NCBI GenBank assembly: GCA_963675595.2
Contig: CAXXLZ010000002.1
Coordinates: 4,666,253-4,730,252 of the forward strand
From: Thermodesulfobacteriota bacterium
Lineage (GTDB): Bacteria > Desulfobacterota > Desulfarculia > JACQYL01
Length of the DNA stretch: 64,000 nucleotides
Reading direction: 5' to 3'
This document shows positions 1 to 64,000 of the stretch, in pieces. Positions within the stretch are counted from its first letter, which is position 1. Every line of letters starts with the position of its first letter. The position numbers were made by a program, and so were the translations under genes. The notes beneath the pieces were generated by a model. It was given only the letters and a program-made list of their open reading frames with translations. It was not told where the DNA came from and made no database searches.

Positions 1-884
1 CCCAGGAAGCAGTAGCGGGCCGGCTCCATGTATCCGCAAATGGTGGTCTTGTCGCCCCATTTCTCCTTCGTTTCGGTCCAGGTCGCGCAATCATCGGGCG
101 TGTAGGCGCAGGAAATGAGCACGGGTTCCATGGCTTCGATCTGGGCGTCGAAGTAGATGTTCTGGCCGCAGTTGTGCACCATGACCATGCAGCCGCATTC
201 GCGAATGGTGTCGGCCAGGCGTTTCGCAAAGGGCGCTTCGATCTTCTGCCACAGGCTCTTCTTCATGATGGTGCCGGAAGCATAGAGAGTGTCCAGCATG
301 ATGGCGGGTACGCCGGTTTTGGCCAATGCCTTGATGTAGTCCACCAACACCTCAGTGATCACTTCCTGGGCCTTGATCACGGCTTCGGGGTGTTTCATGC
401 AATCCAGGAACATCCTCTCCGCTCCGCGCATCATGCTGAGAATTCCCAGGGGACCGAACACGAAGGCAACCACGGGAACCTCGGCGCCCTTTTCATTCTG
501 GAGAATCTCATGCATTTTGATGAAGCCGCTCATGCGAGGCGTTTTGGTGGGGTCGATCCGTTCCACCTTGGTCAGATAGTCGTCGGGGGTCACGATTACG
601 GGCTTGTCGTAGTTGGGGTGAGCGGTGTCCTCCACGGGAAAGACCACTTCCTGGCCGAAATCGGCGCATTCGACGGACAGGTCGACTAAGGTGACGAAGC
701 AATCAAAACCGAACATCTCCTGCGCCTGGATCCAGGATTTGGCCGCAAGCTCATAGTCTTGAGACCACTCCCCATAGGTGATTCCGTAGACCCGGCGGGA
801 TGCCCCACAAATCAGGGGAGTTGCGGGAACACGGTCTGCTTCTTTGCCCTGCAGGCAGGCTACCACTCTTTCCATCGAAGTCAT
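1..884 (-). CDS. Uroporphyrinogen decarboxylase-family / MtaA-CmuA-type methylcobamide methyltransferase (3' end runs off the window)
   Basis: My translation from ATG at 884 (AGGAGG RBS): MTSMERVVACLQGKEADRVPATPLICG...DLSVECADFG...GPLGILSMMRG...VHNCG. It is open to the window edge and lies near a corrinoid protein gene. Confidence 0.85.
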   Translation of the reverse strand, partial: MTSMERVVACLQGKEADRVPATPLICGASRRVYGITYGEWSQDYELAAKSWIQAQEMFGFDCFVTLVDLSVECADFGQEVVFPVEDTAHPNYDKPVIVTPDDYLTKVERIDPTKTPRMSGFIKMHEILQNEKGAEVPVVAFVFGPLGILSMMRGAERMFLDCMKHPEAVIKAQEVITEVLVDYIKALAKTGVPAIMLDTLYASGTIMKKSLWQKIEAPFAKRLADTIRECGCMVMVHNCGQNIYFDAQIEAMEPVLISCAYTPDDCATWTETKEKWGDKTTICGYMEPARYCFL

Positions 885-1441
885 GACTTCCTCCTTCTCG
901 GTTGACGTTGGTTCACCAGGATCATAAGTTCGAACTCCCGTGAGGGAGTCGGATCGATCGTGTCGTCGCCGAAGCGGATCTCCTTTCTCTGCCCGGGACG
1001 TACACAACAATCCTTGCTATGCGTGCCTCCAATACCGTCAGGCGACTGCGGCTCGGTCGCACCATTCCGGTTGCATCGGATGGCCGAGCCGTTGAGCCGC
1101 GTTTGGAACCGATGTAAGTGGTCTGGTTGGGAAGTGGTGAAGTCGAACTCGTCGAAGCAGGTGTGGATTCGCTTCTGCTTCGTTAAAGCGCCGTCCCTCG
1201 GCGGCTCGGCGGGCAAGCGGCGAGATCGCTTTGTGAACGATGTGTCTTTTCAAGGGGTGCTCAACACGATCAATACGGAAAGGCTCGGAGGCGAGGCGGT
1301 AGTCCGCAGTGCGAGGCATGACGGCTTCGCTTCCTTCTTCCCCGATGGATGCTTTCCGGTTCGGCTGAACGGCGATTGGGTATCCGAAGGCCTCGTGCTC
1401 CATGCTGCAACCGTGTTCGCAATCCGGTCCGGCCAAAGAAA

Positions 1442-2056
1442 TTACTCCTCCCAGTTGAGGACGATGTCTCGGAGTTGTTCGATTCCCACTCCGGAAAAGG
1501 TGGAAAGACGAACGATTTCCGCAGTTTCATTGAATTGTCTTAACTTCTTCTCGCTTTCTTCAATGGTTGTGGAGTCCACGGCATCCACCTTGCTCATGGC
1601 CAGAATGTCGGCGTCCTGGACCTGAGCGACCACGAGTCTGCCGAGCATATCCATGTCGAGAAGCTCGGCCGGTCGTGTGGTGTCGAAGAGGACAATGGCC
1701 GGTCCCAAAGAAATTCGAGCGTCCCTACCCCCCATTCGGGCCGCCATTTTAACCTGATGGGGAATGGCGACCCCGGTAGGTTCCACCAGAACATGCTCGG
1801 GTTTAAACTCCCGATAGAGTGTGGCCAGCGTCTTGGCGAAGCTGGAAGCCACTTCGCAGCAGATGCATCCTCCACCGATGTCCTTCACTCGCATGCCGCT
1901 TTCTTGGATCACTTTGCCGTCCACCGGAATTTCACCGATTTCATTCACCACGAGGGCCACCTTCCGGTTTCCCGAGTCGGCGATTTCCGCGGAGAGTCTG
2001 AGAATGAAGGTGGTCTTTCCACATCCCAGAAAGCCTGCAATTTGAGTGATTTTCAT
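1442..2056 (-). CDS. CobW/HypB/UreG-family P-loop GTPase (metallochaperone)
   Basis: GFLGCGKTT, VVNEIGE, GGGCICC, VEPTG and SKVD motifs. Confidence 0.9.
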   Translation of the reverse strand: MKITQIAGFLGCGKTTFILRLSAEIADSGNRKVALVVNEIGEIPVDGKVIQESGMRVKDIGGGCICCEVASSFAKTLATLYREFKPEHVLVEPTGVAIPHQVKMAARMGGRDARISLGPAIVLFDTTRPAELLDMDMLGRLVVAQVQDADILAMSKVDAVDSTTIEESEKKLRQFNETAEIVRLSTFSGVGIEQLRDIVLNWEE

Positions 2057-2311
2057 GAAATCTCCGTGCCGGCGTTGTGTCGTTGTGCGGAAGCGAATGA
2101 GGTCATCGGGATGACCGTGCCTTCACGGTCCGGTGCGATGATCGAAGAGGAGCCATGCCGCGGCGACGAGGTCGGAATCTTCCGAAGATCAATCTCCCGA
2201 GGTCAACGGAAATTCCTTTCACACGGTGCGGGCGCGGCACCGGGATCAAGCTCGCTTTTCGGGGTTCGGCGTCGCCGACGCAATCGTCCCGAGGCACGGT
2301 TCCTCTTCAGG

Positions 2312-2980
2312 CTATGCTTTGGACTGAACCTCGCGCAGGCGACCGATCATCTTGATGCCCTCGGTCACGGCGTTGCCCGCGCTCTCTGCGTAACCGTCGG
2401 CGCCGAACAGGGTGGAAACGTCCCGGGTCACGGGAGCGCCGCCGAGCATGATCATCACATTGGGATTCTTCTCTTTGATCATCTTGATGACCTTCTTCAT
2501 GCCCAGCATCGTGGTGGTCATCATGGCGCTCATGGCCACGATTTCCGAATCCGTACGCATCTGTTCCTTGACGAAATTCTCCAGAGGCACGTCGCGGCCC
2601 AGGTCGTAAACTTCAAATCCGGCCACGTCGAACATCATCTTGACCAGGTTTTTGCCGATGTCGTGAACGTCGCCCTGGATGGAGCCGATGACGACCTGGC
2701 CCTTCATCTTTCCACTTTGCTCCTGGGGCACGTGGGGGCGGAGGATGTCCAGACCGGCATAAAGGGCGTCGGCGCACATGAGCACTTCAGGCACGAAGTA
2801 TTCGTTGCGCTCATAGAGATCTCCCACGATCTGCATGCCGGCCGCGAGACCGTCCATGATCGCTTCCAGTGGGTCCACCTTTTCGTCGAGAGCCTGTTGC
2901 GCGAAGCTTTTCACTCCCTCTTCGTTGTACTCCACGACCGAGTCGCTTAAACCTTTGAGGATGTCTTCCTTGCCTGCCAT
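2312..2980 (-). CDS. Corrinoid (B12-binding) methyl-carrier protein, MtaC/MtbC family
   Basis: GDVHDIGKNLV B12-binding motif, EYFVPEVLMCADA, GGAP and GADGY. Start taken at MAGKEDIL. Confidence 0.92.
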   Translation of the reverse strand: MAGKEDILKGLSDSVVEYNEEGVKSFAQQALDEKVDPLEAIMDGLAAGMQIVGDLYERNEYFVPEVLMCADALYAGLDILRPHVPQEQSGKMKGQVVIGSIQGDVHDIGKNLVKMMFDVAGFEVYDLGRDVPLENFVKEQMRTDSEIVAMSAMMTTTMLGMKKVIKMIKEKNPNVMIMLGGAPVTRDVSTLFGADGYAESAGNAVTEGIKMIGRLREVQSKA

Positions 2981-3642
2981 ACTGATTCCCCTTCCTTTGC
3001 TGAAGCATTCTTGAACGGACGGGCCCCTGGGATTGCGGAAGCCGCCTCCTCGACTTCCGCACATGTTCGCTTGCGATAATAATATACACTATAGGGGTAC
3101 TGAATAGTCCGAGGGATGAATTCCGGCTAGACGCCGGATGATTTATTGGTGAACCTGCATTATGGAAAGAATTTTGGGATAGACGAAGTTAGTTATAAAC
3201 GTAAGAAAGCCTTAAAGAAATAAATAACTTGGATATTCTATTGCTAATGACAATGATTGGTGTGGCATTCAATCGGAATTACATATGATATGTTTAACAT
3301 ATAAGGAATAATGCCTATACAAAAGTTGGGATGGGGCGAAACTTGACGTTCCATGAAGGGCGGTCTCGATGGGAATCTCTTCTTCCGGAAGCCCGTCACG
3401 CGGGCGCGATCTCCCGGTTCCGATGAGGGGCACTGGCCTCGCCGGCGAATATCTGCTACAGAGGGAGTCCCCGCACGAGTTGAGCGGGCGGCGCTTCTCC
3501 CCGCGCCCGGATGTTTCAAAAGAAGTCCAAGTCGGCGACGGCAGGCCGTCGAATCGTTCGGTGGGTTCTGAATTCGCCGGGGGGAATCCGGGCGCGTACC
3601 GCGTCACAAATCGGGAATATCCGTCAAACGAGGTGGAAGGCC

Positions 3643-4053
3643 ATGAAAGGTTGGTTTTGGCCCGGCATGATGGCCATGCTGTTGTGGGGCTTGTGGGGCT
3701 TCTTTCCCAAGCTCACCGTCCGTCATATTAATCCGGGCAGTGCCCTGGTGTTTGAAACCTTGGGCGGCATGATCGTGGCTTTGGTGGTGCTTGTCGTCCT
3801 TGGGTTCAGAATCCAGACGGATCCGGCCGGGGTGGGGTATGCGCTGTTTACCGGTGTTTGCGGTTTTCTCGGGATCCTTTTCTACCTCAAGGCGGTAACC
3901 GTAGGCAGGGTTTCCCTGGTGGCGACCATGACCGCTCTGTATCCCGTGGTGAGCGTCCTTCTCGCTCACTTTGTCCTGGGCGAGCCGCTGACCCTGAAGG
4001 AGGGCGCGGGCATCCTCCTGGCATGCCTCGCCATTCTTCTCATGGTGCTGTGA
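3643..4053 (+). CDS. EamA/DMT-family membrane protein (single EamA repeat)
   Basis: Hydrophobic helices with LLWGLWGFFPK and ALYPVVSVLLAHFVLGEPLT. Start at MKGWFW after a GAGGTGGAAGG purine-rich RBS. Confidence 0.85.
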   Translation: MKGWFWPGMMAMLLWGLWGFFPKLTVRHINPGSALVFETLGGMIVALVVLVVLGFRIQTDPAGVGYALFTGVCGFLGILFYLKAVTVGRVSLVATMTALYPVVSVLLAHFVLGEPLTLKEGAGILLACLAILLMVL

Positions 4054-4107
4054 ACGGGAGAGAGCCCTCTCTTCACCCTCGAAGAAGAAGGCGTTTCAGG
4101 CGTTCGG

Positions 4108-5748
4108 TCATGATTCCTTGGGTGAGAACTTTTTCACCACCGCCGCGATTTCTTCTTCCGTAAACGGCTTGTGCAGAATTTCATTGACCCCGGCCGCAAA
4201 GGCGGCGTCGAAGTCCTGGGCCTCGTTTTGCGTGGTGACCATCACGATGGGGAGCGCGTCTTTGTCGTACCACCGGCGAACAAGGCCCGTCAGTTGGATA
4301 CCCGTGATTTCCGGCATATTCAGATCGGTCAAAATCAGATCGGGTTTTTCGGCGCGCACCCGGTCCACCGCCTCGGCGGGAAACTGGAAAAGCCGCGGTT
4401 CGCATCCCAAGTCGTAAAGCATACCCCGATAGATATTCAGTATCATCTTGGAATCGTCCACGGCGAAGATCACCGGTTTGGCTTCCGCTTCGGCCGTCGG
4501 GGCTCCCTCGATGAGCGAAGCCAGATCGTCCCGTCCGTTCTTCGTTAGAAGTTCGCAATAGTGGCCCTTCAAATCAGGATGAGCGCGCTCGGAAAGATAC
4601 GGGACCGCCTTCTTAACGAAAAACTCCTCTTCCAGGAGGTCGAGGAACATGCGGTCGCATTGGGAGTTGATGATGGTGACCACGATGTTCAAGGCTTCCA
4701 TGTCTTCGGTGCGAATCATGTTCTTGACGCCGGCGGCCAGAATCTCATCATAATTACGTTCGATGGCGCCGGCCGCCGCAGCTCTCACGTTGGCCACGGG
4801 ATCCTGCAATCCGGCGCCCAAGGCGAAAGCCCCTTTATGCAACGGCAGGAGGCCAAGCGCCTCATACGCGGCGAATCGCACGTTGGGATCGGCCGGGTGG
4901 GTGTGGATCAGTTTGCGCACGGCGGGAATGCTTGTGGGGTCTTTGATGTCCCCAAGAACGTTCAAGGAATGGATGACCAGGTCCGGGTCGTCCTGAGTCA
5001 GGTTTTCCAGAAGCAGGGGAACCGCCTTGGCTCCCACCTGCACCAGCATCTGTTTGCCCGTGCTGCGAATGTGCGCATGGGCCGATCCCAACGTTTCGTT
5101 GAGTTTTTCCAGCGACTCCACCGACTGGACCCGGGCGAAAACCTCCAGGATCAAGAAGTCGATTTCGGCGTCGATTCCGAGTTTCTCCGACAGTTTTTTC
5201 ATGGCCGGAGGCGTGCCCAGGCGGCCGAGGGTTTCCACCGCCGCGGCCACGAGCCTCGCATTGCCGCTGTAAAGGAACTCCGCCACCAGGGAAACCGACC
5301 ATGAGTCACCGAGGTTTCCCAGAGCCGGCATGGCGGCTGCAAGCACCATATCATTGGCTCTTGAAGCAAGGAACTCCCTTAGAACCGGGACGGCCTCTTC
5401 AAGACGGATTTCACCGACCACCTCGGCCAGCAGGGCTTTCCCCGCGTCGTCATCCCCGGTCTTGAGGAGTGCCAGTGGGACCGAAGGCTTGTCGAGGGAC
5501 ATGGAGAAGAGGAGTTCCCGAGCCAAAGAATCCACGTCGCCAAGGTCGGACGACTTGGAAACCAGGCGAACCAGCAAGGGAATCGCGAATCCTTCATCGG
5601 CTCTGCTGAGTTCGAGCAGGGCCTGCCTTTGGGTCTTGGCGTCCATCTCACCCAAATGGGCCAACACGATGCTCGCCTTGAGGAGGTCCTGTCTGGCGAT
5701 ATCGTATCGCAGCTCGTCCAGGAATGCCTGGGGAGAAATATCCATCAT
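4108..5748 (-). CDS. HEAT-repeat protein with C-terminal response-regulator receiver domain
   Basis: Repeated helical VRxAAxxALG units. C-terminal AVDDS...LTDLNMPEITG...MVTT...KPF receiver motifs. Confidence 0.85.
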   Translation of the reverse strand: MMDISPQAFLDELRYDIARQDLLKASIVLAHLGEMDAKTQRQALLELSRADEGFAIPLLVRLVSKSSDLGDVDSLARELLFSMSLDKPSVPLALLKTGDDDAGKALLAEVVGEIRLEEAVPVLREFLASRANDMVLAAAMPALGNLGDSWSVSLVAEFLYSGNARLVAAAVETLGRLGTPPAMKKLSEKLGIDAEIDFLILEVFARVQSVESLEKLNETLGSAHAHIRSTGKQMLVQVGAKAVPLLLENLTQDDPDLVIHSLNVLGDIKDPTSIPAVRKLIHTHPADPNVRFAAYEALGLLPLHKGAFALGAGLQDPVANVRAAAAGAIERNYDEILAAGVKNMIRTEDMEALNIVVTIINSQCDRMFLDLLEEEFFVKKAVPYLSERAHPDLKGHYCELLTKNGRDDLASLIEGAPTAEAEAKPVIFAVDDSKMILNIYRGMLYDLGCEPRLFQFPAEAVDRVRAEKPDLILTDLNMPEITGIQLTGLVRRWYDKDALPIVMVTTQNEAQDFDAAFAAGVNEILHKPFTEEEIAAVVKKFSPKES

Positions 5749-6000
5749 ATCACGTTCCATCCGGCCTTTAGCCCGGTTTTCCGAAGGGATGTCGGAATAT
5801 CGGGCAGACTTGAGGGGATTCACTTCCAAAAGAGGCGGAGAATATCCGCCGGAAGACCACCATTTATCACAAAAAGATCATACTCAAGGGGACGGAACGG
5901 GGTCAACGGAATTGTCTCCGTGCGGGAGAGACCGCTCGACGGTCTGAAATCATGGGGCTTTGTCAACGAGCCGTGAAGAAGGAGGGAGCACGGAAGGACT

Positions 6001-6507
6001 TTAGTTCCTTTTGGGTCTGGGACGAGCTTCGGACATGGACTTCCTGAGCTCTCTGAGGCGATTCTGCAGGTCTCGGTAGGCGGAGGTGTTCAGGTCCTGA
6101 TTACTCTTTCGGTAATCACGCATCTGGTCGAGGACCTGCCTGTAATCGGTTTGCAGTCCCTGCATTTCCGCGGACTTGCCGGGCGCCGGGGGAGGAGACG
6201 TCGTGGCGGGCGTGGGAGCCGCGGGAGGCTGCACTGTGACCGTACGGATGGCTTTGTCCTGCGCCGAATCCTGAGGGGCGGGGCTCTTGATGGTGGTTTC
6301 GATGATGCGAAATTTCTTGTCGTCTTCCAGAATCTCGGGAGGAACGTTTTCTTCGTCGTTGGCGTAGTGTACTCGTCCCGATTCGTCTTTCCACACGTAA
6401 ATCTTACCCACGGCGGGCGCGGAGAACATCAGGCAGACCACCGGGAGAAGAATCCGGAAAACACTTCGGCCCAGCGGGACCGTGCATAGGTTGAGATTCA
6501 TGACCAC
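6001..6507 (-). CDS. DUF4124-domain secreted protein
   Basis: Signal-peptide-like N-terminus, then IYVWKDESGRVHYAND, a Pro/Ala/Thr linker and a helical tail. Confidence 0.75.
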   Translation of the reverse strand: MVMNLNLCTVPLGRSVFRILLPVVCLMFSAPAVGKIYVWKDESGRVHYANDEENVPPEILEDDKKFRIIETTIKSPAPQDSAQDKAIRTVTVQPPAAPTPATTSPPPAPGKSAEMQGLQTDYRQVLDQMRDYRKSNQDLNTSAYRDLQNRLRELRKSMSEARPRPKRN

Positions 6508-6593
6508 GTATTATAAGTTAGGGAGCAAGCCAAGGGCAACGATTTCCGGTGAAGATGCGATTTTCTTTCGCTTCCGACTTCCATAATTTTCTA

Positions 6594-6622
6594 TTGACTA
6601 TTTCATGACGGATTGGTAAAAG
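6594..6622 (+). promoter_or_regulatory. Putative sigma70 promoter of tRNA-Asn
   Basis: TTGACT-N17-TAAAAG with an extended -10 TG, 27 bp upstream of the tRNA. Confidence 0.45.
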
Positions 6623-6649
6623 CCTCTTTCACCCAACGGAACACCTTAT

Positions 6650-6725
6650 TCCTCGGTAGCTCAATCGGCAGAGCGGGTGGCTGTTAACCACTAGGTTGCA
6701 GGTTCGAGTCCTGCCCGGGGAGCCA
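6650..6725 (+). tRNA. tRNA-Asn(GTT)
   Basis: 76 nt. Acceptor TCCTCGG/CCGGGGA, anticodon arm GGTGG-CTGTTAA-CCACT, GGTTCGAGTCC T-arm, encoded CCA. Confidence 0.97.
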
Positions 6726-8264
6726 GTTTTCAAAATGGCCTTTTTTCTTCGGAAATAAGGCCGTTTCTTTTTTGTGGGCCAAGTTGCTTTCAGCAAGAAT
6801 ATTAAATGGTTGCCTGTAGTTCGGGATGAGGTGTCCATCCTTCCAGATCGAGTTCGAACACACAAAATTGATGATGCGGCGTTTTTCCTGCGCCGTTTGT
6901 TTTTCATAAAGAACTACGGCACGTTGTGCAAGTTCGAGCAATTTGGACCCCTCATCCAAATATGAACGGTTGGCATTCTGGAGCTGTTCGATTCTTCGCA
7001 AGATTTCATCCTGCTCACTCTTCCAGACCGTACTTTTCCGGTCGTAAAAATCTTGATCGATTCTCCCATCGAGTTTGTCTTCGTACATGGCGTCCAGCCG
7101 GTGCTGCAATTTTTCATACTGGGTTTGAAGAGCCGTCATGCGGTCGGCGTGATACTTTCGGGTGTCTGCATGGCTCTCCTTGAGCGCAGCAATGACCCAC
7201 GTCATAACGTCATGATCCATTTTGATGGCGCCGATTGCCTGCCCGAATTGCCGAGCAATCTCTTCCTCCCGAACCCATTTCTCCGGGCACTTCCCCTTAT
7301 TGCCGGTACAGTGGTAATAAACATACTGCTTCTTCTTTATCTCGGCGACCAAGGCGCAGCCGCAGTGCCCGCACGACAACAAACCCTGGAAGGCCCAGCT
7401 GTGTTTTTGCCGGCCTGTTTTCCTGCGGCCTTTTTCGTCCATGACCGCCTGGACTCGCTCGAAAAGTTCCCTTGATACCAGGGGCTCGTGAATGCCCTTG
7501 TAAGTCTTGCCTGCCCAGCGAAACTCGCCGTAGTACAGGGAATTCTTCAGAATCTTGTGCACCACGCTCTTAGGGATCGCCCGGTTGCTTTTCCGAAAGG
7601 CAAACCCTTCATCCTGGGCTTTTCTGGTCAGTTCAAGTAAGGAATAGTTCCCGGTAGCGTACCATTCAAAAAGGCGTCGGACTTGGGGACCGACAACCGG
7701 GTCCGGTTGAATGATGCGTTTTCCATTACATTCAAGGTTGATGTATCCCAGAGGAGCGAAAGAGGGATAGATGCCTTGTTCCGCCTTTTCGACCATGCCT
7801 TTCTTGGTTTCTTCGGACAGGTTGTCGATGTAGTTCTTGGCCATCAATACCTTGATGCCGTGCATGAATTTTTCCGACGACCTGGATTCCTGGGAAAGAG
7901 TAACGTTTTCCTTCACGAAATGGATTTCAAGCTCAAGTTCGTCAAGCGTTACCCAGTCTTTGAGATTCCGGTACAGACGATCCGTTTTCTCTACGAGCAG
8001 GGTTCGGCAGGGAGAAGGGTGCTTGGATTTGGCCTCTTCCCGAAGAAACTTGATCATTTCGGAAAATCCCGACCTTCCCGCCTTCTTCGCAGTCTCCACA
8101 TCAACGTATTCCTGAACAACCTGGAGCCTGTTGTCGGCGGCGTAGTGGTTGAGCAATTTGAGCTGGGCCGGAATGGAGAAGCCTTCCTTTTCCTGCTCTT
8201 TGGAAGACACTCTGGCGTAAACTACGGCTCTTGGAACAGGGGGTGATTGCTGGTCGTTCTTCAT
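6684..8264 (-). CDS. Large serine recombinase (integrase)
   Basis: YARVSSKEQ catalytic Ser motif, EKTDRLYRN, PLGY, zinc ribbon CGHCG...YYHC...C and a coiled coil. The last codons (WLPGQDSNLQPSG) are read from the tRNA antisense strand. Confidence 0.95.
   Translation of the reverse strand: MKNDQQSPPVPRAVVYARVSSKEQEKEGFSIPAQLKLLNHYAADNRLQVVQEYVDVETAKKAGRSGFSEMIKFLREEAKSKHPSPCRTLLVEKTDRLYRNLKDWVTLDELELEIHFVKENVTLSQESRSSEKFMHGIKVLMAKNYIDNLSEETKKGMVEKAEQGIYPSFAPLGYINLECNGKRIIQPDPVVGPQVRRLFEWYATGNYSLLELTRKAQDEGFAFRKSNRAIPKSVVHKILKNSLYYGEFRWAGKTYKGIHEPLVSRELFERVQAVMDEKGRRKTGRQKHSWAFQGLLSCGHCGCALVAEIKKKQYVYYHCTGNKGKCPEKWVREEEIARQFGQAIGAIKMDHDVMTWVIAALKESHADTRKYHADRMTALQTQYEKLQHRLDAMYEDKLDGRIDQDFYDRKSTVWKSEQDEILRRIEQLQNANRSYLDEGSKLLELAQRAVVLYEKQTAQEKRRIINFVCSNSIWKDGHLIPNYRQPFNILAESNLAHKKETALFPKKKGHFENWLPGQDSNLQPSG
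6717..6725 (+). repeat. attL core (last 9 nt of tRNA-Asn)
   Basis: GGGGAGCCA, repeated at 61227-61235. Confidence 0.75.
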
Positions 8265-8285
8265 GGTGGTCGGGCCTCCAGGCCT

Positions 8286-8606
8286 TCAATCCGTTTTCAT
8301 TGGCTTGGCTGCGGCCAGCTTGATTTCATCGAGAACGGCTTGTTCTTTCTTCTTCGCTCTATACAGATCCCAGCGGGTCTGCAGGTTCATCCAGAAATCT
8401 TCGGGCACCCCAAAGAACTTGGCCAGGCGCAGGGACGTGCTGGGCGTCACTCCACGCTTGCCGTTAACAAGTTCGTTGACACGCTGGAACGGAACCAGGA
8501 TGCCGTCGGCAAGCTGCTGCTGCGTGATCCCCAAGGGCTGAAGAAAGCCTTCACGGAGCGTCTCTCCCGGATGGGTTGGCTTTTTGTCACTTGGGGTTGT
8601 CGCCAT
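8286..8606 (-). CDS. higA: HigA-family antitoxin / XRE HTH regulator (no adjacent HigB seen)
   Basis: PTHPGETLREGFLQPLGITQQQLA...RVNELVNGKRGVTPSTSLRLAKFFG...FWMNLQ. Confidence 0.85.
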   Translation of the reverse strand: MATTPSDKKPTHPGETLREGFLQPLGITQQQLADGILVPFQRVNELVNGKRGVTPSTSLRLAKFFGVPEDFWMNLQTRWDLYRAKKKEQAVLDEIKLAAAKPMKTD

Positions 8607-8737
8607 TTTGTCCCCTCGGCAGGAATGAGTTGTTTCGTACTTCGATGCTATCACGCTATCACGGTGTCTGTGCTATTGCAAGGCCAAGAGTTATCACGTT
8701 TCGCCAGGCGAAACCGTTTTTTCAAAAACAAACCCAA

Positions 8738-9610
8738 TCATCCTTCCTTAGTGGGCAGGTCCAGGAAATCGTCGGCGCTTTCGCCGCTTCTTGCCCGGCT
8801 GTCCTGCAAGGCCTTCAAGGCGGCGAGGTTGCGGAAGATGGACCGTTCCAAAGAGTTCTCGTACTTGATGACGTTATTCAAATCGGGCGCTGCAGGCAGC
8901 GACTTGGCCTTCCGGATTCGGTCGAATTTCACCTGCCAAGTTCTGACTTCCTCCATCTCGGCGAGCACCCGCTCTTCCTCTTCCAACCTCTCCTTGCGCA
9001 GTTTGCCCTGCATCTGAGGGGACAAGGAGGCCACGTACTTTTGGGCGGCTTCGTAATCCTTTTCGGCAAACTCGGCTTCTTCCATGTTTATTCGGAACCA
9101 GAGGACATATTCCAAGGTTGCTTTGTCTTTTGACAGATCAAAGCCTGAACTCCGCATCTCGGCCACTTTGCAGCACTGCGCCCGATACTCTGCATCTGTG
9201 ATTTCGTCGTCGTAGCCATAATACTGCAATTCAGGCCGTTGCCGGGAAAAATAGGAGTTGCTGTAGTATGACCGGAGGGCGGTTTCCCGGAAATCATCCA
9301 GCCGCTCTCGGATCTCTCCGGTTTCATGTCGAAGCAACCGCCTCAACCGCCAGTAATTGACGGCAATCTTCTCCACAAGTATCGTCTCCATACGGCCAAC
9401 CGGGGCGAGGTCCTTTTTTAGATCGGCAAATAGTTCGTAGTATTCCAATTCATCTTCACGACCGTCGCCGACGTTGATTACCATATCCTTGGCGAAGATA
9501 CCGTGCTTCACCGCGTTTCTGGAAACGATGGCTTTTCCTTCCGCCGAGGTGGGACCGGTCGACAATTGCGCATTCCGAGCATTCGCCGATTCCTGTTTTT
9601 CTGAAGCCAT
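8738..9610 (-). CDS. Hypothetical protein (NAxxSTGPxxxxGKxxxxxNAxKHG N-terminal motif)
   Basis: 290-aa ORF with an AGGAGG RBS and a helical, charged sequence. Confidence 0.75.
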   Translation of the reverse strand: MASEKQESANARNAQLSTGPTSAEGKAIVSRNAVKHGIFAKDMVINVGDGREDELEYYELFADLKKDLAPVGRMETILVEKIAVNYWRLRRLLRHETGEIRERLDDFRETALRSYYSNSYFSRQRPELQYYGYDDEITDAEYRAQCCKVAEMRSSGFDLSKDKATLEYVLWFRINMEEAEFAEKDYEAAQKYVASLSPQMQGKLRKERLEEEERVLAEMEEVRTWQVKFDRIRKAKSLPAAPDLNNVIKYENSLERSIFRNLAALKALQDSRARSGESADDFLDLPTKEG

Positions 9611-9884
9611 TGCGGTTCCTCCTTGAACATGTCTGTAAATGATCTTTAGTGTTCGACTCGACTAAAGCCTCCGCCATACACGCGTTCCCTCCCAAATTTC
9701 TTCAGAATCGTTCGATGAACGTATCATATAACCATTTGGAAACACTATATAAACCCCGATATTGCATCGTGTTGCGCACGTCCTTGCGTTGCGCAGAATA
9801 GGCCTGTTTTTGTTGCGAATGTTCGGACCGAAACGGGGTTTCTTCACAATATCCTCGGTAATTTTTAATGCATTTCCGAGCACA

Positions 9885-11999
9885 TCACGCCTCCTGGTTG
9901 CGGGTTTCATGGCCATTCATGAGTTCGTCCAAACCAGCAATCCACCGTTCCAGCTCTTCACCGTCTCCATCCTTGTTCCAACAGTCGGGTCTGGCGATAT
10001 TGACCTCCACCTGGGGTCTGAGCACGGGGAAGTATTCCTGCAGGGTGTCGCACATGACTCTTGAGGTAAGGGCGGCGACGTTTTCCAGAGCGCTGAACGG
10101 CGCTTCAAAAATGAAAGCGTCGTGCAGGGGAATGATGATCCGGGCATCGTACTGCCTGTAAAGTCTGTCTAGCCGATTGCCTGCAGCCTTGAACACCACG
10201 GCGGCGCTTCCCTGTACGGGGTGGTTGGTCAGCCAGTTCTTCTCCCATCGAGTGGCCTCGCCGGTCTTTGCCCGATATCGTTTCAAGCCGCTGATGGTGT
10301 AGGCATACCCTCTGATCGCCCCACAATGCGACGCCAGGGCCAGGGCTTCCTGCAACTTGGGAAACATGGCCATGAACCGATTCTGCAAAGCCGCCGCCTT
10401 GCCCTTGGAGGTCCCCAGGGTCTGGGCGAGGCCGACCGGAGTTATGCCGTAAATGATCCCCAGAGTGCATGATTTCATCTGATTCCGAAGAGCCTTGTGC
10501 TTTGCCTTGAACTCCTTGCCGGAAATGTTGATATCTTCTTCCGGCAGCTCATCTCGGAAAAAATGCTGGGCCATGGAGGAATAGACATCGCCGGAATTGA
10601 ACATCCCGACCAGCGCGTCATCGCCATACATGGCGGCAGCTACCCCAACCTCAACTTGGCTCCAGTCCACTTCACCGATGCCGTAGCCTTCCGCCGGAAC
10701 AACAAGGGGCCGGAGCACCCGGTCCAGTCCAAGGAAATTCGGCCAACGGCTTGTCTGCCTGCCGGTGTCCGTGCCAAGCTGCCGATGCTCCGCCCGGACG
10801 CGGCCGTCCGCACCGACAAAATCAGGCGACAGAAGTTTGTCCCCCAGCAGGTCGGCGGCCCTTCTTGCCGCTCTCAGCAGGGTGATAGCCGGGTGCAGGT
10901 CCGCATTCTTCTTCAGCGCCTTCTTGTCAAATCTCACTTTTCCACCCAGCAAAAACCTGTGCAGAAGGCCGCACCCCTGGAAGAATTCGGCCAGCTGTTT
11001 GTGGCTCTGTGTATTCCGGATGCCGTATTCAGCGGCCAGGTGCCTTTCGAGCTTCTCCAGATGCATACCGATTCTGGGGATGGCCTCATCCCGCTTTCGC
11101 TCATCCACCCGTACCCCGTTCCACTCAATACGGGCGTTGGTGACCACCCAATCCATCTCCACGGTTTCGCAATGACGTACCAAGCCGTGCTGCAAAGCCT
11201 TTTGGAGCTGAAAAGGATAGAGCAAACCCGCAGCGACGGCGTCTTCGGCGGCATATTCGATCTGCTCCTCAGAAAACCGGGCTTCCGCAGGATGGTTCAA
11301 GAAGGATAGTTGGAGCCTTTCCTTTTCCGCTGCCATGCGATAAGCTACTCCGTAGCGTTGGCAGGTCGCCACGAGGGAGAACCCATGCACTTTGTCTTCG
11401 TCGCTTTCCTCCTTGGCCGGAATCCGCTCAAGTTCGTCCGCTTTTCCTTGTATTTTGTATCTGTGATGGTGCAGGCCTAAATGCAGGAGTTTCTCGAAGA
11501 TGAACGTATCCCAGAGTATATGCGGCTCTTGAAGGCCGAGCCGCCACAGGCAGAAAAGTTCAACCTTGACGAAATGACCGACAAAGGGAAGAGGTAGTCG
11601 AAACAGCTCGCTCAGGACCGGCGATAATTCAGGTTTTCGCAGATCAACGACAAAATTGTAGAGATAACCTTCTCCATCATCGGACGGCTCCGCCATGGCC
11701 AGAGACAGGAGAAGCGGCCGTATGCTGCGCGGGTCGTAGACGGTGTTTCTTCTGTCGATCTTGACCCCCGGTCGGTCATACCCAAACTCGGTATCAAAAC
11801 CGATATGAGAAAGCGGCCGCTGCAGGGCAAAATCGACCATGGCCCGGGCATCAGCAATTGCTTCGATGAAATGGGTCTTCTTTGCATAATACCGAGGCGA
11901 TTTCCTTAGGCCATAGGATATCCGGCCGGCTGCCGGTTTCTGCTCCGCGTCCTGAACTCGCTCTTTCCAGATTGGTAGAAGTTCCATCGGGCTCACCAT
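9885..11999 (-). CDS. Family A DNA polymerase with N-terminal 3'-5' exonuclease (no 5' nuclease domain)
   Basis: Exonuclease motifs GFDTE and YAAEDA. Polymerase motifs TDTGRQTS, DWSQVE (A), RNQMKSCTLGIIYG (B), NHPVQGSAA and LHDA (C). Confidence 0.9.
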   Translation of the reverse strand: MVSPMELLPIWKERVQDAEQKPAAGRISYGLRKSPRYYAKKTHFIEAIADARAMVDFALQRPLSHIGFDTEFGYDRPGVKIDRRNTVYDPRSIRPLLLSLAMAEPSDDGEGYLYNFVVDLRKPELSPVLSELFRLPLPFVGHFVKVELFCLWRLGLQEPHILWDTFIFEKLLHLGLHHHRYKIQGKADELERIPAKEESDEDKVHGFSLVATCQRYGVAYRMAAEKERLQLSFLNHPAEARFSEEQIEYAAEDAVAAGLLYPFQLQKALQHGLVRHCETVEMDWVVTNARIEWNGVRVDERKRDEAIPRIGMHLEKLERHLAAEYGIRNTQSHKQLAEFFQGCGLLHRFLLGGKVRFDKKALKKNADLHPAITLLRAARRAADLLGDKLLSPDFVGADGRVRAEHRQLGTDTGRQTSRWPNFLGLDRVLRPLVVPAEGYGIGEVDWSQVEVGVAAAMYGDDALVGMFNSGDVYSSMAQHFFRDELPEEDINISGKEFKAKHKALRNQMKSCTLGIIYGITPVGLAQTLGTSKGKAAALQNRFMAMFPKLQEALALASHCGAIRGYAYTISGLKRYRAKTGEATRWEKNWLTNHPVQGSAAVVFKAAGNRLDRLYRQYDARIIIPLHDAFIFEAPFSALENVAALTSRVMCDTLQEYFPVLRPQVEVNIARPDCWNKDGDGEELERWIAGLDELMNGHETRNQEA

Positions 12000-12002
12000 A
12001 AA

Positions 12003-12056
12003 AAAGGTGCCGGCTTCCCTTATAAAGAATTACCTATAAGGGGTGGTGGCACCTTT
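12003..12056. other. Nested inverted repeat, candidate replication origin or operator
   Basis: AAAGGTGCC-N5-CCCTTATA-N10-TATAAGGG-N5-GGCACCTTT, overlapping the stop codon of the helicase-HTH gene. Confidence 0.55.
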
Positions 12057-13858
12057 GGATTCCAGTATCGTTTGATCGTCCTTGTGCTTACCCCCAACAG
12101 GGCGGCGGCTTCACGCTGCTTCAACCCTTCGCTTCTGGCCTCCATAATCTGGGTGTGCAGTTCCGCCGTCCGTGCGGACCTTCTGCCGAGGATGCCGAAA
12201 TAGTCTCGTGCCTCGCCGATACTGTTGAACTCCCGCGTATAGGCGAGGTCCGGATGATCGGCGCACTGAAAGGTAATGACCTCCCTCGGCTTGGTGTAAG
12301 GCCGCACCCTACCCACCGCCTGGAGCACGGTATCCATTTCCTGGTGGTTCAGGGCATGTTGCGCCAGAGTGTGCAGATCATAGATGCGGTCCCCCTTGTT
12401 CCGGACCCCGGCCCGTCGCCTGCACGGCCTGCCTTCAATGGAGATTTTCAGCGGCAGGTTCATATCGGAACCAAGGATATCCTGAAGAATACCGTTAATG
12501 GCTTCTTCAGTGACGTAATAGCCGGTGAGGCAATACGCGCAGTCGAAATCCTCGAAGAGGTTGGTGCCGATCATGCCGTAGTGGATGAGTGGCAACACTT
12601 TGGCGTCCCGCAACAGCTCGGTCTGCCGGCCGTTGATGACCACTCGCACTTCGACGCCCAGCGCCCGGAGCCGCTCTTCCATCTGGCGGGCGCAGAACGC
12701 GCAGAAACATTTCTTGGCCAGCAGCAAGGGGCGCTTTCCCTCGCGGAGCCTCTTGGCGACCAGACCAGCAAAGAAGTCCAGAATCTGGCCGGAGTTCTTC
12801 TTGAAATACTTTCGCGCCCCCAGCCGGCATGCGATGTTGAACCACCGGGTCTCAGCGTGGCTGAAAGAATAGTCCTCAAAGGGGCTGGCGAATTCCGTAC
12901 CCAGCCGGTAGGTCGTGAATTCCTGGTGAGCCGTGCCGCTGTAAATGATGAAATCCGTGGAGACGCCGGGCACGGCGGCAAAAAGGATATCGCCGTTGGC
13001 CGATCGCTCCCTGGATTCCAGCGGGGAGCGGCCGAAATGGATCAAATCAAAGCCAAGGAAAGAAAAGGCTTCGCCGTACAGACTGAATCCGCGAGTCTGC
13101 ACGGCGAGCGACCAATCATGATGGATTTGAGGAAAGCACCAGTCGTGAATGCGCAAATCGCTGGTTCCGGCGACAAGAAGCAAGTCACAGAGATACAGCC
13201 AACGCGCATGGAGTTTCCGCCGGCTTCGCGGGTTCATCTTGCTCAGGACATCAACAAAAGCCCGCAGCCGCACGCGGTCGATTGTGCGCCGAAAGGGTTT
13301 CATGATGCAATTGGCCTCGTCGAGAATGACCAGAACTCGCTCCGCTCCAGCCCACTGGGCAAGTTGATCCAGGAAATAGGGGGACCTTTCCAGGTGGGCC
13401 TGGGTGCCGAAGACTGCTTTGGCGCCTTTGATCGACCGGCCGAATTGCCGGGGCCATGCACACTCTGGCCGCAGAAGGCACTGGCCGCACAACTCGGTGC
13501 GGCCGAGAGCTCCCAAGCCGTTTCGCTCAAACACCTGCCAGTGGCGGTTCATGTCGGCACCGCATCGATTCCCGGGTCGTGGTTTCAAATTGACCAGTTT
13601 GATTCCCGTCGGCGGGCGCTGCACCCATTTCCGCTCTTCGATGACTTGCCGGGTGGGGAAAAGGGCGATAACGAGGTCGTAGAGTTCGGAGGCAACCGCT
13701 TCCTCGATGGTCAGGTCGATGTTGTGGCTTTTCCCTACTCCCACGGCCCAATCAACCCGTAACCGCCCGTTATGCTCCGCCAGAAGTTCCAGCATCCGCT
13801 TTCCGTCCCAGTGCCGCCGAAAGGCGGCCAGCTCATCAGGACCGCTGATCACCGGCAT
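12020..13858 (-). CDS. Divergent SF2-helicase-like protein with C-terminal HTH (putative replication initiator)
   Basis: Walker A-like AVGVGKS, LFPTR, Walker B ILDEA, SGT, motif VI-like QAVGRVR and a Cys cluster. C-terminal GLKQREAAALLGVSTRTIKRYW. Confidence 0.65.
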   Translation of the reverse strand: MPVISGPDELAAFRRHWDGKRMLELLAEHNGRLRVDWAVGVGKSHNIDLTIEEAVASELYDLVIALFPTRQVIEERKWVQRPPTGIKLVNLKPRPGNRCGADMNRHWQVFERNGLGALGRTELCGQCLLRPECAWPRQFGRSIKGAKAVFGTQAHLERSPYFLDQLAQWAGAERVLVILDEANCIMKPFRRTIDRVRLRAFVDVLSKMNPRSRRKLHARWLYLCDLLLVAGTSDLRIHDWCFPQIHHDWSLAVQTRGFSLYGEAFSFLGFDLIHFGRSPLESRERSANGDILFAAVPGVSTDFIIYSGTAHQEFTTYRLGTEFASPFEDYSFSHAETRWFNIACRLGARKYFKKNSGQILDFFAGLVAKRLREGKRPLLLAKKCFCAFCARQMEERLRALGVEVRVVINGRQTELLRDAKVLPLIHYGMIGTNLFEDFDCAYCLTGYYVTEEAINGILQDILGSDMNLPLKISIEGRPCRRRAGVRNKGDRIYDLHTLAQHALNHQEMDTVLQAVGRVRPYTKPREVITFQCADHPDLAYTREFNSIGEARDYFGILGRRSARTAELHTQIMEARSEGLKQREAAALLGVSTRTIKRYWNPKVPPPLIGNSL

Positions 13859-14519
13859 GGACTCTGACCCCCTTGAGAGCCATCATTTTGCCGATCTCTT
13901 CGACGCCGGCCAGCTGCTCGTTGCCGATACGCGGGTACACGGCGGCAAGAACGTGAAGCCCGGCCTCGTAGTCGTCCAGAAAGCGCCGAATTGCCGCTTC
14001 ACCGCCGTCCACATCCTCCCGAAGTTCCGCTGTGGAGACGGTGTATTTTGCCCCTTCCCTGGTCACGAACAGGACCGTGGGCTTTCCGGCCTTCAGGACA
14101 TTGGATATCTGGGGCAGCAGGGCGAACGGCCTCAACGACCGGCTCACCGGCAGGAGGCCGACACAACCGGCCGCCGGCAGATAGACTGGGAGCAGCAGCC
14201 GCTGGTCCCGCTTGCGGCCAATGCGGCACAGCACGCAGTCCGGGCCGTTGCAGACGACATAGCCGTTGATCTCGGTTTCAGAGCAGTAGTGAAGGTCAAT
14301 GGCCTCGCTGTCGGCCGTGAAGGGGATGATGGCGGTTTCGTCGGAGCCCAGGCGGACTAGTTCGAGCAGTGGCTCCGCCGATTCGGCCGCCGCCACATCA
14401 AGAAGGTTGACTCTGTTGGATTGGTTTTCAGACATGGCAGTCTCCTCCGGCTCTCTTGTTGATTCATCAAATAGGTTGGCCTGTTTCGATTTCCCGTCTC
14501 CGCTCATGTTGGACTCCAT
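13836..14519 (-). CDS. Hypothetical protein, possibly a Zn-binding phage-type ssDNA-binding protein
   Basis: HYC...VVCNGPDCVLC His/Cys cluster followed by beta-rich segments. Located directly upstream of the helicase and PolA genes. Confidence 0.5.
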   Translation of the reverse strand: MESNMSGDGKSKQANLFDESTREPEETAMSENQSNRVNLLDVAAAESAEPLLELVRLGSDETAIIPFTADSEAIDLHYCSETEINGYVVCNGPDCVLCRIGRKRDQRLLLPVYLPAAGCVGLLPVSRSLRPFALLPQISNVLKAGKPTVLFVTREGAKYTVSTAELREDVDGGEAAIRRFLDDYEAGLHVLAAVYPRIGNEQLAGVEEIGKMMALKGVRVHAGDQRS

Positions 14520-14609
14520 AAAATGTGTTTGATCTGATTGGTTCCGTCTGCTCTATCTCCTCTGGTGGAGCCCGGCCCAAGGGTGACGGGGAGGGTACTG
14601 GTAGAGGAT

Positions 14610-14819
14610 TCATTGCACCGCCCTTACATCCATTGGACCTTCTGGCGACTCTGCACTCTCTTCTTTGTCCTCAGCCTCGGCCCATTCCTGCAACACCCGG
14701 AAAAAACCCCCGACATTCTCAACCGCCTGCCGGGCATCCTCTTCGGAGATCGCCCTGCCGGTCCGGCGCTCGAACAGCGACATGGTCTGTTTAAGAATTT
14801 CCGGGCTGTACTGCGCCAT
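14610..14819 (-). CDS. Small hypothetical protein (69 aa)
   Basis: ATG with GGAGG RBS: MAQYSPEILKQTMSLFERRTGRAISEEDARQAVENVGGFFRVLQEW. Confidence 0.6.
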   Translation of the reverse strand: MAQYSPEILKQTMSLFERRTGRAISEEDARQAVENVGGFFRVLQEWAEAEDKEESAESPEGPMDVRAVQ

Positions 14820-14934
14820 TGCCGCCCTCCAAACAAAAGAGACCCTGAGGAGCCCAGCCCGACTTGGACTTTGCAGGGTCAGCATCGCCTCGCGGCGATT
14901 CTCACTGTCCAGCAAATCGGGCTTTACCCCGATT

Positions 14935-15047
14935 GGTGAAAAGTCACCGGATCAGTGTGCTTTTTTTGTTTGGATGTGCTAACTAATTGGAATAACTGGA
15001 ATAACAAGATGAAAAATAATTTCGGCCGGCCGGTGAAATTTCACCGG
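14935..15047. promoter_or_regulatory. Paired GGTGA-N4-TCACC palindromic operators upstream of the replication module
   Basis: GGTGAAAAGTCACC (14935-14948) and the perfect palindrome CCGGTGAAATTTCACCGG (15030-15047), flanking an AT-rich stretch. Confidence 0.55.
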
Positions 15048-15049
15048 AA

Positions 15050-16117
15050 CTACAAACAGGAGGGATTGACGTTAAGGGTAAAACGGGTCTTGTACCCATG
15101 GACCTTATTGTAGGGGTGGAAGGGATCCCCTTGAAGGGTCGGAAACACCTCTCTCAGTTTCTTTCGGATCTGGGACACCCATTTCTTGACTTTCTCGGGA
15201 CTTGAGAACGCCCCTGTTGAATCCTGGAACACAATTTCTCCGTGGTGCTCGGCAAATGCACGGAGTATCCTCCAAAGCTTTGAAGGCTGGTATTCCGGGG
15301 AGTCTGCTCTTCTCAAATCGCTGAAGCCCATCTCATCAAATGATCGGTGTTCGGTGTTTCCGGGATACCTGATCTGTACGGTGTGTTCATTCACAAAGGA
15401 AATAACGATTTGGTTCCAGCCCGTACCTTCCGGCACGGCAATCGGTATGATATCCTGCCTCACCCTGCTTTTTGCGGACAGCAGTTCCGCCAACTCACGA
15501 GTATCCAACCCCAACCCATCCTCCGAGGGCATTAGTATATGCAACAGGGGAATGGCGACGCCCTGCTTCATTTCCTGAGGTCCCGGCTGTCCGGCTGCGA
15601 CGAGAAAGAAAGGATGGGGATATTGTTCAACCAGGCCGGACTCAAGGGCCAGATCCATGGACTCGTTGTTGATAATAAAGAAGGCGGACTGTCTTTTTCG
15701 GTTGATGACCAGCGAGCCAAGATAATAGGCCCGTTTCTGAATGATTTCATCAGGGGGTTGGCCGGTACCAAGAGCCGATGCCAATAGGGTTGCAAAGCGG
15801 GGAATATCGATCTGCCATTGCGCAAGGATTGCCGGATCGATCGATACACGGCCCGTGTCCTCCCGCTTGTCGCAGACAATGAATAAACGGGGTGGGCGGC
15901 CGTCCTCGGTGGGAAAAACGTGAACCGGCATCAGACAGGCGTCTTCGCAACCGGGACACTCAACAATTCTTGCCGGGGACGCTCTCTTGAGTAGCCCGAG
16001 TCGCGTATAGGCCGCAATTTCTTCCTTGGGCCAGGCAGCCGGATGATCGGCGGAGAGAATTTCTGCCCCTTCTCTCCGGCCGACAGCTGCGAAATGTTTC
16101 AGGATTAGTTCGAACAT
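15050..16117 (-). CDS. Hypothetical protein with N-terminal Cys cluster and possible C-terminal winged HTH
   Basis: CPGCEDAC...C. C-terminal VKKWVSQIRKKL...HGY resembles the end of an OmpR-type wHTH. Confidence 0.6.
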   Translation of the reverse strand: MFELILKHFAAVGRREGAEILSADHPAAWPKEEIAAYTRLGLLKRASPARIVECPGCEDACLMPVHVFPTEDGRPPRLFIVCDKREDTGRVSIDPAILAQWQIDIPRFATLLASALGTGQPPDEIIQKRAYYLGSLVINRKRQSAFFIINNESMDLALESGLVEQYPHPFFLVAAGQPGPQEMKQGVAIPLLHILMPSEDGLGLDTRELAELLSAKSRVRQDIIPIAVPEGTGWNQIVISFVNEHTVQIRYPGNTEHRSFDEMGFSDLRRADSPEYQPSKLWRILRAFAEHHGEIVFQDSTGAFSSPEKVKKWVSQIRKKLREVFPTLQGDPFHPYNKVHGYKTRFTLNVNPSCL

Positions 16118-17370
16118 TCAGCAACGGTATGGGTACATGGTTCCGCCGGGTACGGGTACCCTTCTTGTCCCGCTTCCGCGAGCCGGCCTTCCTCCCAGGT
16201 TTCTTCCCCGGGCTCAAGGCCGGAGGCCGCCAGCATCTCCCTGATGATCAGATCCCGGCCGTCCTGTCTCAGGTTGCAGGAGTTTGGATAGCTGATGTCA
16301 AGGCTCCGGGTCTTTCCTTTCAACGATCCGGGAGCGGGACTGAAGAAAACTCTCAAGCCCACCTGCGTGACATTATACTCAGACAGGGGCATCGACTCGT
16401 TATGGATTTTGTCCAGCAGGTCATACACCGCATCGGGATTATAGGTCGGGTCCGCCTCCAGGATGATTCGCTCGTTCTTTTTCAGCATATTCGACAGTCG
16501 TAGCTTACGAACCCGCACGTCCTCGATGCCGCTTGCGGGATCGAAAACAAACTGAAAATTACGATGCTTCAGCGGATTGAGATGATAGACTTTTTCGTCT
16601 TTCTCATCCGGTCCGAGCCCGGTCTTCAGAATCGTTTCCGCGAACAACCGTTGCAGGTCGGCGATCGCTTTTTTGACCCCGCGCATAAAAATATCCAGAG
16701 TGCCGTTGGACTGTGAATAGACGAAAATAACTTCAAAGGCGGGTGTCCGGGGTGGCCGGGCAAATTCGTTGTCAATCCATTCAATGCTTGCCTGAGTGTA
16801 GTCCTCGGGATAGGCGAAAAAATAGTCAAGTTCATTCCGACGATAGGGCTCTACCTTGCAGTTTTTGCCTTTACCCTCCTCATGGTAAAAATACCTGCTG
16901 ATCGCCTGCTCCAATCGCGCAATATCCCTCGCTTCAACCAAGGCCGGCTTTTTCGGGAGATTCTTCCGCTTTCGCCAATAGGATGCCGGAATGCTGTCGG
17001 CATGGTGAAACTGGAAAGCACCCCGCCAGTAATCCGGCCGGTTCATGAACACCCAGAAGGCTCGATCATGGTGATTCTTCAACGCAGAAAGAATCGGCCC
17101 CAGTTCTTCCTCATGCCAGGCGGCCTCGTCGAGAAATGCTTTGACGGCCCCCTCGGTTGCCATGAAATCTATCGCCCGGAAATCCTTTTCCATCTCGTTG
17201 CGCTCTTTTTCCGGCAGCGCAAGCCAGGCTTCATAGACTGATTCGATTCTTGTTTCCGTAAGTTCCTGGAAGTTGATTTCCTCAAGCACGCCTTTTTCTT
17301 TGAAATACCGGGCGAGCAGATTGTTGGGGGCCTGCCGAAAAAAACGTTGCGGGTTGTACTGTCGGGCCAT
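16105..17370 (-). CDS. Hypothetical protein (MARQYNPQRFFRQAPNNLLARYF...)
   Basis: 421-aa ORF with a GAGGGG RBS, overlapping the next gene. Confidence 0.7.
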   Translation of the reverse strand: MARQYNPQRFFRQAPNNLLARYFKEKGVLEEINFQELTETRIESVYEAWLALPEKERNEMEKDFRAIDFMATEGAVKAFLDEAAWHEEELGPILSALKNHHDRAFWVFMNRPDYWRGAFQFHHADSIPASYWRKRKNLPKKPALVEARDIARLEQAISRYFYHEEGKGKNCKVEPYRRNELDYFFAYPEDYTQASIEWIDNEFARPPRTPAFEVIFVYSQSNGTLDIFMRGVKKAIADLQRLFAETILKTGLGPDEKDEKVYHLNPLKHRNFQFVFDPASGIEDVRVRKLRLSNMLKKNERIILEADPTYNPDAVYDLLDKIHNESMPLSEYNVTQVGLRVFFSPAPGSLKGKTRSLDISYPNSCNLRQDGRDLIIREMLAASGLEPGEETWEEGRLAEAGQEGYPYPAEPCTHTVAECSN

Positions 17371-17410
17371 GGGTACCCCTCGTCTAAGTTGAATGAGATA
17401 TTGTCGGCGA

Positions 17411-18748
17411 CTAACCGGAAAACTCAAACAGGGACTTTTGATTATTTTGTTCGTAGCCGTCCTGGTAGTCGCGTACTTCGATGTCAAACCTCTCAAGGGT
17501 CTCGACAAAATCATCTTTTACCAGCAGTTCGTCAGAGATGTCGTAGTAATCAAATTCAACATGGATCAGGTCGATCATTTGCTGGGCCTTCGGGAAATTG
17601 AGCCGATGATCCACATAGGTCTCAACAGCCTGTTTAACGGCTTCGTCTTCCGAGATTTTTCCGCTCTGCATTTGTCGATACAGTGTCTTGTCGTTCGCAA
17701 AGAGTTGGCCCCAGCATCCATTTTCTTCCATGGCCTGAGGACATAGATGGTCAATGAGGGCTGTCCGGCTTTCCTTCAGCAGATACACAAGGCTCTTCCG
17801 GAGCGGATTCTTGTCTTGACTCTCATCGCCTTTTCCCTCACTCACCAAACCATCCATGAGTTCATACATCAGGAAAGCGATACAGTTTTCAAGTGGTCGA
17901 ATGCTCTTCAGTTCAATCAGGGTTCCATAGCGCCTCGCATCAAAAGTATGTTTGGCGGTGACATCACCGGCTTGCATGAGAAAATGATTGATCGCCACCA
18001 AGTTCTCCACATCTTCGCGGGTCAGAACATTCCAGCTGCTTTTCAGCCGAAGATTGGTCTTTGGAAACATATTGTTGAAAGGACGCAGGGAGATGGACTT
18101 GTTCTTGATCCTGACGCCGTGCAAGGCCATTTTAAGCAGCTTGTACTTATTCCGGTAAAATGTGGTCTTCCGCAGCTCTGCCGGGTCAACAGGCGGGTTC
18201 TCTTCGAGCACGGAGAGGGTTGTCTCAATCTCCTGTTCAATCTCTTCCGAGGCTTTCTGAATTACCGGACAGGTCTGAATGGCGATATTCATCCCTTCGA
18301 TGTTGATTTCAATCGGTTCCCCCTCAATCTGCCTCAACAGACTCTTGGCCATGCCACTCCCGCCAATAAAGCCGTTTGGGAAATCGATGTGTTCCGAAAC
18401 CTCTTCCCAGGATAAGGCCGCCGGTGAATACACCATGACTGCATCATCAACAATGATAATAGCCAACCTGATATAATTGGCGCTCTGGACATTGAGCCGA
18501 TCGAGACTCTTGTTTATCAGCTCAAGGGCGGCCTGTTCACCGAATCCATAACGGACGGTGTTCTCGGAGGTATCCACATAAAGATCACAGTGCACACCTT
18601 TCTTTACCAACTCCAAAAGCTTTTCGATCTCATCAACAAAGTAGCCGGCCTTGGCGATAACGATCCGGTTCCGGGCTTCTCCAAGAAAAGAAAGAACACT
18701 TTCCTTTGTCACTTTGACGAACTGAACAGCAGCGGCTTCTCCCTTCAC
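17411..18748 (-). CDS. Hypothetical protein with possible degenerate PLD-like N-terminal domain
   Basis: ARNRIVIAKAGY...IRLAIIIVDD resembles PLD-fold strands but lacks a canonical HxK. Confidence 0.55.
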   Translation of the reverse strand: MKGEAAAVQFVKVTKESVLSFLGEARNRIVIAKAGYFVDEIEKLLELVKKGVHCDLYVDTSENTVRYGFGEQAALELINKSLDRLNVQSANYIRLAIIIVDDAVMVYSPAALSWEEVSEHIDFPNGFIGGSGMAKSLLRQIEGEPIEINIEGMNIAIQTCPVIQKASEEIEQEIETTLSVLEENPPVDPAELRKTTFYRNKYKLLKMALHGVRIKNKSISLRPFNNMFPKTNLRLKSSWNVLTREDVENLVAINHFLMQAGDVTAKHTFDARRYGTLIELKSIRPLENCIAFLMYELMDGLVSEGKGDESQDKNPLRKSLVYLLKESRTALIDHLCPQAMEENGCWGQLFANDKTLYRQMQSGKISEDEAVKQAVETYVDHRLNFPKAQQMIDLIHVEFDYYDISDELLVKDDFVETLERFDIEVRDYQDGYEQNNQKSLFEFSG

Positions 18749-18761
18749 CTGCGCCCCCGTA

Positions 18762-20570
18762 TCAATTTGATCCCGGCATGTCCCACGTTTTCCTTGCGAT
18801 ATTTGTCAGCATCTTCTGCCTCTGTTCAATACTGCTTGAATCCCACACACCAAACTGGACGAGATCCTGAACCGCTCTGTTGAGCTGTGTGTCCGACCCG
18901 ACATGTGGCTTCTCCACCAGCGATTTTGTTAGAAGGAACGACGACTGGAGATAGCCGGGTCGTTTCTCGGCGTAGCCCCGGTTCGAGATGCTCGTGTTGA
19001 TCGTCTTTTCCAACAGTGTCAGGTTTCCCAGTTTGAGTTTGTAGTCGTGATACTCCGCCGGTTTGTCGAAACCGTTCAGGACGTCCTCTTCAGGCTGTTG
19101 CGGAAGGATATGCTCGACATGCACGGATGAATTCATATAGCCGTCCAGCTCTGTGAATTTCGGATTACCCCACGCATTCTCCTCGATGAACTGCGTAAGC
19201 TTGGCAAGAATATACCGCATCCGATACTGCTGAATGCTTGCTTGGTTGAGCTCGCTGAAGGCAAAGTCAAAGGGACTGCTTCTTTTGGTCATTTCGGGGA
19301 TCATATTTTCCTTCAGAAACGCGTCCAGGCCTTTCTCATCTTGAATGCCTTTGAGCCCCAGCGCCCAACGTGCGAAATTTCTCTCAAGGGTCTTTGACTG
19401 CTCGCGAGTGATGATATAGCAGAACAGAAGATTTTCAATGGCGCGGCAAAGCTTGTCAAATAGAGGCTTCGCCAGATTCCGGCCTGCGAGTAGCAGGATA
19501 TAATGCTGCCTCAGAGCACCGCCCAGAAGGGATAGATTGCGGAGATACCGATTTGCGACGCCCTTCGGATTCTTGGATTCCGAGAAGTAGGCATATGCCT
19601 CGGCGCATCCTATGAGCACATCTGCAAACCCTGTAGGATCTGTGTCAATCCCGCAGGCGGTCGAATTATTCACAAACCATTGATAGATTTCGTCTTCCCT
19701 GATACCCCGATGATGATCAATCTGGTGGTGAGCCATGATGTAATACCGCAGAAACCGCAATGGCTTCTCTTGGCAACGATCAAGAGTGTCGATCAGCCTT
19801 TTCCAACGCTCTTTGAGTTTCGGGTAGTCCTTGTTGTCGGTCTTCATGAACAGCAGATTCTTCAACAGGTCCATGGCGTTCAATCCGACGCCGCGGTCGT
19901 TGATGGTCTCAAAGACCTTCAAGGCATTAGCGATGTTCGGGGTCAAGATACGAATCAACTTGATTCGGTTCGTGAAAGCGACGAGGAACCTTTTGATCCT
20001 GCTTGGATCATTCTGGAGGTTGATGCGATAAAAGTCGCGGATGTCCCTGAGGGCCGCCAGAATTCTTTTCACTGATCGTGTTGTCTCCGGGAGGGAGTCG
20101 ATGGACTGTCCGCTCGTGACAATCTTTTCAAGAATCCCGTCGCTGTCCTGGTATTGCAGGGTGAGCCGCTGCCGCTCCACGTCCTCGCCCGTTCTTGAAT
20201 CCGAATAGACGTCCGAAATCTGACCGAGGAGCACCCGAGTGGGTTCATCGCCCGCTTGCTTCAAGGCATCCCTTGCGGCACACAAGATAAGATATATCGT
20301 GGTCAAGCGTTGCTGCCCGTCAATGAGCTGGAAGATGTTGTCCGACCTGTCCTTGCAGGCAACGATACTGCCGAGGAAATACTCCGGGCCTTCGATGATT
20401 TCGCCTTTCTCGTTATAAAACTCGTCGAGAATATCCTGAAGCAGCTTCTCCACCTGATCCCTCTCCCAGACGTATTCCCGCTGAAAATCGGGTACGGTAT
20501 AGAAATCCTTGAGTATTTGAGAGATGGTCAGGTCGTCGGATTCAATTCTAAACACATTGGATTCGGGCAT
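18762..20570 (-). CDS. DUF262-DUF1524 protein (GmrSD / SspE-like modification-dependent nuclease)
   Basis: FQREYVW, DGQQRLTT and FETINDRG. C-terminal HNH-like VEHILPQ...LGNLTLL...N. Confidence 0.9.
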   Translation of the reverse strand: MPESNVFRIESDDLTISQILKDFYTVPDFQREYVWERDQVEKLLQDILDEFYNEKGEIIEGPEYFLGSIVACKDRSDNIFQLIDGQQRLTTIYLILCAARDALKQAGDEPTRVLLGQISDVYSDSRTGEDVERQRLTLQYQDSDGILEKIVTSGQSIDSLPETTRSVKRILAALRDIRDFYRINLQNDPSRIKRFLVAFTNRIKLIRILTPNIANALKVFETINDRGVGLNAMDLLKNLLFMKTDNKDYPKLKERWKRLIDTLDRCQEKPLRFLRYYIMAHHQIDHHRGIREDEIYQWFVNNSTACGIDTDPTGFADVLIGCAEAYAYFSESKNPKGVANRYLRNLSLLGGALRQHYILLLAGRNLAKPLFDKLCRAIENLLFCYIITREQSKTLERNFARWALGLKGIQDEKGLDAFLKENMIPEMTKRSSPFDFAFSELNQASIQQYRMRYILAKLTQFIEENAWGNPKFTELDGYMNSSVHVEHILPQQPEEDVLNGFDKPAEYHDYKLKLGNLTLLEKTINTSISNRGYAEKRPGYLQSSFLLTKSLVEKPHVGSDTQLNRAVQDLVQFGVWDSSSIEQRQKMLTNIARKTWDMPGSN

Positions 20571-20573
20571 TCT

Positions 20574-21485
20574 TCATCCTCCGAGGGTGCCGGTTATGAT
20601 GAGCGGATACGCCGCCAAGTCGAAGGCCGGGCTTGCAGGGTCGTATTGCCCGCAGCGAAGATGGTACTGGTCGATGTCCAGGCGGGCGAGGTCGTCGGTC
20701 TCACCGTCCGCGCCGGCATCGAGGCCGTGATGGAAGGAAACCCCTCCGAGATCGGTCAGGATATAGCGGTTATGCAGCCTCTGACCGCCCGGCCTTTGGC
20801 ACCACTGGTATAGAGTGACTTGAAGTCCGTTAGGAATGAGTTTCTGAAAGGAACTCCGTAAGAAATTCGTCGTGCCGGCATGCAGGCCGGTATGAATCTC
20901 GATGAATTCCAGCGGACCGACGGGTCTTTCGTCTCCCAGGATGTCGAAAAAGGCGCGCAACGACCGCTGATAATTTGGCCTGCCTGGTGATATATGCGGG
21001 TCGACGAACTTCACCCACCGGCAGCAGGCAAGCATGTGCCGCACGGCCGCCGCCATCTCCTGAGCCTCGCGGTTGACCGTGATGCCGTGCGGGTTATCCC
21101 ACCCCGGACAGGGAGGGTCGCCAAGCCCGTCCTCGCAGAGTATTTCCGGCCGGGCAGCCGGGTTATTACGGGCCAATATGGCGCGGAAAGGATGGCGGGC
21201 ATGTTCCTGGGCGGCGTTGTCCAACCAAGTTCTGTTCTCGTCCCAAACACACTCTTTCCGCTTGATCATGGTCTGCTGAAGGCGTGCCAGCAGTTCCTCC
21301 AGCCGTTTCCTTTCCATCTCGCTGCCGCCTGCAAAGGAGTCCCAGACTTTCTTGGCCCATTTCTTCGGGTAACGGGAGACAAGCCGCCCCTGACCGGTGC
21401 CGAACTCCCGGATGAAATAGCGGTGGTTTAGCCGGTCGCCCCAGGTGGCGACCATTTCCGGCTCAAGAGCATACTCGGCGATCAT
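20574..21485 (-). CDS. Hypothetical protein with PLD-like C-terminal domain
   Basis: FVDPH...LHNRYILTD...HGLD pattern. Overlaps the upstream ATPase stop codon (ATGA). Confidence 0.6.
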   Translation of the reverse strand: MIAEYALEPEMVATWGDRLNHRYFIREFGTGQGRLVSRYPKKWAKKVWDSFAGGSEMERKRLEELLARLQQTMIKRKECVWDENRTWLDNAAQEHARHPFRAILARNNPAARPEILCEDGLGDPPCPGWDNPHGITVNREAQEMAAAVRHMLACCRWVKFVDPHISPGRPNYQRSLRAFFDILGDERPVGPLEFIEIHTGLHAGTTNFLRSSFQKLIPNGLQVTLYQWCQRPGGQRLHNRYILTDLGGVSFHHGLDAGADGETDDLARLDIDQYHLRCGQYDPASPAFDLAAYPLIITGTLGG

Positions 21486-23125
21486 GAGAAAAGCTCCTTG
21501 GCCCGCTCGGCAAAGAAGCCCTTCGGCCAGCGGTCGACAAAATCACCGTCTTCGTCCACCCGGATGGGAGTGCAGGTGATGCCGTTCTCACCCTGCTCAA
21601 CGAAATAGATGGAGAGTTCGGCCGGGCTCAGCGACAGATTCCCCGGGGCCTCCTGTTCGCCGGTCTCTCGAATCCGGCGCAGGAAACGAAGCATCAGGTG
21701 CTCGGAGTGGGTTTCCAGGATAAAGGTGAGGTCCGGGCGCAGCCGTGTCTGCTCGATGAAAAGGTCCCCCAGGGCCACCTGAATGGCGGGGTGGGTGTGC
21801 AGCTCGGGTTGCTCGACGACCAACATTCCGGTCTTCTGGTGCAGGGAGGCCACCACCACCGGCAGGACCTGGGAGATGCCGACGCCGATGTCCTGGGGGA
21901 CAAGCTCGATGTTGCGGGCCTCGTCATGAATCAGCAGGCGGCGCAGAATCGGCATTGCCAGCAGCTGTTCTCGAATATCCATGTCTTCGTCGAGAATGCG
22001 GCCCTGAAGCAGGGCCGGCATTAGCGGATGTTCTTCGTCCAATTCCCGGTATTTCTTCACCTTGACGCGATAGCCGGAATCAAGCCGTTCCTCGCCGGCC
22101 AGCCAGTCGTTTACCCGGTCGATAAAGGTCTCATCACTGAAAAACAGGGTGTCATAGGCAGCCAAGCCATTGGCCCAGCGGGAGGCATCGGGCGATGTGA
22201 TGGGTCTGTGCCCGCGCTTGGGAACTTCTCGCAGGGGGCCGAGGTAGCAGAGCCTGCTCAAACCGTCCCTGACCAATTCGCCGGGACCGGTGATGAGCGA
22301 ACTCAAGAGCTGAATGAAACTTCTTTCGTCCTCAAAGGTCACGTCCTTGTTCCACATGCTGTGATCCAACTTGAGCGGAACTCCCCATGCCGGCATGGCT
22401 GAGTCTTGCCCGGCCAATGCGATGTTCTTGGTGATTCCCGGCATCCCTCCTTCCGTATTCAGGAGCTCAAAGAGTCGAAGAAAAATCTCGCCAAAGGCTT
22501 CAATGGCTTCACCGTCGAGGCCTTCTCCTTGAAACAACTTTTTCAGGCGTCCTTTGGCCCCTTCAGGTGACGACTTACCAAGGAAAACCGGGTTAAAGGG
22601 CTCAATACGGGTCAGGTTGATCTGTTTGCCGTCCTCGGTCGTTTCGATGATCGCCAGCGTTTCACCGTTGACTCCGACCTCATAGGCGGTGAGGAGAGGT
22701 CGCTCAATCAGGCCGCTCCAGCGCATCGTGATTTTAACCCAGGCGCTATGAACTTCGGAAGGGATGGACCAGAGGTCTGGTTCCTGCCATTGCAGGAAAC
22801 CGTAATCTTCATAACCTTCCAAGTAACGAGGCAGATCCTCTCCCGAAAGGTCGAGATCAAGGCGCAGGGTGACGGGAAGGGCCAAGTCATGGCCGTGGAC
22901 CAGGGTCTCGAAGCCGCCCAGATCGATGGAGTCGCCGCCGAGCAGGGTCCTGTCCGGATTTAGGTTCCGGCGCTCGAAGATTTCTCGGGCATAGTGCAGG
23001 GCATGGATGATGGTGGACTTGCCTGCTGAGTTGGGACCGAAGAGCAAGGTGATGGGCTTCAACTCCACCCGCACCGGCTCTCGGATGCCCTTGAAATTCT
23101 CGATGGTGAGGGCGGTGATGGGCAT
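21482..23125 (-). CDS. ABC-type (AAA_21-like) ATPase with DUF3696-like tail
   Basis: IENFKG, GPNSAGKST, IGVGISQVLPV, VEQPELHTHP, ETHSEH and RWPKGFF. Confidence 0.88.
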   Translation of the reverse strand: MPITALTIENFKGIREPVRVELKPITLLFGPNSAGKSTIIHALHYAREIFERRNLNPDRTLLGGDSIDLGGFETLVHGHDLALPVTLRLDLDLSGEDLPRYLEGYEDYGFLQWQEPDLWSIPSEVHSAWVKITMRWSGLIERPLLTAYEVGVNGETLAIIETTEDGKQINLTRIEPFNPVFLGKSSPEGAKGRLKKLFQGEGLDGEAIEAFGEIFLRLFELLNTEGGMPGITKNIALAGQDSAMPAWGVPLKLDHSMWNKDVTFEDERSFIQLLSSLITGPGELVRDGLSRLCYLGPLREVPKRGHRPITSPDASRWANGLAAYDTLFFSDETFIDRVNDWLAGEERLDSGYRVKVKKYRELDEEHPLMPALLQGRILDEDMDIREQLLAMPILRRLLIHDEARNIELVPQDIGVGISQVLPVVVASLHQKTGMLVVEQPELHTHPAIQVALGDLFIEQTRLRPDLTFILETHSEHLMLRFLRRIRETGEQEAPGNLSLSPAELSIYFVEQGENGITCTPIRVDEDGDFVDRWPKGFFAERAKELFS

Positions 23126-24312
23126 TACAGTTCTCCTCGAAAGGCACGCTGGGTGAGGGAATTGAAAAGCCGACTTTTTTCATCCCCGATCCAAAATTGT
23201 TTCGATAGCAATTCCTTAATCTTGTTTCGTAAATTAACATATCGTTTCTGCTCATTCTTGCTAGGCAATGGAATGGGATATTCAGCGAGTTCAGTAATTT
23301 GAAGATGCTGTAAAGCATTTCCTTTTCCCATACTTTTAATTTTGTACTGAACTGGCGGAGTTGAAAGAAAACCTTCAAGGTAACTACTTTCTATTTTTGA
23401 AGAATCTGGTTTTATTAAAGCAACCGATTGGTTAATGCAAACTTCGTGGTCAAGATAAAAGACTGAACAACGACCTATTGTACCGTCCTTGGTTATCAAA
23501 ATATCGCCTTTTTGTGGTTTTGATTTGTCTGTAAGTGCCTCGAATTGATTCTTGTCAGCGAAGTTTACATTGTGTAAATCTATGGATCCCATATGGACAT
23601 TTTTTGCAGTAATTATTGGAATACCTTTTTTGAGATGTTTCATAGGACAAGTAAAACCGTAAGTTATTCTTGATGTAATATTCCTTAGTTGCACAGTCTG
23701 ATATTTACTTCTATTACTTACCGGGTCCCCAAACATATCAAGGAAGGTGGCGCGGAGGAAATCGTCGGCGAGTTTGATGGCGGCTTGCCGTTTGCGGCGG
23801 ATGGCGTCGGCCTTGTCCAGAATGGCCGCGATGCGTTTTTGCTCTTCCAGTGGTGGGAGGGGGATTTCTACTCTGCTAATGACTTCTTTTGAGACCTCTT
23901 TAAAGGTCGCACCGTTGCCGAGTTCCGCAATCCTGGGAGCCATCCACTTCATGCAGTGATACAAATACTCAGAATGAACTGTATCCCCAGGAACCAGACT
24001 TTTAAAACCCTGGTTAGTGCACATTTCACGACCGGTTAGCGCAACCAAGCCTATTGGTGCTCGTGAGCTGAAGAGAACAGACCCTTTCGGCAAAAGCGTA
24101 GCCGAACAACTCTTATGACCCGCTCTAGAAATATATTCAGGAGTGTCCTCTAAAATGGGACCGTCAAGGGCACTTATATCTTTGGGAGTTACCCAAGGAA
24201 TATGGTTGTCCCAATACTCGGGAACATTCCGCCGAGGCGTTGCGCCTGAGACAATCTTGCAACACTCTCCAAGGGACACAATACGCCAATTTTTCGGCAA
24301 ACTATGGGTCAT
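23125..24312 (-). CDS. hsdS: Type I restriction-modification specificity subunit
   Basis: Two TRDs and the conserved spacer [21 protein letters not shown]-terminal [11 protein letters not shown]. Confidence 0.95.
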
Positions 24313-25868
24313 CCCAGCATCCCCCGCAGCTCTTCCATATCCGCCATAATCTCCTTCTCCAAGTCCATCATCCTGTCGAGTATCTCCCGGGGCGGATCAT
24401 ACGCCTCTTCCTGGTAGACCGTTTCCTTGTAGCGGTTGATGGAGAGGTCGTACTTGTTTTCCCTGATGTCGGCGGTCGGCACAAAGAAATGCTTCCTGGT
24501 CCGGTCGGTGTCTTTCTTGGGGTCGCGCCGCCTCCAGCGCTCCAGCATGTCCGGCAGGTCGTTGGTTTCCACCTCCGCACGTTTGTCGTCCAGGGAAAAG
24601 CCGTCCGCCTGTACGTCATAGAAAAACACGTCTTCGGTCCGACCGCCCTTGGTGAAGACAATGACGGCGGTGGACACCCCGGCATAGGGCTTGAACACCC
24701 CGGAGGGCAGTGAGATCACGGCCTCCAGCTGGTTGTCGTCCACCAGCATTTTTCGGAGGGCCTGGTGGGCCTTGGAAGAGCCGAAAAGCACGCCGTCCGG
24801 TACAATGGTGGCGGATCTTCCGCCGGTCTTAAGCATCTTCAAGATCAGGGTCACGAAAAGCAGCTCGGTCTTCTTGGTCTTGACCTTTCTCAGGAGCGAG
24901 GGGTGGACGTCATCATAATCCAGGCTGCCCTTGAAGGGCGGATTGGCCATTACCACGTCGAAATAGCTCTCGGCCTGTTTCGGGAAACGCTCCGGGAAGC
25001 TGTTGGAGAGCGTATCGGTGTAATGGATGTTCGGCGAGTCGACGTTATGGAGCAACAGGTTCATAGCCGCGATGCGCAGCATGGTGGCGTCGAAGTCGAA
25101 ACCGTGCAAAAGCCGGGACTCGATATGGTCACGGAAGGGCTCCAATTGGTCGCCGGGGTAGATGAGATTACCGTCCTCGTCCGGGTATTCCATGCCGGGG
25201 GTGGTGTACTCTTTCTGCAGGTAATGCATGGTCTGCACCAGGAAGCCGGCGGTGCCGCAGGCCGGGTCGCCGATCACCTCATCGGGCTTGGGATCGAGCA
25301 TCTCCACCATCTTGGCGATGATGTGGCGAGGGGTGCGAAACTGTCCGGCAATGCCGGCGGTGGTCAGCTTGCTCAGCATGTACTCGTAAAGATCGCCCTT
25401 GGTGTCGCCTTTGGCGAGCGGCAGCTTGTCGATGGTGTTGACCGCAATGACCAGCAGGCTCGGCTTCTGAATGAGAAGTTGGGCGTCTTTCATGTATTCG
25501 CCGAACTTGGCCCCGTCCATGGCCACGGTCTTGAAGTGGGGAAAGACGCCGTCGCGAACCACGCGGAGCATGTCTTCACCGCTCAAATGCTTGAGATTGG
25601 ACCATCGCAAATCCTGCTCGGTTTTGACCAATCCCTCCAGGGCCTTGCGGCGGGCCTCGTCTTGAAGAGGCTTTTCACTGAAGATGCGGCGGAAGGGCTT
25701 GCCGGTGCGGGCCGCTTTCTTCTCCTCCCGAGACTCCCGGATGTCGAGCAGGCGGGCAAACATCAGAAAGGATATCTGCTCGATGACCGAAAGGGGGTTG
25801 GCGATGCCGCCGGACCAGAAATCATCCCAGAGTTTGTCTATATTGCTTCTCAGCCGGCCGTTGATCAT
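24309..25868 (-). CDS. hsdM: Type I R-M N6-adenine methyltransferase
   Basis: [18 protein letters not shown] and ANPPF. Confidence 0.96.
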
Positions 25869-28800
25869 ATTGAAGCTCCCGCCTGCGGTTGAAAGGTCTG
25901 AATGATGTTGATCAGCTCGTCGATTTGGGCATCGTCATGAAAAACGCCGTCCGGGCCGTCGCTGGCTATGGTAATGAAAGGTTCCTCGTAGAGTCTGTCC
26001 ACGGTGATGACTCCGTATTTCTGGATATGGTTCTTGAGAAGGCGCAAAAAATGGGTCTGACGTGAGTTTTCAGCGAACCTGCGTGCAAAGTCGGCGAATC
26101 GTTCTTCCACAGCCTCAGGCTCCATGCCGATAATGGTGCGGATGATGAAATCAAGGGGCGGGGCCGATTCGGGGAAAAACTCGCGAAGCAGCTCCAGGTT
26201 CACATCCGGATTTTGAGTGAGGGTAAGCGAAATGAGCGATTCCAGGTCTTTCTTGGAAACCGGATCGCCTCGTCTGATCTTCCTGAGGGCCGGACTGGTG
26301 TCGAAGAGTTTTACCAAAGTCTCCTCCACCATCTGGCGATAAAGCTGCATGTCGATGGAGCGGACGTTGCTGGTGCGTCGGTCGAGCCTCACGTCACCGT
26401 CGGTTACGTCGATGGTCTTGGGCGGCAAAAGGCCGGCGCCGGTCGGCTTCTGCCGGTGGTGCATGATGCCCCGCAGTCCTTGACGCGCCTCTTCAAGCGC
26501 CGCAACGTCGACATGTTCCCAGAACTGCGAGGAGAGAACTTTCTTGATCAATTCCGCCCGAGCCTGCACCGGGTTGAGGTGCATGAGAAGACCGCTCACT
26601 CGGTCTTGGGTCTGGTCGCGGAAGTCGGCCAGGCGGCCGGAGTCGCGTAGAAGCTCGATCTGGGCGTTGGTCGTCAACAGGTCGAAGCCGTAGGCGTCGT
26701 TATGATCGCGGGTAAAGACCCACTGCATGAGCGGCGCGATGTCGTTTTTGAGAGCGGCCGCCGTAGCCGGGGCGAACTGGTCCAGCACTCCTTTCGCGAG
26801 GATGGCGGTCTTCGCCTTCCACCTCTCCCGTACGGCGATGGTGTCGTCGGGTAGGGTGTTGATGTCCTTTCTGATCAATTCCACCGTGGCTTTCACGGTG
26901 TCGAGATCAGCCTTGGCCAGGGCGGTTTCCGCGAGATGAATGCGGGCCTCGAAAACAAGCTGCATCACGCTCTTGGAAGGGGCCGGATCAGCCTCCGGCC
27001 GCTCGACCTCGAACCGCTCGAAATTGCCCCAGTGATCGAAGATGCGGAAGTTTTTCTTATCCTTGCCGGGTCCGAAGAGATTGGGGCGGAGGCGGGTGCC
27101 CCGGCCGATCATCTGCCAGAACTTCACCCAGGAGAAGACCGGTTTGGCAAAGACCAGGTTGACCACTTCGGGCACGTCGATGCCGGTGTCGAGCATGTCC
27201 ACGGACACCGCGATGGTGAGCAGGTTGTCCGGCTCTTTGAAGTCGTCGATGAGTTGCTCGGCGCGAGGGTCGTAGTTGTCGATCACCTGGCAGAACTTGC
27301 CGCCGTACTGGGGATAGAGTTCGTCGAAGACCTGGGCCAGCATCACGGCGTGGTGGTGGTTGCGGGCGAACACGATGGTCTTGCCGGGGCGTTGGCCGGC
27401 ACCGTCTCGGATGCCGTGTTCCATCAGGTTGCGGATGATCTCCCGATTGGTGTCCCGGTTGAATATCTTCTTGTCGATGTCTTTGGAGTCGTAGTTGAAG
27501 GCTTCCGGGTTTTCGCCGGCGTCCTCCAGCTCTTCCCGCTGTTCCTCGGTCAGTTGGGCGAACCTGATGCCTTCGCGCAAGAACCCGGTGGTGTGAGTAT
27601 AAACCTCATAGGGCACCAGGTATTTCTCTTCGACCGCCTGCTCTATCGAGTAATAGGCGGTGGGGTTCTTATCCTGGCAGTCGAAAAGCTTGAAGGTGTT
27701 GCGGTTGATCTTGTCCACCGGCGTGGCGGTCAGGCCCACCTGCAGGCAGTCGAACCACTTGAACAGGTCGCGGTACCGATTGTAGATGGAACGGTGCGAT
27801 TCGTCGGCAATGATCAGGTCGAAAAAACCGGTGTCAAAGGTCTGGAATATCTTCATCATGGCCGGGTAGGTGGCCAGATAAATGCGCTTGTTGCGGTCCT
27901 GCGCAGTCTTGGCGGTAACATAGGTGAGTGGCGCGGACATGAACTCACCGAAAACCTTCTTCGCCTGCTTGCGGAGTTCCAGACGGTCGCAGAGAAAGAG
28001 GATACGCTGGCCCCAGTTGGTCCGCGAAAGCATGTCCGCGAGGGCCACGGCCACCCTGGTCTTGCCGGTGCCGGTGGCCTGTACGATGAGGGCTTTGCGG
28101 TGCTTGGCGGTAAACTGTTCACAGACCTTCTGGATAGCCTCGATTTGGTAAATACGGGCGCCGATGATCTCCTCTTTGGGCTCCGCCTTGGTCAGGGGCT
28201 GTTTGATCTCGCGCTGACGCACCAGATATTCAAGGCTGTCCTTGGAATAAAAGCCGAAGAGACTGCGGGGCGGGTACTCCTGGGCGTCGTCCCAGATGGA
28301 GATGTCGAATCCGTTGGTGTAGAAGATCACCGGCCGCAGGCCGTGCTCCTTTTCCAGACCATCGGCATAGAGTCTCGCCTGAGTTCGGCCCTTTTCGGCA
28401 CTCACGGCGGTCTTTTTGGCTTCGATGACCGCAAGGGGTTTCCCGGCATCGCTCCAGAGAACGTAATCGGCATAGCCGATTCCTGTTTCGGTAGGCTGGT
28501 GGGGCACGTTAACCTCCTGCCAAACCTCGGCGGTGTTGCCGTTGTTCGGATCGACGTTCCATCCGGCCGCAACCAGCTGCTTGTTGATCAGGCGTTTCCT
28601 GGTCGTGGCCTCGTCGAACTTGAGGGCGTCGGCGGCCTGCCTGCCCGCCTGCTTGAAGGCCAGAAGCTCGGCCTCGGTTCTCTCGGCCTTTTCGGCTTTG
28701 GCGCGGAGCGCCTCCATCTGCTGGAGAAGCTCTTGCAGCTGAGCTTCCTGGGAAGCGAGTTTTTCCAGCGCCGCCTTCTTCTCTTTCTTCAGCCTGGCTT

Positions 28801-29236
28801 TGGTGTCCTCGGGCGGGGGCGCTTGATAGGCTGGCTGGTCTTCGGGACGGCCGCCGCCATACGCGGCAAAGTACCACCAGCCCAGTTCCCAGGCTTCGCG
28901 GAGGCTGCCAAGGGCTGTCTCACTGTCAATCCGATCACCGTGTGCCGCCTTGTTGCCGTCGAGACGGATCTGGTGCAGCTTGTCCAGCACCACCTTGGGC
29001 ACGGTGTCCTTGAAGGACTCTTCACCGAGCAGATCGAAGAGGTTGCGTTGATAGGGCAGGGCGAGGTTATGGATCCGGTAGATCCCTTCCACCAAGTGTT
29101 CGGTGAAGGTTCGGAGCTTGATGAGTGCACTTGAGGGGTCGGCGTGGGCGTACCGTTCGGCGAAACCACCCAGGATAGCCAACTCCGGCCACTGCTCCCG
29201 AAGCATCTCAAAATTTATCGAATCCATGATTTCCAT
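25865..29236 (-). CDS. hsdR: Type I R-M restriction subunit (EcoKI/EcoEI-like)
   Basis: ADYVL...IEAK nuclease, ATGTGKT, DESHR, TATP and QMIGRGTR. Confidence 0.95.
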
Positions 29237-29266
29237 GCCCCCTATACAGCAACCGCCGTGCCAAAC

Positions 29267-30781
29267 CTATTCGAGGCCGTATTTCTTGAGCCAGTTGGTC
29301 AGCGTCTGATAGCTCGACAGCCCCAGTGTTTTCGCAGTCTTTGTCTTGTTGCCGTTGTTCAATTCAAGCGCCCGTTCGAGATAATGGACCGCCACCCTCT
29401 CCATGATCTCCGGCAAGTCGATTCCCTGAGTAAGAGGTTGGTGGAGAATGCCGTCCTTTCCTTTGTCTGTAGCCTGCGGAACCGGGAGCAGCGCGTCACG
29501 GATATCCTCCTCGCCGATCTCCTCGTCCAGCGACCAGACCGCCGCCCTGGTCAAAGTATTCTGCAGCTCCCGTACATTGCCCGGCCAGGCGTGGCGAATC
29601 AGAAGGTTTCTTGCGGAAACAGAAAGTTTCTTTTTCTTGAAGCCCGGTTCGCTGTGGCTCTCCCGGTTGATCCGGTCCAGAAATTGATCGATGAGCAGGC
29701 CGACATCCCCTTCGCGCTCGCGAAGAGGCGGCAGCTTGATCACCGCCACGGCCAGCCGGTAAAAAAGATCCTCCCGGAAGCACCCGGCCCCCACCTCGTC
29801 GATAAGATTTCTGTTGGTGGCCGCAATAATCCTTACGTCAACTTTCCGGGGCTTGATCGCGCCGATCCGCTTGACCTCCCCTTCCTGCAGGGTGCGCAGC
29901 AGCTTGACCTGCATATCTTTCGGCAGTTCGCCGATCTCGTCAAGAAAAACGGTGCCGGTGTGGGCCGCCTCAAACTGGCCGACTCTGCCTGTAGCAGCCC
30001 CGGTGAAGGCCCCTTTCTCATGACCGAACAGCTCGGACTCGACCAGTTCAGCCGGAATCGCCCCGCAGTTGATGGCCGTAAAAGGCTTGTCCCTGCGAGG
30101 GCCGGCGTCATGAATGGCGCGGGCGAACAGTTCCTTGCCGGTGCCGGATTCGCCTTCGATCAGCACCGGGATGGAGCGTGGCGCAATCCGCCGCGCCTTG
30201 AGCACAACCCGCTGCATCACCTCGCTGCGGTGGACGATGTCATCAAACTCCGGGGCCTCGGCGGGCAGGCCGGCGGCCAACCGCTCCAGGGTCTGGTCCG
30301 GCCTCCTGAGCAGATTGGGTACAAAATCAGCGGAAATGTCGAAAGGCACCGAAGCGGTGTAGACACCGTGCTCTTTGGTGGATTCAATTAATACCGCCGG
30401 AAAACGGGCTTTGGCGAGCAGTATCCAGACCGCCGCCATGGCCGGGGTGCCTGGGCTCAAATGAAAAAACAGATCGGCCTCGGGACCGTACTCCCTGATC
30501 TTTTCGGTGATAATCGCCGACGCGGCCTGATAGATTTCCCCGAAATTGGTGGGACTGGAAAGCTGTACCTGCAGGAGAAGGATTTTCGCCGGCGTCATTG
30601 GTGTCAGCCAGGAGATATAGCTTTCCGCCAAAGACCTCTCCCAGTTGTTGAGCAACACCACTTCAGTGTATGTCTGTGCCCGGACGGCCTGCGCTATAGG
30701 CCCCAATCCGATATCGGGCACACCGGACGCCGCCTTGAAGTCCGTGGCTCCCACCCAGCAAAATAGAATCCGAGCCTCCAT
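29267..30781 (-). CDS. Sigma54-dependent enhancer-binding protein, RtcR-like (putative CARF N-domain, AAA+, HTH)
   Basis: N-terminal CWVGATD...FHLSPGTPAMAAVW. GESGTGKE, intact GAFTGA, FLDEIG, WPGNVREL and a Fis-type HTH. Confidence 0.88.
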   Translation of the reverse strand: MEARILFCWVGATDFKAASGVPDIGLGPIAQAVRAQTYTEVVLLNNWERSLAESYISWLTPMTPAKILLLQVQLSSPTNFGEIYQAASAIITEKIREYGPEADLFFHLSPGTPAMAAVWILLAKARFPAVLIESTKEHGVYTASVPFDISADFVPNLLRRPDQTLERLAAGLPAEAPEFDDIVHRSEVMQRVVLKARRIAPRSIPVLIEGESGTGKELFARAIHDAGPRRDKPFTAINCGAIPAELVESELFGHEKGAFTGAATGRVGQFEAAHTGTVFLDEIGELPKDMQVKLLRTLQEGEVKRIGAIKPRKVDVRIIAATNRNLIDEVGAGCFREDLFYRLAVAVIKLPPLREREGDVGLLIDQFLDRINRESHSEPGFKKKKLSVSARNLLIRHAWPGNVRELQNTLTRAAVWSLDEEIGEEDIRDALLPVPQATDKGKDGILHQPLTQGIDLPEIMERVAVHYLERALELNNGNKTKTAKTLGLSSYQTLTNWLKKYGLE

Positions 30782-31253
30782 AGCCAAACGGAAATACAAG
30801 ATCTCTTGCGAAGACGTAAAGTATTTTGTTGTCAACGAGATGAAAACAGGCGACCCTTGGCAGTCCAGGCCCCTGTTTGTCTTTCCGCCGGCGGGGAAGG
30901 TGGCCGGAAGCGCGATGCAAATCCCGGCGAAATGATTGCGGGGCCTGTCACAGTGGCCCCTCCATATGTTGGTGGTGAGGACTCTGAGACTCTGTGAGGG
31001 TAGGGGGCTTAGCCGTGGGTATGACCCATCCGACCGAAACGGAGCGATGGAACGGTGAGAGGCGTACACGGCTGCTTGACCGGCGGAATGGAAAGCCCAC
31101 GGCGCCCGGTCTGTGCCCCTTGACTGACGATTTCATGACAACGGGCGTGAACAAAAAAATAGGAGCAAAACGAAATCGACAATCAAATCCGAATGTTAGT
31201 GTCACGTAGTGAAAGGATTGGGCGCTCTCCATAATAGTATTGAAATACCGCAA

Positions 31254-32702
31254 TCAAATTAAATCGCTTCCTTTAAGGACTCTATTTATTTCGTTAACAA
31301 AAATGCTCTCGTTCTTCTTCATTTGGGTTTGAAAGTCATTAAAAGTTTCGTTACAAATCAATTTACCTTTTTCAGGTATTACAAGAAAGAAAATATAAAA
31401 ACCAATCCCAAGTTCCGGAAACTCCTGAAAAATAGATCGTGCTTTTGGATCGTCTGATGGAAATACAAAACCAAACCCAGTTAACTTTTCAAATTGTTTC
31501 TTATATGCAGCTGCATAACTGATGAGTTGAAATGAATCTTCCCTGGAAACTCCTTTATCATTATGCCATCGCTTATATTTAACATCCAAAATAAGCGTCT
31601 TTGATTTGCCTTCTATTATTATATCAGGCAAAAGGGATCTTCGTGTTTTGCCATTATTTCCTCCAGTGGGATATCTTACCGTTTCAGGAGAGTCTGGAGT
31701 CAACTTTTTTATTGTTAAATCATGAGATTCCCGTATAAGAACTTTGCGAATATGGGATTCAAAAAGAAGTGATATATCAAACAAAAATCCCGAAAAGTCT
31801 TTATGATCAATCCCTAAATCAATATTCTCATTTAAAAGAATCTTTTTACTTAATGAGACGACTTCCTCGTAGCCAAGAAAATATGGATTGGTAATAAAAA
31901 AATGATTATGATCCCTTTGGGTTATCCTATTTCCATTGCAGGCTTCTGCGAAAGTATTTTTAACCTTATGCAAATCTGAAACTATTTCATGAAGTTCATC
32001 GTTTCTATATAGTATTTGAAATACGGTATAGATCAACCTGGTGACGGGGTTATTGTAGTTATGTTCTCTATACTGACATGGGTATGTACCTGTGCTGACC
32101 GGTGCTCTTAAATGCTCTTTAATATCAAAGTTTCCTCTAATTAGAGGAATTTTATCTTTTATCCCAACATATAGTTTTGGAACTCCTAAAATATAAGATT
32201 GTAATAGACGTCTCTTCCATAAGAAAACCAACAGCCACTTGATAAAAGCACGCTCGGAGTAACTGCCTAAATCTTTGATTTCCATAAAGCCTTCACTTGA
32301 CGTAATCATATGGAAAAGAAAAGATACGCCAAACCTTGAAGAAACTTTTACAGAAAAATCATATCCGTCTATTTTTCCTTTTAATTCTCCAACCAGATTG
32401 CCTGTTTCAAGTTTTACAAAAGTACTGAAGCAATCACCATGCACTTTAAGAAATATTTGATCTTTTGATAAATCAAACTCTTGTCCCCACTTAACAATAT
32501 ATTTATCACCATTTGCAAGGGAGTTTTCAATTTGTTCAACCACTTTTCGAACAAATTGAGTTGCCCTGGATAGGTTATTTGCACCATTTCCACAACAAAT
32601 CGATTGATTATATTTATCATTGTTGTTCGAAATATTTTTGCCTACAGAATATATACTATTGTCTTCCAAGCTAGTTAATAACTCTGATATAATCACGGTC
32701 AT
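31254..32702 (-). CDS. mcrC: McrC-like PD-(D/E)XK nuclease subunit
   Basis: FLFDISLLFE...LPDIII...ILDVKYK...DSFQLISY. Directly downstream of the mcrB-like gene. AT-rich. Confidence 0.8.
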   Translation of the reverse strand: MTVIISELLTSLEDNSIYSVGKNISNNNDKYNQSICCGNGANNLSRATQFVRKVVEQIENSLANGDKYIVKWGQEFDLSKDQIFLKVHGDCFSTFVKLETGNLVGELKGKIDGYDFSVKVSSRFGVSFLFHMITSSEGFMEIKDLGSYSERAFIKWLLVFLWKRRLLQSYILGVPKLYVGIKDKIPLIRGNFDIKEHLRAPVSTGTYPCQYREHNYNNPVTRLIYTVFQILYRNDELHEIVSDLHKVKNTFAEACNGNRITQRDHNHFFITNPYFLGYEEVVSLSKKILLNENIDLGIDHKDFSGFLFDISLLFESHIRKVLIRESHDLTIKKLTPDSPETVRYPTGGNNGKTRRSLLPDIIIEGKSKTLILDVKYKRWHNDKGVSREDSFQLISYAAAYKKQFEKLTGFGFVFPSDDPKARSIFQEFPELGIGFYIFFLVIPEKGKLICNETFNDFQTQMKKNESIFVNEINRVLKGSDLI

Positions 32703-34573
32703 TAAACCTTTATAAATTCGTTTTTCAAAGCTTCAAGCTTCCTTCCTATGACTCCGCTATTTCCAATACCTCTAAAATACTCCGTGAGAAGTGGTTCAAG
32801 GCGGCAAGTCCAAAAAGAGTTGATGTACGATTTAATTCCGCCAGGACCAGAATATTCGCCTACTGCTTTCATATAAGCGTGACCAATCATATAATGAGGA
32901 CCAAGCAAAGGTTCCTCGGAAATTCTTTCATTTAATCGCTTTAAACTCTCACAGAATTTCGTTATGAAATCTTCAGGAATATGATTCTCGGTCATAATTT
33001 GTCTGGCGGCAAAAAGATCAGGTTTTACTTCAATCCATCGAAACCTGCGCCGAAGTGCGAAATCGAAACTTTCGACGCTCCGATCTATTGTATTCATCGT
33101 GCCATATAGATATAAATTGTATGGAATAAAAAAGTATTCTTTGTCGTCTATAATGAGAAATGAAGATTTGTCAAAATTTCCGCCGTCATGCATAGCTGAA
33201 TATTGTGTCTCGATTTTATGTGATGCCCCCCTATATTCTAATGAATACATTAACTCACCGAATACTCTGGAAAGTTCTGCTCGGTTGATTTCATCTATAA
33301 TAAAAAAATAGGGTGGAAGAAGATTTATTAGTTTTTCGTCATTTTTAATATCATCATTTTCAGTAATGAATCTCCATATCTCTGAGGTAATCTTTTTGTC
33401 TTTAATGTTGTCCTTAATATCTGAAACTGTTGTCTTCTCTTCAAGGGGTTGTCTTGTGGCATTATAATAATCGATTTCCCAGGTAGCAGCTTTTTTACAG
33501 AACTTCTTGAATACTCCTTCTACTAAACCCAACTTTATGTTACCATTTTGAGAGCTTGTAGGTCTTATTCCCTCAACAAAATCTTCATATCCGAATGATG
33601 GATGAAACTGAATTAAAGAGCTAAATTCGGCAAACAGTTTATCATTTGTGTCAAGCTTAGGTTTGAAAGTTTTGTTATTGTTGTGCCATGATATTATTTT
33701 GGATTTGCTTATCTCCTTCGCTTTCCAGGTTTTTCCTGTACCAGGGCTGCCGTGAAAGACAATTTGTTTATCGTCTTGAGCTAATCCTAAAGTATCATAC
33801 AGCCACCAGAAAAAAGTTGAACGGTAGTATATGTTATCGTTTTCGATGTGCAAATTGTGATGTTTAATTTGAGAGTCTAGTAATTCCAGTATATATAGGT
33901 TTGATTCAAGCCAATCCTTATTTAGTTTATCAATACCCGACCAATTAATTTGAGAAATGAAGGTGTTGTAGTGAGCTTGCGGAACTATTGTCGTACATTT
34001 ACCTGGGATACATCCTGCAATAAACCTATTAACAACTGCCGGAAAGCGATTTATATGGTTGGTTTCAGCGTAACTTTCCATCCAGTCATGGGCGTCGTTC
34101 CAAACCTGTTTTATAACAGAGTTTTTGCTGTCCTCTTTTGCTAATTTAATAGCTTTGCAAACAACTTCCCAAAATTCATCTTCTTGCATTAGCTTTTTAT
34201 AATTTTCCTTAGAAACGCCTCCTAACCCGACAGAAGCCACTCCGTTTGCGCGCTCATACCAACATTGGCTGATAAACGAATCAAAATCTTCTCCTCCCGC
34301 TTTTTCAAAGGCCGTTTGTAAGTCCTTCTTTGTTTTACCTTCGAGGTATTTTGCTGTTTGTTTGATTTTGTCGCAAAATGCGTCAAAAGCACTTACCCAG
34401 TCTTCATTAGGTCTCTCTATACAATAGTGTTGGTAAAGTTGCCCCAAATAATTCTTTAAGTTCGTTTCTTTGTCTGTTTCCACTGGATTCTCCATCAAAT
34501 GCTTAGTGCTTGTTGGGGTAGTGGTATTTTCGCAAAACATCAAGTTTTGGTGGAACCCATCTTGTGCATTCAA
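32702..34573 (-). CDS. mcrB: McrB-like AAA+ GTPase
   Basis: GSPGTGKT, QFHPSFGYEDFVEG, IIDEINR, MNTIDRS (NxxD), ALRRRF and IGHAY. Confidence 0.9.
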   Translation of the reverse strand: MNAQDGFHQNLMFCENTTTPTSTKHLMENPVETDKETNLKNYLGQLYQHYCIERPNEDWVSAFDAFCDKIKQTAKYLEGKTKKDLQTAFEKAGGEDFDSFISQCWYERANGVASVGLGGVSKENYKKLMQEDEFWEVVCKAIKLAKEDSKNSVIKQVWNDAHDWMESYAETNHINRFPAVVNRFIAGCIPGKCTTIVPQAHYNTFISQINWSGIDKLNKDWLESNLYILELLDSQIKHHNLHIENDNIYYRSTFFWWLYDTLGLAQDDKQIVFHGSPGTGKTWKAKEISKSKIISWHNNNKTFKPKLDTNDKLFAEFSSLIQFHPSFGYEDFVEGIRPTSSQNGNIKLGLVEGVFKKFCKKAATWEIDYYNATRQPLEEKTTVSDIKDNIKDKKITSEIWRFITENDDIKNDEKLINLLPPYFFIIDEINRAELSRVFGELMYSLEYRGASHKIETQYSAMHDGGNFDKSSFLIIDDKEYFFIPYNLYLYGTMNTIDRSVESFDFALRRRFRWIEVKPDLFAARQIMTENHIPEDFITKFCESLKRLNERISEEPLLGPHYMIGHAYMKAVGEYSGPGGIKSYINSFWTCRLEPLLTEYFRGIGNSGVIGRKLEALKNEFIKV

Positions 34574-34592
34574 TGTCTGTAGAAAGGTTCCA

Positions 34593-36308
34593 TCATTCTT
34601 TTGCTAAGAGATCAAGCACACTGTTATCAACAATAATCTCCAAACAAGCCCTCCGGTCCTGCGTGATCCGATCCATGGACTCATCCATTTGGACGAGCAG
34701 CTCTTCCACGATATCGGCCATGGCGTCTTGAAGGTCTTCGAAGGATTCAATGCCTTGCCGGAATCGATCGACAATGCGCTCTACGGCAAGCGGGAGCAGG
34801 CCGAAGTTGTTGGAATCCGACATATGTTCGATATCCGCGATCCTGTCCAGAAACCATGCTGCCTGGGGAGCGAGGGGAGTTAGAATCGCCGTGTCGGCGC
34901 GATAGGTCATCTCAGGGTCGTTGGTGATGATGACCCCGAGGCTCGCCCATTCGGGAGCCGGATAAGATTCCGAACTCCTCCTCCCCCAGACTTCCCCTTC
35001 AAGGGTATTCAAGGCTTTGATCATTCGGACGCCGGCTTGCTCATCACCGCTCAATTCCTTCTCTTCCCGCAAGGAGTGCTTTCCGACCTCGTCTTGAACG
35101 ATTTTGACCATCGTCTCTTTCAATTGGGAGCGTATTAAATCCTTACTACCTGCGGTGATCGCTTGGTCTAGGATCCTGGCCAGAATCTCCTCCCGTTTGG
35201 CCTTCAGGCAATCCACCAATTCATGAGCGTCGGCGGGTCCCGTTGTGATGTCTCCTCCGAATAGTCCCTCCCTGACGTCGTTCAGCGCCTGATTGAAGAG
35301 CCTTCGATGGTCCGCCATACCGGAGCGCACGGATTCATTCGAAGGAAGATCGCTCCGAACCCCATGGTCGGATAGGTCGGACCTTTGGGAACCCTTGAGC
35401 CAAGCGCAACAATCCTCTTTCACTCGGTTGAAGTCTTCCCAGGTCACCCATCCCAGTCTTTGAGGGATGGTACTCAGTCGTTGGGAATCCCCCATTCTGT
35501 GCGGAAGGTCTCTCATCAATGCATCCAAGCCGCTCTTGTACTCCTGGAATTTGTACCAGTAGAGCCTTGTCCCGTGATGCTCGCGAAAGTAATCCGGAGT
35601 GATCAAAGCAAAGAGGCTGAGTTCCGGGTCCCTGGCTCTCAAGGCCGGGTGCAGTTCATTTTCATTATTATCCTCCAGCATGACGTCGATGTTCCGGGCC
35701 ATCTGGTTCCGGTTGACGCAGTAGGTGATCATATAGGAGATGTCCGATAAGACCTTGGCTTCAAAGAGCACCGCAAAACCGTTATCCTGGTTAACGAGCA
35801 GTGCGTCCACATTGGTAGCGCCCTCAAGGTTCGCCTTGTGGCAGGTCCGGCCGTCCCAACCGGCGGCATCCAGAATATACGGAATGAACTGATGATCGCC
35901 GAGTAGCTTTCCCATCCATTTTTTGTACGTTGCCGGAGATGGAAGATTGGCTTCAAAGAACAGATGCAGATCACCGTTCAAGCATTCTTCCCAACCCATA
36001 CCGGAAGTGGGATGCCGGCATCCGAAAGCACCTTGGAGCAACTCCCCAAAAAGACGTTCCCGGTTCGGAGAGTGGTAAAGACCCATCAGTGCGGACACCG
36101 TCCAAAACTGCTCGTCCTTCTCCACCTGGCACGAGACTTTCAATTTGTCCAAGGCGAGACCTTTCCGGTCTTCCGATTCAACGGGTGCGAGGGCATATCG
36201 CTCCAAGCTTGCCTTGTAGCGGTTCACATGCTTGGACGCAGTCTGGACATCCACAAAATGCTGTTTCAGCTGATCCTCGGAAAACGGCAGGTAAACAGGG
36301 TGCAACAT
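34593..36308 (-). CDS. Hypothetical protein with N-terminal PD-(D/E)XK-like nuclease domain
   Basis: EGATNVDALL...VLFEAKVLSD...NQMARN. Start at MLHPVY with an AGGAG RBS. Acidic helical C-terminal half. Confidence 0.6.
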   Translation of the reverse strand: MLHPVYLPFSEDQLKQHFVDVQTASKHVNRYKASLERYALAPVESEDRKGLALDKLKVSCQVEKDEQFWTVSALMGLYHSPNRERLFGELLQGAFGCRHPTSGMGWEECLNGDLHLFFEANLPSPATYKKWMGKLLGDHQFIPYILDAAGWDGRTCHKANLEGATNVDALLVNQDNGFAVLFEAKVLSDISYMITYCVNRNQMARNIDVMLEDNNENELHPALRARDPELSLFALITPDYFREHHGTRLYWYKFQEYKSGLDALMRDLPHRMGDSQRLSTIPQRLGWVTWEDFNRVKEDCCAWLKGSQRSDLSDHGVRSDLPSNESVRSGMADHRRLFNQALNDVREGLFGGDITTGPADAHELVDCLKAKREEILARILDQAITAGSKDLIRSQLKETMVKIVQDEVGKHSLREEKELSGDEQAGVRMIKALNTLEGEVWGRRSSESYPAPEWASLGVIITNDPEMTYRADTAILTPLAPQAAWFLDRIADIEHMSDSNNFGLLPLAVERIVDRFRQGIESFEDLQDAMADIVEELLVQMDESMDRITQDRRACLEIIVDNSVLDLLAKE

Positions 36309-36655
36309 GATCTTCTCCTTTCCTGATGAAAAAGTCAGCCGACTCTTGGTCTCATTTCCCTGCATCGAACAAAAGCATGTTCATGCACTTTCGGGTGGTA
36401 TCTCTTGAGCCATGCCGTCCGGTAGCCCATCAGGGTCTAGGCGATGTAGTGATTCTTCACCGCCAGGGTTCCGGCGTACTTAACAAGCAGGTCCCAGAGC
36501 CTTGCGCTTTCGTCTTCCTGAACGCGACTCTTTCGAGAAAGATCGAGAGAGAGATCAACCCGTGGCCTATCGATTTTAGTTCCCTTTCCGGCTCCGAAGT
36601 TTGAAGCCTACCATGCACATCAAATACGAGAACAACTTCAAGAGCCTCTGCGTCA

Positions 36656-36687
36656 AGGATAGATCGGTATAGTTCCAGATTCCGGAA
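36656..36687 (-). promoter_or_regulatory. Shared promoter motif, copy 1
   Basis: TTCCGGAATCTGGAA-N11-TATCCT on the minus strand. Confidence 0.65.
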
Positions 36688-36894
36688 TGATTGATTCTGC
36701 CGTCAGTTTTTTTCTGGGAATGTTATTGGGCGCCCACTGTAAAAGGAATGGGACAAAGCCATCGCCGGCCAGTGTCCGCTCAGATACCTTGAGGCGAAGG
36801 AGGATTTGTCGTGAACACAAAGAGCCCGCGGGTGATCAAGTGGGTTTCTTAATCCATTCAGCCGCGGACTCCGGATTGCGTCAGCATCATTAAT

Positions 36895-37431
36895 TCATTG
36901 CGAAGCCAACAAAAACTTGCCGGTCCCCCGGGTCTGCATCCAAGGGATGTTGAGCACCCCCGGTTCGGCATAAGTTTTTAATCCGGGACCTCCGTCTTCA
37001 CCGATCCACACGGACTCTCTCCTGGAGAGGACCAGGCACACTTTGAACCGCTTTGTCCGCGCAAAGTCACGGGCATATTGGATGGCATCCTCTTCCGTGG
37101 TCACGGACTCGGGCAAAGACCGCTCCTGGTAGACTGCGGGCATAAGCCTGACGATCAACACCATGGGAACCGGCTCGTCGACCCAGGCCTCCCAACCGGC
37201 CCGGTCTTTTCGTTGCGCGCCCAGAACTTCATCGGTGTCGATCTCAAGCCCTTCGATCAGCTTGGCAACCAGTTCCTCGGACGCTACGCCTTCCCGCTCA
37301 AAACGAAAGATCCGAGTGGAGCCTTTGGATCGATTCTTATATCCGATCCTTTCCGCCAATTCGGCGGAACGAAGGCCGGCGGCTTCACGCTTTTCTCTCA
37401 ACAGGCTGCGGAGATGTTTGTTGGTTCCCAT
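36895..37431 (-). CDS. XRE-family HTH protein with uncharacterised C-terminal domain
   Basis: LREKREAAGLRSAELAERIGY...IFRFEREG. Confidence 0.7.
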   Translation of the reverse strand: MGTNKHLRSLLREKREAAGLRSAELAERIGYKNRSKGSTRIFRFEREGVASEELVAKLIEGLEIDTDEVLGAQRKDRAGWEAWVDEPVPMVLIVRLMPAVYQERSLPESVTTEEDAIQYARDFARTKRFKVCLVLSRRESVWIGEDGGPGLKTYAEPGVLNIPWMQTRGTGKFLLASQ

Positions 37432-37617
37432 TTGACTTCCCGCGAATATCGAAAAAGGAACGGTTAAGTTGCAAAATTCTGATTATTTTATTGAAGATAC
37501 GGCAAAGACATCCTTATCCCAGGAGAATGACTATCCTGAATATGAAGGCCCGCAGGCGTTCAAGCCGTTTCTCAATGCCTTCCGGCCCACGGCTCGAAAG
37601 CCGTTCAAGATCAATTC

Positions 37618-37700
37618 AATTCATTTCGAAGACCACATGAATTTGCCGGAACCCCATTTCAGCATAAGTTCTTAATCCGGGCCCCGTCTTCACCGTTCCA
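37618..37700 (-). pseudogene. Degenerate second copy of the 3' end of the XRE gene
   Basis: Two blocks align to 36892-36929 (30/38 identical by my count) and ~36964-37008, separated by an internal deletion. Confidence 0.6.
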
Positions 37701-37720
37701 GATGGAGGCTCTCTTGAAAG

Positions 37721-38392
37721 CTATTCGGCGATTATACGCCTGCAGCTTTCGGCATCTCCACTGAACCGCATGATCTTATCCCCCTTTGACAGCGCCTGAT
37801 CCACGGGGGTGTCCTTTAGCAGAGCAGCTACGGGGTGTACGATTTGATTCTTAAGATCGTCGACTGTATTCAGCCCAGCCAGCGGAACGCTGAAGACCCA
37901 TGCGGTTTCGGGATCGCTCTCTTCGCTCTCCCAGATTAACCTCCAAAGCTTATCAGCCTCCAGATGAACGTGCAACGTAGAACCACATGTATCCACCATC
38001 GCCATGGGTGGAAGCCCAAATTGATCTACTCCCCATTCGCTTTCCGCAAACATCACGTGAACGACAGCCTCGTCAATCCCCACAGCATGAAGATCTTCAT
38101 CACCGAGACATACCTGGATGCCGAGATATCCAAAAGGACTTCTGCCATTCTTAATCAATTTATATTGATAAAGATAGGCTTGGCAGAGCCAATTCATTGG
38201 GTCATTTCGATACGCCTCCTCCTCATCAGATAACTTAATACCTACGTTCAGCTTGACAAGCCCTTCTTCTCCTAAACTACTTTGCAAGGTATCCTGCAAT
38301 TCCTCCATCATGGCTTCTATTTCTTTTGCCGTCTTGGCGATGACCAATGATGCATTAAAAATGCTTGTTCCTGCTTCCCTTTCGGTGACCAT
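37721..38392 (-). CDS. Hypothetical protein
   Basis: 223-aa ORF with a GGAGG RBS. Confidence 0.65.
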   Translation of the reverse strand: MVTEREAGTSIFNASLVIAKTAKEIEAMMEELQDTLQSSLGEEGLVKLNVGIKLSDEEEAYRNDPMNWLCQAYLYQYKLIKNGRSPFGYLGIQVCLGDEDLHAVGIDEAVVHVMFAESEWGVDQFGLPPMAMVDTCGSTLHVHLEADKLWRLIWESEESDPETAWVFSVPLAGLNTVDDLKNQIVHPVAALLKDTPVDQALSKGDKIMRFSGDAESCRRIIAE

Positions 38393-38433
38393 TATTCAAC
38401 CTCCCATCGAACTATTATTGGTAACTACTATTT

Positions 38434-39330
38434 TTAGAGCTTGACATTCGATTCTACCCAAAACAGCCTAAGTTGCGTTCTCAAGGATATCTTGGGATTA
38501 TGACATAGACTTCTTCTAAAACCACTTCTTTTATGCCAAAAAAGAGGAAAATTCAGCTTGGAATAGCATTCAAATATATTAGCATTATGCCTAAAACCTT
38601 TAAATTCGGGACGATGCCAGAATAATTGTTTATCAGTAGTGATATCATTTATGATTTCTGTGGGAACAGCGCCCAAAAATCCGGAGAATACATGTATCCC
38701 TCCAGTTTTGTTCAGAAATTCAATAACATTATCTCTCCATAACTTTAGATAATTATCCTGCTTTACTTCTTTTAAGTATTTGGAAAACTCATACCATGTA
38801 AGCGCAGATATCCTTGCTGCCCAATGCTTAACATCAAAACGATAATTATCGACTTCGGCCATTTTGATATGATACATCATATCTTCTATAACGGAAATGC
38901 CCTTTCGGTCTCCAAGATAGATATGAAAAGAAAGCTGTTTATCGCAATCATCAATACATTGCCATTGGTCTGCCAACTGGTATCTTCCAGTCTCCTTGTC
39001 AATCATTTGTGACCCATTTTCCCATTTGATCTCTATAATTACGCTCGATACAAGTTCATCGTTGAGGTAGAATTTTAGAAATAGGTCGGGTTCACACCGT
39101 CCTTTGTCGGCAATGTTCGGCCAAAGTTGCACAACTACACCGTTAGGGCTTAACCCTTCCAGGGTAGCAGATATCTTCATTCCCTTCTTCTTCAGAATGG
39201 TTAGGATTAGCCTCCAGAGGTCTTCTGCAATATAGGTCCCTGGAAACAGAGACAACGGTCCAAAAATCGATGACGTGACGGTGTTCTCCTTGCCAGGCTT
39301 CTTTCCCTTTCTAACTACAGCCAAAAGCAT
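38434..39330 (-). CDS. Hypothetical PD-(D/E)XK-like nuclease
   Basis: ENTVTSSIFGPL...EPDLFL...IIEIKW...QLADQW. AT-rich. Confidence 0.6.
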   Translation of the reverse strand: MLLAVVRKGKKPGKENTVTSSIFGPLSLFPGTYIAEDLWRLILTILKKKGMKISATLEGLSPNGVVVQLWPNIADKGRCEPDLFLKFYLNDELVSSVIIEIKWENGSQMIDKETGRYQLADQWQCIDDCDKQLSFHIYLGDRKGISVIEDMMYHIKMAEVDNYRFDVKHWAARISALTWYEFSKYLKEVKQDNYLKLWRDNVIEFLNKTGGIHVFSGFLGAVPTEIINDITTDKQLFWHRPEFKGFRHNANIFECYSKLNFPLFWHKRSGFRRSLCHNPKISLRTQLRLFWVESNVKL

Positions 39331-39454
39331 AATTGACCTCTCTTTGCGGTTGAAAGGTATGCACCCTTGATTAACTATTCACCTGAAATAGCTGCACAAA
39401 TCTCTCTTGCGTACAACATGGGAGAGGGCACCAGAGCTTTCAGGCTGCGGCTTT

Positions 39455-39823
39455 TTACTCATATACGGCCATCCAGTTCATGCAGTCTTCAAAAAGCCCA
39501 TCGACTTTCTCGACTCCGGCTCTAATGAGAAGCATTTCCTCAACATAACGTCTTCCGGTGTGATGGCCGGTCCAGATCCCCTCAGTCAGTACGGTGTGGT
39601 ACTCGGGGCGGTGCGCCGCCTTGATGAGCTCGCGAGTATTCTCCAGGTTCTCTTCCTTCTCGGCGCTGATTCTGCTCTCGTCATCGTCGGCATCCGAAAT
39701 TCGATAGCCGGAAATCAACAGCATTGCGGTCTTATCCCAATCTTTCCAGATTCGTGCGAGGCCGACACGTTTGATTCGGAAAGTCTGGATGAAATCCTTC
39801 CTTATTTCAATGGCCCTTTGCAT
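39455..39823 (-). CDS. Hypothetical protein
   Basis: 122-aa ORF co-oriented with its neighbours. Confidence 0.5.
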   Translation of the reverse strand: MQRAIEIRKDFIQTFRIKRVGLARIWKDWDKTAMLLISGYRISDADDDESRISAEKEENLENTRELIKAAHRPEYHTVLTEGIWTGHHTGRRYVEEMLLIRAGVEKVDGLFEDCMNWMAVYE

Positions 39824-40096
39824 AGGAATTTCTCGTTGACGGCAAATGCTGTGGATTAATCCTTTTGTCTTTCCCTGACAATCCTATCCATCGCCCCCAG
39901 AACCCTCATACCTACCGATATCCCTCCCGGAAATCCTGTTTCGGGATCCGTGATATTGATCCGAATGAGACGATGCCAAGCGTGTTGAGAACAAAATTCC
40001 TCTCATTGTCTTGCAAGGCTCGGAGTCCCGAGCCCGATACTGCATTCCAAACCGAAGGCGTTGAAGCCGGCTCTCGGTCGAGCCAATCCGTTTCCG

Positions 40097-40444
40097 CTAG
40101 ACGGGTTCCACCGTAGTTTTCTTGATGGCGTACTGGAACACTTTGTAGAAGTAGATCAAGTACGCGAATCCCAAAGTGATGATTGAAAGGATGAACCAGA
40201 TGATGGCGTGGCCGATCTGACTCCCCAAATCCAGGTCGCATTTCAACCGGCCGACCCGACGACCCTGGGCGTCCACCAGGTAGGTCTTGTTGATGACCGT
40301 CTTGGTGAAGGCGTAGGGAAACAGGAACGCTCCGAACCCCAACGTGACCACCATGATGATGAACCACAGAATCACATGCCCCAGGGCGCCCGTAGCGTCC
40401 AGGTCCGTATCCAACTTCTTGATGCTGAAATCATTCATTTCCAA
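40097..40444 (-). CDS. Small membrane protein (YjgN/DUF898-like)
   Basis: Two repeated units, LWFIIMVVTLG and IWFILSIITLG. GGAGG RBS. Confidence 0.7.
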   Translation of the reverse strand: MEMNDFSIKKLDTDLDATGALGHVILWFIIMVVTLGFGAFLFPYAFTKTVINKTYLVDAQGRRVGRLKCDLDLGSQIGHAIIWFILSIITLGFAYLIYFYKVFQYAIKKTTVEPV

Positions 40445-40526
40445 CCCTCCTTTTCCTTTTGTCCAATCATTGCCGACCGACCGAGATTACGGATACTCAG
40501 CTTCAACGCCTTTTCGATACGGCACG

Positions 40527-40569
40527 AACATACACCCCCAACATTCCAGATTCCGGAACGTTCCAGATT
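40527..40569 (-). promoter_or_regulatory. Shared promoter motif, copy 2 (plus an extra half-site)
   Basis: TTCCGGAATCTGGAA-N11-TATGTT on the minus strand. A second AATCTGGAA half-site is offset 17 bp upstream. Confidence 0.7.
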
Positions 40570-40792
40570 TTTTTGCCGTCCTCGAAAATCACTTTCTTGA
40601 GCCGAAAGGAAACGGCAATGAAAGTTTTTCCGAGATCGAAACCCCTTTTCAGCCTGTTCAACGCATGACGAGACTTCTCCCAGGCTATCGAGGAGAACCG
40701 ACCTTCAACCCACCCGAGAGTTCCGCCATGCAGTAAACGCGTAGCCTCCCTCAAACGCATCCCCAACTTCCACAGAGATAAAATATTTTTCG

Positions 40793-40824
40793 TTCCGTAA
40801 TCTGGAACGATCCTGTTTTATCCT
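40793..40824 (+). promoter_or_regulatory. Shared promoter motif, copy 3
   Basis: TTCCGTAATCTGGAA-N11-TATCCT on the plus strand, upstream of the tandem AAA gene. Confidence 0.7.
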
Positions 40825-40953
40825 GTTCATGGCGATGAGGATTTCAGGCCTTGCGCTCCATTTCCAGCCTCCGCCCTGATGAAGCCACAGCGCCCGGAGC
40901 GCGCCAAGGCCGGCTAATCACGCACAAAGAGACACCAATAAGGAGAACCACCC

Positions 40954-43236
40954 ATGGCGCCTTCCCGCAGGAAAAGAAGAACCGTTCTCCACGAAGGAGT
41001 GGAAACCCTCGGCTCGGATGAATGCTTCCTTCGAAAGAAGGCGATTCTCTATCTGCTGCGAATCTTGAACGGATCGGGACGATTGGACCGGGAGACGCTG
41101 GAATTTGCTTTCAAGCTTCTCGAACCGAGCCCGGAAGAGATAAAGGAATGGATGGTCAAGTATCGCGTCCTGAATCAGAAAGAACTGGAAGTTCTGACGA
41201 GAGAATCCTACGATATGTCCTATTTTGACGAACTTGACTTCGATCTGTTGGTGAAGGTCTCAACTCATGGTTCCAAGCGCTCCAAGTTGAAGCTTTTGAA
41301 GCTCCTTCAGGAGAAGCTCCTGGAGAAGGACGGTCTTCTGTGCTCACCCAGCGGGTCCAGCCTTGAAGGCGGGTTCCATGAATTCGGAAAGCTCTTCGAC
41401 CTGACACCCGAGGAAACCGAACTTTGCAGGATTCTGTTCATGTGCCAAGCCTGGGAGGCGGCTGAGGACTATTTCGAGAGACACCTGGAATGCCTCCGGT
41501 TCAGTGGGCGTAAGTACCTTGCCCATGCTTTGGACGTATCCACATCTCACCTTGACACCATGGTCTTTTCAAGGCTTTCTCAACTTGAAATCGTTGAGAT
41601 ATGGTCGAACGGATACTGGATCAAGATGGAACAGGACTATTTGATTCTGTTGCAGAAGTGCGGTCAACACGATATCGGGCGCAAAGGGTACCGACCGCTT
41701 CCTCCGAGTGACATTCCTCTCTCCAACCATATGGTTCCACAGGAGATAACGGCTCATGTCACAGGCTTGCTTTCCCGGCGGACCGACTCCCCAACGCATG
41801 TTCTCCTTTACGGCCCCTCGGGGACGGGGAAGACCTCCTATGCCAGGGGGTTGGCAAGCAAACTTCCGACCCCCGCATATGAGATTTACGCCGAAAAAGG
41901 TAAAGAATCTTCAGCAAAGCTCAACGCCGTTCTCACCTGTCTTAATTTCACGAACCAAAGCAAGGAAGGGTCAATCATCGTAGTGGACGAAGCGGACGAA
42001 ATCCTGGGAACGGAGGTTCCCTGGTTCCTCTCGGGTCGTGAAAACAAAAAAGGCAGGTTGAACCAGCTCCTGGAACGTCCGGGCATTCGCATGATCTGGA
42101 TCGTGAACAACGTTGAATCCCTTCCCGATACGATCAAACGTCGCATGGCTTTCAGCATCCGATTCCGTCCATTCAACCGAACCCAGAGGGAAGGTCTTTG
42201 GCGTTCGATCCTCACCCGAAACGATTGTTCGGATTTGATCGACAAAACGGATATGTTGGAATTGGCCTCAAGGTTCGAAGTGAGTGCGGGGGTCATCGAC
42301 ATGTCGGTCAAGAAGGCCAAGCTTGCCTGTGAGGAAAATCCTCAGGATTTCAGAAAAGCGGTTTGCCTGGCCCTTGACGCCTATATGGCCATGGGTCCGA
42401 CCGATGCTTCCTCCAAGACCCATCGGAAGTCGGAGACCGACTACTCCTTGGAGGGACTCCATACGGACCAGGGCCTCGAGCGGCTCATGGAAGACGCCCG
42501 AGCCTTCACCTGCTGCAACCCGAATCAAAGCGATGAGGTGATGGGTGGGCTGCGAATGCTGTTCCATGGTCCTCCCGGAACCGGGAAAACAGCCCTGGCG
42601 CACCATCTGGCTCGAGTGCTGGAACGTGACCTGGTTGTCCGCAGGGCCGGCGATATTCTGGACCCTTATGTGGGCATGACTGAAAGACGAATCAGGGAGG
42701 CTTTCAGGCGTGCGGAAGACGACGAGGCCGTTCTGCTCATCGACGAAGCGGATAGCCTGTTGTTTCCCAGGTCACGAGCCCAACGGTCCTGGGAAGTGAG
42801 CTTCACCAACGAACTGCTTTCCAGCATGGAAGCATACCGAGGAATTCTGATCTGCACCACCAACCGTTTGTTGGATGTGGACGAGGCCTCCGTTCGCAGA
42901 TTCACCCACAAGGTCGGCTTCGATTTCTTGGAGCCGTCCGGCAATCTGCTGTTTTATCGACGCATGCTGGAGCCGCTGGTGGTTGGTCTCATCAGCGATG
43001 AAGACATCGCCCGGATACGAGTGATTCGAGACCTGGCTCCGGGAGACTTCGCCGTGGTCAGGGACCGGTTCCGTTTCCATAAACCGGAGAGCCATTTGAT
43101 CTTGGTCGAAGCGCTGGAAAGCGAATCCCGAATCAAACGTTACCAACAGGGATCAACGGAGGTCGGCTTCCGGCCCGCTTCGCAGGCGCCCGATCTGCGG
43201 CGCCAAGAGCTTCCGTCGAATCCCGCACGTGGGTAG
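40954..43236 (+). CDS. Tandem AAA+ ATPase (two AAA modules)
   Basis: GPSGTGKT/VVDEAD and GPPGTGKT/LIDEAD...TTN...RRF. AAGGAG RBS. Confidence 0.9.
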   Translation: MAPSRRKRRTVLHEGVETLGSDECFLRKKAILYLLRILNGSGRLDRETLEFAFKLLEPSPEEIKEWMVKYRVLNQKELEVLTRESYDMSYFDELDFDLLVKVSTHGSKRSKLKLLKLLQEKLLEKDGLLCSPSGSSLEGGFHEFGKLFDLTPEETELCRILFMCQAWEAAEDYFERHLECLRFSGRKYLAHALDVSTSHLDTMVFSRLSQLEIVEIWSNGYWIKMEQDYLILLQKCGQHDIGRKGYRPLPPSDIPLSNHMVPQEITAHVTGLLSRRTDSPTHVLLYGPSGTGKTSYARGLASKLPTPAYEIYAEKGKESSAKLNAVLTCLNFTNQSKEGSIIVVDEADEILGTEVPWFLSGRENKKGRLNQLLERPGIRMIWIVNNVESLPDTIKRRMAFSIRFRPFNRTQREGLWRSILTRNDCSDLIDKTDMLELASRFEVSAGVIDMSVKKAKLACEENPQDFRKAVCLALDAYMAMGPTDASSKTHRKSETDYSLEGLHTDQGLERLMEDARAFTCCNPNQSDEVMGGLRMLFHGPPGTGKTALAHHLARVLERDLVVRRAGDILDPYVGMTERRIREAFRRAEDDEAVLLIDEADSLLFPRSRAQRSWEVSFTNELLSSMEAYRGILICTTNRLLDVDEASVRRFTHKVGFDFLEPSGNLLFYRRMLEPLVVGLISDEDIARIRVIRDLAPGDFAVVRDRFRFHKPESHLILVEALESESRIKRYQQGSTEVGFRPASQAPDLRRQELPSNPARG

Positions 43237-43389
43237 GTGTGAGCTGGAACGTTTGGGGTCCCGGCGGACGATCCGTACGTTCTATTCTTGTGGTATGACG
43301 TGTGTTGAAATAAGGCAGGATACCACAGAATAATAGTCCCGGCACCCTACAGATACGAGAATCTCAGACTTTTCGGAGGAGAGAGCCCC

Positions 43390-44397
43390 ATGCCCGAGAA
43401 AAAGGACCCCTATTCAACACCAGCCATGAAGGCCTTAGGTCTTTTTTGTCTCCTCCTGTTCAGCAGGCGGAAGTATTCATTGAGCAAACTGGCCGATGAC
43501 CTTAAATGTTCGAAGCAGACCGTGATTCGATATGTGGAACAGCTCCAATTGATCCACAACATTAAGATCGAAACATGGACGCAAGGGCGGGAAAAGTATT
43601 ACCGAGCTCGGCCACCCCGTGGAGCGTTCAACGTGACGTTGGATCCTGAACAAATTCATCATCTGCTGCTTTGCCGTGACCTGGTCTGGAATCTTCTTCC
43701 CGATTCCCTGCGAAACGGGATCAGCGAAACGATCAGAAAGGCGACTGCGCTGCTTCCCGATGATGCCGTATTGGACGAGCTTCCGGAAAAATGCGCATGG
43801 GCCCGGCCCAAAGGAGCCATCGATTACTCCGGGAAGCAGGACATCTTCCAGCGACTCCTCGCCGCCATGAAGGATCATCAGGTCTGCAAAATCCGTTATG
43901 CCAAGCCGGGCCAGGAACAACCGGCCACCCACTACGTGGCCCCTTTTCGTTTGATGCTCTCCGGTGAATGCGTCTACGTCCTGGCCTGGTATTTATGGGA
44001 AGACGCCGTTCCCGACGACCCGCACAAAATGACTTTGGCCCTCCACCGGGTGGTTTCCGCGGAAACGACGGAACGCAAATACGAGAAGAAGGACTTCCTG
44101 GACGAGCAGTCGATTCGTTTCGGACTCATCGATGGGGAGCCTTTTCAGGTCCGGGTGGCCTTTCGTCCCAGTGCGGCCGTTTACATCAAGGAGCGTAACT
44201 GGAGCGAGGGACAGCAAATGGTTCCCCAACCCGACGGCGGCGTCATTCTGGAATTCACCGCCACGAGCCGACTCGAAGTGCTTTCCTGGGTATTAGGTTT
44301 CGGTCCCCAGGCCGAACTCCTGGAACCGGAAGATCTCAGGTCTGAAATCCGTTCGTCGATAAAGGACATGTCCGTCCTATATGGTGAACCTGAATAG
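43390..44397 (+). CDS. WYL-domain transcriptional regulator 1 (HTH-WYL-WCX)
   Basis: N-terminal LADDLKCSKQTVIRY HTH, VAPFRL...VYVLA and WVLGFGPQAELLEPEDLR. Confidence 0.9.
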   Translation: MPEKKDPYSTPAMKALGLFCLLLFSRRKYSLSKLADDLKCSKQTVIRYVEQLQLIHNIKIETWTQGREKYYRARPPRGAFNVTLDPEQIHHLLLCRDLVWNLLPDSLRNGISETIRKATALLPDDAVLDELPEKCAWARPKGAIDYSGKQDIFQRLLAAMKDHQVCKIRYAKPGQEQPATHYVAPFRLMLSGECVYVLAWYLWEDAVPDDPHKMTLALHRVVSAETTERKYEKKDFLDEQSIRFGLIDGEPFQVRVAFRPSAAVYIKERNWSEGQQMVPQPDGGVILEFTATSRLEVLSWVLGFGPQAELLEPEDLRSEIRSSIKDMSVLYGEPE

Positions 44398-44473
44398 GTG
44401 TTATCCTTGGCTAAACCCGCAGCTTTGGGACTCTTGCCGGCGTGTGGGTTCAAAGGATGATAGACCTTCCTTT

Positions 44474-44585
44474 CCACTTCCCCTCGATGATCCTTGGAGC
44501 GTCTCCGGGGTCGGACATGACATACACCCATGCGAATTCGTCCCCAGCTTCGGTTCGGACCCGCACGATCCGACGCTCAAATAGA
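44474..44585. repeat. 112-bp perfect direct repeat, copy A
   Basis: Identical to 46370-46481 (CCACTTCCCCTCG...GCTCAAATAGA). Confidence 0.92.
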
Positions 44586-44612
44586 TTGGAAGAGTCCCGA
44601 AGTACACATAGT

Positions 44613-46121
44613 TCACGGACTATCATTTGCCACTTCGATAAGCGCCTCAATAAGCTTTGCCTCCGCTTCGGTATCCAGACCACAGTATTGTTCGAGGGCC
44701 TGCCGAACCTTTTGTGATTCCGTCTCTTCTGGGTCGGAGGTGCTTATTCTCAGAAATTCCAGACTCGCTGTCTGCCCGTCGGCGATTTCCAATCCATCAT
44801 ATGTTTCATTCGTCAGGGCGGGCAGCACGGCTTTGAGTGAAGCACTTCCGTGCTGGGCCGGGTGATAGTAGTGAAAGGATCTGAAAGGGGCCAGCAGATC
44901 GACCAGACGGGGCACTAAGTCCCCGTATATCCACTCGGCGTATACAGGGAATGCCTCGGCGCATTCGGTGAGGATGCGCTTCTCGAAGGCGGAATTGTAC
45001 ACCACTATGGAGCCTTCGCTTCCGATAGTCTCTTTGAGTCTCCGCAGAAATTCAGGTCTTGGGTCGGGTCGTCCTCTTCGCATTTCGGCCAGGAACGAGT
45101 GGTGCTTCAGGCTCGATCCCGGAGTTTCCTGTACATGAACAGAAAACTGAAAAGGAACTTGATCGTAGGGCCGCAAACCGTCGAAGAGGGGTATGCCCGT
45201 CTGAAAAGTCTCAAAATCCATGTAGTAGAGCGGATATGTCGGCAGCTTGAGAAACTCTTTGATCGCTTGCCGGTCTGCATGGGCGAGGCCGGTTCGGCCA
45301 CACTCCACTTGTATCCGTTGGTTCGTAGTGAGAGGATAATCGTCCTCAATATCGCCGATGGAAAGAATGTGATCGTCCAGCAGCTCCCAGGCTTTTTTTC
45401 CGATACGAGACAAATTGAATACGTGGTTTTCCGGGAGAAAGGCCCAGCACAAATGCTGCATGGGGCATTCGTACGGATTATTGCAGTGAGGACCAATCTT
45501 CACTTGGGGCGGTTCAGAATCGGACCCCAGAACAAAGAACAACCGATGTAATGCGTCCTCCACCCCCTCCAAGTAGGGTTGGATTTCCAGGGTAAGGTCT
45601 TTCATGCCGAAAAGGGCCTTTGGGTCAATATCTCCATGTCGCACGTATTCCCGCGATAGGTGCATCAGCGAACAGGTGCGAATGTTAACGCCTGCGCCCT
45701 CGGCAACGTAGCGCTGAAAGGCGATATCCGGCAGGTGCACATCCTTCTCCTGAGTGGAGCTCTTGACCTCGATCAGGTCCCATTCGTTGTCCGCCACAGG
45801 GACAAGGACATCCGCCCGCATCATCACAGGTCCAAAAGGCGAGTCATGAGCGAAGGTAGCTTCAAAAATCGTCTTCCCGGCCTTAATGAGCTCTTGGGTT
45901 CTTTCGACCGCAGAGTTGAGCCCGTCATCCCATGGAACCTCAACACCTTCCGGGAAAAGCTTCTTTGCGTATTCTCCTACCAGGCTTCCCTCACTGAATC
46001 TCGCTTTGGTTCCCTGATCTTCCGCGGGGATGTCTTCGGGCCGGTGAATCTGGTACCAAAGCCATTTCGAGCATTGGCAGCCGACGAGATACTTGCTTTT
46101 GGAAATAGCGAAAAGCTTCAT
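44613..46121 (-). CDS. DUF2779-domain protein (Cas4/RecB-like nuclease plus RNase H-like domain)
   Basis: ISKSKY...QC.KWLW, ADVL...LIEVKSST, C...ECP...C, MDFET, PFQFS, SLKAVLP and YCGLDT. Confidence 0.85.
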   Translation of the reverse strand: MKLFAISKSKYLVGCQCSKWLWYQIHRPEDIPAEDQGTKARFSEGSLVGEYAKKLFPEGVEVPWDDGLNSAVERTQELIKAGKTIFEATFAHDSPFGPVMMRADVLVPVADNEWDLIEVKSSTQEKDVHLPDIAFQRYVAEGAGVNIRTCSLMHLSREYVRHGDIDPKALFGMKDLTLEIQPYLEGVEDALHRLFFVLGSDSEPPQVKIGPHCNNPYECPMQHLCWAFLPENHVFNLSRIGKKAWELLDDHILSIGDIEDDYPLTTNQRIQVECGRTGLAHADRQAIKEFLKLPTYPLYYMDFETFQTGIPLFDGLRPYDQVPFQFSVHVQETPGSSLKHHSFLAEMRRGRPDPRPEFLRRLKETIGSEGSIVVYNSAFEKRILTECAEAFPVYAEWIYGDLVPRLVDLLAPFRSFHYYHPAQHGSASLKAVLPALTNETYDGLEIADGQTASLEFLRISTSDPEETESQKVRQALEQYCGLDTEAEAKLIEALIEVANDSP

Positions 46122-46345
46122 CACGCTCATGCCCCTGAAACAGCTCGTTGTCACTTCAAAAAAGATGAAAATGCCCAGATACTCACTCTCGGTCCGCAAC
46201 GCACAGAATGCTCGGAATATACCTCATCCCGATCGATCGGCATAGTTCGTTTTGATCCTGATAAGGACCAAGTCAAGCGTGCCGGCGGGAATGTAGCGCC
46301 TCCTTATGCTTTCGTATCATCATATTTGTCCAAGGTGAACGCGGG

Positions 46346-47242
46346 TCACGTGTTCTTAGATATTCCACGCCACTTCCCCTCGATGATCCTTGGAGCGTCT
46401 CCGGGGTCGGACATGACATACACCCATGCGAATTCGTCCCCAGCTTCGGTTCGGACCCGCACGATCCGACGCTCAAATAGAGAGGATTCACACCCATATC
46501 CGCGGAAGCCCTCGATTCCATCGAGGAAAGCGAGCAAGTCCCCGATGCGCTTCACTTGAACGAGCTCTCCGTGAACGATTTCTTCAGAAGATGAACTCAT
46601 GGACATTGCCGGGAATCCGCCCAGATCGTAGAGACGCCCGGGCGTCACTCCGTTGAGGCGTTTTTCAGGCTCTCCGAAGGTCTCCAGGAGTGCTCCTCTG
46701 GATTCACCGGACATCAGAGTCCCATAGCAGAATATCCGGTCGATCAGGTAAGGCGTATTCGCTCCCTTTTCCGCCGTCTTGTGGAGGTGTTCGATGACGC
46801 CGTGAGCATTCAATCCCCTTCTTACAATTTGGACATAATCGGGCGACGGTTTTACAAATCCCCCCCGGGAGTGAATGTCTCGGACCATATAGGTGAAGGC
46901 GTCCAACCTACCGCCGTCTTCCAGAAGACAAGTGATTTCGATCCGGGTATAAATGCCCGGGAATCCTTCTTTCCGGTCGAGCGTTGCCCGCCCATCGGGC
47001 CGAATCTCGAAGAGCACACCCGGCACCACTTGCCCGATCTCCTCGCGGATATTTAGAACACCACCGCCGCGGGTCCGGGAGAGATAATTGTATACAGGAA
47101 AAAAATCCGGCAAGAAGGCCTTCCCTACCACACCCTCGATGGGGAACTCCGTTTTTTTCCGAGCACACCACCTTTTCAGATCATCGAAGTTCAGATTGGA
47201 ACCATATCCAAAATATAGATTGTCCATCCGGCCTCCCTCCAA
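46346..47242 (-). CDS. Tandem gamma-glutamylcyclotransferase (AIG2-like) domain protein
   Basis: YFGYGSNL...LDRKEG and FCYGTL...VHGEL...LDGIEG...AWVY. Confidence 0.88.
   Translation of the reverse strand: MEGGRMDNLYFGYGSNLNFDDLKRWCARKKTEFPIEGVVGKAFLPDFFPVYNYLSRTRGGGVLNIREEIGQVVPGVLFEIRPDGRATLDRKEGFPGIYTRIEITCLLEDGGRLDAFTYMVRDIHSRGGFVKPSPDYVQIVRRGLNAHGVIEHLHKTAEKGANTPYLIDRIFCYGTLMSGESRGALLETFGEPEKRLNGVTPGRLYDLGGFPAMSMSSSSEEIVHGELVQVKRIGDLLAFLDGIEGFRGYGCESSLFERRIVRVRTEAGDEFAWVYVMSDPGDAPRIIEGKWRGISKNT
46370..46481. repeat. 112-bp perfect direct repeat, copy B (3' end of the GGCT gene)
   Basis: Identical to 44474-44585. Confidence 0.92.
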
Positions 47243-47291
47243 CAGCTAACTGCCAATTCATGCCTCAACACCAGCTTCGCATCATTCGGAA

Positions 47292-47327
47292 AGATTAGCA
47301 CGACATCATTCCAGATTTCGGAATGAT
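47292..47327 (-). promoter_or_regulatory. Shared promoter motif, copy 4
   Basis: TTCCGAAATCTGGAA-N11-TAATCT on the minus strand. The arms extend to ATCATTCC/GGAATGAT. Confidence 0.7.
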
Positions 47328-47449
47328 AGGATTCTTCTCTACCGGAGCTGAAAATAATTTGAGGGATACTTCACGTGGTCGCCGTGTCAGCCGATCACCT
47401 GAAAGGCGCGTCGCGAAATCATCACCCCCAAGAAAATTCCATCTCCTTT

Positions 47450-47466
47450 TTGTCCTGATCTGACAA
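47450..47466 (+). promoter_or_regulatory. TTGTC-N7-GACAA palindrome upstream of the ARPP-1 and WYL2 genes
   Basis: TTGTCCTGATCTGACAA. A similar site, TTGTCTTTCCCTGACAA, is at 39865-39881. Confidence 0.45.
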
Positions 47467-47506
47467 CCCCGCGGGTTACCCATTATGAAAAAAATGGAGG
47501 TGACCC

Positions 47507-48496
47507 ATGGAACCGATTCGTGAATACCTGGCGTACGTCAAGGTGGGGAAAAAGCAAGCGCATCTCAACATGACCCTCTTTCCCTTGCTGGCTCCCGACA
47601 ACGGAAAACCGGAATACCTGACCCTCGACGAGGCTCTGGAACGAGAGCAGATCGAGGTAACCGAGGTGAGCGCCTCGGGCAGTGTTCCGGAATTGAAACT
47701 GATCAATCGGGGAAAGCAACAAGTGCTGATCGTAGAGGGCGAAGAACTGCATGGAGCCAAACAGAACCGAATCGTCAACTCGACGTTCCTGGTAGACGGC
47801 TCTTGCGAGCTCGTGATCCCGGTCAGTTGCGTAGAGCAGGGACGATGGGGCTATCGATCCGAGCGATTTCGTTCCGGCGGACAAATGATGCCCCCGAGCC
47901 TCAAGCGGGCACATCAGCAAGCCGTTCGTACAAGCCTGAGACGTGATCAAGGATTTCGTTCCGATCAAAACACCTTATGGGAGCAGATATCCGCCAAAGG
48001 AGAACGTTTGCACACAGAGTCCGCCACCGGAGCCATGGCGGACATCTATCAAAAGGAGGAACCTCGTCTTTCCGAATATGAACGAGCATTTCGCTTGACG
48101 GACGCGCAGGTGGGAGCCGTCTTCGGCGTCAACGGCAAAATCCTGGGAGCCGAGTGTTTCGGATTCAAGCAAACGTTTGCCGGCTTTTTCAAAAAACTGA
48201 TCCGCAGTTACGCTCTGGACGCCATTGACTGGTTCGAGCAGGAGTCCGCTTCCAAGGCCACTGCCGAAAAGGCGAGAGCGTTCATGGAATCCGTAGGCAC
48301 CGCCGCCACCGAAGTCCGAAACTCCCTAGACTTGGGACACGATTTCAGGCTTGAATCTGATTTCCTATCCGGCTCCGCCTTGGCCTTCAATAAAAAGGTT
48401 CTGCACCTTTCGGTTTTCAAAAAGGAGAGTTCAGGCAACTCCGGGAAGGGGCATTACGATCGGTTTTCCGACAGACGTTCTCGACGGGCGCAGTAA
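47507..48496 (+). CDS. ARPP-1 (DUF6569)-like protein
   Basis: YLTLDEAL...GSVPEL...GEELHGAKQNRIVN...IPVSCVEQGRW...SDQ..LW...SYALDA. Confidence 0.8.
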   Translation: MEPIREYLAYVKVGKKQAHLNMTLFPLLAPDNGKPEYLTLDEALEREQIEVTEVSASGSVPELKLINRGKQQVLIVEGEELHGAKQNRIVNSTFLVDGSCELVIPVSCVEQGRWGYRSERFRSGGQMMPPSLKRAHQQAVRTSLRRDQGFRSDQNTLWEQISAKGERLHTESATGAMADIYQKEEPRLSEYERAFRLTDAQVGAVFGVNGKILGAECFGFKQTFAGFFKKLIRSYALDAIDWFEQESASKATAEKARAFMESVGTAATEVRNSLDLGHDFRLESDFLSGSALAFNKKVLHLSVFKKESSGNSGKGHYDRFSDRRSRRAQ

Positions 48497-48586
48497 TCTG
48501 TGAAGTTGATCCCAAAACGCGGTTCTGCTACCTATAAAGGACTCATAAACAGGATTCCCTTCTCACTTCAGCATAGGTAAGTCCGG

Positions 48587-49597
48587 ATGCGCGGTGACCA
48601 GCTGGCCAGACAATGGAGAATTCTACGGGCGATCGAAGCGGATAAGAACGGTTTGACCATCGCCGAGATCGCCGGGCAGGAGGAGATATCCCTGCGCACC
48701 GCCTACCGGGATATCGAAGCGCTGCAGGCTGCGGGATTTCCTTTATATTATGAAAGGTTCGAGGGTTCCAATCGATGGTTTTTCGTCGATAATTACAAAT
48801 TCAAGGTACCCCAGCCCTTTACCGTGACCGAATTGATGTCTCTTCACCTGTACTCTGACCTGGTGCGAGTATTCCAAGGGACACCATTCTATGAGGCACT
48901 GGAGTCGCTCTTCAAGAAGGTGCGAGTCACCCTGCCGCCCCAAGCACTCAACTATTTGAACACCATCCAATCCACCTTCCAAGTGGGAATCAAACCCTTC
49001 AAGGAATACGGCAGGTTTCGTGAGATTCTCAGCCAGGTAAATCGGGCCGCCCTTGAGTCTCTGCGTTTGGAGATCGCCTACAAGTCGCTGACCAGTGAAA
49101 CGGAAACCCTACGAAAAGTCGATCCCTACAAAGTCTGGTTTTTCGATGGGACTTTTTACTTGATCGGGCATTGTCATGTACGAGAGGAGGTCCGAACCTT
49201 CGTGCTCGACCGAATCCGAATGCTTCGGTTGACCGAGGAACACTTTGAAATTCCTCCGGACTTCAGTCTGGAGGATTACATGAAGCACAGCTTCAAAGTG
49301 ATGCAGGGAGACCTTTACACGGTCCGGATCAGGATATCCGCCGAATGGGCCCGGTACATCGGCGAGAAGATTTGGCATGAAAGCCAGAAAGCGGAAAGAC
49401 TGCCCGACGGACGTCTCGACTTGACCTTCCAGGTGGCCGGTCTCGAGGAGATCAAACAGTGGGTCCTGAGCCTGGGGCCACAAGCAGTGGTGATGGAACC
49501 CACGGAATTGATCGAGCTGGTTTTGGCCGATCTGTCCTCGGTTCGGATGCAATACGACACTGAGACTGCAATCCCTCAACGAATGAGAGAGCGCTGA
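48587..49597 (+). CDS. WYL-domain transcriptional regulator 2 (PafB/C-like)
   Basis: RTAYRDIEAL HTH, RKVDPY...FYLIGHC...RTFVLDRI and WVLSLG. Confidence 0.93.
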   Translation: MRGDQLARQWRILRAIEADKNGLTIAEIAGQEEISLRTAYRDIEALQAAGFPLYYERFEGSNRWFFVDNYKFKVPQPFTVTELMSLHLYSDLVRVFQGTPFYEALESLFKKVRVTLPPQALNYLNTIQSTFQVGIKPFKEYGRFREILSQVNRAALESLRLEIAYKSLTSETETLRKVDPYKVWFFDGTFYLIGHCHVREEVRTFVLDRIRMLRLTEEHFEIPPDFSLEDYMKHSFKVMQGDLYTVRIRISAEWARYIGEKIWHESQKAERLPDGRLDLTFQVAGLEEIKQWVLSLGPQAVVMEPTELIELVLADLSSVRMQYDTETAIPQRMRER

Positions 49598-49671
49598 AAG
49601 CCACTATTTCAAACTTGATCCCTTTGGAGATACCAATTTTTGTGGAATATTAACAGTCGGAGTCTGATCAC

Positions 49672-50715
49672 ATGAATAAATCCAATGTGCTTACCATGGA
49701 TCAAATTAGACATGAAGTAGCAGAATGCGCCAAATGTAAGAATTATGTTGATGACATCATCCTTACGCGTAGGTTTGGAACTGTCAGCAGACCTGATCAA
49801 GACATCTTTTTGATAGGTGAGCGGCCTGGGCAAGCAGCGGGGGAAAGCCTTGAACTAACTGATGCTGAGTATGAAGAACGCGTAAAAAAGAATTATTATG
49901 GATACTTTCTTGAGAAGCTTGACCTTGATTTTAATAGAGTCTATTTTTCAAATCTTGTAAAGTGTGCTGCAAAAGAAAACCGTAAAAGCACGAGTGAAGA
50001 GACAAGCAATTGTAAAGGCTTCCTTTATCAGCAAATTAAGTTCAAATCACCAAAGGTAATCATTGCCTGTGGGGAACCAACAATCAATGAGTTGACTGGT
50101 AAAAGCATTCGCGTAGGCAAAGACGCAGGCCGTATCATTAATTGGAATGGTATTCCTATGGTTGTAAGCCCAAATCCAACTGGAGCTTATTTTAAGGTGA
50201 ATCAAGGCGACATCATCGAATCTATCCAGTCGTCACTTCAATCTATTATCGGTGGTAATCCTGGTACAAAAAACAAAGTATCCACTGTAACCGGCTATGA
50301 CATTTCAAAACCTACCGGAGAGCCTTCTATAAAAAAGAAAAATATGCCTGTTCCGGCTATGGACAGCAGAATGGATTCATACGACATAGTCGTTAGAAAA
50401 GTAACGGAACATCTCATTAAACTGGGAGCTGTTAGTAAGGGAGTCCAAAAGACCAAGAATGGATGGAAACTGGATGGTGAAGTAGTCAATATTCACCCCA
50501 CTGAAAATCCTGAGTGGTTTCAATTTAATAAACTTAGAAAATTGGAAAAAAAAGGCCTTTTCCATATCGAAACGTTTTGTAAGGATTTTGGCCTATCCGA
50601 ACAAGACTTAAGAACGACTGGGGAAGCCCGTTATGCAATTTGGGTTCATTGCTCGGTCGGGGAACATACTATTATCAGCATAATCAATTGGCTTCAAGAG
50701 CAAGATTTGAGATAG
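49672..50715 (+). CDS. Uracil-DNA glycosylase family 4/5-like domain fused to an unknown C-terminal domain
   Basis: CAKC...IGERPG...SNLVKC...C...PKVIIACG. AT-rich. Confidence 0.75.
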   Translation: MNKSNVLTMDQIRHEVAECAKCKNYVDDIILTRRFGTVSRPDQDIFLIGERPGQAAGESLELTDAEYEERVKKNYYGYFLEKLDLDFNRVYFSNLVKCAAKENRKSTSEETSNCKGFLYQQIKFKSPKVIIACGEPTINELTGKSIRVGKDAGRIINWNGIPMVVSPNPTGAYFKVNQGDIIESIQSSLQSIIGGNPGTKNKVSTVTGYDISKPTGEPSIKKKNMPVPAMDSRMDSYDIVVRKVTEHLIKLGAVSKGVQKTKNGWKLDGEVVNIHPTENPEWFQFNKLRKLEKKGLFHIETFCKDFGLSEQDLRTTGEARYAIWVHCSVGEHTIISIINWLQEQDLR

Positions 50716-50769
50716 GCTCTATATGGCTTATCGGTAACCTTTCAATTTGGCGGCTTAGGGAGAAGATTA

Positions 50770-51195
50770 ATGTATGTGAGAAAGCATGAAATCAAGACGT
50801 TGCCCGAATTAACACCGAAGAGGGACGAAATTTTGCTAAGTTTAATGGAACAAGCCATGCAGGGCAATCTGCCTATCTATTTTGCCGCTGTTCCAACCGC
50901 CCTGATTGTGCCCTTCGACATGGACTATCGTCCTGACTTACATCCGACCGGAAAAGCTGCAATCAAGGACAGCTTCGAGAAAGGCAAGCAAAAAATATTT
51001 CAAAAACTTTTAGTCTATCCCCGCGGAGTATGGTTCGTTGTGTCTGACGACTATATTCCCCTTTTTGCGGCTCTTAACGGTTTGCCCGATTACGTACCTT
51101 GCTTTGTCCTTGGCAAACCGGACAACCCATATCTAACGGATGTACAAGGTCCTATAAAGCAGGAGGACGTTGGCAGGGTGCTTGGTGTCCAGTAG
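50770..51195 (+). CDS. Hypothetical protein
   Basis: 141-aa ORF with a GGGAG RBS. Confidence 0.6.
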   Translation: MYVRKHEIKTLPELTPKRDEILLSLMEQAMQGNLPIYFAAVPTALIVPFDMDYRPDLHPTGKAAIKDSFEKGKQKIFQKLLVYPRGVWFVVSDDYIPLFAALNGLPDYVPCFVLGKPDNPYLTDVQGPIKQEDVGRVLGVQ

Positions 51196-51293
51196 GAGAC
51201 ATCGCAAGCGATCTCATCTCGGAGCCATCAAATCGCAATGCTCACAGACTCGGCATCCTTCAGGGTCATGGTTGAATTCAGGATGCCCTTGAG

Positions 51294-54200
51294 CTAGGGA
51301 CCTACTTCGACCAGAAGACCTGAAATCGGATAATGAATGTAACAGGCAATGTCGGCGTTACCGTTCAGGCTTTGTAGAATGTCCCGATAAGCCTTAAGCT
51401 GGCCGAAGAATTCGGCAGCTTTGATTGCAGCGTCATTCTTGTTGCCGGCAAACGCTTTGTGATCGATCACGGCTATCCTGTTTCCGGCGTTGAGCAGGAG
51501 ATCGCAGAATCCCAATACAACAGTGCCTTCAGGCAGACGTTGGATAAGGGGCCACTCCCTGCGCCATACAGCCTCGGGGTATTCCTGATTGGCCCAGATA
51601 GCCAGGTTGTCTGCGGATTCGACAATATCCGAGCCGGTTACAGCACCGGTGACTTGCAGACGCTTTATGATTCCCTCAGCCAGGGCCATTCGCTGCCTCA
51701 ATTCATATTGCGGACGATCGGCGGCAAAGAAGTAGTGAAAGGCGTTCCCGACCGATTCCATGTCCGGATTTCCTGAAGTGGGAATTCTACGACCGATCTG
51801 AATCAGTTGACCCGCTTTGCCTTGGGCGTCCATGGATGACGGGCTGAGCCTTGAGGGAAACTGAGTCCGAATTCTCTTGGGAATCGGGTAATCTCCTCCT
51901 TGAGCAATTGATCGGGTTTCAGGTTCAACAGGATCAAGCATGCGGGTACGTATTTCCAGTTCCTGTCCGGCCCACACGGCCTTGCCGTCTTTGGGCTCTG
52001 AAAGCAGCCACGTGCCCTTTTCGTCGGTCAACAGCCCAAGGATACCTTCCCTGAAGTGCTCATTACGTCCCGCCAGGATCAAACGATCCCTTCCACGGGT
52101 CCACGCCACATAAAGGAGCCGAAGTTCCTGCCTCTGGTGACTGTCTATGATTCCCGGCATTGAAGCATCTTCTTCCATTCGGCAGTTAAAGGGCGTCTCC
52201 TTGTTTTTTGGATGGTAAGGAAACAACCAGTAACGAAGCCAACGATCAGCCAATGGATTGTTGATGTCGAATTTCGTCCAGTCGCTTATGACCTTTACTC
52301 CGAGAGGGTCCGGCTCGAACTTCTTTCCGATTTGAGTCAGAATTGTAACCGGCCATTCCAAACCCTTGGCGCTGTGCAGGGTCACCACGTTAACCGCGTC
52401 CTCAACGACCAGCTGTGCCTGCGAATCTTCTTCGTTGGCAGCCAGTTCATTGAGATACCCGAGCAGTCCCGCAGGCGTGCAACCGATCCCCTCGGCGGCC
52501 GAATAGGCGATGTAGCTTCGGGCATGGGCCGATAGCGCATCCAGATTTGCCAGCCTTTTGGGCGCATCACCCCAAGCGAGACATAGTTCACGAATATCGA
52601 TGATCCTGTAGACGGCATCGAGTACCTGAAGAACGCCGCTATCGGGTTTCTCCCGGGCGGAATCCACAATTTTCCCGGCTTCGGGCAGCTGCCCAAATGC
52701 CTCTGCTCCCGGCTTTTCGAGCAACTGCTTCAACCACTCATCGGATTTATCCGGGTAGTGAATGATCCGCGCCAATTCGGCGGCTGCAAGGGTATCCTTC
52801 GGATCGACCCACAACCGCAGACCCGTTTGCACGGTCATCGCTTCCGGCGTTTTCATGAGTCCCGCTTTGGGAAGCACCGCCCGGATGTTAATGGATTCGA
52901 GCGCTTCGGCCATTTTTGCGCAAGCGTCGTTGGTTCGGCAGAGGATGCCGATATCTCCGTGCCTTATCCGTCTTGTTTTCCCTTCTTTTTTGTCTCTGAC
53001 CTTTACTTCATCGTCGCGGAGAAGATCACGAACTCCGCCTGCAACGGCCGATGCGTCCTCAGACTGATTCTTTGAGGCGGTTTCCCACCATTCGATACAA
53101 GGACCCAACTCAGGATCATCCGATTCCAAGGCGGGCTCCAACATTACCCGTTCTTCAGGGATGCCGTGTGATGCAAAGGCACGGGCAAAAACCGCCGAAC
53201 TGATGAGTACAAGGGGCGGTCGGCTTCGCCATGACTTGTTCAAGGTTTCCGGAGCATGATCCTGAAAGATGTGCTGAATACACGAATCCATCAGGGCCGG
53301 ATCCGTCCCGCGAAAACCATAGACCGACTGCTTCTGGTCTCCGACCCAGATCGTCTTCTTGGCCAGTGACGCCAAACGTAGAAGGATAGCCAACTGGATT
53401 GGACTTGTATCCTGAAACTCATCCACGAGAAGCAAATCTATGGCGTCGCTCAACCGGTCCACGACTTCCTTTTCGTGGAGAAGCTCAAGTGCCAGAACTT
53501 CCTGATCGGAGAAATCCATGACACCCCAAAGTCGTTTATGCTCCTGATAGGATTTGAGGGCGGCGATGCCCGTGTCGAAAACGAGCTCGACGGCGTCGGT
53601 CAGATCCTTCCTGAGATTTGGGTGGTTGTCGTGAAGCGCCGCCACCTGTCGAAGTTGCTCCGCATGAACCACTGATTTCTTGCCTACCTTAATGCGATCC
53701 AATCGCAACCAGTCGCTCCAGGGGAGAGGCCGTCCCTCGCGAAGCCTGCTCAAACAGGCCTCAGCCTTCTGAACCGCCCCTGCGGTACCACCGGTCTGGT
53801 CTTCCTCCAAGTCGACACTGCGGATGAAATCAGAAAGAGCCGTCTGGAGTTCGCCGTCAAGATCTCGGTCGGGACCCAAGGGCTTGCCGATCAATTGGCT
53901 TATGCTTCTGATGCTTTTCTGCTTGGATGCTTTTAGGTCGGTTTCCTTCAGTCCGTTGTACCCGGCGAATTGAATCAGAGACTCCACAACGCCGGTCCAC
54001 TCAAAGGCTTCGAGTCTGCTGGAGAGTTCCGTCATGCGGGCCGAAACACCGCCTTTTACAACAGAGGAAAGAGCGCGCCTGAGCTCCCGGCTTGCGGCCT
54101 TTTCGTCCAAGACAACGGTCTCGGCAAAGAGCCCTTTCTCAAAGACGAAATTCATCACCAGTCCGCTGCAGACGGCGTTGACCGTTCCCATGCGTGCGGC

Positions 54201-54413
54201 CCCCAATCGGTTGGCCTCCACTATGAGCCCTTCTCGGATAAGCCTACGGCGCACGCGTTCCTGTAGTTCGGCTGCCGCCTTCTTCGTAAAGGTCGTGGCA
54301 ATCACCGCTTCCGGCCGCACGCTCCCGGAAGCAATGCTTTGATGAAGAAGCGTTGCCAGGCGATAGGTCTTGCCGCTGCCCGCACTGGCGGTGATGATAT
54401 GGATGTTGGTCAT
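51294..54413 (-). CDS. AddA-like UvrD/SF1A helicase-nuclease
   Basis: ASAGSGKT, TFTKKAA, VDEFQD, VGDQKQS, TLHSAKGLE and YVAWTR. C-terminal DLL...IDHK...QLKAY nuclease. Confidence 0.9.
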   Translation of the reverse strand: MTNIHIITASAGSGKTYRLATLLHQSIASGSVRPEAVIATTFTKKAAAELQERVRRRLIREGLIVEANRLGAARMGTVNAVCSGLVMNFVFEKGLFAETVVLDEKAASRELRRALSSVVKGGVSARMTELSSRLEAFEWTGVVESLIQFAGYNGLKETDLKASKQKSIRSISQLIGKPLGPDRDLDGELQTALSDFIRSVDLEEDQTGGTAGAVQKAEACLSRLREGRPLPWSDWLRLDRIKVGKKSVVHAEQLRQVAALHDNHPNLRKDLTDAVELVFDTGIAALKSYQEHKRLWGVMDFSDQEVLALELLHEKEVVDRLSDAIDLLLVDEFQDTSPIQLAILLRLASLAKKTIWVGDQKQSVYGFRGTDPALMDSCIQHIFQDHAPETLNKSWRSRPPLVLISSAVFARAFASHGIPEERVMLEPALESDDPELGPCIEWWETASKNQSEDASAVAGGVRDLLRDDEVKVRDKKEGKTRRIRHGDIGILCRTNDACAKMAEALESINIRAVLPKAGLMKTPEAMTVQTGLRLWVDPKDTLAAAELARIIHYPDKSDEWLKQLLEKPGAEAFGQLPEAGKIVDSAREKPDSGVLQVLDAVYRIIDIRELCLAWGDAPKRLANLDALSAHARSYIAYSAAEGIGCTPAGLLGYLNELAANEEDSQAQLVVEDAVNVVTLHSAKGLEWPVTILTQIGKKFEPDPLGVKVISDWTKFDINNPLADRWLRYWLFPYHPKNKETPFNCRMEEDASMPGIIDSHQRQELRLLYVAWTRGRDRLILAGRNEHFREGILGLLTDEKGTWLLSEPKDGKAVWAGQELEIRTRMLDPVEPETRSIAQGGDYPIPKRIRTQFPSRLSPSSMDAQGKAGQLIQIGRRIPTSGNPDMESVGNAFHYFFAADRPQYELRQRMALAEGIIKRLQVTGAVTGSDIVESADNLAIWANQEYPEAVWRREWPLIQRLPEGTVVLGFCDLLLNAGNRIAVIDHKAFAGNKNDAAIKAAEFFGQLKAYRDILQSLNGNADIACYIHYPISGLLVEVGP

Positions 54414-54483
54414 GATCATCAGTACCTTATAAACGGTTCGCTCTTTGACGCTTAGCCGGGAAAGGAAGAAATTCTCACCAGCA

Positions 54484-57057
54484 CTATTCGCTGAAGGCCC
54501 GACCACAAAGAATCGTGAAATCGCAGAATTCGCAGGGTTTCAGAAAAAGTCGTCCATCGTCGAGTTGACTCTTTGGAGGGCCGTCGGGATCGTTCCCCGG
54601 AGCCCATACTTTTCCAGCCGTCATTTCATCCCAAATCCGATTAAAGGACTCCTGAGCACCCTTCCAAGTCTCCTCGGGTGAAGGACCTCCAATGATCCGT
54701 GCGTCCGGAAAGGTCTTGGGGTCCACCGTGATCACCTGACCCGATTTGAGCATCAAATAGGCAACAGGCGGAAAGACTGTATTTTCGTTCTTCCGAATCA
54801 AGTGACCGTATACGGCTAATTGGAGGCTTGTGCCGCCTGCCAGCTCTTCCTTGCGATAATTGAATCCGCCTCGCTTGAAATCGACGATTGCGTCCGGGTT
54901 CTTCAGTACCAAGTCGGGTCGGCCTTCAATCTCTATTCCCAGGGAACGGGATTTCGTCGCGTAGGTCTGTTCCACGGCTCGTACGGTGAATCTTCCTTCC
55001 TTGATCAAACGAAATACTCGATGAGCGGCTGTGCGGAGAGCCATTTTCACCTCCGCTCGAATATCTTCATAGCCGGGCAAGAAGAGTTGAGCGGCCATGA
55101 GCGGTCCTTCCGAACCAAAACGCAGGGTTGCATCATCGGCAGCTTCTTTGGGGGTTTGGCCGGGATTGGAAAGGACGCGGGTGAGTATCTCATGTATGAG
55201 CCGGCCTTGCAATTTTTCGGGCGAATCCAAAGTGGCCGTGGCCCCGCCATATAGGTTGCCCAAATAGCGAACGACCCAACTGAACGGGCAGGAAATCAGA
55301 CTCGAAAGACTGTTGGGTGACTCCTTCGGTCTCTTGGCCACGGCACCCGCAATAACGCCCCATTCAAATACGGGCTCGGGAAGGCTCCTGATCGGCCGAA
55401 TCGTCCTGGTAAGCCCGTTATGGGAAATCAGGAATTCACGCTCCAATTCCTTCAAACCCGTGGATTCCTCGACCCGACCGGCAAGCTCGTCCCACAATGG
55501 GTGCGGATATTGCTCTTCACCGTCGGGGCCTTGCCGAGCACAGACGAGAATCAGATTTGAACCCGCCATCATGAGAGGCCGTTGCCATCTCTCCGCGGCC
55601 CACACGGCTTCATCACCCGGGCGAGGGAGTACAACACCTACTTGCTCAAGCCCTGAACGTTCCTTGGCGGTAAGCATGTCGGAAGCTATGACCGGCGCGG
55701 CGCCCCGATTGAACGACCACCAAATCACATTCTGCGCTTTTTCAGCGATGCACTCCGGCGCCCCAACGGTTTCCAAACCTGCTTGGGCCTCGTAAAGAGG
55801 AAAAGAGCCCGCCGCCTCGTTGATCTCATAAAGCATTCGGCGTATCTGTGGAGCAGTGAAGTGAGAAAGGCCCGATAGCTCGGCAATGCGCATGCAGTTC
55901 TCCAACTGAGCGATCAGAGCCTGCCATGCACGTTCCGACGCATCCTCCCCCATCCTGCCTTTGGCCCAGGATCGGAGAAGATCGATCCGAGCCTTGATCT
56001 CGGTCACCGGATAATTCCGGCTTTGGATGCGCTTCGCAAATATGGCATCCATTCGGTCTTTCAAGCGTTTCCGATCTTTCTTGTCTGAGAACTCGCTCAG
56101 ACCTTCTTCCAGTGCTTCATTCCAGGCATCCGATCCCACCGCGGGATAATCCTGCAGCGCATGAGCCAACCTGCGACCGATCCCTTTGGGAACGGGGCTG
56201 TTGGGCAACATCAGGAGTTCGAGAGCCCGCTGAGGATCGGGCGGATCCCAGGCCATGGCCAGAGTCAGGGGAAGAATCTGAAGCAAGGCATGATCGGATG
56301 CTGGAATGCCTGCGCCCGTTGTGGGCAGATCAAATCGATGGAGCGCCTCGTCGAGCACGCTGTCGGGGCCGATAATGACTGTGCGTTCCAGTGACTCAAG
56401 ATTGGAGAGCCAAGCGGCTAGTTCGTGGGCGGCCATGCTGTGCGTGGCGGGCCGCAACAACTGAAGGGATCCGTCCCCTGTGGGTTTGAAGGGTGCTGTT
56501 CTGCATGCGCCTAAGTCGCACTTTGGTGAGGCCGGTTCCAAGGTTTTCTCGATGACTTTGGTCCCCATCCGCTCAAGAGCCTGCACAGCTGTCCGCAATG
56601 CGGGATTCAGACGACCAACCGGAACCAGAAGAGTGAGTTCCTCAATCACATTGGCGGCATCCTGCATGGTTCCGGCTACTTCAAGAAACCGATCGGGAAA
56701 ACCGGGCGAGGCCTTGGAGGTAACCTCCGCCAATTGCTCCAGCCGCAGGCTGACCGGTTGGCCGCGCCAACCTTGTGTCCACAGAAAATCACGCCACTTC
56801 AAAAGTCTCCTTGCCGTTCCGAAAGGGTCCACCTGAGCGGAGTTCTCCCAGAATCCCTTAACTCTTCGGACTTGCGAAACCAATTCGGCAGCCCTGACTG
56901 CGGGAGGCAGGGTGGGGCCGGCCAGACCGGTCATGGTCTCAAGGATGCTCAAAAGGCCGGAGGGCCCTAACCAGATTTCACCGGATGCGGCGTGGCCTTG
57001 TGCGATTGGGACGGGCCAAAAACCTTGATCAAAAGCAGGGTCGAAGGTGATTCTCAT
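54484..57057 (-). CDS. AddB-like PD-(D/E)XK nuclease with Fe-S cysteines
   Basis: SCPF...GRPDL...VDFK...QLAVY...CEFCDFTILC. Confidence 0.85.
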   Translation of the reverse strand: MRITFDPAFDQGFWPVPIAQGHAASGEIWLGPSGLLSILETMTGLAGPTLPPAVRAAELVSQVRRVKGFWENSAQVDPFGTARRLLKWRDFLWTQGWRGQPVSLRLEQLAEVTSKASPGFPDRFLEVAGTMQDAANVIEELTLLVPVGRLNPALRTAVQALERMGTKVIEKTLEPASPKCDLGACRTAPFKPTGDGSLQLLRPATHSMAAHELAAWLSNLESLERTVIIGPDSVLDEALHRFDLPTTGAGIPASDHALLQILPLTLAMAWDPPDPQRALELLMLPNSPVPKGIGRRLAHALQDYPAVGSDAWNEALEEGLSEFSDKKDRKRLKDRMDAIFAKRIQSRNYPVTEIKARIDLLRSWAKGRMGEDASERAWQALIAQLENCMRIAELSGLSHFTAPQIRRMLYEINEAAGSFPLYEAQAGLETVGAPECIAEKAQNVIWWSFNRGAAPVIASDMLTAKERSGLEQVGVVLPRPGDEAVWAAERWQRPLMMAGSNLILVCARQGPDGEEQYPHPLWDELAGRVEESTGLKELEREFLISHNGLTRTIRPIRSLPEPVFEWGVIAGAVAKRPKESPNSLSSLISCPFSWVVRYLGNLYGGATATLDSPEKLQGRLIHEILTRVLSNPGQTPKEAADDATLRFGSEGPLMAAQLFLPGYEDIRAEVKMALRTAAHRVFRLIKEGRFTVRAVEQTYATKSRSLGIEIEGRPDLVLKNPDAIVDFKRGGFNYRKEELAGGTSLQLAVYGHLIRKNENTVFPPVAYLMLKSGQVITVDPKTFPDARIIGGPSPEETWKGAQESFNRIWDEMTAGKVWAPGNDPDGPPKSQLDDGRLFLKPCEFCDFTILCGRAFSE

Positions 57058-58045
57058 ATCGCGCCTCAGCAGCAGGTGATGGTCTTCTTGCATAGATGAT
57101 ATATATGTTGAGCTACTTTTAGTAGTTATTGCTTTAGCATTCCAATGTAATTATTTTGTAGGAAGAGGGGCGATTCGTATATTCAAGGTATATTTTCCAA
57201 AGTTCCTGTAAATATAATGGATATATCATATAGAGTATCTCTATCTTTTATACGATATGAGATACTCATTGATTTCTATACGTTCTTCGCCATAGGCGGA
57301 CAGCACTAAAATTAGTGAAACTAATGATATAAAAGGCTTTAGGTTAAATACCATCTTCCCGTCTCGCTTTACCTACTGCAGTCTTGCATCTTAGGATTGG
57401 GAATGGGCGGAACAGCAAAATTGAAGCTGTTCAATCACGGCACACGACGCCGAAGATGATACGGCGTCCATAGGTGCGTTTTGAATATAGGCCCCCCCCG
57501 GGGGCTCCTTTGGGGGGTGGGGTGACACTATACCCCCCCTTGCCTCGTTTAGCACTTCATAATCCACATCTGTCAAACCATCGCTTTCATGGCGAGCCCT
57601 GTTCGTTCGATGGGATTGAGGTCCGGTGAGTAGGGGGTAAAAAGAAAGGCTCCCATCCACGCCGCTGGATGGACCGTTTTCGATGCCGCTCGGCGTTGTC
57701 CGGAACCTGAACCTCGAAAAGCTTATCCAAGACCTGTCGGAAACCTGTGGAGTTGAGGCTTCCGAAATCCGGGGGCCACAAGGAAGTGCTTGGGGCACGC
57801 ACCCTTTGCCCTGGGGCCAAGTTTGATTTGGATGCGTTTCGGTTGGGTCCGGGGTCGGCCCTGGACCTTTTGCATAGTCCGAGAAGAAGCGCCGCCGCCG
57901 CTTTCGAGTCCGAAGACCTACTTGCCGCGGCGGGCTTGGGGGTTATTTGTCCGGCCACGGGCCGGCGCAGGTGTGAGGGTCTGGTCAACACCTGTGCACA
58001 GGAGCGCAATCCTTGAACGGCGCTCTTCGGGCGAAGGGTGGTGAA

Positions 58046-58170
58046 CTCAGCAGACGCGCGCCGAGGTTGTTGTTGCGGTTGTCCGGCGTGTTGTTGTTCC
58101 GATTCGCCGAACGGCAGTTCTTCGCGTTGTTGTTCCAGCTGCCGCCGCGTTTCACCCGGAGCGAGCCTGA
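58046..58170 (-). repeat. DGR template repeat (TR)
   Basis: 125 bp, AAC-rich, ungapped match to the VR. 20 of 22 mismatches fall at TR adenines. Confidence 0.93.
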
Positions 58171-58337
58171 TCGTCCCTCACACCAAATCCTTGCCGTAAA
58201 AGAAATCCTGTCTCATCCTCCAACGGAGCGTGAAAATTCGTATGTGCATGGATTCACGAATTCGGTTGTAAATTCAGCCTCGCTTCGCTCTGCTTTCTCT
58301 TCCCCCTATCCTCACACCGGGGACGGCTGCCCGTTCC

Positions 58338-58408
58338 GGGCCGGGTTCTTCACTCATGGGCTTCGCCGCATGAGCAGGCTCCGCCCTCTTCGCTTCGAAC
58401 CCAGGCCC
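58338..58408 (-). other. Hairpin/cruciform downstream of the DGR VR
   Basis: CTCATG-C-GGC-GAA-GCC-CATGAG inside an outer GGGCCTGGGTTC/GAACCCGGCCC stem, between the target stop codon and the TR. Confidence 0.55.
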
Positions 58409-58443
58409 TCCCCGGCAAGGAAAACCGCAAAGGGTAAAAGGGA

Positions 58444-60546
58444 TCAGGGGTAAGACCTCAGCAGACGCGCGCCGAGGCCGTCGAAGCTGTTGACCGGCGT
58501 GTTGCCGCTGCGATCCGCCGAACGGCAGTACCTCGCGATGCAGATCCAGCCGCCGCCGCGAAGCACCCGGAGCGAGCCTGAGGACGGACCCGTGGGATCC
58601 GTTACGGACCCACTCGGATAGTCGCCATACCAGTCTTGGCACCACTCCCACACGTTCCCGTGCATATCATGCAATCCCCAGGCGTTGGCCGACAGGCTGC
58701 CCGTCCGAACCGTCATTTTCCGGTATTCACCTTTTGAACAGCCCGACAACGGGTAGTTTCCGTTATAATTCGCCTCGTCGGTGGATAGACAGTCTCCGAA
58801 AGCGAACGGGGTGGTGGTGCCGGCCCGCGCCGCATACTCCCATTCCGCTTCCGTGGGGAGCCGATACCGATCCCCTCCCGCCAACCGATTGAGCTTCTGA
58901 ATGAACGACTGACAGTCGTTCCAGGAAATGTTCTCCACGGGGCAGTCGTCTCCACAATTCTTGAAATTGGACGGATTGCTCCCCATGACGGCCTTCCACT
59001 GCCCCTGCGTGACCTCCGTGGTCTGAAGGTAGTATCCTTGGGTGAGCGTCACCTGGTGCTGCGTCTCATTGCTGCTTCGGCCCGGCTCGTTGCTCGGGCT
59101 TCCCATGGTAAACGTGCCGGGAGGAACATACGCGAATTTGAACTCCTCTCCGGCAATCCGATCCACAAGGGTTTTCCCCGTATTTCCCGCGGACGGCACC
59201 GGCTTGGGGGGAACGGGCGTCAACGACGCCCGCACGTTGGCTTCTTCTCCCACACGCACGCTGACGGTCTCTTCCCAATCCCGGTGTTCCTCCAGCTTCA
59301 ACGCCACCTTGTGGCTCCCGGCGGCCACCTCGCTCATGGCTCCGGGAGTCGTCCCCACATACGCGCCGTCCAGGTACCAGCGGGCACCGGACGGATCACT
59401 GGTCACACGCAGGGTGCCCGTGGTGGGAACGGGTTCCAGCAGCAAGGTCACCCTGGTCTCCTTGCCCGCCTGAATCCAGACGCTTTCCTTGCCGTACTTG
59501 TAACCTTCGAGGTTCGCCAGTACTTCCACTCTGCCGGGACTCAAATCCGAAAGCGAAACGGGCGACGCGCCCACCCGGCCGCCGTTTACATAAACCAGCG
59601 CTCCCCGGGGGCTCGTTTCCACGTACAGGGAACCGGTGAGCGGTTCGGACGCCGACGGCGGGGCGGGCTGCGTGATCACCGCGCTCCCTCCCGCCATGAA
59701 CACGAAGTCCCCCTGGTCCAGCTTCGGGTCTCGAATCTTTCCGTACTGGGGGTGTTGGGCCGGGTTGTATTCCGGCACCTTGTTCTTGAGGAACAGCCCC
59801 AATTCTTCACCCGTGATGTAACCGTCGGGGATGGGTTCCGGCTCCCTGCCTTCCAGCAGGTTCAGGAACGCCTGCTTGAATACGCTGTGGTCGGGCACCG
59901 GTTCATTGGCTCGACCGGCCGTGATGAACTGCCGCACCGGATACTTGACGTTGTCCGACACCGTTTGAGGAACCACTCGCTCCCGCAGGTTCAGAATGGA
60001 CCCCGAAAAGCAGCTGTCGAACATGAACAGCGCGTGCTTGGCGTTCATGATGCGGGCCTCGGTCACCATGGACTGCATGTCCACGCTCGCCAGCCGAAAA
60101 CCCACCGGGTCTCTTTCCGGGGCCGGGGCGTCCACCATGACCAGGAAGCCCAGTTCCTCATCGGTGGACAGTTTCTGCGTGTACCCGTGCCCGGCATAGT
60201 AGAACAGCAGGCGGTTGTCGGGCTCCGCACCGAATTTCGTGGAAAATTCGCTCAAGGCCGTGTTGAAGGCGCTTTTGGTCAGGTCCTTCTTCAGGGTGAC
60301 GCTGAAACCGTTCCGTTTCAAGGCCGCGGCCACGTCGTCGGCGTCCTGCAAAGCTCCCGGCAACGGGTCCCAGCCTTTGGTGTAGCGGCCGTTGCCGATG
60401 ACCAGGGCGTAGGAATCTTCGTACAGTCGGAAAGGTTCGCCCTGTTGCGGGCGAAGAGTCACGCCGATGCCGCGTTCGGCGCCCGAAACCTGAAACGCCG
60501 CCAACGTCGCCAACAAAAGGAGATACAAGGGCAGGGATCGCTTCAT
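58444..60546 (-). CDS. DGR target: signal peptide, caspase-like (peptidase C14) domain, 2x PEGA, FGE-sulfatase (C-type lectin fold) domain
   Basis: YALVIGN...YYAGHG...FDSCFSG dyad. PEGA units ETSPRGALVYVNG and TSDPSGARWYLDG. FTMGS, RLPTEAEWEYAAR and DMHGNVWEWC. Confidence 0.92.
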   Translation of the reverse strand: MKRSLPLYLLLLATLAAFQVSGAERGIGVTLRPQQGEPFRLYEDSYALVIGNGRYTKGWDPLPGALQDADDVAAALKRNGFSVTLKKDLTKSAFNTALSEFSTKFGAEPDNRLLFYYAGHGYTQKLSTDEELGFLVMVDAPAPERDPVGFRLASVDMQSMVTEARIMNAKHALFMFDSCFSGSILNLRERVVPQTVSDNVKYPVRQFITAGRANEPVPDHSVFKQAFLNLLEGREPEPIPDGYITGEELGLFLKNKVPEYNPAQHPQYGKIRDPKLDQGDFVFMAGGSAVITQPAPPSASEPLTGSLYVETSPRGALVYVNGGRVGASPVSLSDLSPGRVEVLANLEGYKYGKESVWIQAGKETRVTLLLEPVPTTGTLRVTSDPSGARWYLDGAYVGTTPGAMSEVAAGSHKVALKLEEHRDWEETVSVRVGEEANVRASLTPVPPKPVPSAGNTGKTLVDRIAGEEFKFAYVPPGTFTMGSPSNEPGRSSNETQHQVTLTQGYYLQTTEVTQGQWKAVMGSNPSNFKNCGDDCPVENISWNDCQSFIQKLNRLAGGDRYRLPTEAEWEYAARAGTTTPFAFGDCLSTDEANYNGNYPLSGCSKGEYRKMTVRTGSLSANAWGLHDMHGNVWEWCQDWYGDYPSGSVTDPTGPSSGSLRVLRGGGWICIARYCRSADRSGNTPVNSFDGLGARLLRSYP
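58457..58581 (-). repeat. DGR variable repeat (VR) in the target 3' end
   Basis: Encodes SGSLRVLRGGGWICIARYCRSADRSGNTPVNSFDGLGARLL. Confidence 0.93.
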
Positions 60547-60777
60547 GGGGGCCTCGCCTAACGTCGGTTGGCCGAAAGGGTCTTTGAATCTCTTTCAGCA
60601 AGGTCAATGGAAAAACGAGGATGGTTTCAGCTGAATGCGTTACAGATAAAACAGCCGGAACGCCACAAGTCAAGAGGCAAGATGCGGACTCAATAGGGTT
60701 CGACGCAGTTTGGCTGCAGTTCAAGCGCCTCCCCGTCGGATAAAACCGTGACTGCCGCCAAGTTACAAGGAAGACGT

Positions 60778-61110
60778 TTAAGCCGAACCGAGACCCCCTT
60801 TTCCCGAAAGATTCTTCCACGTGGGTTCGGTCGACAGCACGTCGGAAACGATCCCCGAGGGGGCCGTTTCAACTTCGGCCAAACGGACCGGCAGGAGGGC
60901 GAGCCAACAAAGGGTGACACGGCTTCGGATCCGCTCGTCTTTTCGGTGATACACGGGGCGGAGTTCAAGGTTCGACTTGAGTGTCCGGAAGGCCCGTTCC
61001 ACCTCGACGAGCTGCTTGTAACCCAGGGCAATCTCTTCAGAGGTGAGGGTGTCGTCGCCGCAGGTGAGCACGGAGTTGCCGTCGACCTTCTCCTCAGCCG
61101 TTACTTTCAG
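60778..61110 (-). pseudogene. IS1634-family transposase C-terminal remnant
   Basis: EEKVDGNSVL...IALGYKQLVEVERAFRTLKSNLELRPVYHRKDERIRS, homologous to the C-terminus of 61652-63150. Confidence 0.8.
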
Positions 61111-61226
61111 GCTCACCACAGCCCGGCAACCGTAAAGCCGTCCTTTACCTGATTCTGCGCCACCAGGATGGTGTCGAGCACCTCCTTCGACGGCTCGACA
61201 AACCGGTTTCGAAGCGCGTCCACCAA

Positions 61227-61235
61227 GGGGAGCCA
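61227..61235 (+). repeat. attR core
   Basis: GGGGAGCCA. The upstream GTCC is in the same register as in the tRNA (GTCCtgcccGGGGAGCCA versus GTCCaccaaGGGGAGCCA). Confidence 0.72.
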
Positions 61236-61274
61236 AAAAAATCCTGGGCGAACCCATGCCCGGTTCGGTTTACA

Positions 61275-61313
61275 GGAAGCCCCATCGGATACCCCGGTGG
61301 GGCTTCCGTTTTT
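61275..61313 (+). terminator. Rho-independent terminator, probably the original tRNA-Asn terminator
   Basis: GGAAGCCCCATCGG-ATACC-CCGGTGGGGCTTCC-GTTTTT, about 40 bp after attR. Confidence 0.75.
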
Positions 61314-61651
61314 AGGGGCCGGTACTTCTGCAGGTACCGCCCTGCGAGAGCACCTCCCTCCCGGCCCTCGAAGCTCGACCCTGGAAATCGTGATGGTGTA
61401 TTGGTCGAGCTCGTCCATTGTAGGGGCGGGCCGTAGCGACCGCCCAGAAGACGGCCTTCGACTCTTCACATTGAGCAGGCATCGGCCCTAATCAAACTCA
61501 TCTTTGACAGTTGGAGGGTGAAAAAGTGGGCCTCTCCCGCCTAACTTACCGAAATGATTAGGCTGGCCTTTTTCCGAGGCTCCAAACGTAGTGCCAATAT
61601 GTCCGATTTTTTCCTTGACTCCGCCGACCTGTATTCCGTACAATTTGTTTC

Positions 61652-63250
61652 ATGTTTGCACGCGTCAAAAAGGTCAAAAGCGGCGGATCCGAGCATGAAT
61701 ATCTTCAGATCGTGGAGAACTATCGCCAGGATAAGAAGGTAAAACAGAAAGTTATATGTACACTGGGTCGTCTCGACAAGCTCCGTGAATCGGGTGCCTT
61801 GGACGGGGTTCTTACCAGTCTCGCCAAGTTCTCCACCCGGAATCAAGTCATCAATCTTTATAAGGAAGGTAGTGTCAAGGCAGACTGGGCCAAGTCCTGG
61901 GGAACCGTTCTGGTGATCGAGAAACTCTGGAAGACCTTGGGGCTCGATGTGGTACTCCGATCTCTCGCTTCTCGCTCCGATTATCGCTTCGATCTGGAGC
62001 GCGCGGTCTTTGCCTGTGTCTGCCAACGCTTGGTCCGTCCGGGATCCGATCTCGCCGCGAGCCGTTGGATTCAGAACGTCCACGGTGAAGGCTTTGACGA
62101 CCTGGAACTTCAGCACCTCTATCGATCCATGGATTTCCTGGCCGAATATCAGCCCGAAATCGAGAAGGAACTTTTCCGTCGGGGGCGCGACCTCTTCGAT
62201 TACGGGGTGGATCTCGTTTTCTTCGACACCACCTCGGTCTACTTCGAGGGCCGGGGGCCTGCCGAGTTGGCTCGGTACGGGTTCTCCAAGGACCATCGTC
62301 CAGACCGCAAACAGGTGTTGGTGGGTGTGGTCATGTCCCGAAAAGGATATCCCCTTTCCTGTCAGTTCTGGGAAGGGAACACGGCGGACGTCACCACCAT
62401 CAAACGCATCATCGCCCTGGTCAAGCGTCGGTTCTCCCTGAACAACGTGGTCCTGGTCTCGGACCGCGGCATGGTCGGCGTCGACAATCTGGTGGAACTG
62501 GAGCGTGCCGGTATCGACTACATCGTGGGCATCCCCATGCGCCGTTACCAGGATGTCCGAGGCCAAGTGGTGGACACTCCGGGCTACTACCAAGCGCTCA
62601 CTCCCACCTTGTGGTTCAAGGAGATTCATCTGAACGGATGCCGTTACGTCCTCTGTTACAACCAAGACCAAGCGGCCAAAGACGAGGCCACCCGATCGGC
62701 CCTTGTGGAAAAACTGAAAACCACCCTGAAAAAACAGGGGCCCCAGTCTCTGGTGGGAAACAAGGGCTTCAGGAAATTCATCAAGCTCGACCGGGAAACC
62801 GTGCGCATCGATCCCGCCAAGGTCAAGGACGACGCCCGCTTCGACGGCAAGTATGTTCTCCTCACCAGTACCGACATTCCCGCCGATGAAGTCGCGGTCA
62901 CCTACAAACGCCTGTGGCAGGTGGAAAGAGCCTTCCGGGACCTCAAATCGGCCCTGGAAGTCAGGCCCGTGTTCCACCAACGGTGTCAACGCGTTCAAGG
63001 TCACATCTTCTGCAATTTCCTGGCCCTATACCTGAAGATCGCGCTGCAGAAACAGCTCAAGACCAAAGAAATCGACATCCCCTGGGACCAAGTTCTCCTG
63101 GACCTCGAAGCCTTCAAAGCCATCCATCTACAGGTCACGGAGAAGTCCTACTGTCAAGCCCCCAGTTTTTGGTCCAGGAGTTATGAGAGTTTTATCATGA
63201 CTCGCGGTTTTCCATCCCCGGCCCTTGGGGCCTCGGCGAAGCCGAGCTGA
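61652..63250 (+). mobile_element. IS1634-family (IS4-like DDE) transposase, 3' end interrupted by IS3 at ~63152
   Basis: FFDTTSVYFEG, GFSKDHRPDRKQ, VSDRGM and YKRLWQVERAFRDLK. Upstream TTGACT-N18-TACAAT. The last ~32 codons derive from IS3 sequence. Confidence 0.88.
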
Positions 63251-64000
63251 GCGAGGCGGAGTCGAGGCCCCAAGGGCTCGCCGCGAACTGGGCCGGGGTC
63301 ATGTAATTCAATGCACTGTGCGGTCTTTCCTCGTTATAGGCTTTCCGCCATTTGGCGGCCAGAGTCTGCGCTTCCTTGATGTTGTTGAAAATTTCCATGT
63401 TCAAGAATTCATCCCGAAAACGGCTGTTGAAACTTTCCACGTACCCGTTCTGCCAAGGGGCTCCCGGCTCGACGAAAAGGGTTCCCACTCCCAGGTCTTT
63501 CAGCCAGTTTCTCACCTTTTGGGCTATAAATTCGGGACCGTTATCCGATCGAATGCCCGTTGGAACTCCCCGCTCGCCCATCAATCGGCTCAGCTCGTTC
63601 AAAACGTCTTCACCCGTAATGGAGCGGTTGATCCTCAGGGCCAGGTTTTCCCGAGTAAACTCGTCGACAATGGCCAAGCACTTGAACTGACGGCCGTCGA
63701 CCAAGCGGTCATGAATGAAATCCAACGTCCAGACATCATTTGCAAAAGCCGCCTTACGCTTGTTGCACGCATTGGCATCAACTCCCAGGAAGCGTTTCTT
63801 CTTGGCTTTTCGAGGTACCTTGAATCCTTCCTCTTTCCAAAGTCTATGAATTCGCTTGTAGTTTACCGCCCACCCCGCATCACGCAGCAGCCGAGTGATC
63901 CTACGGCATCCAAAACGGGGATGTTCTCCAACCAACCGGTGAAGAGCCTTGATCAGTTCCACCTCATCGTCCCGTTCCTTCGGCTCATAACGTTGGGTGG
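63152..64000 (-). mobile_element. IS3-family element (orfB DDE transposase at 63195-63962+; continues past the window)
   Basis: WTLDF, IVDEFTRE, RSDNGPEF, PWQNGYVESFN and RPHSAL. Terminal TGTCAAGCCCCCAGTTTTTGGTCCA at 63152. Confidence 0.9.

Follow-up and report, generated by a model that had tools for sequence, protein, structure and literature searches.

Large DNA is inserted mainly with serine integrases, whose reaction normally takes its direction from a separate factor, one that has been identified for only a minority of them. In a 64,000-nt stretch of a Thermodesulfobacteriota bacterium (GCA_963675595.2, CAXXLZ010000002.1:4,666,253-4,730,252, forward strand), hereafter the window, the gene of a serine recombinase runs into a tRNA gene. 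This locus raises the question of whether integration exchanges the C-terminus of the integrase itself and, if so, whether the exchange matters to the element. The best explanation overall, to which we assign a probability of roughly 0.85, is that an island lies at tRNA-Asn, that its att core is within the gene of a large serine recombinase (LSR) and that the tail of the enzyme is exchanged on integration and excision.

An island at the CCA end of tRNA-Asn

An intact tRNA-Asn(GTT) gene was retrieved with ARAGORN at 6650-6725 (plus strand). Its last nine nucleotides (tRNA positions 68-76; 6717-6725) form the attL core, GGGGAGCCA, which reads TGG CTC CCC (W-L-P) on the minus strand, the Trp codon TGG being the antisense of the tRNA CCA. 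The first-pass annotation had named a second copy at 61227-61235, the attR core, and both copies were found there, with no third in the window. It had also cautioned that a 9-mer by itself could be chance, and this caution was justified: the pair alone is not significant, with 0.71 matches expected and at least two in 17 of 100 shuffles. The shared register that it described was recovered as well, GTCC standing 9 nt ahead of the core at both island ends.

The 9-mer match rises above chance because an empty site joins exactly there. On a second contig of the same assembly (C1), positions 18801-25527 match window positions 1-6725 at 99.1%, and positions 25519-25788 match 61227-61496 at 100%, the attR core being the left limit of this perfect match. 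The empty-site tRNA-Asn (L002:1434-1509) ends in CCA and is followed by AAAAAATCCTGGGCG and then the terminator, with nothing between, which is the arrangement that had been predicted for an unoccupied relative. The island inserted behind the CCA of tRNA-Asn measures 54,510 bp (size from a scripted joining of the ends) and has a 9-bp repeat as its attL/attR identity block. Logan contigs from two runs, X1 and X2, contain both a piece spanning attR (60654-61256) and a piece passing from the 3′ letters of the tRNA to 61227 onward, and these junction-carrying contigs speak against a mis-assembly of C1. Between the empty and occupied copies, 131 substitutions and 18 gaps were counted across 23.6 kb; the empty copy is from a second strain or is paralogous, and does not represent the occupied molecule once the island has left it. 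Given an unoccupied allele in the same sample, the island is polymorphic. No attP or circle junction was detected in the assembled contigs searched (Logan, X1 and X2), which drop rare forms.

The recombinase and its two predicted C-termini

The recombinase gene (6684-8264, minus strand; ORF and domain evidence) occupies the tRNA-proximal end of the island and is convergent with the tRNA, with the att core inside the gene. Its integrated form has 526 aa and ends ...ENWLPGQDSNLQPSG. Because of the position of the core, the inserted ORF continues past WLP for 10 residues encoded by the reverse strand of the tRNA and then stops; these last 10 codons and the stop are tRNA-Asn antisense, the TAA lying in the antisense of the anticodon loop. 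On the minus strand, WLP at the second core copy continues as LVDALRNRFVEPSKEVLDTILVAQNQVKDGFTVAGLW up to a stop at 61113-61115. The remaining 37 codons of the free form are thus stored 54.5 kb away at the far island end (61113-61226, minus strand, including the stop), and this stored tail aligns with 16 other tails. Joining the ends by script gave a single frame of 553 aa, so that both ORF lengths and the island size proposed at first pass were reproduced by computation. On excision, the ends would rejoin and the circle would encode the 553-aa enzyme. With the recombination site inside its own gene, the integrase of the free island would differ in its tail from that of the inserted island, whose tail is read from the tRNA.

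By its domains, catalytic motif, cysteines and att layout, the enzyme is classed as a large serine recombinase. Pfam profiles aligned with the Resolvase (PF00239, E 2.9e-23), Recombinase (PF07508, 4.7e-15) and Zn_ribbon_recom (PF13408, 6.2e-10) domains. Residues R18, V19 and S20 (Arg-x-Ser motif) were invariant in the 27 sequences of alignment A1, as were the zinc-ribbon cysteines C298, C301, C319 and C326. The coiled coil is taken from the fold of a relative, P0035 (67% identical), standing in for the window protein: its AF2 model places coiled-coil helices at 351-455 between ribbon strands, with pLDDT of at least 90 in most blocks. The best NCBIfam match was CcrB, at 88.6 bits against a cut-off of 900 bits. 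Its presumed attP x attB recombination is reflected here in one occupied and one empty allele.

Terminators, gene content and flanking insertion sequences

Within the coding region of the recombinase, a UUCG-loop hairpin with a trailing U-run (6735-6773, plus strand; -16.9 kcal/mol, z -2.67) comes immediately behind the tRNA and is likely its replacement terminator. Terminator-like sites behind the tRNA were found in 12 of 59 relatives, compared with 17 of 590 control windows. The original intrinsic terminator, displaced by the island, is at 61275-61313 (plus strand). It was correctly suspected from the sequence at 40 bp beyond the right core copy, where a 14-pair hairpin is followed by GTTTTT (61275-61307); at the empty site, this terminator comes immediately behind the tRNA.

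The recombinase-proximal module (8286-13858, minus strand; Pfam and NCBIfam) begins with a HigA-like HTH gene next to the recombinase (8286-8654), followed by genes for a 290-aa protein with no family match in Pfam or NCBIfam (8738-9610), a family A DNA polymerase (9885-11999) and a 612-aa protein (12020-13858), all on the minus strand. Four related loci (L014, L015, L017 and L018) have this module in whole or in part. The cargo (13859-60546; Pfam scan) consists mostly of defence-type genes: GmrSD (18762-20570), an AAA_15/DUF3696 ATPase (21482-23125), type I restriction-modification hsdS/M/R (23125-29236), an RtcR-like sigma-54 activator (29267-31069), McrBC (31254-34573), a UvrD-type helicase with a PD-(D/E)XK nuclease (51294-57093) and a caspase-PEGA-FGE protein (58444-60546), with WYL regulators also encoded in this region. 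An orphan, 5′-truncated IS4-type transposase remnant (60895-61107, minus strand; tblastn) lies 6 nt away from the stop codon that closes the stored tail. Two IS copies follow outside the island (61497-64000), one of IS4 type (61497-63151) and one of IS3 type reaching the contig end; unique sequence replaces both at the empty site.

Distribution among related loci

Sequence comparison indicates that the layout, an ORF running into a tRNA with its tail stored at the far end, is family-wide. In 59 out of 80 related genome loci, the recombinase ORF runs into the 3′ end of a tRNA, with TGG in frame as the antisense of CCA, and 93 of the best 120 homologues carry tRNA-antisense tails after WLx; protein hits numbered 6,935. 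Uninterrupted long tails of the same type were present in three of the best 120 homologues (P0035, P0064 and P0074), P0035 being a database form of 553 aa, and further uninterrupted natural forms were found at 16 viral-contig loci. Three far-end tails were retrieved from 10-kb flanks. A six-frame tail search gave a match in 12 out of 20 whole genomes (E<=0.01), in six of which it was on the same contig and strand, 16-57 kb upstream. We estimate approximately 1,400 stored stretches in the species-representative genome collection. Together with the empty site and the 526- and 553-aa ORFs, these loci and the natural long forms bear out the central proposal of the first-pass annotation, namely that the att core lies inside the recombinase ORF, that the C-terminus is exchanged and that the two 9-mers are the island ends.

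Two other readings of the locus were considered. If the 9-mers were a coincidence, the true island ends would lie elsewhere and the long tail would be an accidental frame or part of the adjoining transposase remnant. The weakness of the 9-mer pair on its own, which recurred in 17 of the 100 shuffles, and a remnant beginning 6 nt beyond the tail stop would fit this reading, but it is refuted by the empty site, which is joined exactly at the 9-mer. Moreover, no transposase similarity at E<0.01 reached 61113-61235 in tblastn searches with the window IS and the C1 IS protein as queries, and the window tail can be aligned with its far-end counterparts in related islands; we consider coincidence extremely improbable. 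Alternatively, the recombinase and att sites may be intact in an island that has become immobile, for example through IS damage to the tail or the loss of an excision factor. The IS remnant within the right end and the two IS copies just outside, a tail of 40 aa against 31-36 aa in most relatives, and the lack of a circle junction among the contigs are consistent with such a relic. It is nevertheless unlikely, considering that the recombinase ORF is full length with every invariant residue present, that the cores are identical at both ends, that the P′ motifs described below are present and that an unoccupied allele occurs in the same sample.

The stored tail as a probable DNA half-site and a possible peptide

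The first ~10 codons of the stored tail would also be the P′ half-site, a DNA copy of the tRNA T-arm in which the TCGAAC block is moved 5 bp outward. The P′ motifs of the window (61206-61223, minus strand) are GTGGAC (61218-61223), 4 nt and TTCGAAAC (61206-61213). Across the family, the P′ arm mimics the T-arm except that its T-loop block is displaced outward by 5 bp relative to the tRNA: when the T-loop block of the B arm was compared with the P′ arm, 49 of 64 positions agreed at shift +5, against 5-33 at 18 other shifts, and the inner block agreed best at shift 0 (31 of 72 positions, against 9-24 at other shifts). No clear dyad symmetry was seen in the left half-sites. The att identity blocks measured 6-12 bp in all eight pairs and always included TGGCT, within which strand exchange must take place. 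The zinc-ribbon motif has been reported to be set 5 bp farther outward in attP than it is in attB and, following the LSR model of that source, the 5-bp shift would be how the zinc-ribbon domain tells the two sites apart (PMC3783163). Third positions are conserved in the first 10 tail codons (codon 8, for instance, at 2.00 bits), so the conservation of this part of the peptide is a DNA constraint and not one of protein function.

Codons 11-27, at 33-81 bp from the core, are outside the 25-bp LSR half-site, and they appear to vary like translated sequence. Mean pairwise differences were 0.57, 0.41 and 0.68 at codon positions 1, 2 and 3. Of 105 pairs, 69 had finite dS, and dN was lower than dS in 56 of these, although the median dN/dS was only 0.61 and dS was saturated. 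Pro15 is present in 16 out of 16 tails, its codon carrying 2.00, 2.00 and 0.41 bits, with the third position free. Tail lengths range from 31 to 40 aa (31-36 aa in 12 out of 15), most tails having been found by protein profile, which biases the set toward conserved peptides. Many relatives' tails end in Ala or Ala-Ala, distant clades included; among 19 tails from genomes or databases, 7 have Ala as their last residue, as do 12 of the 16 viral-contig tails that are uninterrupted, a set sorted by eye from 28 loci examined. The window tail, at 40 aa, ends ...TVAGLW, without a degron-like end, and its last residues may not be original, since an IS remnant lies 6 nt past the stop. Integrated forms end from 1 to more than 25 residues after WLx, implying that the recombinase body tolerates any ending.

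Possible functional meaning of the tail exchange

Beyond its first ~10 codons, the tail may, with less confidence than for the half-site, be a translated peptide kept by selection, in which case the enzyme would differ between the free and inserted states. We lean slightly towards this difference being functionally important. If it is, proteolytic instability of the free form would be the likeliest effect, and an influence on recombination direction the next. A more specific and doubtful proposal is that the stored tail is a built-in state sensor: ~30 residues would mark the integrase of the circle for ClpXP-type proteolysis or modulate the coiled-coil switch, and integration, by cutting them off, would leave an enzyme that is either stable or directed differently. 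In that case, tRNA-targeting serine integrases, as a whole and very large clade, would steer integration and excision by their own gene structure, instead of or besides a separate recombination directionality factor (RDF). The first-pass suggestion that the exchange may control directionality or stability in place of an RDF draws indirect support from the variation of codons 11-27, the conserved tail length and the Ala ends of many relatives; the first ~10 codons, which the DNA site itself explains, the GLW end of the window tail and the poorly modelled tail of P0035 count against it.

Conceivably, at somewhat under even odds, the exchange is a by-product of packing, with attP happening to fall within coding sequence for a C-terminal extension that is disordered and dispensable; both forms would then work alike, and the state would go unsensed. 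The DNA half-site would account for the first 10 codons, the many end positions of integrated forms are set only by tRNA sequence, and the window tail has no special end; the P0035 tail was also modelled at pLDDT ~30 (AF2), with only 3 of 40 alignment rows carrying such a tail. Such a by-product is harder to reconcile with codons 11-27, which are outside the half-site and vary most at third and least at second positions, or with an invariant Pro15 whose third position is free, a stop at 31-36 codons in 12 of 15 tails and Ala ends common in distant clades.

Should the tail affect stability or direction, it would offer a compact, portable switch. Should it have no effect, the clade would still give predictable attB sites, since tRNA genes are everywhere. 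Its useful traits are the targeting of tRNA 3′ ends via T-arm DNA, an attP within its own gene and two state-dependent protein forms, and it is a clear example of one DNA stretch doubling as recombination half-site and coding sequence. These loci also correct an older statement, in the available text of PMC4383910, that serine integrases do not target tRNA genes.

Comparison with known systems

The integrases of Listeria A118/LI, phiC31 and Bxb1 share with the window family the order of catalytic domain, recombinase domain and zinc ribbon with coiled coil, as well as short att sites with a small identity core; the available text does not place their attP within the integrase ORF and gives no tRNA gene as a target for any of them (PMC3783163). 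In mycobacteriophage BPs and its relatives, attP is in the repressor gene, and integration removes ~33 C-terminal residues with an ssrA-like degradation tag, the free repressor being unstable and the integrated form stable (PMC4557955). There, the split gene encodes the repressor and the integrase is of the tyrosine type, whereas in the window the integrase itself is split; and the BPs tag is ssrA-like (PMC4557955), while the Ala or Ala-Ala ends seen here in relatives only suggest a degron.

The Myxococcus phage Mx8, the fusellovirus SSV and DsiB have a gene that spans attP: the inserted ORF crosses the core into the target, and the remainder lies at the other end, continuous when the element is free. 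Both features hold here. The target of Mx8 is tRNA-Asp. In Mx8 (IntP/IntX) and SSV, the integrase ORF extends across attP (PMC4383910, with Tojo 1996 among its references). Integration of Mx8 into a tRNA gene alters the integrase gene and that of SSV splits it. Both enzymes belong to the tyrosine recombinases, which work by another chemistry, and their cores are long and derived from tRNA (PMC4383910), in contrast to the serine recombinase and 6-12-bp cores found here.

A precedent in print is DsiB, a CcrB-like serine recombinase of ssrA-specific genomic islands in Dehalococcoides (McMurdie et al. 2011, PMC3146451), the likeness being one of described layout. Like the window enzyme, DsiB (~540 aa) is a serine recombinase beside attL. 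It was suggested that DsiB may be fully functional only on the circularised element, so the idea of a state-dependent integrase has already been raised in print (PMC3146451). The DsiB target is a tmRNA (ssrA), with a 20-bp direct repeat and an inferred T-loop insertion, against tRNA-Asn and 9 bp in the window; DsiB is accompanied by a second, small serine recombinase, DsiA (PMC3146451), whereas here a HigA-family HTH and then the 290-aa protein come next. The overlapping part is termed divergent in the available text of that study, which describes neither a conserved stored tail nor a shifted T-arm mimic (PMC3146451).

Island ends and the recombinase reading frame

The tRNA-Asn(GTT) gene (6650-6725, plus strand) and the gene for the large serine recombinase (6684-8264, minus strand) converge, the latter encoding a 526-aa protein with Resolvase, Recombinase and Zn_ribbon_recom domains. 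The C-terminus of this protein, WLP-GQDSNLQPSG, is the antisense of tRNA-Asn: TGG is read from CCA, DSN from the T-loop, and the TAA stop codon from the anticodon loop. The 9-mer GGGGAGCCA is found at 6717-6725 and 61227-61235 and nowhere else in the window, a two-copy occurrence that is not significant alone (at least two matches in 17 of 100 shuffles). On the minus strand, the right copy runs on in frame as LVDALRNRFVEPSKEVLDTILVAQNQVKDGFTVAGLW-stop, and joining the island ends by script produced a single 553-aa ORF in a 54,510-bp element. The right copy is followed, after 40 bp, by a strong hairpin and its T-run. The first-pass annotation had placed the att core inside the recombinase ORF, with the C-terminus swapped on integration, and all the items of its observation (both 9-mers, the ORF tails, the 553-aa join, the 54,510 bp and the hairpin) proved correct.

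Another hairpin, with a UUCG loop and a U-run, is encoded directly 3' of tRNA-Asn (6735-6773, plus strand), antisense to recombinase codons (KKETALFPKKKGHF). It has the appearance of a substitute terminator supplied to the tRNA by the island. Comparable sites lie behind the tRNA in 12 of 59 relatives, versus 17 of 590 control windows.

The free-form tail, i.e. the C-terminal codons after WLP that are stored at the far (attR) end, has an orphan transposase remnant (60895-61107) 6 nt from its stop codon. The tail itself was rejected as a piece of this remnant: tblastn with the IS transposases of the window and of contig C1 of the same assembly aligned only 60895-61107, with no transposase similarity at E <0.01 in 61113-61235.

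An unoccupied site in the same assembly

The window is the final 64 kb of C2, one of the three contigs of the assembly. Outside the right end of the island there are two IS copies (61497-64000) and then the contig end. The first, an IS4-type element, has 12 full-length copies elsewhere on C2 among the matches listed (95-100% identical), and the second, an IS3-type element, has many copies on C1 and C2. Since C2 ends inside the latter, the chromosome past the right flank of the island is not joined in this assembly.

The first 25.5 kb of C1 align with C2:4649351-4672977 at 99.2-99.6% identity, apart from an extra 1.9-kb C1 segment. The match to the left flank of the window (1-6725) stops exactly at the CCA of tRNA-Asn, and C1 then continues with 261 bases that match positions 61236-61496 at 100%. 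The unoccupied site that had been predicted, tRNA-Asn-CCA followed by AAAAAATCCTGGGCG and the terminator, is present on C1. Over 23.6 kb, 131 substitutions and 18 gaps separate the C1 and C2 copies, and C1 therefore represents a second strain or a paralogue rather than the same molecule after excision.

The overlap (G000:C1:1-25788) spans about 25 kb, with differences that are mostly substitutions and the island present in one copy and absent from the other. The extra 1.9-kb segment of C1 is an IS absent from C2. The assembly seems to combine two strains or else to include a large, diverged duplication.

Among the Logan contigs, two runs of one sample contained both an attR-spanning piece and a piece joining the 3' letters of the tRNA to 61227 onward; the C1-type continuation past 61496 was also among them. 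No attP or circle junction was seen in the Logan contigs of the public runs; such contigs drop rare forms, and coverage by run X3 is limited to 13 of 30 bins of the stretch. In run X2, one contig matches the right end of the island up to 61235 and then continues into sequence absent from the assembly, the 30-letter loose end at 61236 having no match in the genome, while a second contig has foreign sequence joined to 61205 onward. A related element may account for these two contigs, as may this element itself if a co-occurring strain carries it elsewhere. A recombinase match at E <=1e-50 was retrieved in only three of 61 related genomes, this one included, none of them useful for empty sites.

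Distribution of the tRNA-overlapping recombinases

A protein search with the recombinase returned 6,935 matches, of which the best 120 (59-86% identical, with P0001 being the window's own protein) were examined. A tRNA-antisense tail follows WLx in 93 of these 120 homologues; 11 end at most three residues after WLx, 10 have no WL close to their end, and six have other tails, with P0035 (553 aa), P0064 and P0074 resembling the stored tail of the window. We further examined 80 loci across many phyla, all in species-representative genomes. In 59, the ORF enters the 3' end of an opposite-strand tRNA gene with an in-frame TGG on CCA. The rest comprise four overlaps with a tRNA in another register, two ORFs that stop just before the tRNA, five at contig edges and ten for which no tRNA was called. 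The tRNAs at the 59 loci and the four in another register are mainly Asn (34), Gln (18) and Ser (6), with single instances of Arg, Ala, Pro, Glu and Met. This architecture is established for the island and for a very large clade. On plasmids and phages no close relatives were found, the best matches being at most 31% identical, in three plasmid and two phage records.

A profile of the tail retrieved far-end copies in three 10-kb flanks and matched 12 of 20 whole genomes at E <=0.01. In six of these 12, coordinates and contig numbers place the tail on the same contig and strand as the recombinase, 16-57 kb upstream of it.

Two other arrangements were observed. A good match (WVPFLDTYRT...AAAA; L095, G063:C1:5031789-5031872) lies 1.55 Mb from the recombinase locus of its genome (L043), on the opposite strand, and may represent a second element, an orphan attR or a rearrangement. 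At two further loci (L031:1699-1758 and L036:552-722; TLRNKMTEPS, FVEHFRNKPFAPS), a tail-like coding sequence without an intact WLP immediately precedes the recombinase start; both loci may represent mini-elements of about 1.7 kb that consist of the recombinase alone, or islands stripped of all cargo.

The stored tail as peptide and as DNA site

Judged by its codons, the tail is both a peptide and a DNA site, in different parts. Codons 1-10 hold their third positions constant in 16 tails, and the peptide motif F-[LV]-D-[AT]-[YF]-R-T thus mostly reflects the DNA motif CTGGAC-N5-TCGAAC. At 33-81 bp from the core, codons 11-27 fall outside a 25-bp half-site, and here the differences peak at third positions (0.68) and are smallest at second positions (0.41). 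In this part, dN was lower than dS in 56 of 69 pairs with finite dS (median ratio 0.61), a comparison of 15 tails, leaving out the near-duplicate L105, in which retrieval of most tails with a protein profile favours conserved peptides. Pro15 is conserved in every tail, its third position being free, and tail length is 31-36 aa in 12 of 15 cases, that of the window being 40 aa. In the AF2 fold of P0035, the tail has a pLDDT of about 30, a value of little weight, since only three of the 40 alignment rows have tails of this type. When the 40-aa tail was modelled in complex with residues 1-513 of the recombinase, the score was 0.38 and that of one control 0.70, which speaks neither for binding nor against it.

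Seven of 19 tails (the window, 15 genome tails and three database proteins) end in Ala: VTA, VYA, SAA, LAA twice, AAA and LVA. Viral contigs supplied 28 more distant loci, of which 16 were judged by eye to be uninterrupted free-type forms; 12 of these 16 also end in Ala (FAA, LVA three times, KAA, AAA, KCA three times, LCA twice and VWA). LVA and LAA endings can serve as degradation tags. The window's own tail ends in GLW, and the adjacent IS remnant may have altered its last residues.

Organization of the att sites

An attL/attR identity block of 6-12 bp, with TGGCT inside, was found in all eight pairs compared; two further pairs were skipped, as their recombinase end was frameshifted or unclear. 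In these eight pairs, we compared the B arm of attB, which is tRNA antisense, with the P' arm of attP, formed by the first tail codons. The inner block (index 9-17) aligned best unshifted (31 of 72 positions, versus 9-24 at other shifts), and for the T-loop block (TCGAACC) the best alignment lay at a 5-bp outward shift in P' (49 of 64 positions, versus 5-33 at 18 other shifts). In the available text of a study on serine integrases, the zinc-ribbon motif occupies positions 16-24 of the attP half-site and 11-19 of the attB half-site (PMC3783163), which is the same 5-bp rule. Given this agreement, the enzyme appears to recognise tRNA genes via T-arm DNA, with attP carrying a stretched copy of the T-arm.

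A search for dyad symmetry in the eight attB and eight attP sites gave no consistent centre (10-14 of 30 matches, with scattered centres), so the central dinucleotide is placed no closer than TGGCT. A GGTTCG...CGAACC pair noticed by eye in the attB of the window was dropped for the same reason.

Island content

The recombinase is adjoined by genes for a HigA-family HTH protein, a 290-aa protein, a family A DNA polymerase and a 612-aa protein (8286-13858), a module that the closest related loci (L014, L015, L017 and L018) share fully or partly. The 290-aa and 612-aa proteins matched no Pfam or NCBIfam family above threshold. Conservation of this module suggests a self-replicating integrative element. 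The remaining genes are defence-type cargo: GmrSD, a type I R-M system, McrBC, WYL regulators, and a helicase of the UvrD type with a PD-(D/E)XK nuclease. The McrBC pair (31254-34573) forms a block at 35-36% G+C in an island of about 50-59%, and for this reason may be a later acquisition than the rest. The last intact gene before the right end (58444-60546, minus strand) encodes a 700-aa protein with a signal-like N-terminus that combines a caspase domain (Peptidase_C14), PEGA repeats and an FGE-sulfatase domain.

Comparison with known systems

Our literature search found no paper on a conserved stored tail or a shifted T-arm mimic in tRNA-targeting serine integrases. A direct precedent for a serine enzyme is DsiB of the Dehalococcoides ssrA islands (PMC3146451); the accessible text of that paper calls the overlapping part divergent, and describes neither a conserved stored tail nor a shifted T-arm mimic. 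As for other elements, the available portion of a Mesorhizobium study reports IMEs beside tRNA-Asn and, without linking the two, some elements with serine recombinases (PMC8627217), and that of a tycheposon preprint reports a large serine recombinase in 27 of 937 elements. The Ala ends of the relatives' tails recall ssrA-like tags. In mycobacteriophage BPs, according to the accessible text, integration removes an ssrA-like tag from the long form of the repressor, and the phage integrase also has a C-terminal proteolysis signal (PMC4557955).

Follow-up and report, generated by a model that had tools for sequence, protein, structure and literature searches.

Four palindromes in a mobile defence island of Desulfobacterota most likely mark promoters activated by one WYL regulator

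A 15-bp pseudo-palindrome, TTCCGnAATCTGGAA (box 1), occurs at four intergenic positions of the window (the whole stretch of 64,000 nucleotides analysed here), and its four copies most likely mark promoters activated by one regulator of a mobile defence island. The sites are probably activator-dependent sigma-70 promoters read by a homodimer of the island-encoded protein WYL1 in the manner of DriD, with DNA binding, activation, transcription starts, dimer and operon extent all being predicted features. The host island (~54.5 kb, 6726..61227) adjoins a tRNA-Asn gene (6650-6725) and contains genes for a large serine recombinase, PolA, type I RM, GmrSD and McrBC as well as AddAB-like genes.

All four copies were found, without mismatch, where the preliminary description of this DNA had placed them, and no fifth site is present in the window even when up to two mismatches are allowed. 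Sites 1 and 2 (both TTCCGGAATCTGGAA, minus strand; 36673..36687 and 40544..40558) are followed by the -10-like hexamers TATCCT (36656-36661) and TATGTT (40527-40532), with predicted starts at about 36649 and 40520; site 3 (TTCCGTAATCTGGAA, 40793..40807, plus strand) by TATCCT (40819-40824), with a predicted start at about 40831; and site 4 (TTCCGAAATCTGGAA, 47309..47323, minus strand) by TAATCT (47292-47297), which is preceded by TG, with a predicted start at about 47285. The description had also reported these hexamers after 11 nt and the lack of a -35 element, and both observations proved correct: TAnnnT follows after exactly 11 nt at all four sites, and a -35 element is found at none. With its flanks the palindrome reaches ~19 bp (CR before all four sites, YG after three of the four), and its half-sites are unequal (TTCCG versus TTCCA). 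An additional half-site lies immediately upstream of site 2. Box 1 aside, no 15-mer with one free position is present at four or more places in the window, and eight of eight order-3 Markov simulations, in which four gap positions were tried, gave at most two copies of any such word. The frequency of TAnnnT is 0.0072 per position, so that its presence at all four sites would be expected by chance with a probability of ~3e-9, a value not corrected for the spacing and orientation chosen in the preliminary description. A generic promoter and terminator scan stayed at the chance level (11 promoters versus 13.7, 23 terminators versus 20).

The genes behind the four sites agree with those listed in the preliminary description, except that its membrane protein cluster consists of one DUF6693 gene and a 122-aa ORF. 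Site 1, which lies 290-347 nt from the start of its target (49-129 nt at the other three sites), precedes a 590-aa ORF (34593..36365, minus strand, likely start 36308) followed by McrB-like (32702-34573) and McrC (31254-32702) genes. This ORF has no match in Pfam or NCBIfam, and a single-sequence fold of its C-terminal half reached a pLDDT of 46; its N-terminal ~300 aa contain an invariant D...E-A-K motif of the PD-(D/E)XK type, and it is tentatively labelled a PD-(D/E)XK nuclease from the motif alignment (41 of 753 relatives) together with a weak lead from the Atlas (0.83-0.84). Site 2 precedes the DUF6693 small membrane protein (40097..40444, minus strand, likely start 40438), next to which is the 122-aa ORF (39455-39823), and site 3 a tandem AAA ATPase of 760 aa (40954..43236, plus strand), homologues of which lie downstream of box 1 in five other loci. 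The target of site 4 is a double GGCT/AIG2-like protein (46346..47242, minus strand, likely start 47227), and the gene behind it for a DUF2779/Cas4-like protein (44613..46199, minus strand) is probably co-transcribed; DUF2779 homologues are found directly downstream of box 1 in one locus and of the second box described below (box 2) in two.

The 6.8-Mb genome contains nine exact box 1 15-mers, seven of which have TAnnnT at +11: four in the window and three in a paralogous copy of the island block (C2:1.658-1.676 Mb) that is 96% identical and has kept three box 1 sites. The remaining two fall within stop-free frames of 1055 and 776 aa, none of the 15 one-mismatch sites genome-wide has the hexamer, and no strict match to the full pattern exists in the genome outside both island copies. 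The preliminary description had considered that the motif might be common genome-wide; the pattern is restricted to these two copies. The strict pattern was also absent from all 60 close relatives, and the comparison was therefore moved from the class to the phylum.

The reader of box 1 appears to be WYL1 (335 aa, 43390..44397, plus strand), a wHTH-three-helix bundle-WYL-WCX protein with Pfam domains HTH_11/WYL/WCX and the recognition helix CSKQTVxR, whose gene lies in tandem behind the AAA gene in the window, not divergently, so that read-through from the AAA gene might provide positive feedback. The earlier proposal that an island WYL protein reads the boxes is thus retained, with its DriD geometry, and narrowed by co-occurrence to WYL1 as opposed to WYL2 or the XRE protein. 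Among 400 genomes of the same phylum, box 1 was found in 6 of 16 with WYL1 against 4 of 384 without it; it was found in none of the 33 with WYL2. Seven genomes have box 1 together with a WYL1 match and none for WYL2. A relaxed box 1 was present in 11 of the 16 WYL1 genomes (no match in the other 5) versus 4 of 31 with WYL2 only, which also gave nine control matches; in three box 1 genomes no clear WYL1 was found. The co-occurrence p-values are too strong, because the relaxed patterns were written after some of the tested loci had been seen, six box 2 genomes in the box-only searches were picked for their many matches, and related genomes are not independent. At 13 of 23 scorable WYL1-homologue loci box 1 points away from WYL1, in 12 of them at 23-35 nt, and the other 10 have no good box within 200 nt. 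Matches to the T, A and T of the hexamer at WYL1 loci peak at a spacing of 11 (34 of 39; the next value is 23). In the box-only searches TAnnnT follows at 11 nt in 9 of 26 box 1 sites and never at a spacing of 10 or 12 for either box, and at most two of six bases agree with TTGACA at the -35 position.

As a test free of circularity, the window-derived pattern was also scanned over GTDB, giving 98 loci (18 with just 300-nt flanks), which are mostly chance matches, with ~90 lacking an island gene and an estimated ~70 expected. At four of them a WYL1-clade gene lies on the opposite strand at a distance of 27-100 nt, one more precedes ARPP-1, and in none is XRE or WYL2 the best match; all five genomes picked from these matches encode a WYL1-clade protein, two of them on a contig other than that of the site. 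A metagenome scan gave four loci from 83 candidates, two of them near-identical. Viral sequences were scanned with the WYL1 alignment as well, and none of the 17 candidate stretches proved to be a relative.

The second WYL protein of the island, WYL2 (336 aa, 48587..49597, plus strand; HTH-WYL-WCX), shares ~23% identity with WYL1, and the two fall into separate clades with different recognition helices in a quick tree. WYL2 is of the DriD type by its Pfam domains and its match to DriD (E 3e-12), and is the likely reader of box 2 (TGTCCTGATCTGACA, 47451..47465, plus strand), which the preliminary description had overlooked. The hexamer at +11 (TACCCA, 47477-47482) has two of the three key bases and lies 24 nt ahead of the start of ARPP-1 (47507..48496, plus strand); transcription is predicted to begin at about 47489. 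The box 2 consensus, TGWCC-N5-TGWCA, has the same spacing as box 1, with TAnnnT at 11 nt in 34 of 55 sites of the box-only searches. Among the 400 phylum genomes, box 2 occurs in 24 of 33 with WYL2, 25 of 367 without it and 3 of 16 with WYL1, and WYL1 and WYL2 are found apart in most genomes. Homologues of ARPP-1 lie downstream of box 2 in 15 loci and of box 1 in 6, and ARG, HIRAN and Cas3 genes likewise lie behind these boxes in other genomes. We infer from this double dissociation in sequence that each box is paired with its own WYL clade; since WYL2 has its own box, the single programme proposed earlier gives way to two separate regulons marked by the two WYL genes.

In the structural model of WYL1 (pLDDT 89.6), wHTH and WYL are separated by three helices (86-98, 105-119 and 125-129), the third of which is short and less confident (pLDDT ~68). 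Foldseek searches with this model ranked DriD at the top (E 9e-18), PafBC next (2e-13) and CapW/BrxR below (5e-8 to 2e-6), so that the predicted fold is DriD-like and unlike that of the CapW/BrxR repressors. Nevertheless, WYL1 and DriD share only 17-20% identity. Mapping of the DriD residues Y168, R178, Y192, R204, W206, R207 and Y240 by HMMER alignments showed that the WYL1 clade retains equivalents of Y168 and Y192 (101 and 83 of 103) and lacks those of R178, Y240 and the loop arginines R204 and R207, the latter two being present in none of 25 WYL1 tree rows; WYL2 keeps Y168, R178, Y192 and R204 equivalents and lacks R207, hence has one loop arginine. Conserved in the WYL1 pocket are H-R and a KGxIDY motif, together with three cysteines that hardly vary (C40, C95 and C166). 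The trigger had previously been taken to be ssDNA, which is not supported by a clade lacking both arginines used for sensing by DriD and PafBC; ssDNA is perhaps the WYL1 effector, at roughly even chances.

In the proposed mechanism, each winged-HTH domain of a WYL1 dimer would bind one arm of the 15-bp box, TTCC or GGAA. The box covers the place of the absent -35, roughly from -38 to -24, so that the bound dimer would bring RNA polymerase to the -10 box, which begins after another 11 nt. Once an effector occupies the WYL/WCX pocket, the HTH domains would be released from the three-helix bundle, and four units (nuclease and McrBC; DUF6693; tandem AAA ATPase; GGCT and DUF2779) would be switched on together. 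WYL2 may work likewise via the other box at ARPP-1.

A repressor of the CapW/BrxR type, whose dimer would block extended -10 promoters until an effector releases it, is an improbable alternative to activation by WYL1. In its favour, 11 of the 13 homologue sites next to WYL1 have TG at -15/-14 and might fire without an activator; the targets are conflict genes, which WYL repressors commonly control; and such factors are called negative regulators in PMC9503650. However, TG is found in just one of the four window sites and 14 of 55 box 2 sites, none with a -35, and a repressor would not depend on an exact spacing, but neither 10 nor 12 was ever seen. Moreover, the BrxR site, 11+5+11 bp, lies downstream of the -10 (PMC9122601), WYL1 has a DriD-like fold and linker domain, and the RWHVR motif of the repressors (PMC11662680) is absent from it.

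Readers of box 1 other than WYL1 are less credible still. WYL2, or a PafBC-like heterodimer of both WYL proteins, could account for the slight asymmetry of the box, each island copy has both genes in the midst of its sites, and PafBC likewise pairs two WYL proteins in a heterodimer; this is nonetheless highly unlikely given the distribution of box 1 described above, the separate box, clade and recognition helix of WYL2, and the non-palindromic PafBC site (tGTCgg(N10)tA(N3)T; PMC8635444). An XRE-family HTH protein (36895..37431, minus strand) is encoded 200 nt from site 1, and an XRE homologue (65%) lies behind an exact box in L108, a metagenome locus; since this locus has a WYL1 too (69%), the XRE gene there is better read as a target. 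The XRE protein has no match in any of 10 box/WYL1 genomes, a set that holds no positive control, and only a 29-residue remnant is left near the second island copy, where three sites persist, so it is the least probable reader and was rejected. A LexA-type host regulator, an alternative sigma factor or a functionless repeat is a similarly remote explanation: the genome has one lexA and one recA, but scans for box 1 and box 2 found no box with hexamer near either, strict matches are confined to the island copies and missing from the 60 relatives, and the genome's only WYL genes are the four in the two copies. The differing flanks of the box 1 sites show that they are not a duplicated repeat. 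ECF and sigma-54 promoters were dropped on the spacing of their consensus sequences.

Comparison with known WYL systems reveals agreement of WYL1 with DriD of Caulobacter crescentus in fold, box geometry and regulator co-occurrence and disagreement in the ssDNA-binding residues. DriD has the same wHTH-three-helix bundle-WYL-WCX structure (PMC13004042, PMC10853764), several dispersed promoters with a 4-N7-4 pseudo-palindrome over the -35 position, 11 nt to the -10 and no -35, and, like the WYL1-homologue loci, a divergent layout with the site facing away from the regulator gene. Its sites extend over the -35 position and keep a constant distance to the -10; the promoter oligo (PMC13004042) reads CGAC-N7-GTCG, 11 nt, CAATCT, and an engineered TTGACA stands 17 nt before the hexamer (counted from the printed oligo). 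In contrast, the boxes here are TTCC-N7-GGAA (WYL1) and TGWC-N7-GWCA (WYL2), WYL1 differs in its CSKQTVxR helix, low identity, missing loop arginines and mobile island, and the targets are nuclease/McrBC, AAA, ARPP-1, DUF2779 and GGCT genes rather than cell-division and repair genes. DdaA of Moraxellaceae is a homodimeric WYL activator, as WYL1 is predicted to be, with a 15-bp palindrome (CGWCA-N5-TGWCG; PMC12392091, PMC13010146); it drives RM and CRISPR genes and has lost one loop arginine, as has WYL2. Unlike the island proteins, it is a core-genome regulator of recA, ssb and uvrA with a site reported ~50 bp upstream of the start, whereas the box is carried by no repair gene of the host here. 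WYL1 and WYL2 are not orthologues proper of DriD or DdaA, having other boxes, none of them at host recA or lexA.

PafBC of mycobacteria shares WYL-WCX and TAnnnT promoters without a -35 (PMC8635444, PMC6789036), but is a heterodimer with a non-palindromic site, a 10-nt spacer, sigma adaptation and a need for both loop arginines, the double mutant being dead (PMC6789036), whereas WYL1 and WYL2 mostly occur apart and the site here is palindromic at 11 nt. CapW/BrxR also regulate defence islands on inverted repeats (PMC11662680, PMC9122601), but have a helix-hairpin where DriD has the three-helix bundle (PMC10853764), RWHVR, a longer operator downstream of the -10 and a weaker structural match, and WYL1 departs from them in linker, motif and operator position. 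Neighbourhoods with ARPP beside a WYL factor, as here, were described by Iyer et al. 2022 (PMC9503650), the accessible part of which gives no DNA site and assumes repression for WYL factors beside ARG or ARPP; the geometry found here points to activation at ARPP/WYL loci.

Because the mechanism class is already known, the four boxes by themselves are unsurprising: the switch belongs to an established type, in which the recognition sequences and perhaps the trigger are new. The added value lies in two regulator-box pairs in Desulfobacterota, a phylum for which the literature yielded neither box nor any WYL regulon, although subscription papers, figures and supplements may hold them. That unrelated boxes share the 15+11+6 geometry suggests that the DriD activation mode is general. 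The boxes provide a search handle for genes induced alongside McrBC and CRISPR, namely ARPP-1, tandem AAA, DUF2779, GGCT, DUF6693 and the PD-(D/E)XK family, and the published assumption that WYL factors beside ARPP or ARG are repressors becomes testable. The changed pocket of WYL1 likewise offers a direct test case for sensors that may read ligands besides ssDNA. It is conceivable, if doubtful, that WYL1 founds a DriD-like clade that no longer senses ssDNA and responds to another signal instead (a nucleotide, ADP-ribose, a damage product or the redox state). If so, the island would run two orthogonal activator circuits with an identical promoter design and two different alarms, and the WYL2 box would bring to light an undescribed conflict regulon that spans the phylum (ARPP-1, ARG, HIRAN, DUF2779 and CRISPR) and was previously assumed to be repressed.

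Box 1, a 15-bp TTCC-N7-GGAA pseudo-palindrome, is present in the window as four exact copies at 36673-36687 (-), 40544-40558 (-), 40793-40807 (+) and 47309-47323 (-), each followed 11 nt later by a -10-like TAnnnT hexamer, exactly as the preliminary description had placed them. The window contains no other gapped 15-mer with as many as four copies, and in 8/8 simulation runs none exceeded two copies. Nine exact 15-mers occur in the host genome, seven with the hexamer (the four of the window and three in a second island copy) and two, lacking it, within long open frames. The preliminary description had named genome-wide occurrence as evidence against its proposal; since hexamer-bearing exact sites are confined to the two island copies, box 1 is not host-wide. 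It was not found at lexA or recA of the host, and the pattern matched 0/60 relatives.

The preliminary description attributed these sites to an island-encoded WYL protein, an assignment that probably holds for WYL1 (43390-44397, +), by co-occurrence and adjoining divergent sites, but not for WYL2 (48587-49597, +) or the XRE protein (36895-37431, -). Only four WYL genes were found in the host genome, all in the two island copies. A GTDB scan with a pattern derived from the window alone returned 98 loci, mostly chance and 18 with short flanks, none with XRE or WYL2 as best hit; four of the sites adjoin a WYL1 homologue (42-55%) encoded on the opposite strand, and one more precedes ARPP-1. All five genomes picked from these loci encode a WYL1-clade protein, in two on a contig other than the site's, three of the five being already known to have WYL1 beside the site. 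A box with up to three mismatches faces away from WYL1 in 13/23 WYL1 loci that could be scored (another locus was too short for this, and the box itself had led to one of the 13), 23-35 nt from the WYL1 start in 12 of them, and T/A/T matches peak at a spacing of 11 (34/39). Among 400 phylum genomes, box 1 occurs in 10 (control hits: 6): six of these belong to the 16 WYL1 genomes, one more has a fragment of WYL1 next to the site, and three have no clear WYL1; it occurs in 0/33 WYL2 genomes. A looser pattern matched 11/16 WYL1 genomes versus 4/31 WYL2-only genomes (fewer than the 9 control hits there), the looser patterns having been written after some loci had been seen and related genomes not being independent. 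XRE was rejected as reader of box 1, as it was not found in 10 box/WYL1 genomes and is present near the second copy only as a remnant. A metagenome locus (L108) encodes WYL1 (69%), AAA, DUF2779 and XRE (65%), with an exact box 1 (8595-8609) ahead of the XRE gene; the window has the opposite order, gene first and then box.

The single regulon initially proposed around both WYL genes stands for box 1 with WYL1, but WYL2 pairs with a separate box, giving two predicted regulons. Box 2 (TGWCC-N5-TGWCA, 11 nt before TAnnnT) lies upstream of ARPP-1 in WYL2 loci; in the window it occupies 47451-47465, ahead of ARPP-1 (47507-48496, +), and because its hexamer, TACCCA, is imperfect, this promoter may be weak. 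Box 2 was detected in 49/400 phylum genomes (control hits: 5), among them 24/33 WYL2 genomes, the other 25 having no WYL2 match at the threshold used, and in 3/16 WYL1 genomes, two of which carry WYL2 too. In six genomes chosen for many matches, TAnnnT stands at spacing 11 in 34 of 55 box-only sites and at spacing 10 or 12 in none. WYL1 and WYL2 form two well-supported clades in a quick tree (55 rows), with differing recognition helices and each with its own box.

A WYL1 homodimer probably activates from box 1. In the available text of PMC13004042, DriD sites cover the -35 position at a single fixed distance from the -10, and DriD recruits polymerase via the beta subunit and alpha-CTD and also activates a promoter pointing away from driD. 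Counted from the oligos in its methods, the DriD promoter consists of CGAC-N7-GTCG, 11 nt and the hexamer, an engineered -35 standing 17 nt before the hexamer; this 15+11+6 layout equals that of the window box-1 promoters, and its divergent arrangement is the usual one at WYL1 homologues. Repression by WYL1 would draw mainly on the extended -10 TG found in 11/13 WYL1-adjacent homologue sites; however, the modelled WYL1 fold includes the three-helix bundle seen in activators, with DriD as best match, whereas the accessible portions of the repressor literature describe a helix-hairpin in its place (PMC10853764), an RWHVR motif (PMC11662680) and a BrxR operator that lies downstream of the -10 (PMC9122601). 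A possible sigma-70 promoter of WYL1 itself (43305-43334; TTGAAA, 18 nt, AATAAT), from a promoter scan overall at chance level, might fit constitutive expression, as for driD.

As to the proposed trigger, ssDNA is not supported for WYL1. DriD contacts ssDNA through Y168, R178, Y192, R204, W206, R207 and Y240, and PafBC requires two loop arginines (PMC6789036, in part); the WYL1 clade keeps two of the tyrosines (Y168 and Y192 equivalents), its loop reads L-A-(V/L/I)-H-R, and both loop arginines are absent. DdaA functions despite loss of one loop arginine (excerpts of PMC12392091), and a c-di-GMP-sensing WYL factor has been published (PMC11880434); the WYL1 trigger may be ssDNA or another signal. 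WYL2 may, like DdaA, work with one loop arginine lost. Three cysteines of the WYL1 clade are near-invariant (C40, 100/103; C95, 103/103; C166, 94/103).

The sites lie in a ~54.5-kb island with its start at tRNA-Asn, whose genes include a large serine recombinase, PolA, type I RM, GmrSD, McrBC and AddAB-like genes; relatives with a name belong to Desulfovibrionaceae, Syntrophobacterales and other former Deltaproteobacteria, which makes Desulfobacterota the probable phylum. Site 1 precedes a 590-aa PD-(D/E)XK-type ORF with McrBC behind it; site 2 precedes DUF6693, site 3 a tandem AAA ATPase, and site 4 a double GGCT with DUF2779 behind it. The D...EAK motif of the 590-aa ORF is invariant among 41 aligned of 753 relatives; its N-terminal part (35400-36308), joined in this ORF to a C-terminal part of ~280 aa, belongs to this family of mostly stand-alone ~300-aa bacterial and archaeal proteins, which has an invariant PD-(D/E)XK-like motif and no Pfam name. 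A CARF/RtcR-type sigma-54 activator between McrBC and type I RM (29267-31069; PADLOC RtcR_PspF2, E 2e-198) is a further sensor within the island. DUF2779 lies between the two units of an exact 112-bp direct repeat (44474-44585 and 46370-46481) that represents the GGCT 3' end; the paralogous second copy has a single repeat unit and no DUF2779, the gene having been gained or lost by recombination at the repeat. That second copy, 96% identical to window 39442-57062, lies in another genomic context (contig C2:1658200-1675516) and retains three box-1 sites and an unchanged box 2; site 1 is absent, GGCT is frameshifted and a UDG-family gene is split by an insertion. The start of contig C1 (1-25788) duplicates ~24 kb of host DNA up to tRNA-Asn at 99% identity, with an empty insertion site when compared with window 1-6725 and 61227-61496, and the assembly contains this DNA either as a duplication or as two haplotypes. 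ARAGORN identified tRNA-Pyl (CTA; C2:125847-125918) and tRNA-Sec (C1:971408-971505) in the host genome.

WYL1 probably works like DriD, yet is not an orthologue of DriD, DdaA or PafBC (compared with available parts of PMC8635444 and PMC13010146). In the text available, Iyer et al. describe WYL-ARPP pairs and regard the WYL factors that belong to ARG systems as repressors (PMC9503650). Neither box was found in the openly accessible article text of the published literature; the box-1 observation is real, its probable DriD-like mode a known one and the box sequences apparently new. Products of genes behind boxes in other genomes include ARPP-1, AAA ATPase, DUF2779, Cas3, metallophosphoesterase, ADP-ribosylglycohydrolase, HIRAN and Csm1/Cas10, while 25 of 40 candidate ORFs have no Pfam match and a few are housekeeping genes behind probable chance sites. 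DUF6693, GGCT and the nuclease ORF had no homologue in the fetched loci; as putative targets these three are supported by the window and its paralogue. At three loci (L079, L182, L183), in genomes with WYL1, box 1 and its hexamer stand 36-44 nt ahead of a Cas3 HD-helicase gene, which suggests CRISPR interference genes as putative targets of WYL1 activation. Box 2 is widespread and multi-copy (G346, G104, G125, G285 and 45 other genomes), with 25 box-only sites in G346 and 14 in G104, and the targets seen include ARPP-1, ARG, HIRAN, DUF2779, Csm1/Cas10 and small exported proteins, pointing to a putative large, uncharacterised WYL2 regulon.

Follow-up and report, generated by a model that had tools for sequence, protein, structure and literature searches.

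Whether an RT-less locus with a template repeat (TR) and a variable repeat (VR) is a fossil or is served in trans was left open in the available portions of PMC4372165, PMC7517822, and PMC10907252, and the same question was raised by a cassette in the window, i.e., the whole 64,000-nt stretch of DNA analyzed. The TR (58046..58170, minus strand) and the VR (58457..58581, minus strand) aligned ungapped over 125 bp, as proposed in the first-pass annotation, with 22 mismatches, 20 of which were located at TR adenines (34 A in this TR; binomial p 6e-10). The VR underwent adenine-specific rewriting in the past.

The VR lay at the 3' end of the target gene (58444..60546, minus strand; 700 aa), covering residues 656 onward within the CLec-fold domain, and 273 nt separated the target stop from the TR (about 270 bp by the earlier estimate). 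The proposed combination of a C14 peptidase with HG/DSC dyad, two PEGA repeats, and a CLec domain was borne out by Pfam, alignment, and the TvpA match: (i) a predicted Sec-type signal peptide at about residues 1-23 (60478..60546, minus strand; inspection plus hydropathy), with an 11-residue hydropathy of 2.38 (at least 2.0 was reached by 106 of 120 homologs); (ii) Peptidase_C14, with its best stretch at residues 46-193 (59968..60411, minus strand), a PF00656 score of 63.9 bits versus a cut-off of 21.4, and an intact His-Cys dyad (H120-G121 and D177-S178-C179), C179 being invariant and H120 found in at least 90% among the 73 of 120 homologs taken into the alignment; (iii) two PEGA stretches; and (iv) a C-terminal FGE-type C-type-lectin-fold domain, matched by the Pfam FGE-sulfatase profile (residues 473-697; 58456..59130, minus strand), TvpA (2Y3C) being the top PDB sequence match of the target (E 1e-25). 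MALT1 and a metacaspase gave weak sequence matches, and, by prediction, the product is a cysteine protease that is exported. The active-site pair of formylglycine-generating enzyme is Cys-x4-Cys; the target had no such fixed pair, its first Cys being a variable codon present only in the window allele and absent from the other five VRs, and assignment as a formylglycine-generating enzyme proper was rejected.

The search of the genome for a DGR RT and Avd, suggested in the first-pass annotation, identified a complete master DGR 1.47 Mb away from the window cassette, with the order target-HRDC-avd-RT-TR-spacer. Its DGR-type RT, Avd, and HRDC were all intact and had no second copy in the genome: the RT had 336 aa with GxxxSQ and YxDD motifs, and Avd scored above the NCBIfam cut-off (NF033474). 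Service in trans was therefore possible, and a dead relic through lack of any RT, one of the outcomes foreseen, was excluded. The window cassette was a deletion copy of this master, from which HRDC, avd, and RT were gone in one 1.77-kb deletion: the alignment of the two loci fell into one block of 512 nt (92%) and another of 475 nt (87%), which abutted at 58222. The scar was a 23-codon fusion stub (58178..58249, minus strand; about 1.77 kb lost by alignment with the master, with contigs from run X1 and from run X2 containing the junction), in which the first nine codons of HRDC (58249-58223) ran in frame into the final 14 codons of RT (58222-58181; 12/14 residues identical), the join lying at 58222. 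The stubs differed from the master at 2 of 83 bases and thus fitted a recent deletion. The earlier statement that no RT or avd ORF was visible held for intact genes, while these two stubs had been overlooked; with no intact DGR-type RT, no avd, and an HRDC reduced to nine codons, the cassette was not classed as an autonomous DGR. An RT remnant at 57.4-57.9 kb was searched for and none was found, the RT stub lying 5' and not 3' of the TR. Trans use and simple deletion had been posed as exclusive outcomes; the deletion was established and trans use stayed compatible with it.

The sequence comparison with the master was extended to the flanks. The VR 3' flank (58253..58456, minus strand; 11 mismatches in 204) was common to the master and three remote targets and contained, instead of the one noted earlier, two GAA-loop hairpins (58374-58353 and 58341-58329). 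The TR was identical at 121/125 positions to the master TR, and the spacer (57881..58045, minus strand) had 7/165 differences, whereas the adjoining frameshifted 3' amidase remnant (57712..57880, plus strand), whose counterpart follows the master DGR, displayed 21 private changes in 141 columns (15%; Fisher p 0.001, TR versus amidase remnant). The approximately 50-codon non-RT frame seen earlier was present at 57875-57723 and was rejected as a gene, being antisense to this remnant.

The deletion left the RNA around the TR apparently intact, with structure predicted on both sides of the TR from complementarity and folds. The spacer was composed of a hairpin (58025-58002), a duplex strand (57979-57970), a stem-loop (57965-57951) followed by adenines, and a terminal GC-rich hairpin (57935-57891), the last confirming an earlier observation. 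The 10-bp upstream:spacer duplex, predicted by complementarity, paired a cPRT-Stop-like upstream strand (58175..58184, minus strand) with 57979-57970 by 10/10 Watson-Crick pairs, and a duplex equally strong arose in 0/200 shuffles; the single-strand minimum-energy fold left it out. None of the seven spacer changes broke a proposed pair, and the window paired better than the master at two of them. Sufficient flank was available at 60 of the 61 survey loci; the pairing reached p<=0.05 in 31 of these 60, including four of the five RT-less ones.

The VR had two non-A mismatches against its own TR and four against the master TR. The two differences, at TR positions 71 and 93 (0-based), had been read earlier as a hint of drift; the one at position 93 was the sole mismatch particular to the window locus. 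The mismatch at position 71 (C in the window VR, G in both window and master TRs) was common to four of the genome's six VRs, including the one adjoining the intact RT, and was thus no mark of RT loss; a systematic RT error at this position was ruled out, as the best-matching VR kept the codon in the six loci having the same TR codon. The window and master templates were distinguishable at marker positions 8 and 101: G101, located 24 nt from the 3' end and private to the master TR (C101 in the window TR), was present in the master VR and absent from all five other VRs. Over positions 11-124, the window TR had no private point change. At positions 9-10 it had exchanged two adenines for the letters of its own VR; because AA was found there in 32/33 intact TRs, these letters moved from VR to TR, and the letters shared at positions 8-10 were therefore no sign of template use and were rejected as proof of trans use. 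The two lost adenines pointed to back-editing of templates from targets.

On balance, the complete copy likely supplies the cassette with RT and Avd, by which the tip of the cassette's target is rewritten now and then. A duplicate of the complete DGR lost HRDC, avd, and RT while keeping target, template, and flanking RNA; a TR-spacer RNA would be produced, probably through the HRDC promoter region or read-through transcription, and would fold like that of the Bordetella element into an upstream:spacer duplex and an Avd-binding hairpin; the master's enzyme may then reverse-transcribe it, with the cDNA replacing the VR. Support came from the intact and single RT-Avd-HRDC set of the master, from the better fit of the VR to the local TR, and from the few TR and spacer changes relative to the amidase remnant with the pairings kept; in addition, a separately transcribed TR-RNA functions with the Bordetella RT-Avd in Escherichia coli (available text of PMC12875486). 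Counting against it were the single VR allele, the retention of C71, the rarity of intact pairs with at least two non-A mismatches (positions 20-99; 5/33, with none in 25/33, the 33 being surveyed loci having an RT and a detected VR, one VR each), the closeness of the stubs to the master, the minimum-energy fold, the failure of a promoter scan to find a sigma-70-like promoter, and the target's location, which by GC skew is 1.6 Mb away from the origin and opposes the fork head-on, a placement that is unfavorable in the E. coli system as described in that source.

A serious, if less probable, competitor is that a recent deletion struck a second, complete DGR at this locus, that its own RT last wrote the VR, and that the TR and spacer are intact merely owing to the short time elapsed or to gene conversion with the master. 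The closeness of the stubs, C71 and A93 not being overwritten, and the single VR allele seen in two samples all fitted such a history. No VR variant was seen in assembled contigs, which drop rare variants: in X1 the reference allele lay on a single unbroken contig, and X4, from another sample of the study, gave the same allele over 103/125 VR bases, while X2 (no VR cover) and X3 (a hole) were uninformative on VR variation and reads placed at 80% likeness were swamped by paralogs and other organisms. Decay within the family was displayed by two sister copies, one lacking a TR (C2 885.7 kb) and the other, within a broken gene, being a chimera of VR and spacer (C2 903.2 kb). Among the 58 relatives that could be assessed, 5 also had an RT-less TR (of the 61 survey loci, three, L062, L074, and L079, had <300 nt upstream and were left out before counting), two of these five draft genomes being without an RT-like match. 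Speaking against a frozen state were the absence of private point changes over most of the TR next to a remnant changed at 15%, the preservation of every predicted RNA pairing, the occurrence of the position 71 mismatch at the intact master locus as well, and an RT with a 97% matched template in the same genome. No close relatives for dating the deletion were found among 40 related genomes, which yielded two distant DGRs and, in G002, where no RT was matched, one target that shares the flank but has no TR; five loci from metagenomes were distant, each with an RT, and viral contigs gave no match to the locus. Within 1.5 kb of two full-length homologs from 400 genomes of the phylum, neither a TR nor RT, Avd, or HRDC was present. 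G042 was unsupported as a second master-satellite pair, the TR of its RT and its RT-less TR being only 78% identical over 50 nt.

It is improbable that the gene is an ordinary remote target rewritten from the master TR with the local TR as inert baggage: the genome contained three remote targets that have this 3' flank and no TR, and remote targeting is common according to the available text of PMC5758913, but the window VR lacked both master TR markers C8 and G101. A mis-join or minority structural variant, with HRDC-avd-RT really present, has hardly any credibility: RT+ and RT- structural variants coexist in Thiohalocapsa (available text of PMC10907252) and the junction contig had 29-30 bases on one side, just under the 31-base bridge rule, but a 122-nt contig with zero differences spanned 58130-58251 in both X1 and X2 (one sample, possibly the source of the assembly) at depths of 8.7 and 7, similar to neighboring unique pieces, and HRDC-avd-RT formed a single unbranched 1893-nt contig with master alleles (depths 10.6 and 11.6).

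Otherwise, neither the arrangement nor the kind of target is new. As far as the available text of PMC7517822 and PMC10907252 describes, RT-less TR-VR loci have been published, also beside caspase-CLec genes; Table S3 of the former lists C14-CLec variable proteins, among which AFW94847.1 (Anabaena sp. 90) is putatively non-cytoplasmic. In the same text, all3226 of Nostoc sp. PCC 7120, which accession numbering suggests to be itself a C14-CLec entry, resembled the window locus in being a dispersed paralog of a variable protein that retains remnant TR-VR homology, lies near no RT, and belongs to a genome harboring intact DGRs, but the window locus had a scar legible to the base, a TR 97% identical to the master's, and a target with PEGA repeats plus the predicted N-terminal signal peptide, and its host was not a cyanobacterium by nearest named homologs. 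Thiohalocapsa PB-PSB1, in the available text of PMC10907252, likewise had one complete locus plus duplicates without RT or TR and modular N-termini; its loci are transposon-shaped, and DGR 4 and 5 have been proposed to act in trans. There, MITE arrays had taken the place of the RT or the RT was interrupted, the targets carried vWA, TIR, CHAT, and NACHT, and population variation was measured, whereas the window locus had a clean deletion and its genome had predicted exported C14 or PKD targets. HRDC-containing DGRs of architecture C (Treponema denticola TvpA type), as described in the available text of PMC5758913, shared HRDC, avd, and an FGE-sulfatase/CLec target and included remote targets >100 kb away and protease-fused targets (b4 and b5); the window locus differed in having HRDC/RT stubs with its own TR. 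The predicted RNA was similar to that of the Bordetella phage BPP-1 DGR (available text of 10.1101/2023.10.23.563531) in having an upstream segment paired with the spacer, then a stem-loop and adenines, and a hairpin just 3' of the TR; given the gene order avd-RT-TR, the upstream strand in the window lay at the RT gene end, its pairing being a prediction. The VR hairpins had 3-nt GAA loops at 83-128 nt from the VR, compared with 4-nt loops at 4-34 nt in the available text of PMC3240598.

Loci of the window type are missed by RT-anchored surveys, and this genome, having one RT, two templates marked at positions 8 and 101, and six VRs, makes the trans question testable. The variable tip of the predicted exported protease would carry the protein to a foreign surface or cluster it there. 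A further step, tentative and rather unlikely on present evidence, is to regard the cassette as a non-autonomous DGR that is being maintained, in which a second template RNA would be under selection, one RT-Avd would serve two templates and six VRs, and templates may be back-edited from their own targets, freezing a successful codon.

On the minus strand, the template repeat (TR, 58046-58170) and variable repeat (VR, 58457-58581) realigned over 125 nt without gaps, and 20 of the 22 mismatches fell at TR adenines (p 6e-10), just as the first-pass annotation had claimed; the hairpins it named were likewise found. The VR lay at the 3' end of a target gene (60546-58444, minus strand) encoding 700 aa with a C14 peptidase domain, two PEGA stretches, and an FGE-sulfatase/CLec domain, so that the intact C14 dyad, two PEGA repeats, and CLec fold claimed earlier were borne out by domain matches and by the presence of H120 and C179. 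The best PDB sequence match was Treponema TvpA. A signal peptide was predicted at the N-terminus solely from hydropathy, and among the 120 best homologs, a signal-peptide-like start (same basis) was seen in 106 and the dyad motifs in 116; the architecture is a widespread one, most of the 120 homologs listed having C14 and FGE domains. The local TR could by computation encode ~10^18 protein variants. In the present VR allele, a Cys (58530-58550) preceded a fixed Cys by four residues, the spacing of true formylglycine-generating enzymes; this Cys was missing from the other VRs of the genome and was probably a chance outcome of mutagenesis.

The genome (6.79 Mb, 98% complete), in which the window occupies C2:4666253-4730252, contained 21 RVT_1 matches, of which a single one was of the diversity-generating retroelement (DGR) type: a 336-aa RT (C2:3249446-3248436) preceded by Avd and HRDC genes, each present once in the genome, and followed by a TR, in a complete DGR (here called the master) 1.47 Mb from the window cassette. 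The genome-wide search proposed earlier thus located RT and Avd elsewhere, which makes service in trans possible; trans use itself is what we infer. The annotation had also seen no RT or avd ORF at the cassette: no intact RT was there, but the last 14 RT codons remained, fused to the HRDC start. Window and master aligned in two blocks abutting at 58222, where ~1.77 kb of the master was absent and 9 HRDC codons were joined in frame (chance expectation one in three) to the RT tail. The spacer was followed by a frameshifted piece (57712-57880) of the amidase gene that sits downstream of the master, and the cassette was therefore copied as DNA. Past this remnant lay a 130-nt element (57585-57712) with three further copies on C2 (84-88%). 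A group II intron RT copy, one of seven identical, was located just past the master's amidase gene (C2:3245.9-3247.4 kb).

Six VRs matched the TR: (i) those of C14-PEGA-CLec proteins in the window, the master, and at C2 885.7 kb; (ii) those of PKD-CLec proteins at 950.4 and 952.8 kb; and (iii) that at 903.2 kb. The TR of the 885.7 kb copy had been lost, and at 903.2 kb a mutagenised VR was fused straight to the spacer in a broken gene; therefore, the element was repeatedly duplicated and trimmed in this genome, the window copy retaining its template. At L018 (C2:902.8-903.5 kb), the fully mutagenised VR of the broken CLec gene continued directly into the TR's spacer, a junction that is likely a VR-TR recombination product; this VR had zero non-A mismatches to the window TR except at positions 9-10 (0-based). 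L017 (C2:881.6-885.8 kb) comprised two tandem C14-CLec genes, the first matching the window target at 87% DNA identity in its N-terminal half but ending in an unrelated, non-VR tip, the second with a drifted VR, which suggests domain shuffling between paralogs. L019 (C2:950.3-954.9 kb) was a tandem pair of PKD-CLec remote targets sharing the VR flank.

A TR-pattern search of GTDB genomes yielded 61 loci, 3 of them not assessable; an RT match lay within 53 of the remaining 58 and was lacking in five (L059, L072, L080, L092, and L096), and L082 kept only the last third of its RT. The draft genomes of these five held, elsewhere, one full-length DGR-like RT, one partial RT, one weak 30% match, and none in two. 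L059, from an archaeon, had a C14-CLec gene joined directly to its own TR and spacer, the unmutated equivalent of L018. L080 had two targets and an HRDC stub ahead of its TR; neither VR showed a non-A mismatch at positions 20-99, yet no RT match was found in the draft genome. In L092 and L096, the slot between HRDC and TR that an RT would fill held an ORF presumably resembling a Y1/REP-associated transposase. No DGR parts were found within 1.5 kb of two full-length target homologs elsewhere.

It was established that the element was duplicated and then shortened by deletion, that adenine mutagenesis took place in the past, and that the genome holds an intact enzyme set. We lean slightly towards enzyme borrowed from the master with infrequent rewriting of the window VR: the window TR unit would be transcribed, the master's RT-Avd would use its RNA, and the GAA hairpins would aid cDNA integration. 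TR-RNA driven by its own promoter was functional in a reconstituted system (PMC12875486, excerpt), and the Bordetella element requires base pairing between the spacer and a stretch of ~20 nt upstream of the TR (10.1101/2023.10.23.563531, excerpt). The predicted window duplex (58184-58175 with 57979-57970) was paired at 10/10 positions and was followed by a stem-loop and adenines; its absence from the minimum-energy fold counts against use of the local template. The master's equivalent had one mismatch and failed the shuffle test (p 0.18), and pairing reached p<=0.05 in 31/60 relatives. Window and master differed at 4/125 TR, 7/165 spacer, 2/83 stub (HRDC start plus RT tail), and 11/204 VR-flank positions, and the amidase remnant had 21 private changes in 141 columns; none of the seven spacer changes disrupted a helix pair, in hand-drawn helices covering 66/165 positions.

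With appreciable probability, short of even, the cassette is instead a frozen relic: the TR/spacer conservation could predate RT loss or stem from gene conversion, and the stubs have diverged little, as a recent deletion would predict. No VR variants occurred in assembled contigs, the allele was identical in two samples, and the target is head-on to the replication fork, far from the inferred origin. At position 71 the window VR keeps C where both TRs have G, and 25/33 intact TR-VR pairs had no non-A mismatch at positions 20-99; routine RT error as the source of C71 was ruled out by comparison with relatives. One related TR in the sample of sequencing run X2 (record 10), of a different origin, had C71 and T89, states found in this genome's VRs. 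AA occupied positions 9-10 in 32/33 intact TRs, and therefore the other letters shared there by the window TR and VR are a mutagenised codon that moved into the template, showing VR-to-TR back-transfer, not template use. Service of the window VR by the master TR, identical to the window TR at 121/125 positions, is improbable; the VR had four non-A mismatches to it vs two to its own TR, and G101, private to the master TR, was found only in the master VR among the six VRs; both observations also speak for use of the local template. An artefact is hardly credible, the deletion junction recurring without differences in contigs of two sequencing runs (X1 and X2, from one sample, possibly the source of the assembly), although the short side of the junction measures 29-30 bases, below the 31 required for a bridge.

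The target adjoined transposases directly upstream (60778-64000; DDE, truncated and whole, and integrase-core rve), with the contig ending at the window end, and stood at the edge of an island-like region (6684-57093) with serine recombinase, family A polymerase, GmrSD, type I restriction-modification, McrBC, a CARF-type sigma-54 activator, two WYL regulators, ARPP-1, a UDG-like gene, and a UvrD and PD-(D/E)XK pair; these surroundings suggest a conflict role. Two 130-nt direct repeats (44461-44590 and 46357-46486; 95% identical) lay 1896 nt apart. The predicted exported protein would use its variable tip to bring the protease to a foreign surface or cluster it there. Orthocaspases cleave after positively charged residues (PMC6426788, excerpt).

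The cassette is real and well resolved, and its kind of arrangement is already known. Excerpts of published work report orthocaspase-CLec variable proteins and a paralog that retains traces of TR-VR homology but has no RT in its vicinity (PMC7517822, whose supplement 3 includes, as putatively non-cytoplasmic, a remote variable protein of the C14-CLec type), degenerate DGR loci and proposed trans activity (PMC10907252), an incomplete DGR without RT (PMC4372165), HRDC cassettes, remote targets, and protease-fused targets (PMC5758913), and prokaryotic metacaspases with FGE domains on 33 and frequent N-terminal helices (PMC3501461); PMC3521204, PMC3240598, PMC8144416, and PMC8867640 were also compared in part. 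Searches of an open-access library gave no description of a secreted caspase target with PEGA repeats, an in-frame HRDC-RT scar, or VR-to-TR back-transfer; supplements, among them the target tables of PMC5758913 and PMC10907252, may include examples. The window cassette is of interest mainly because its TR marker positions render the question of fossil or trans use testable in this genome.
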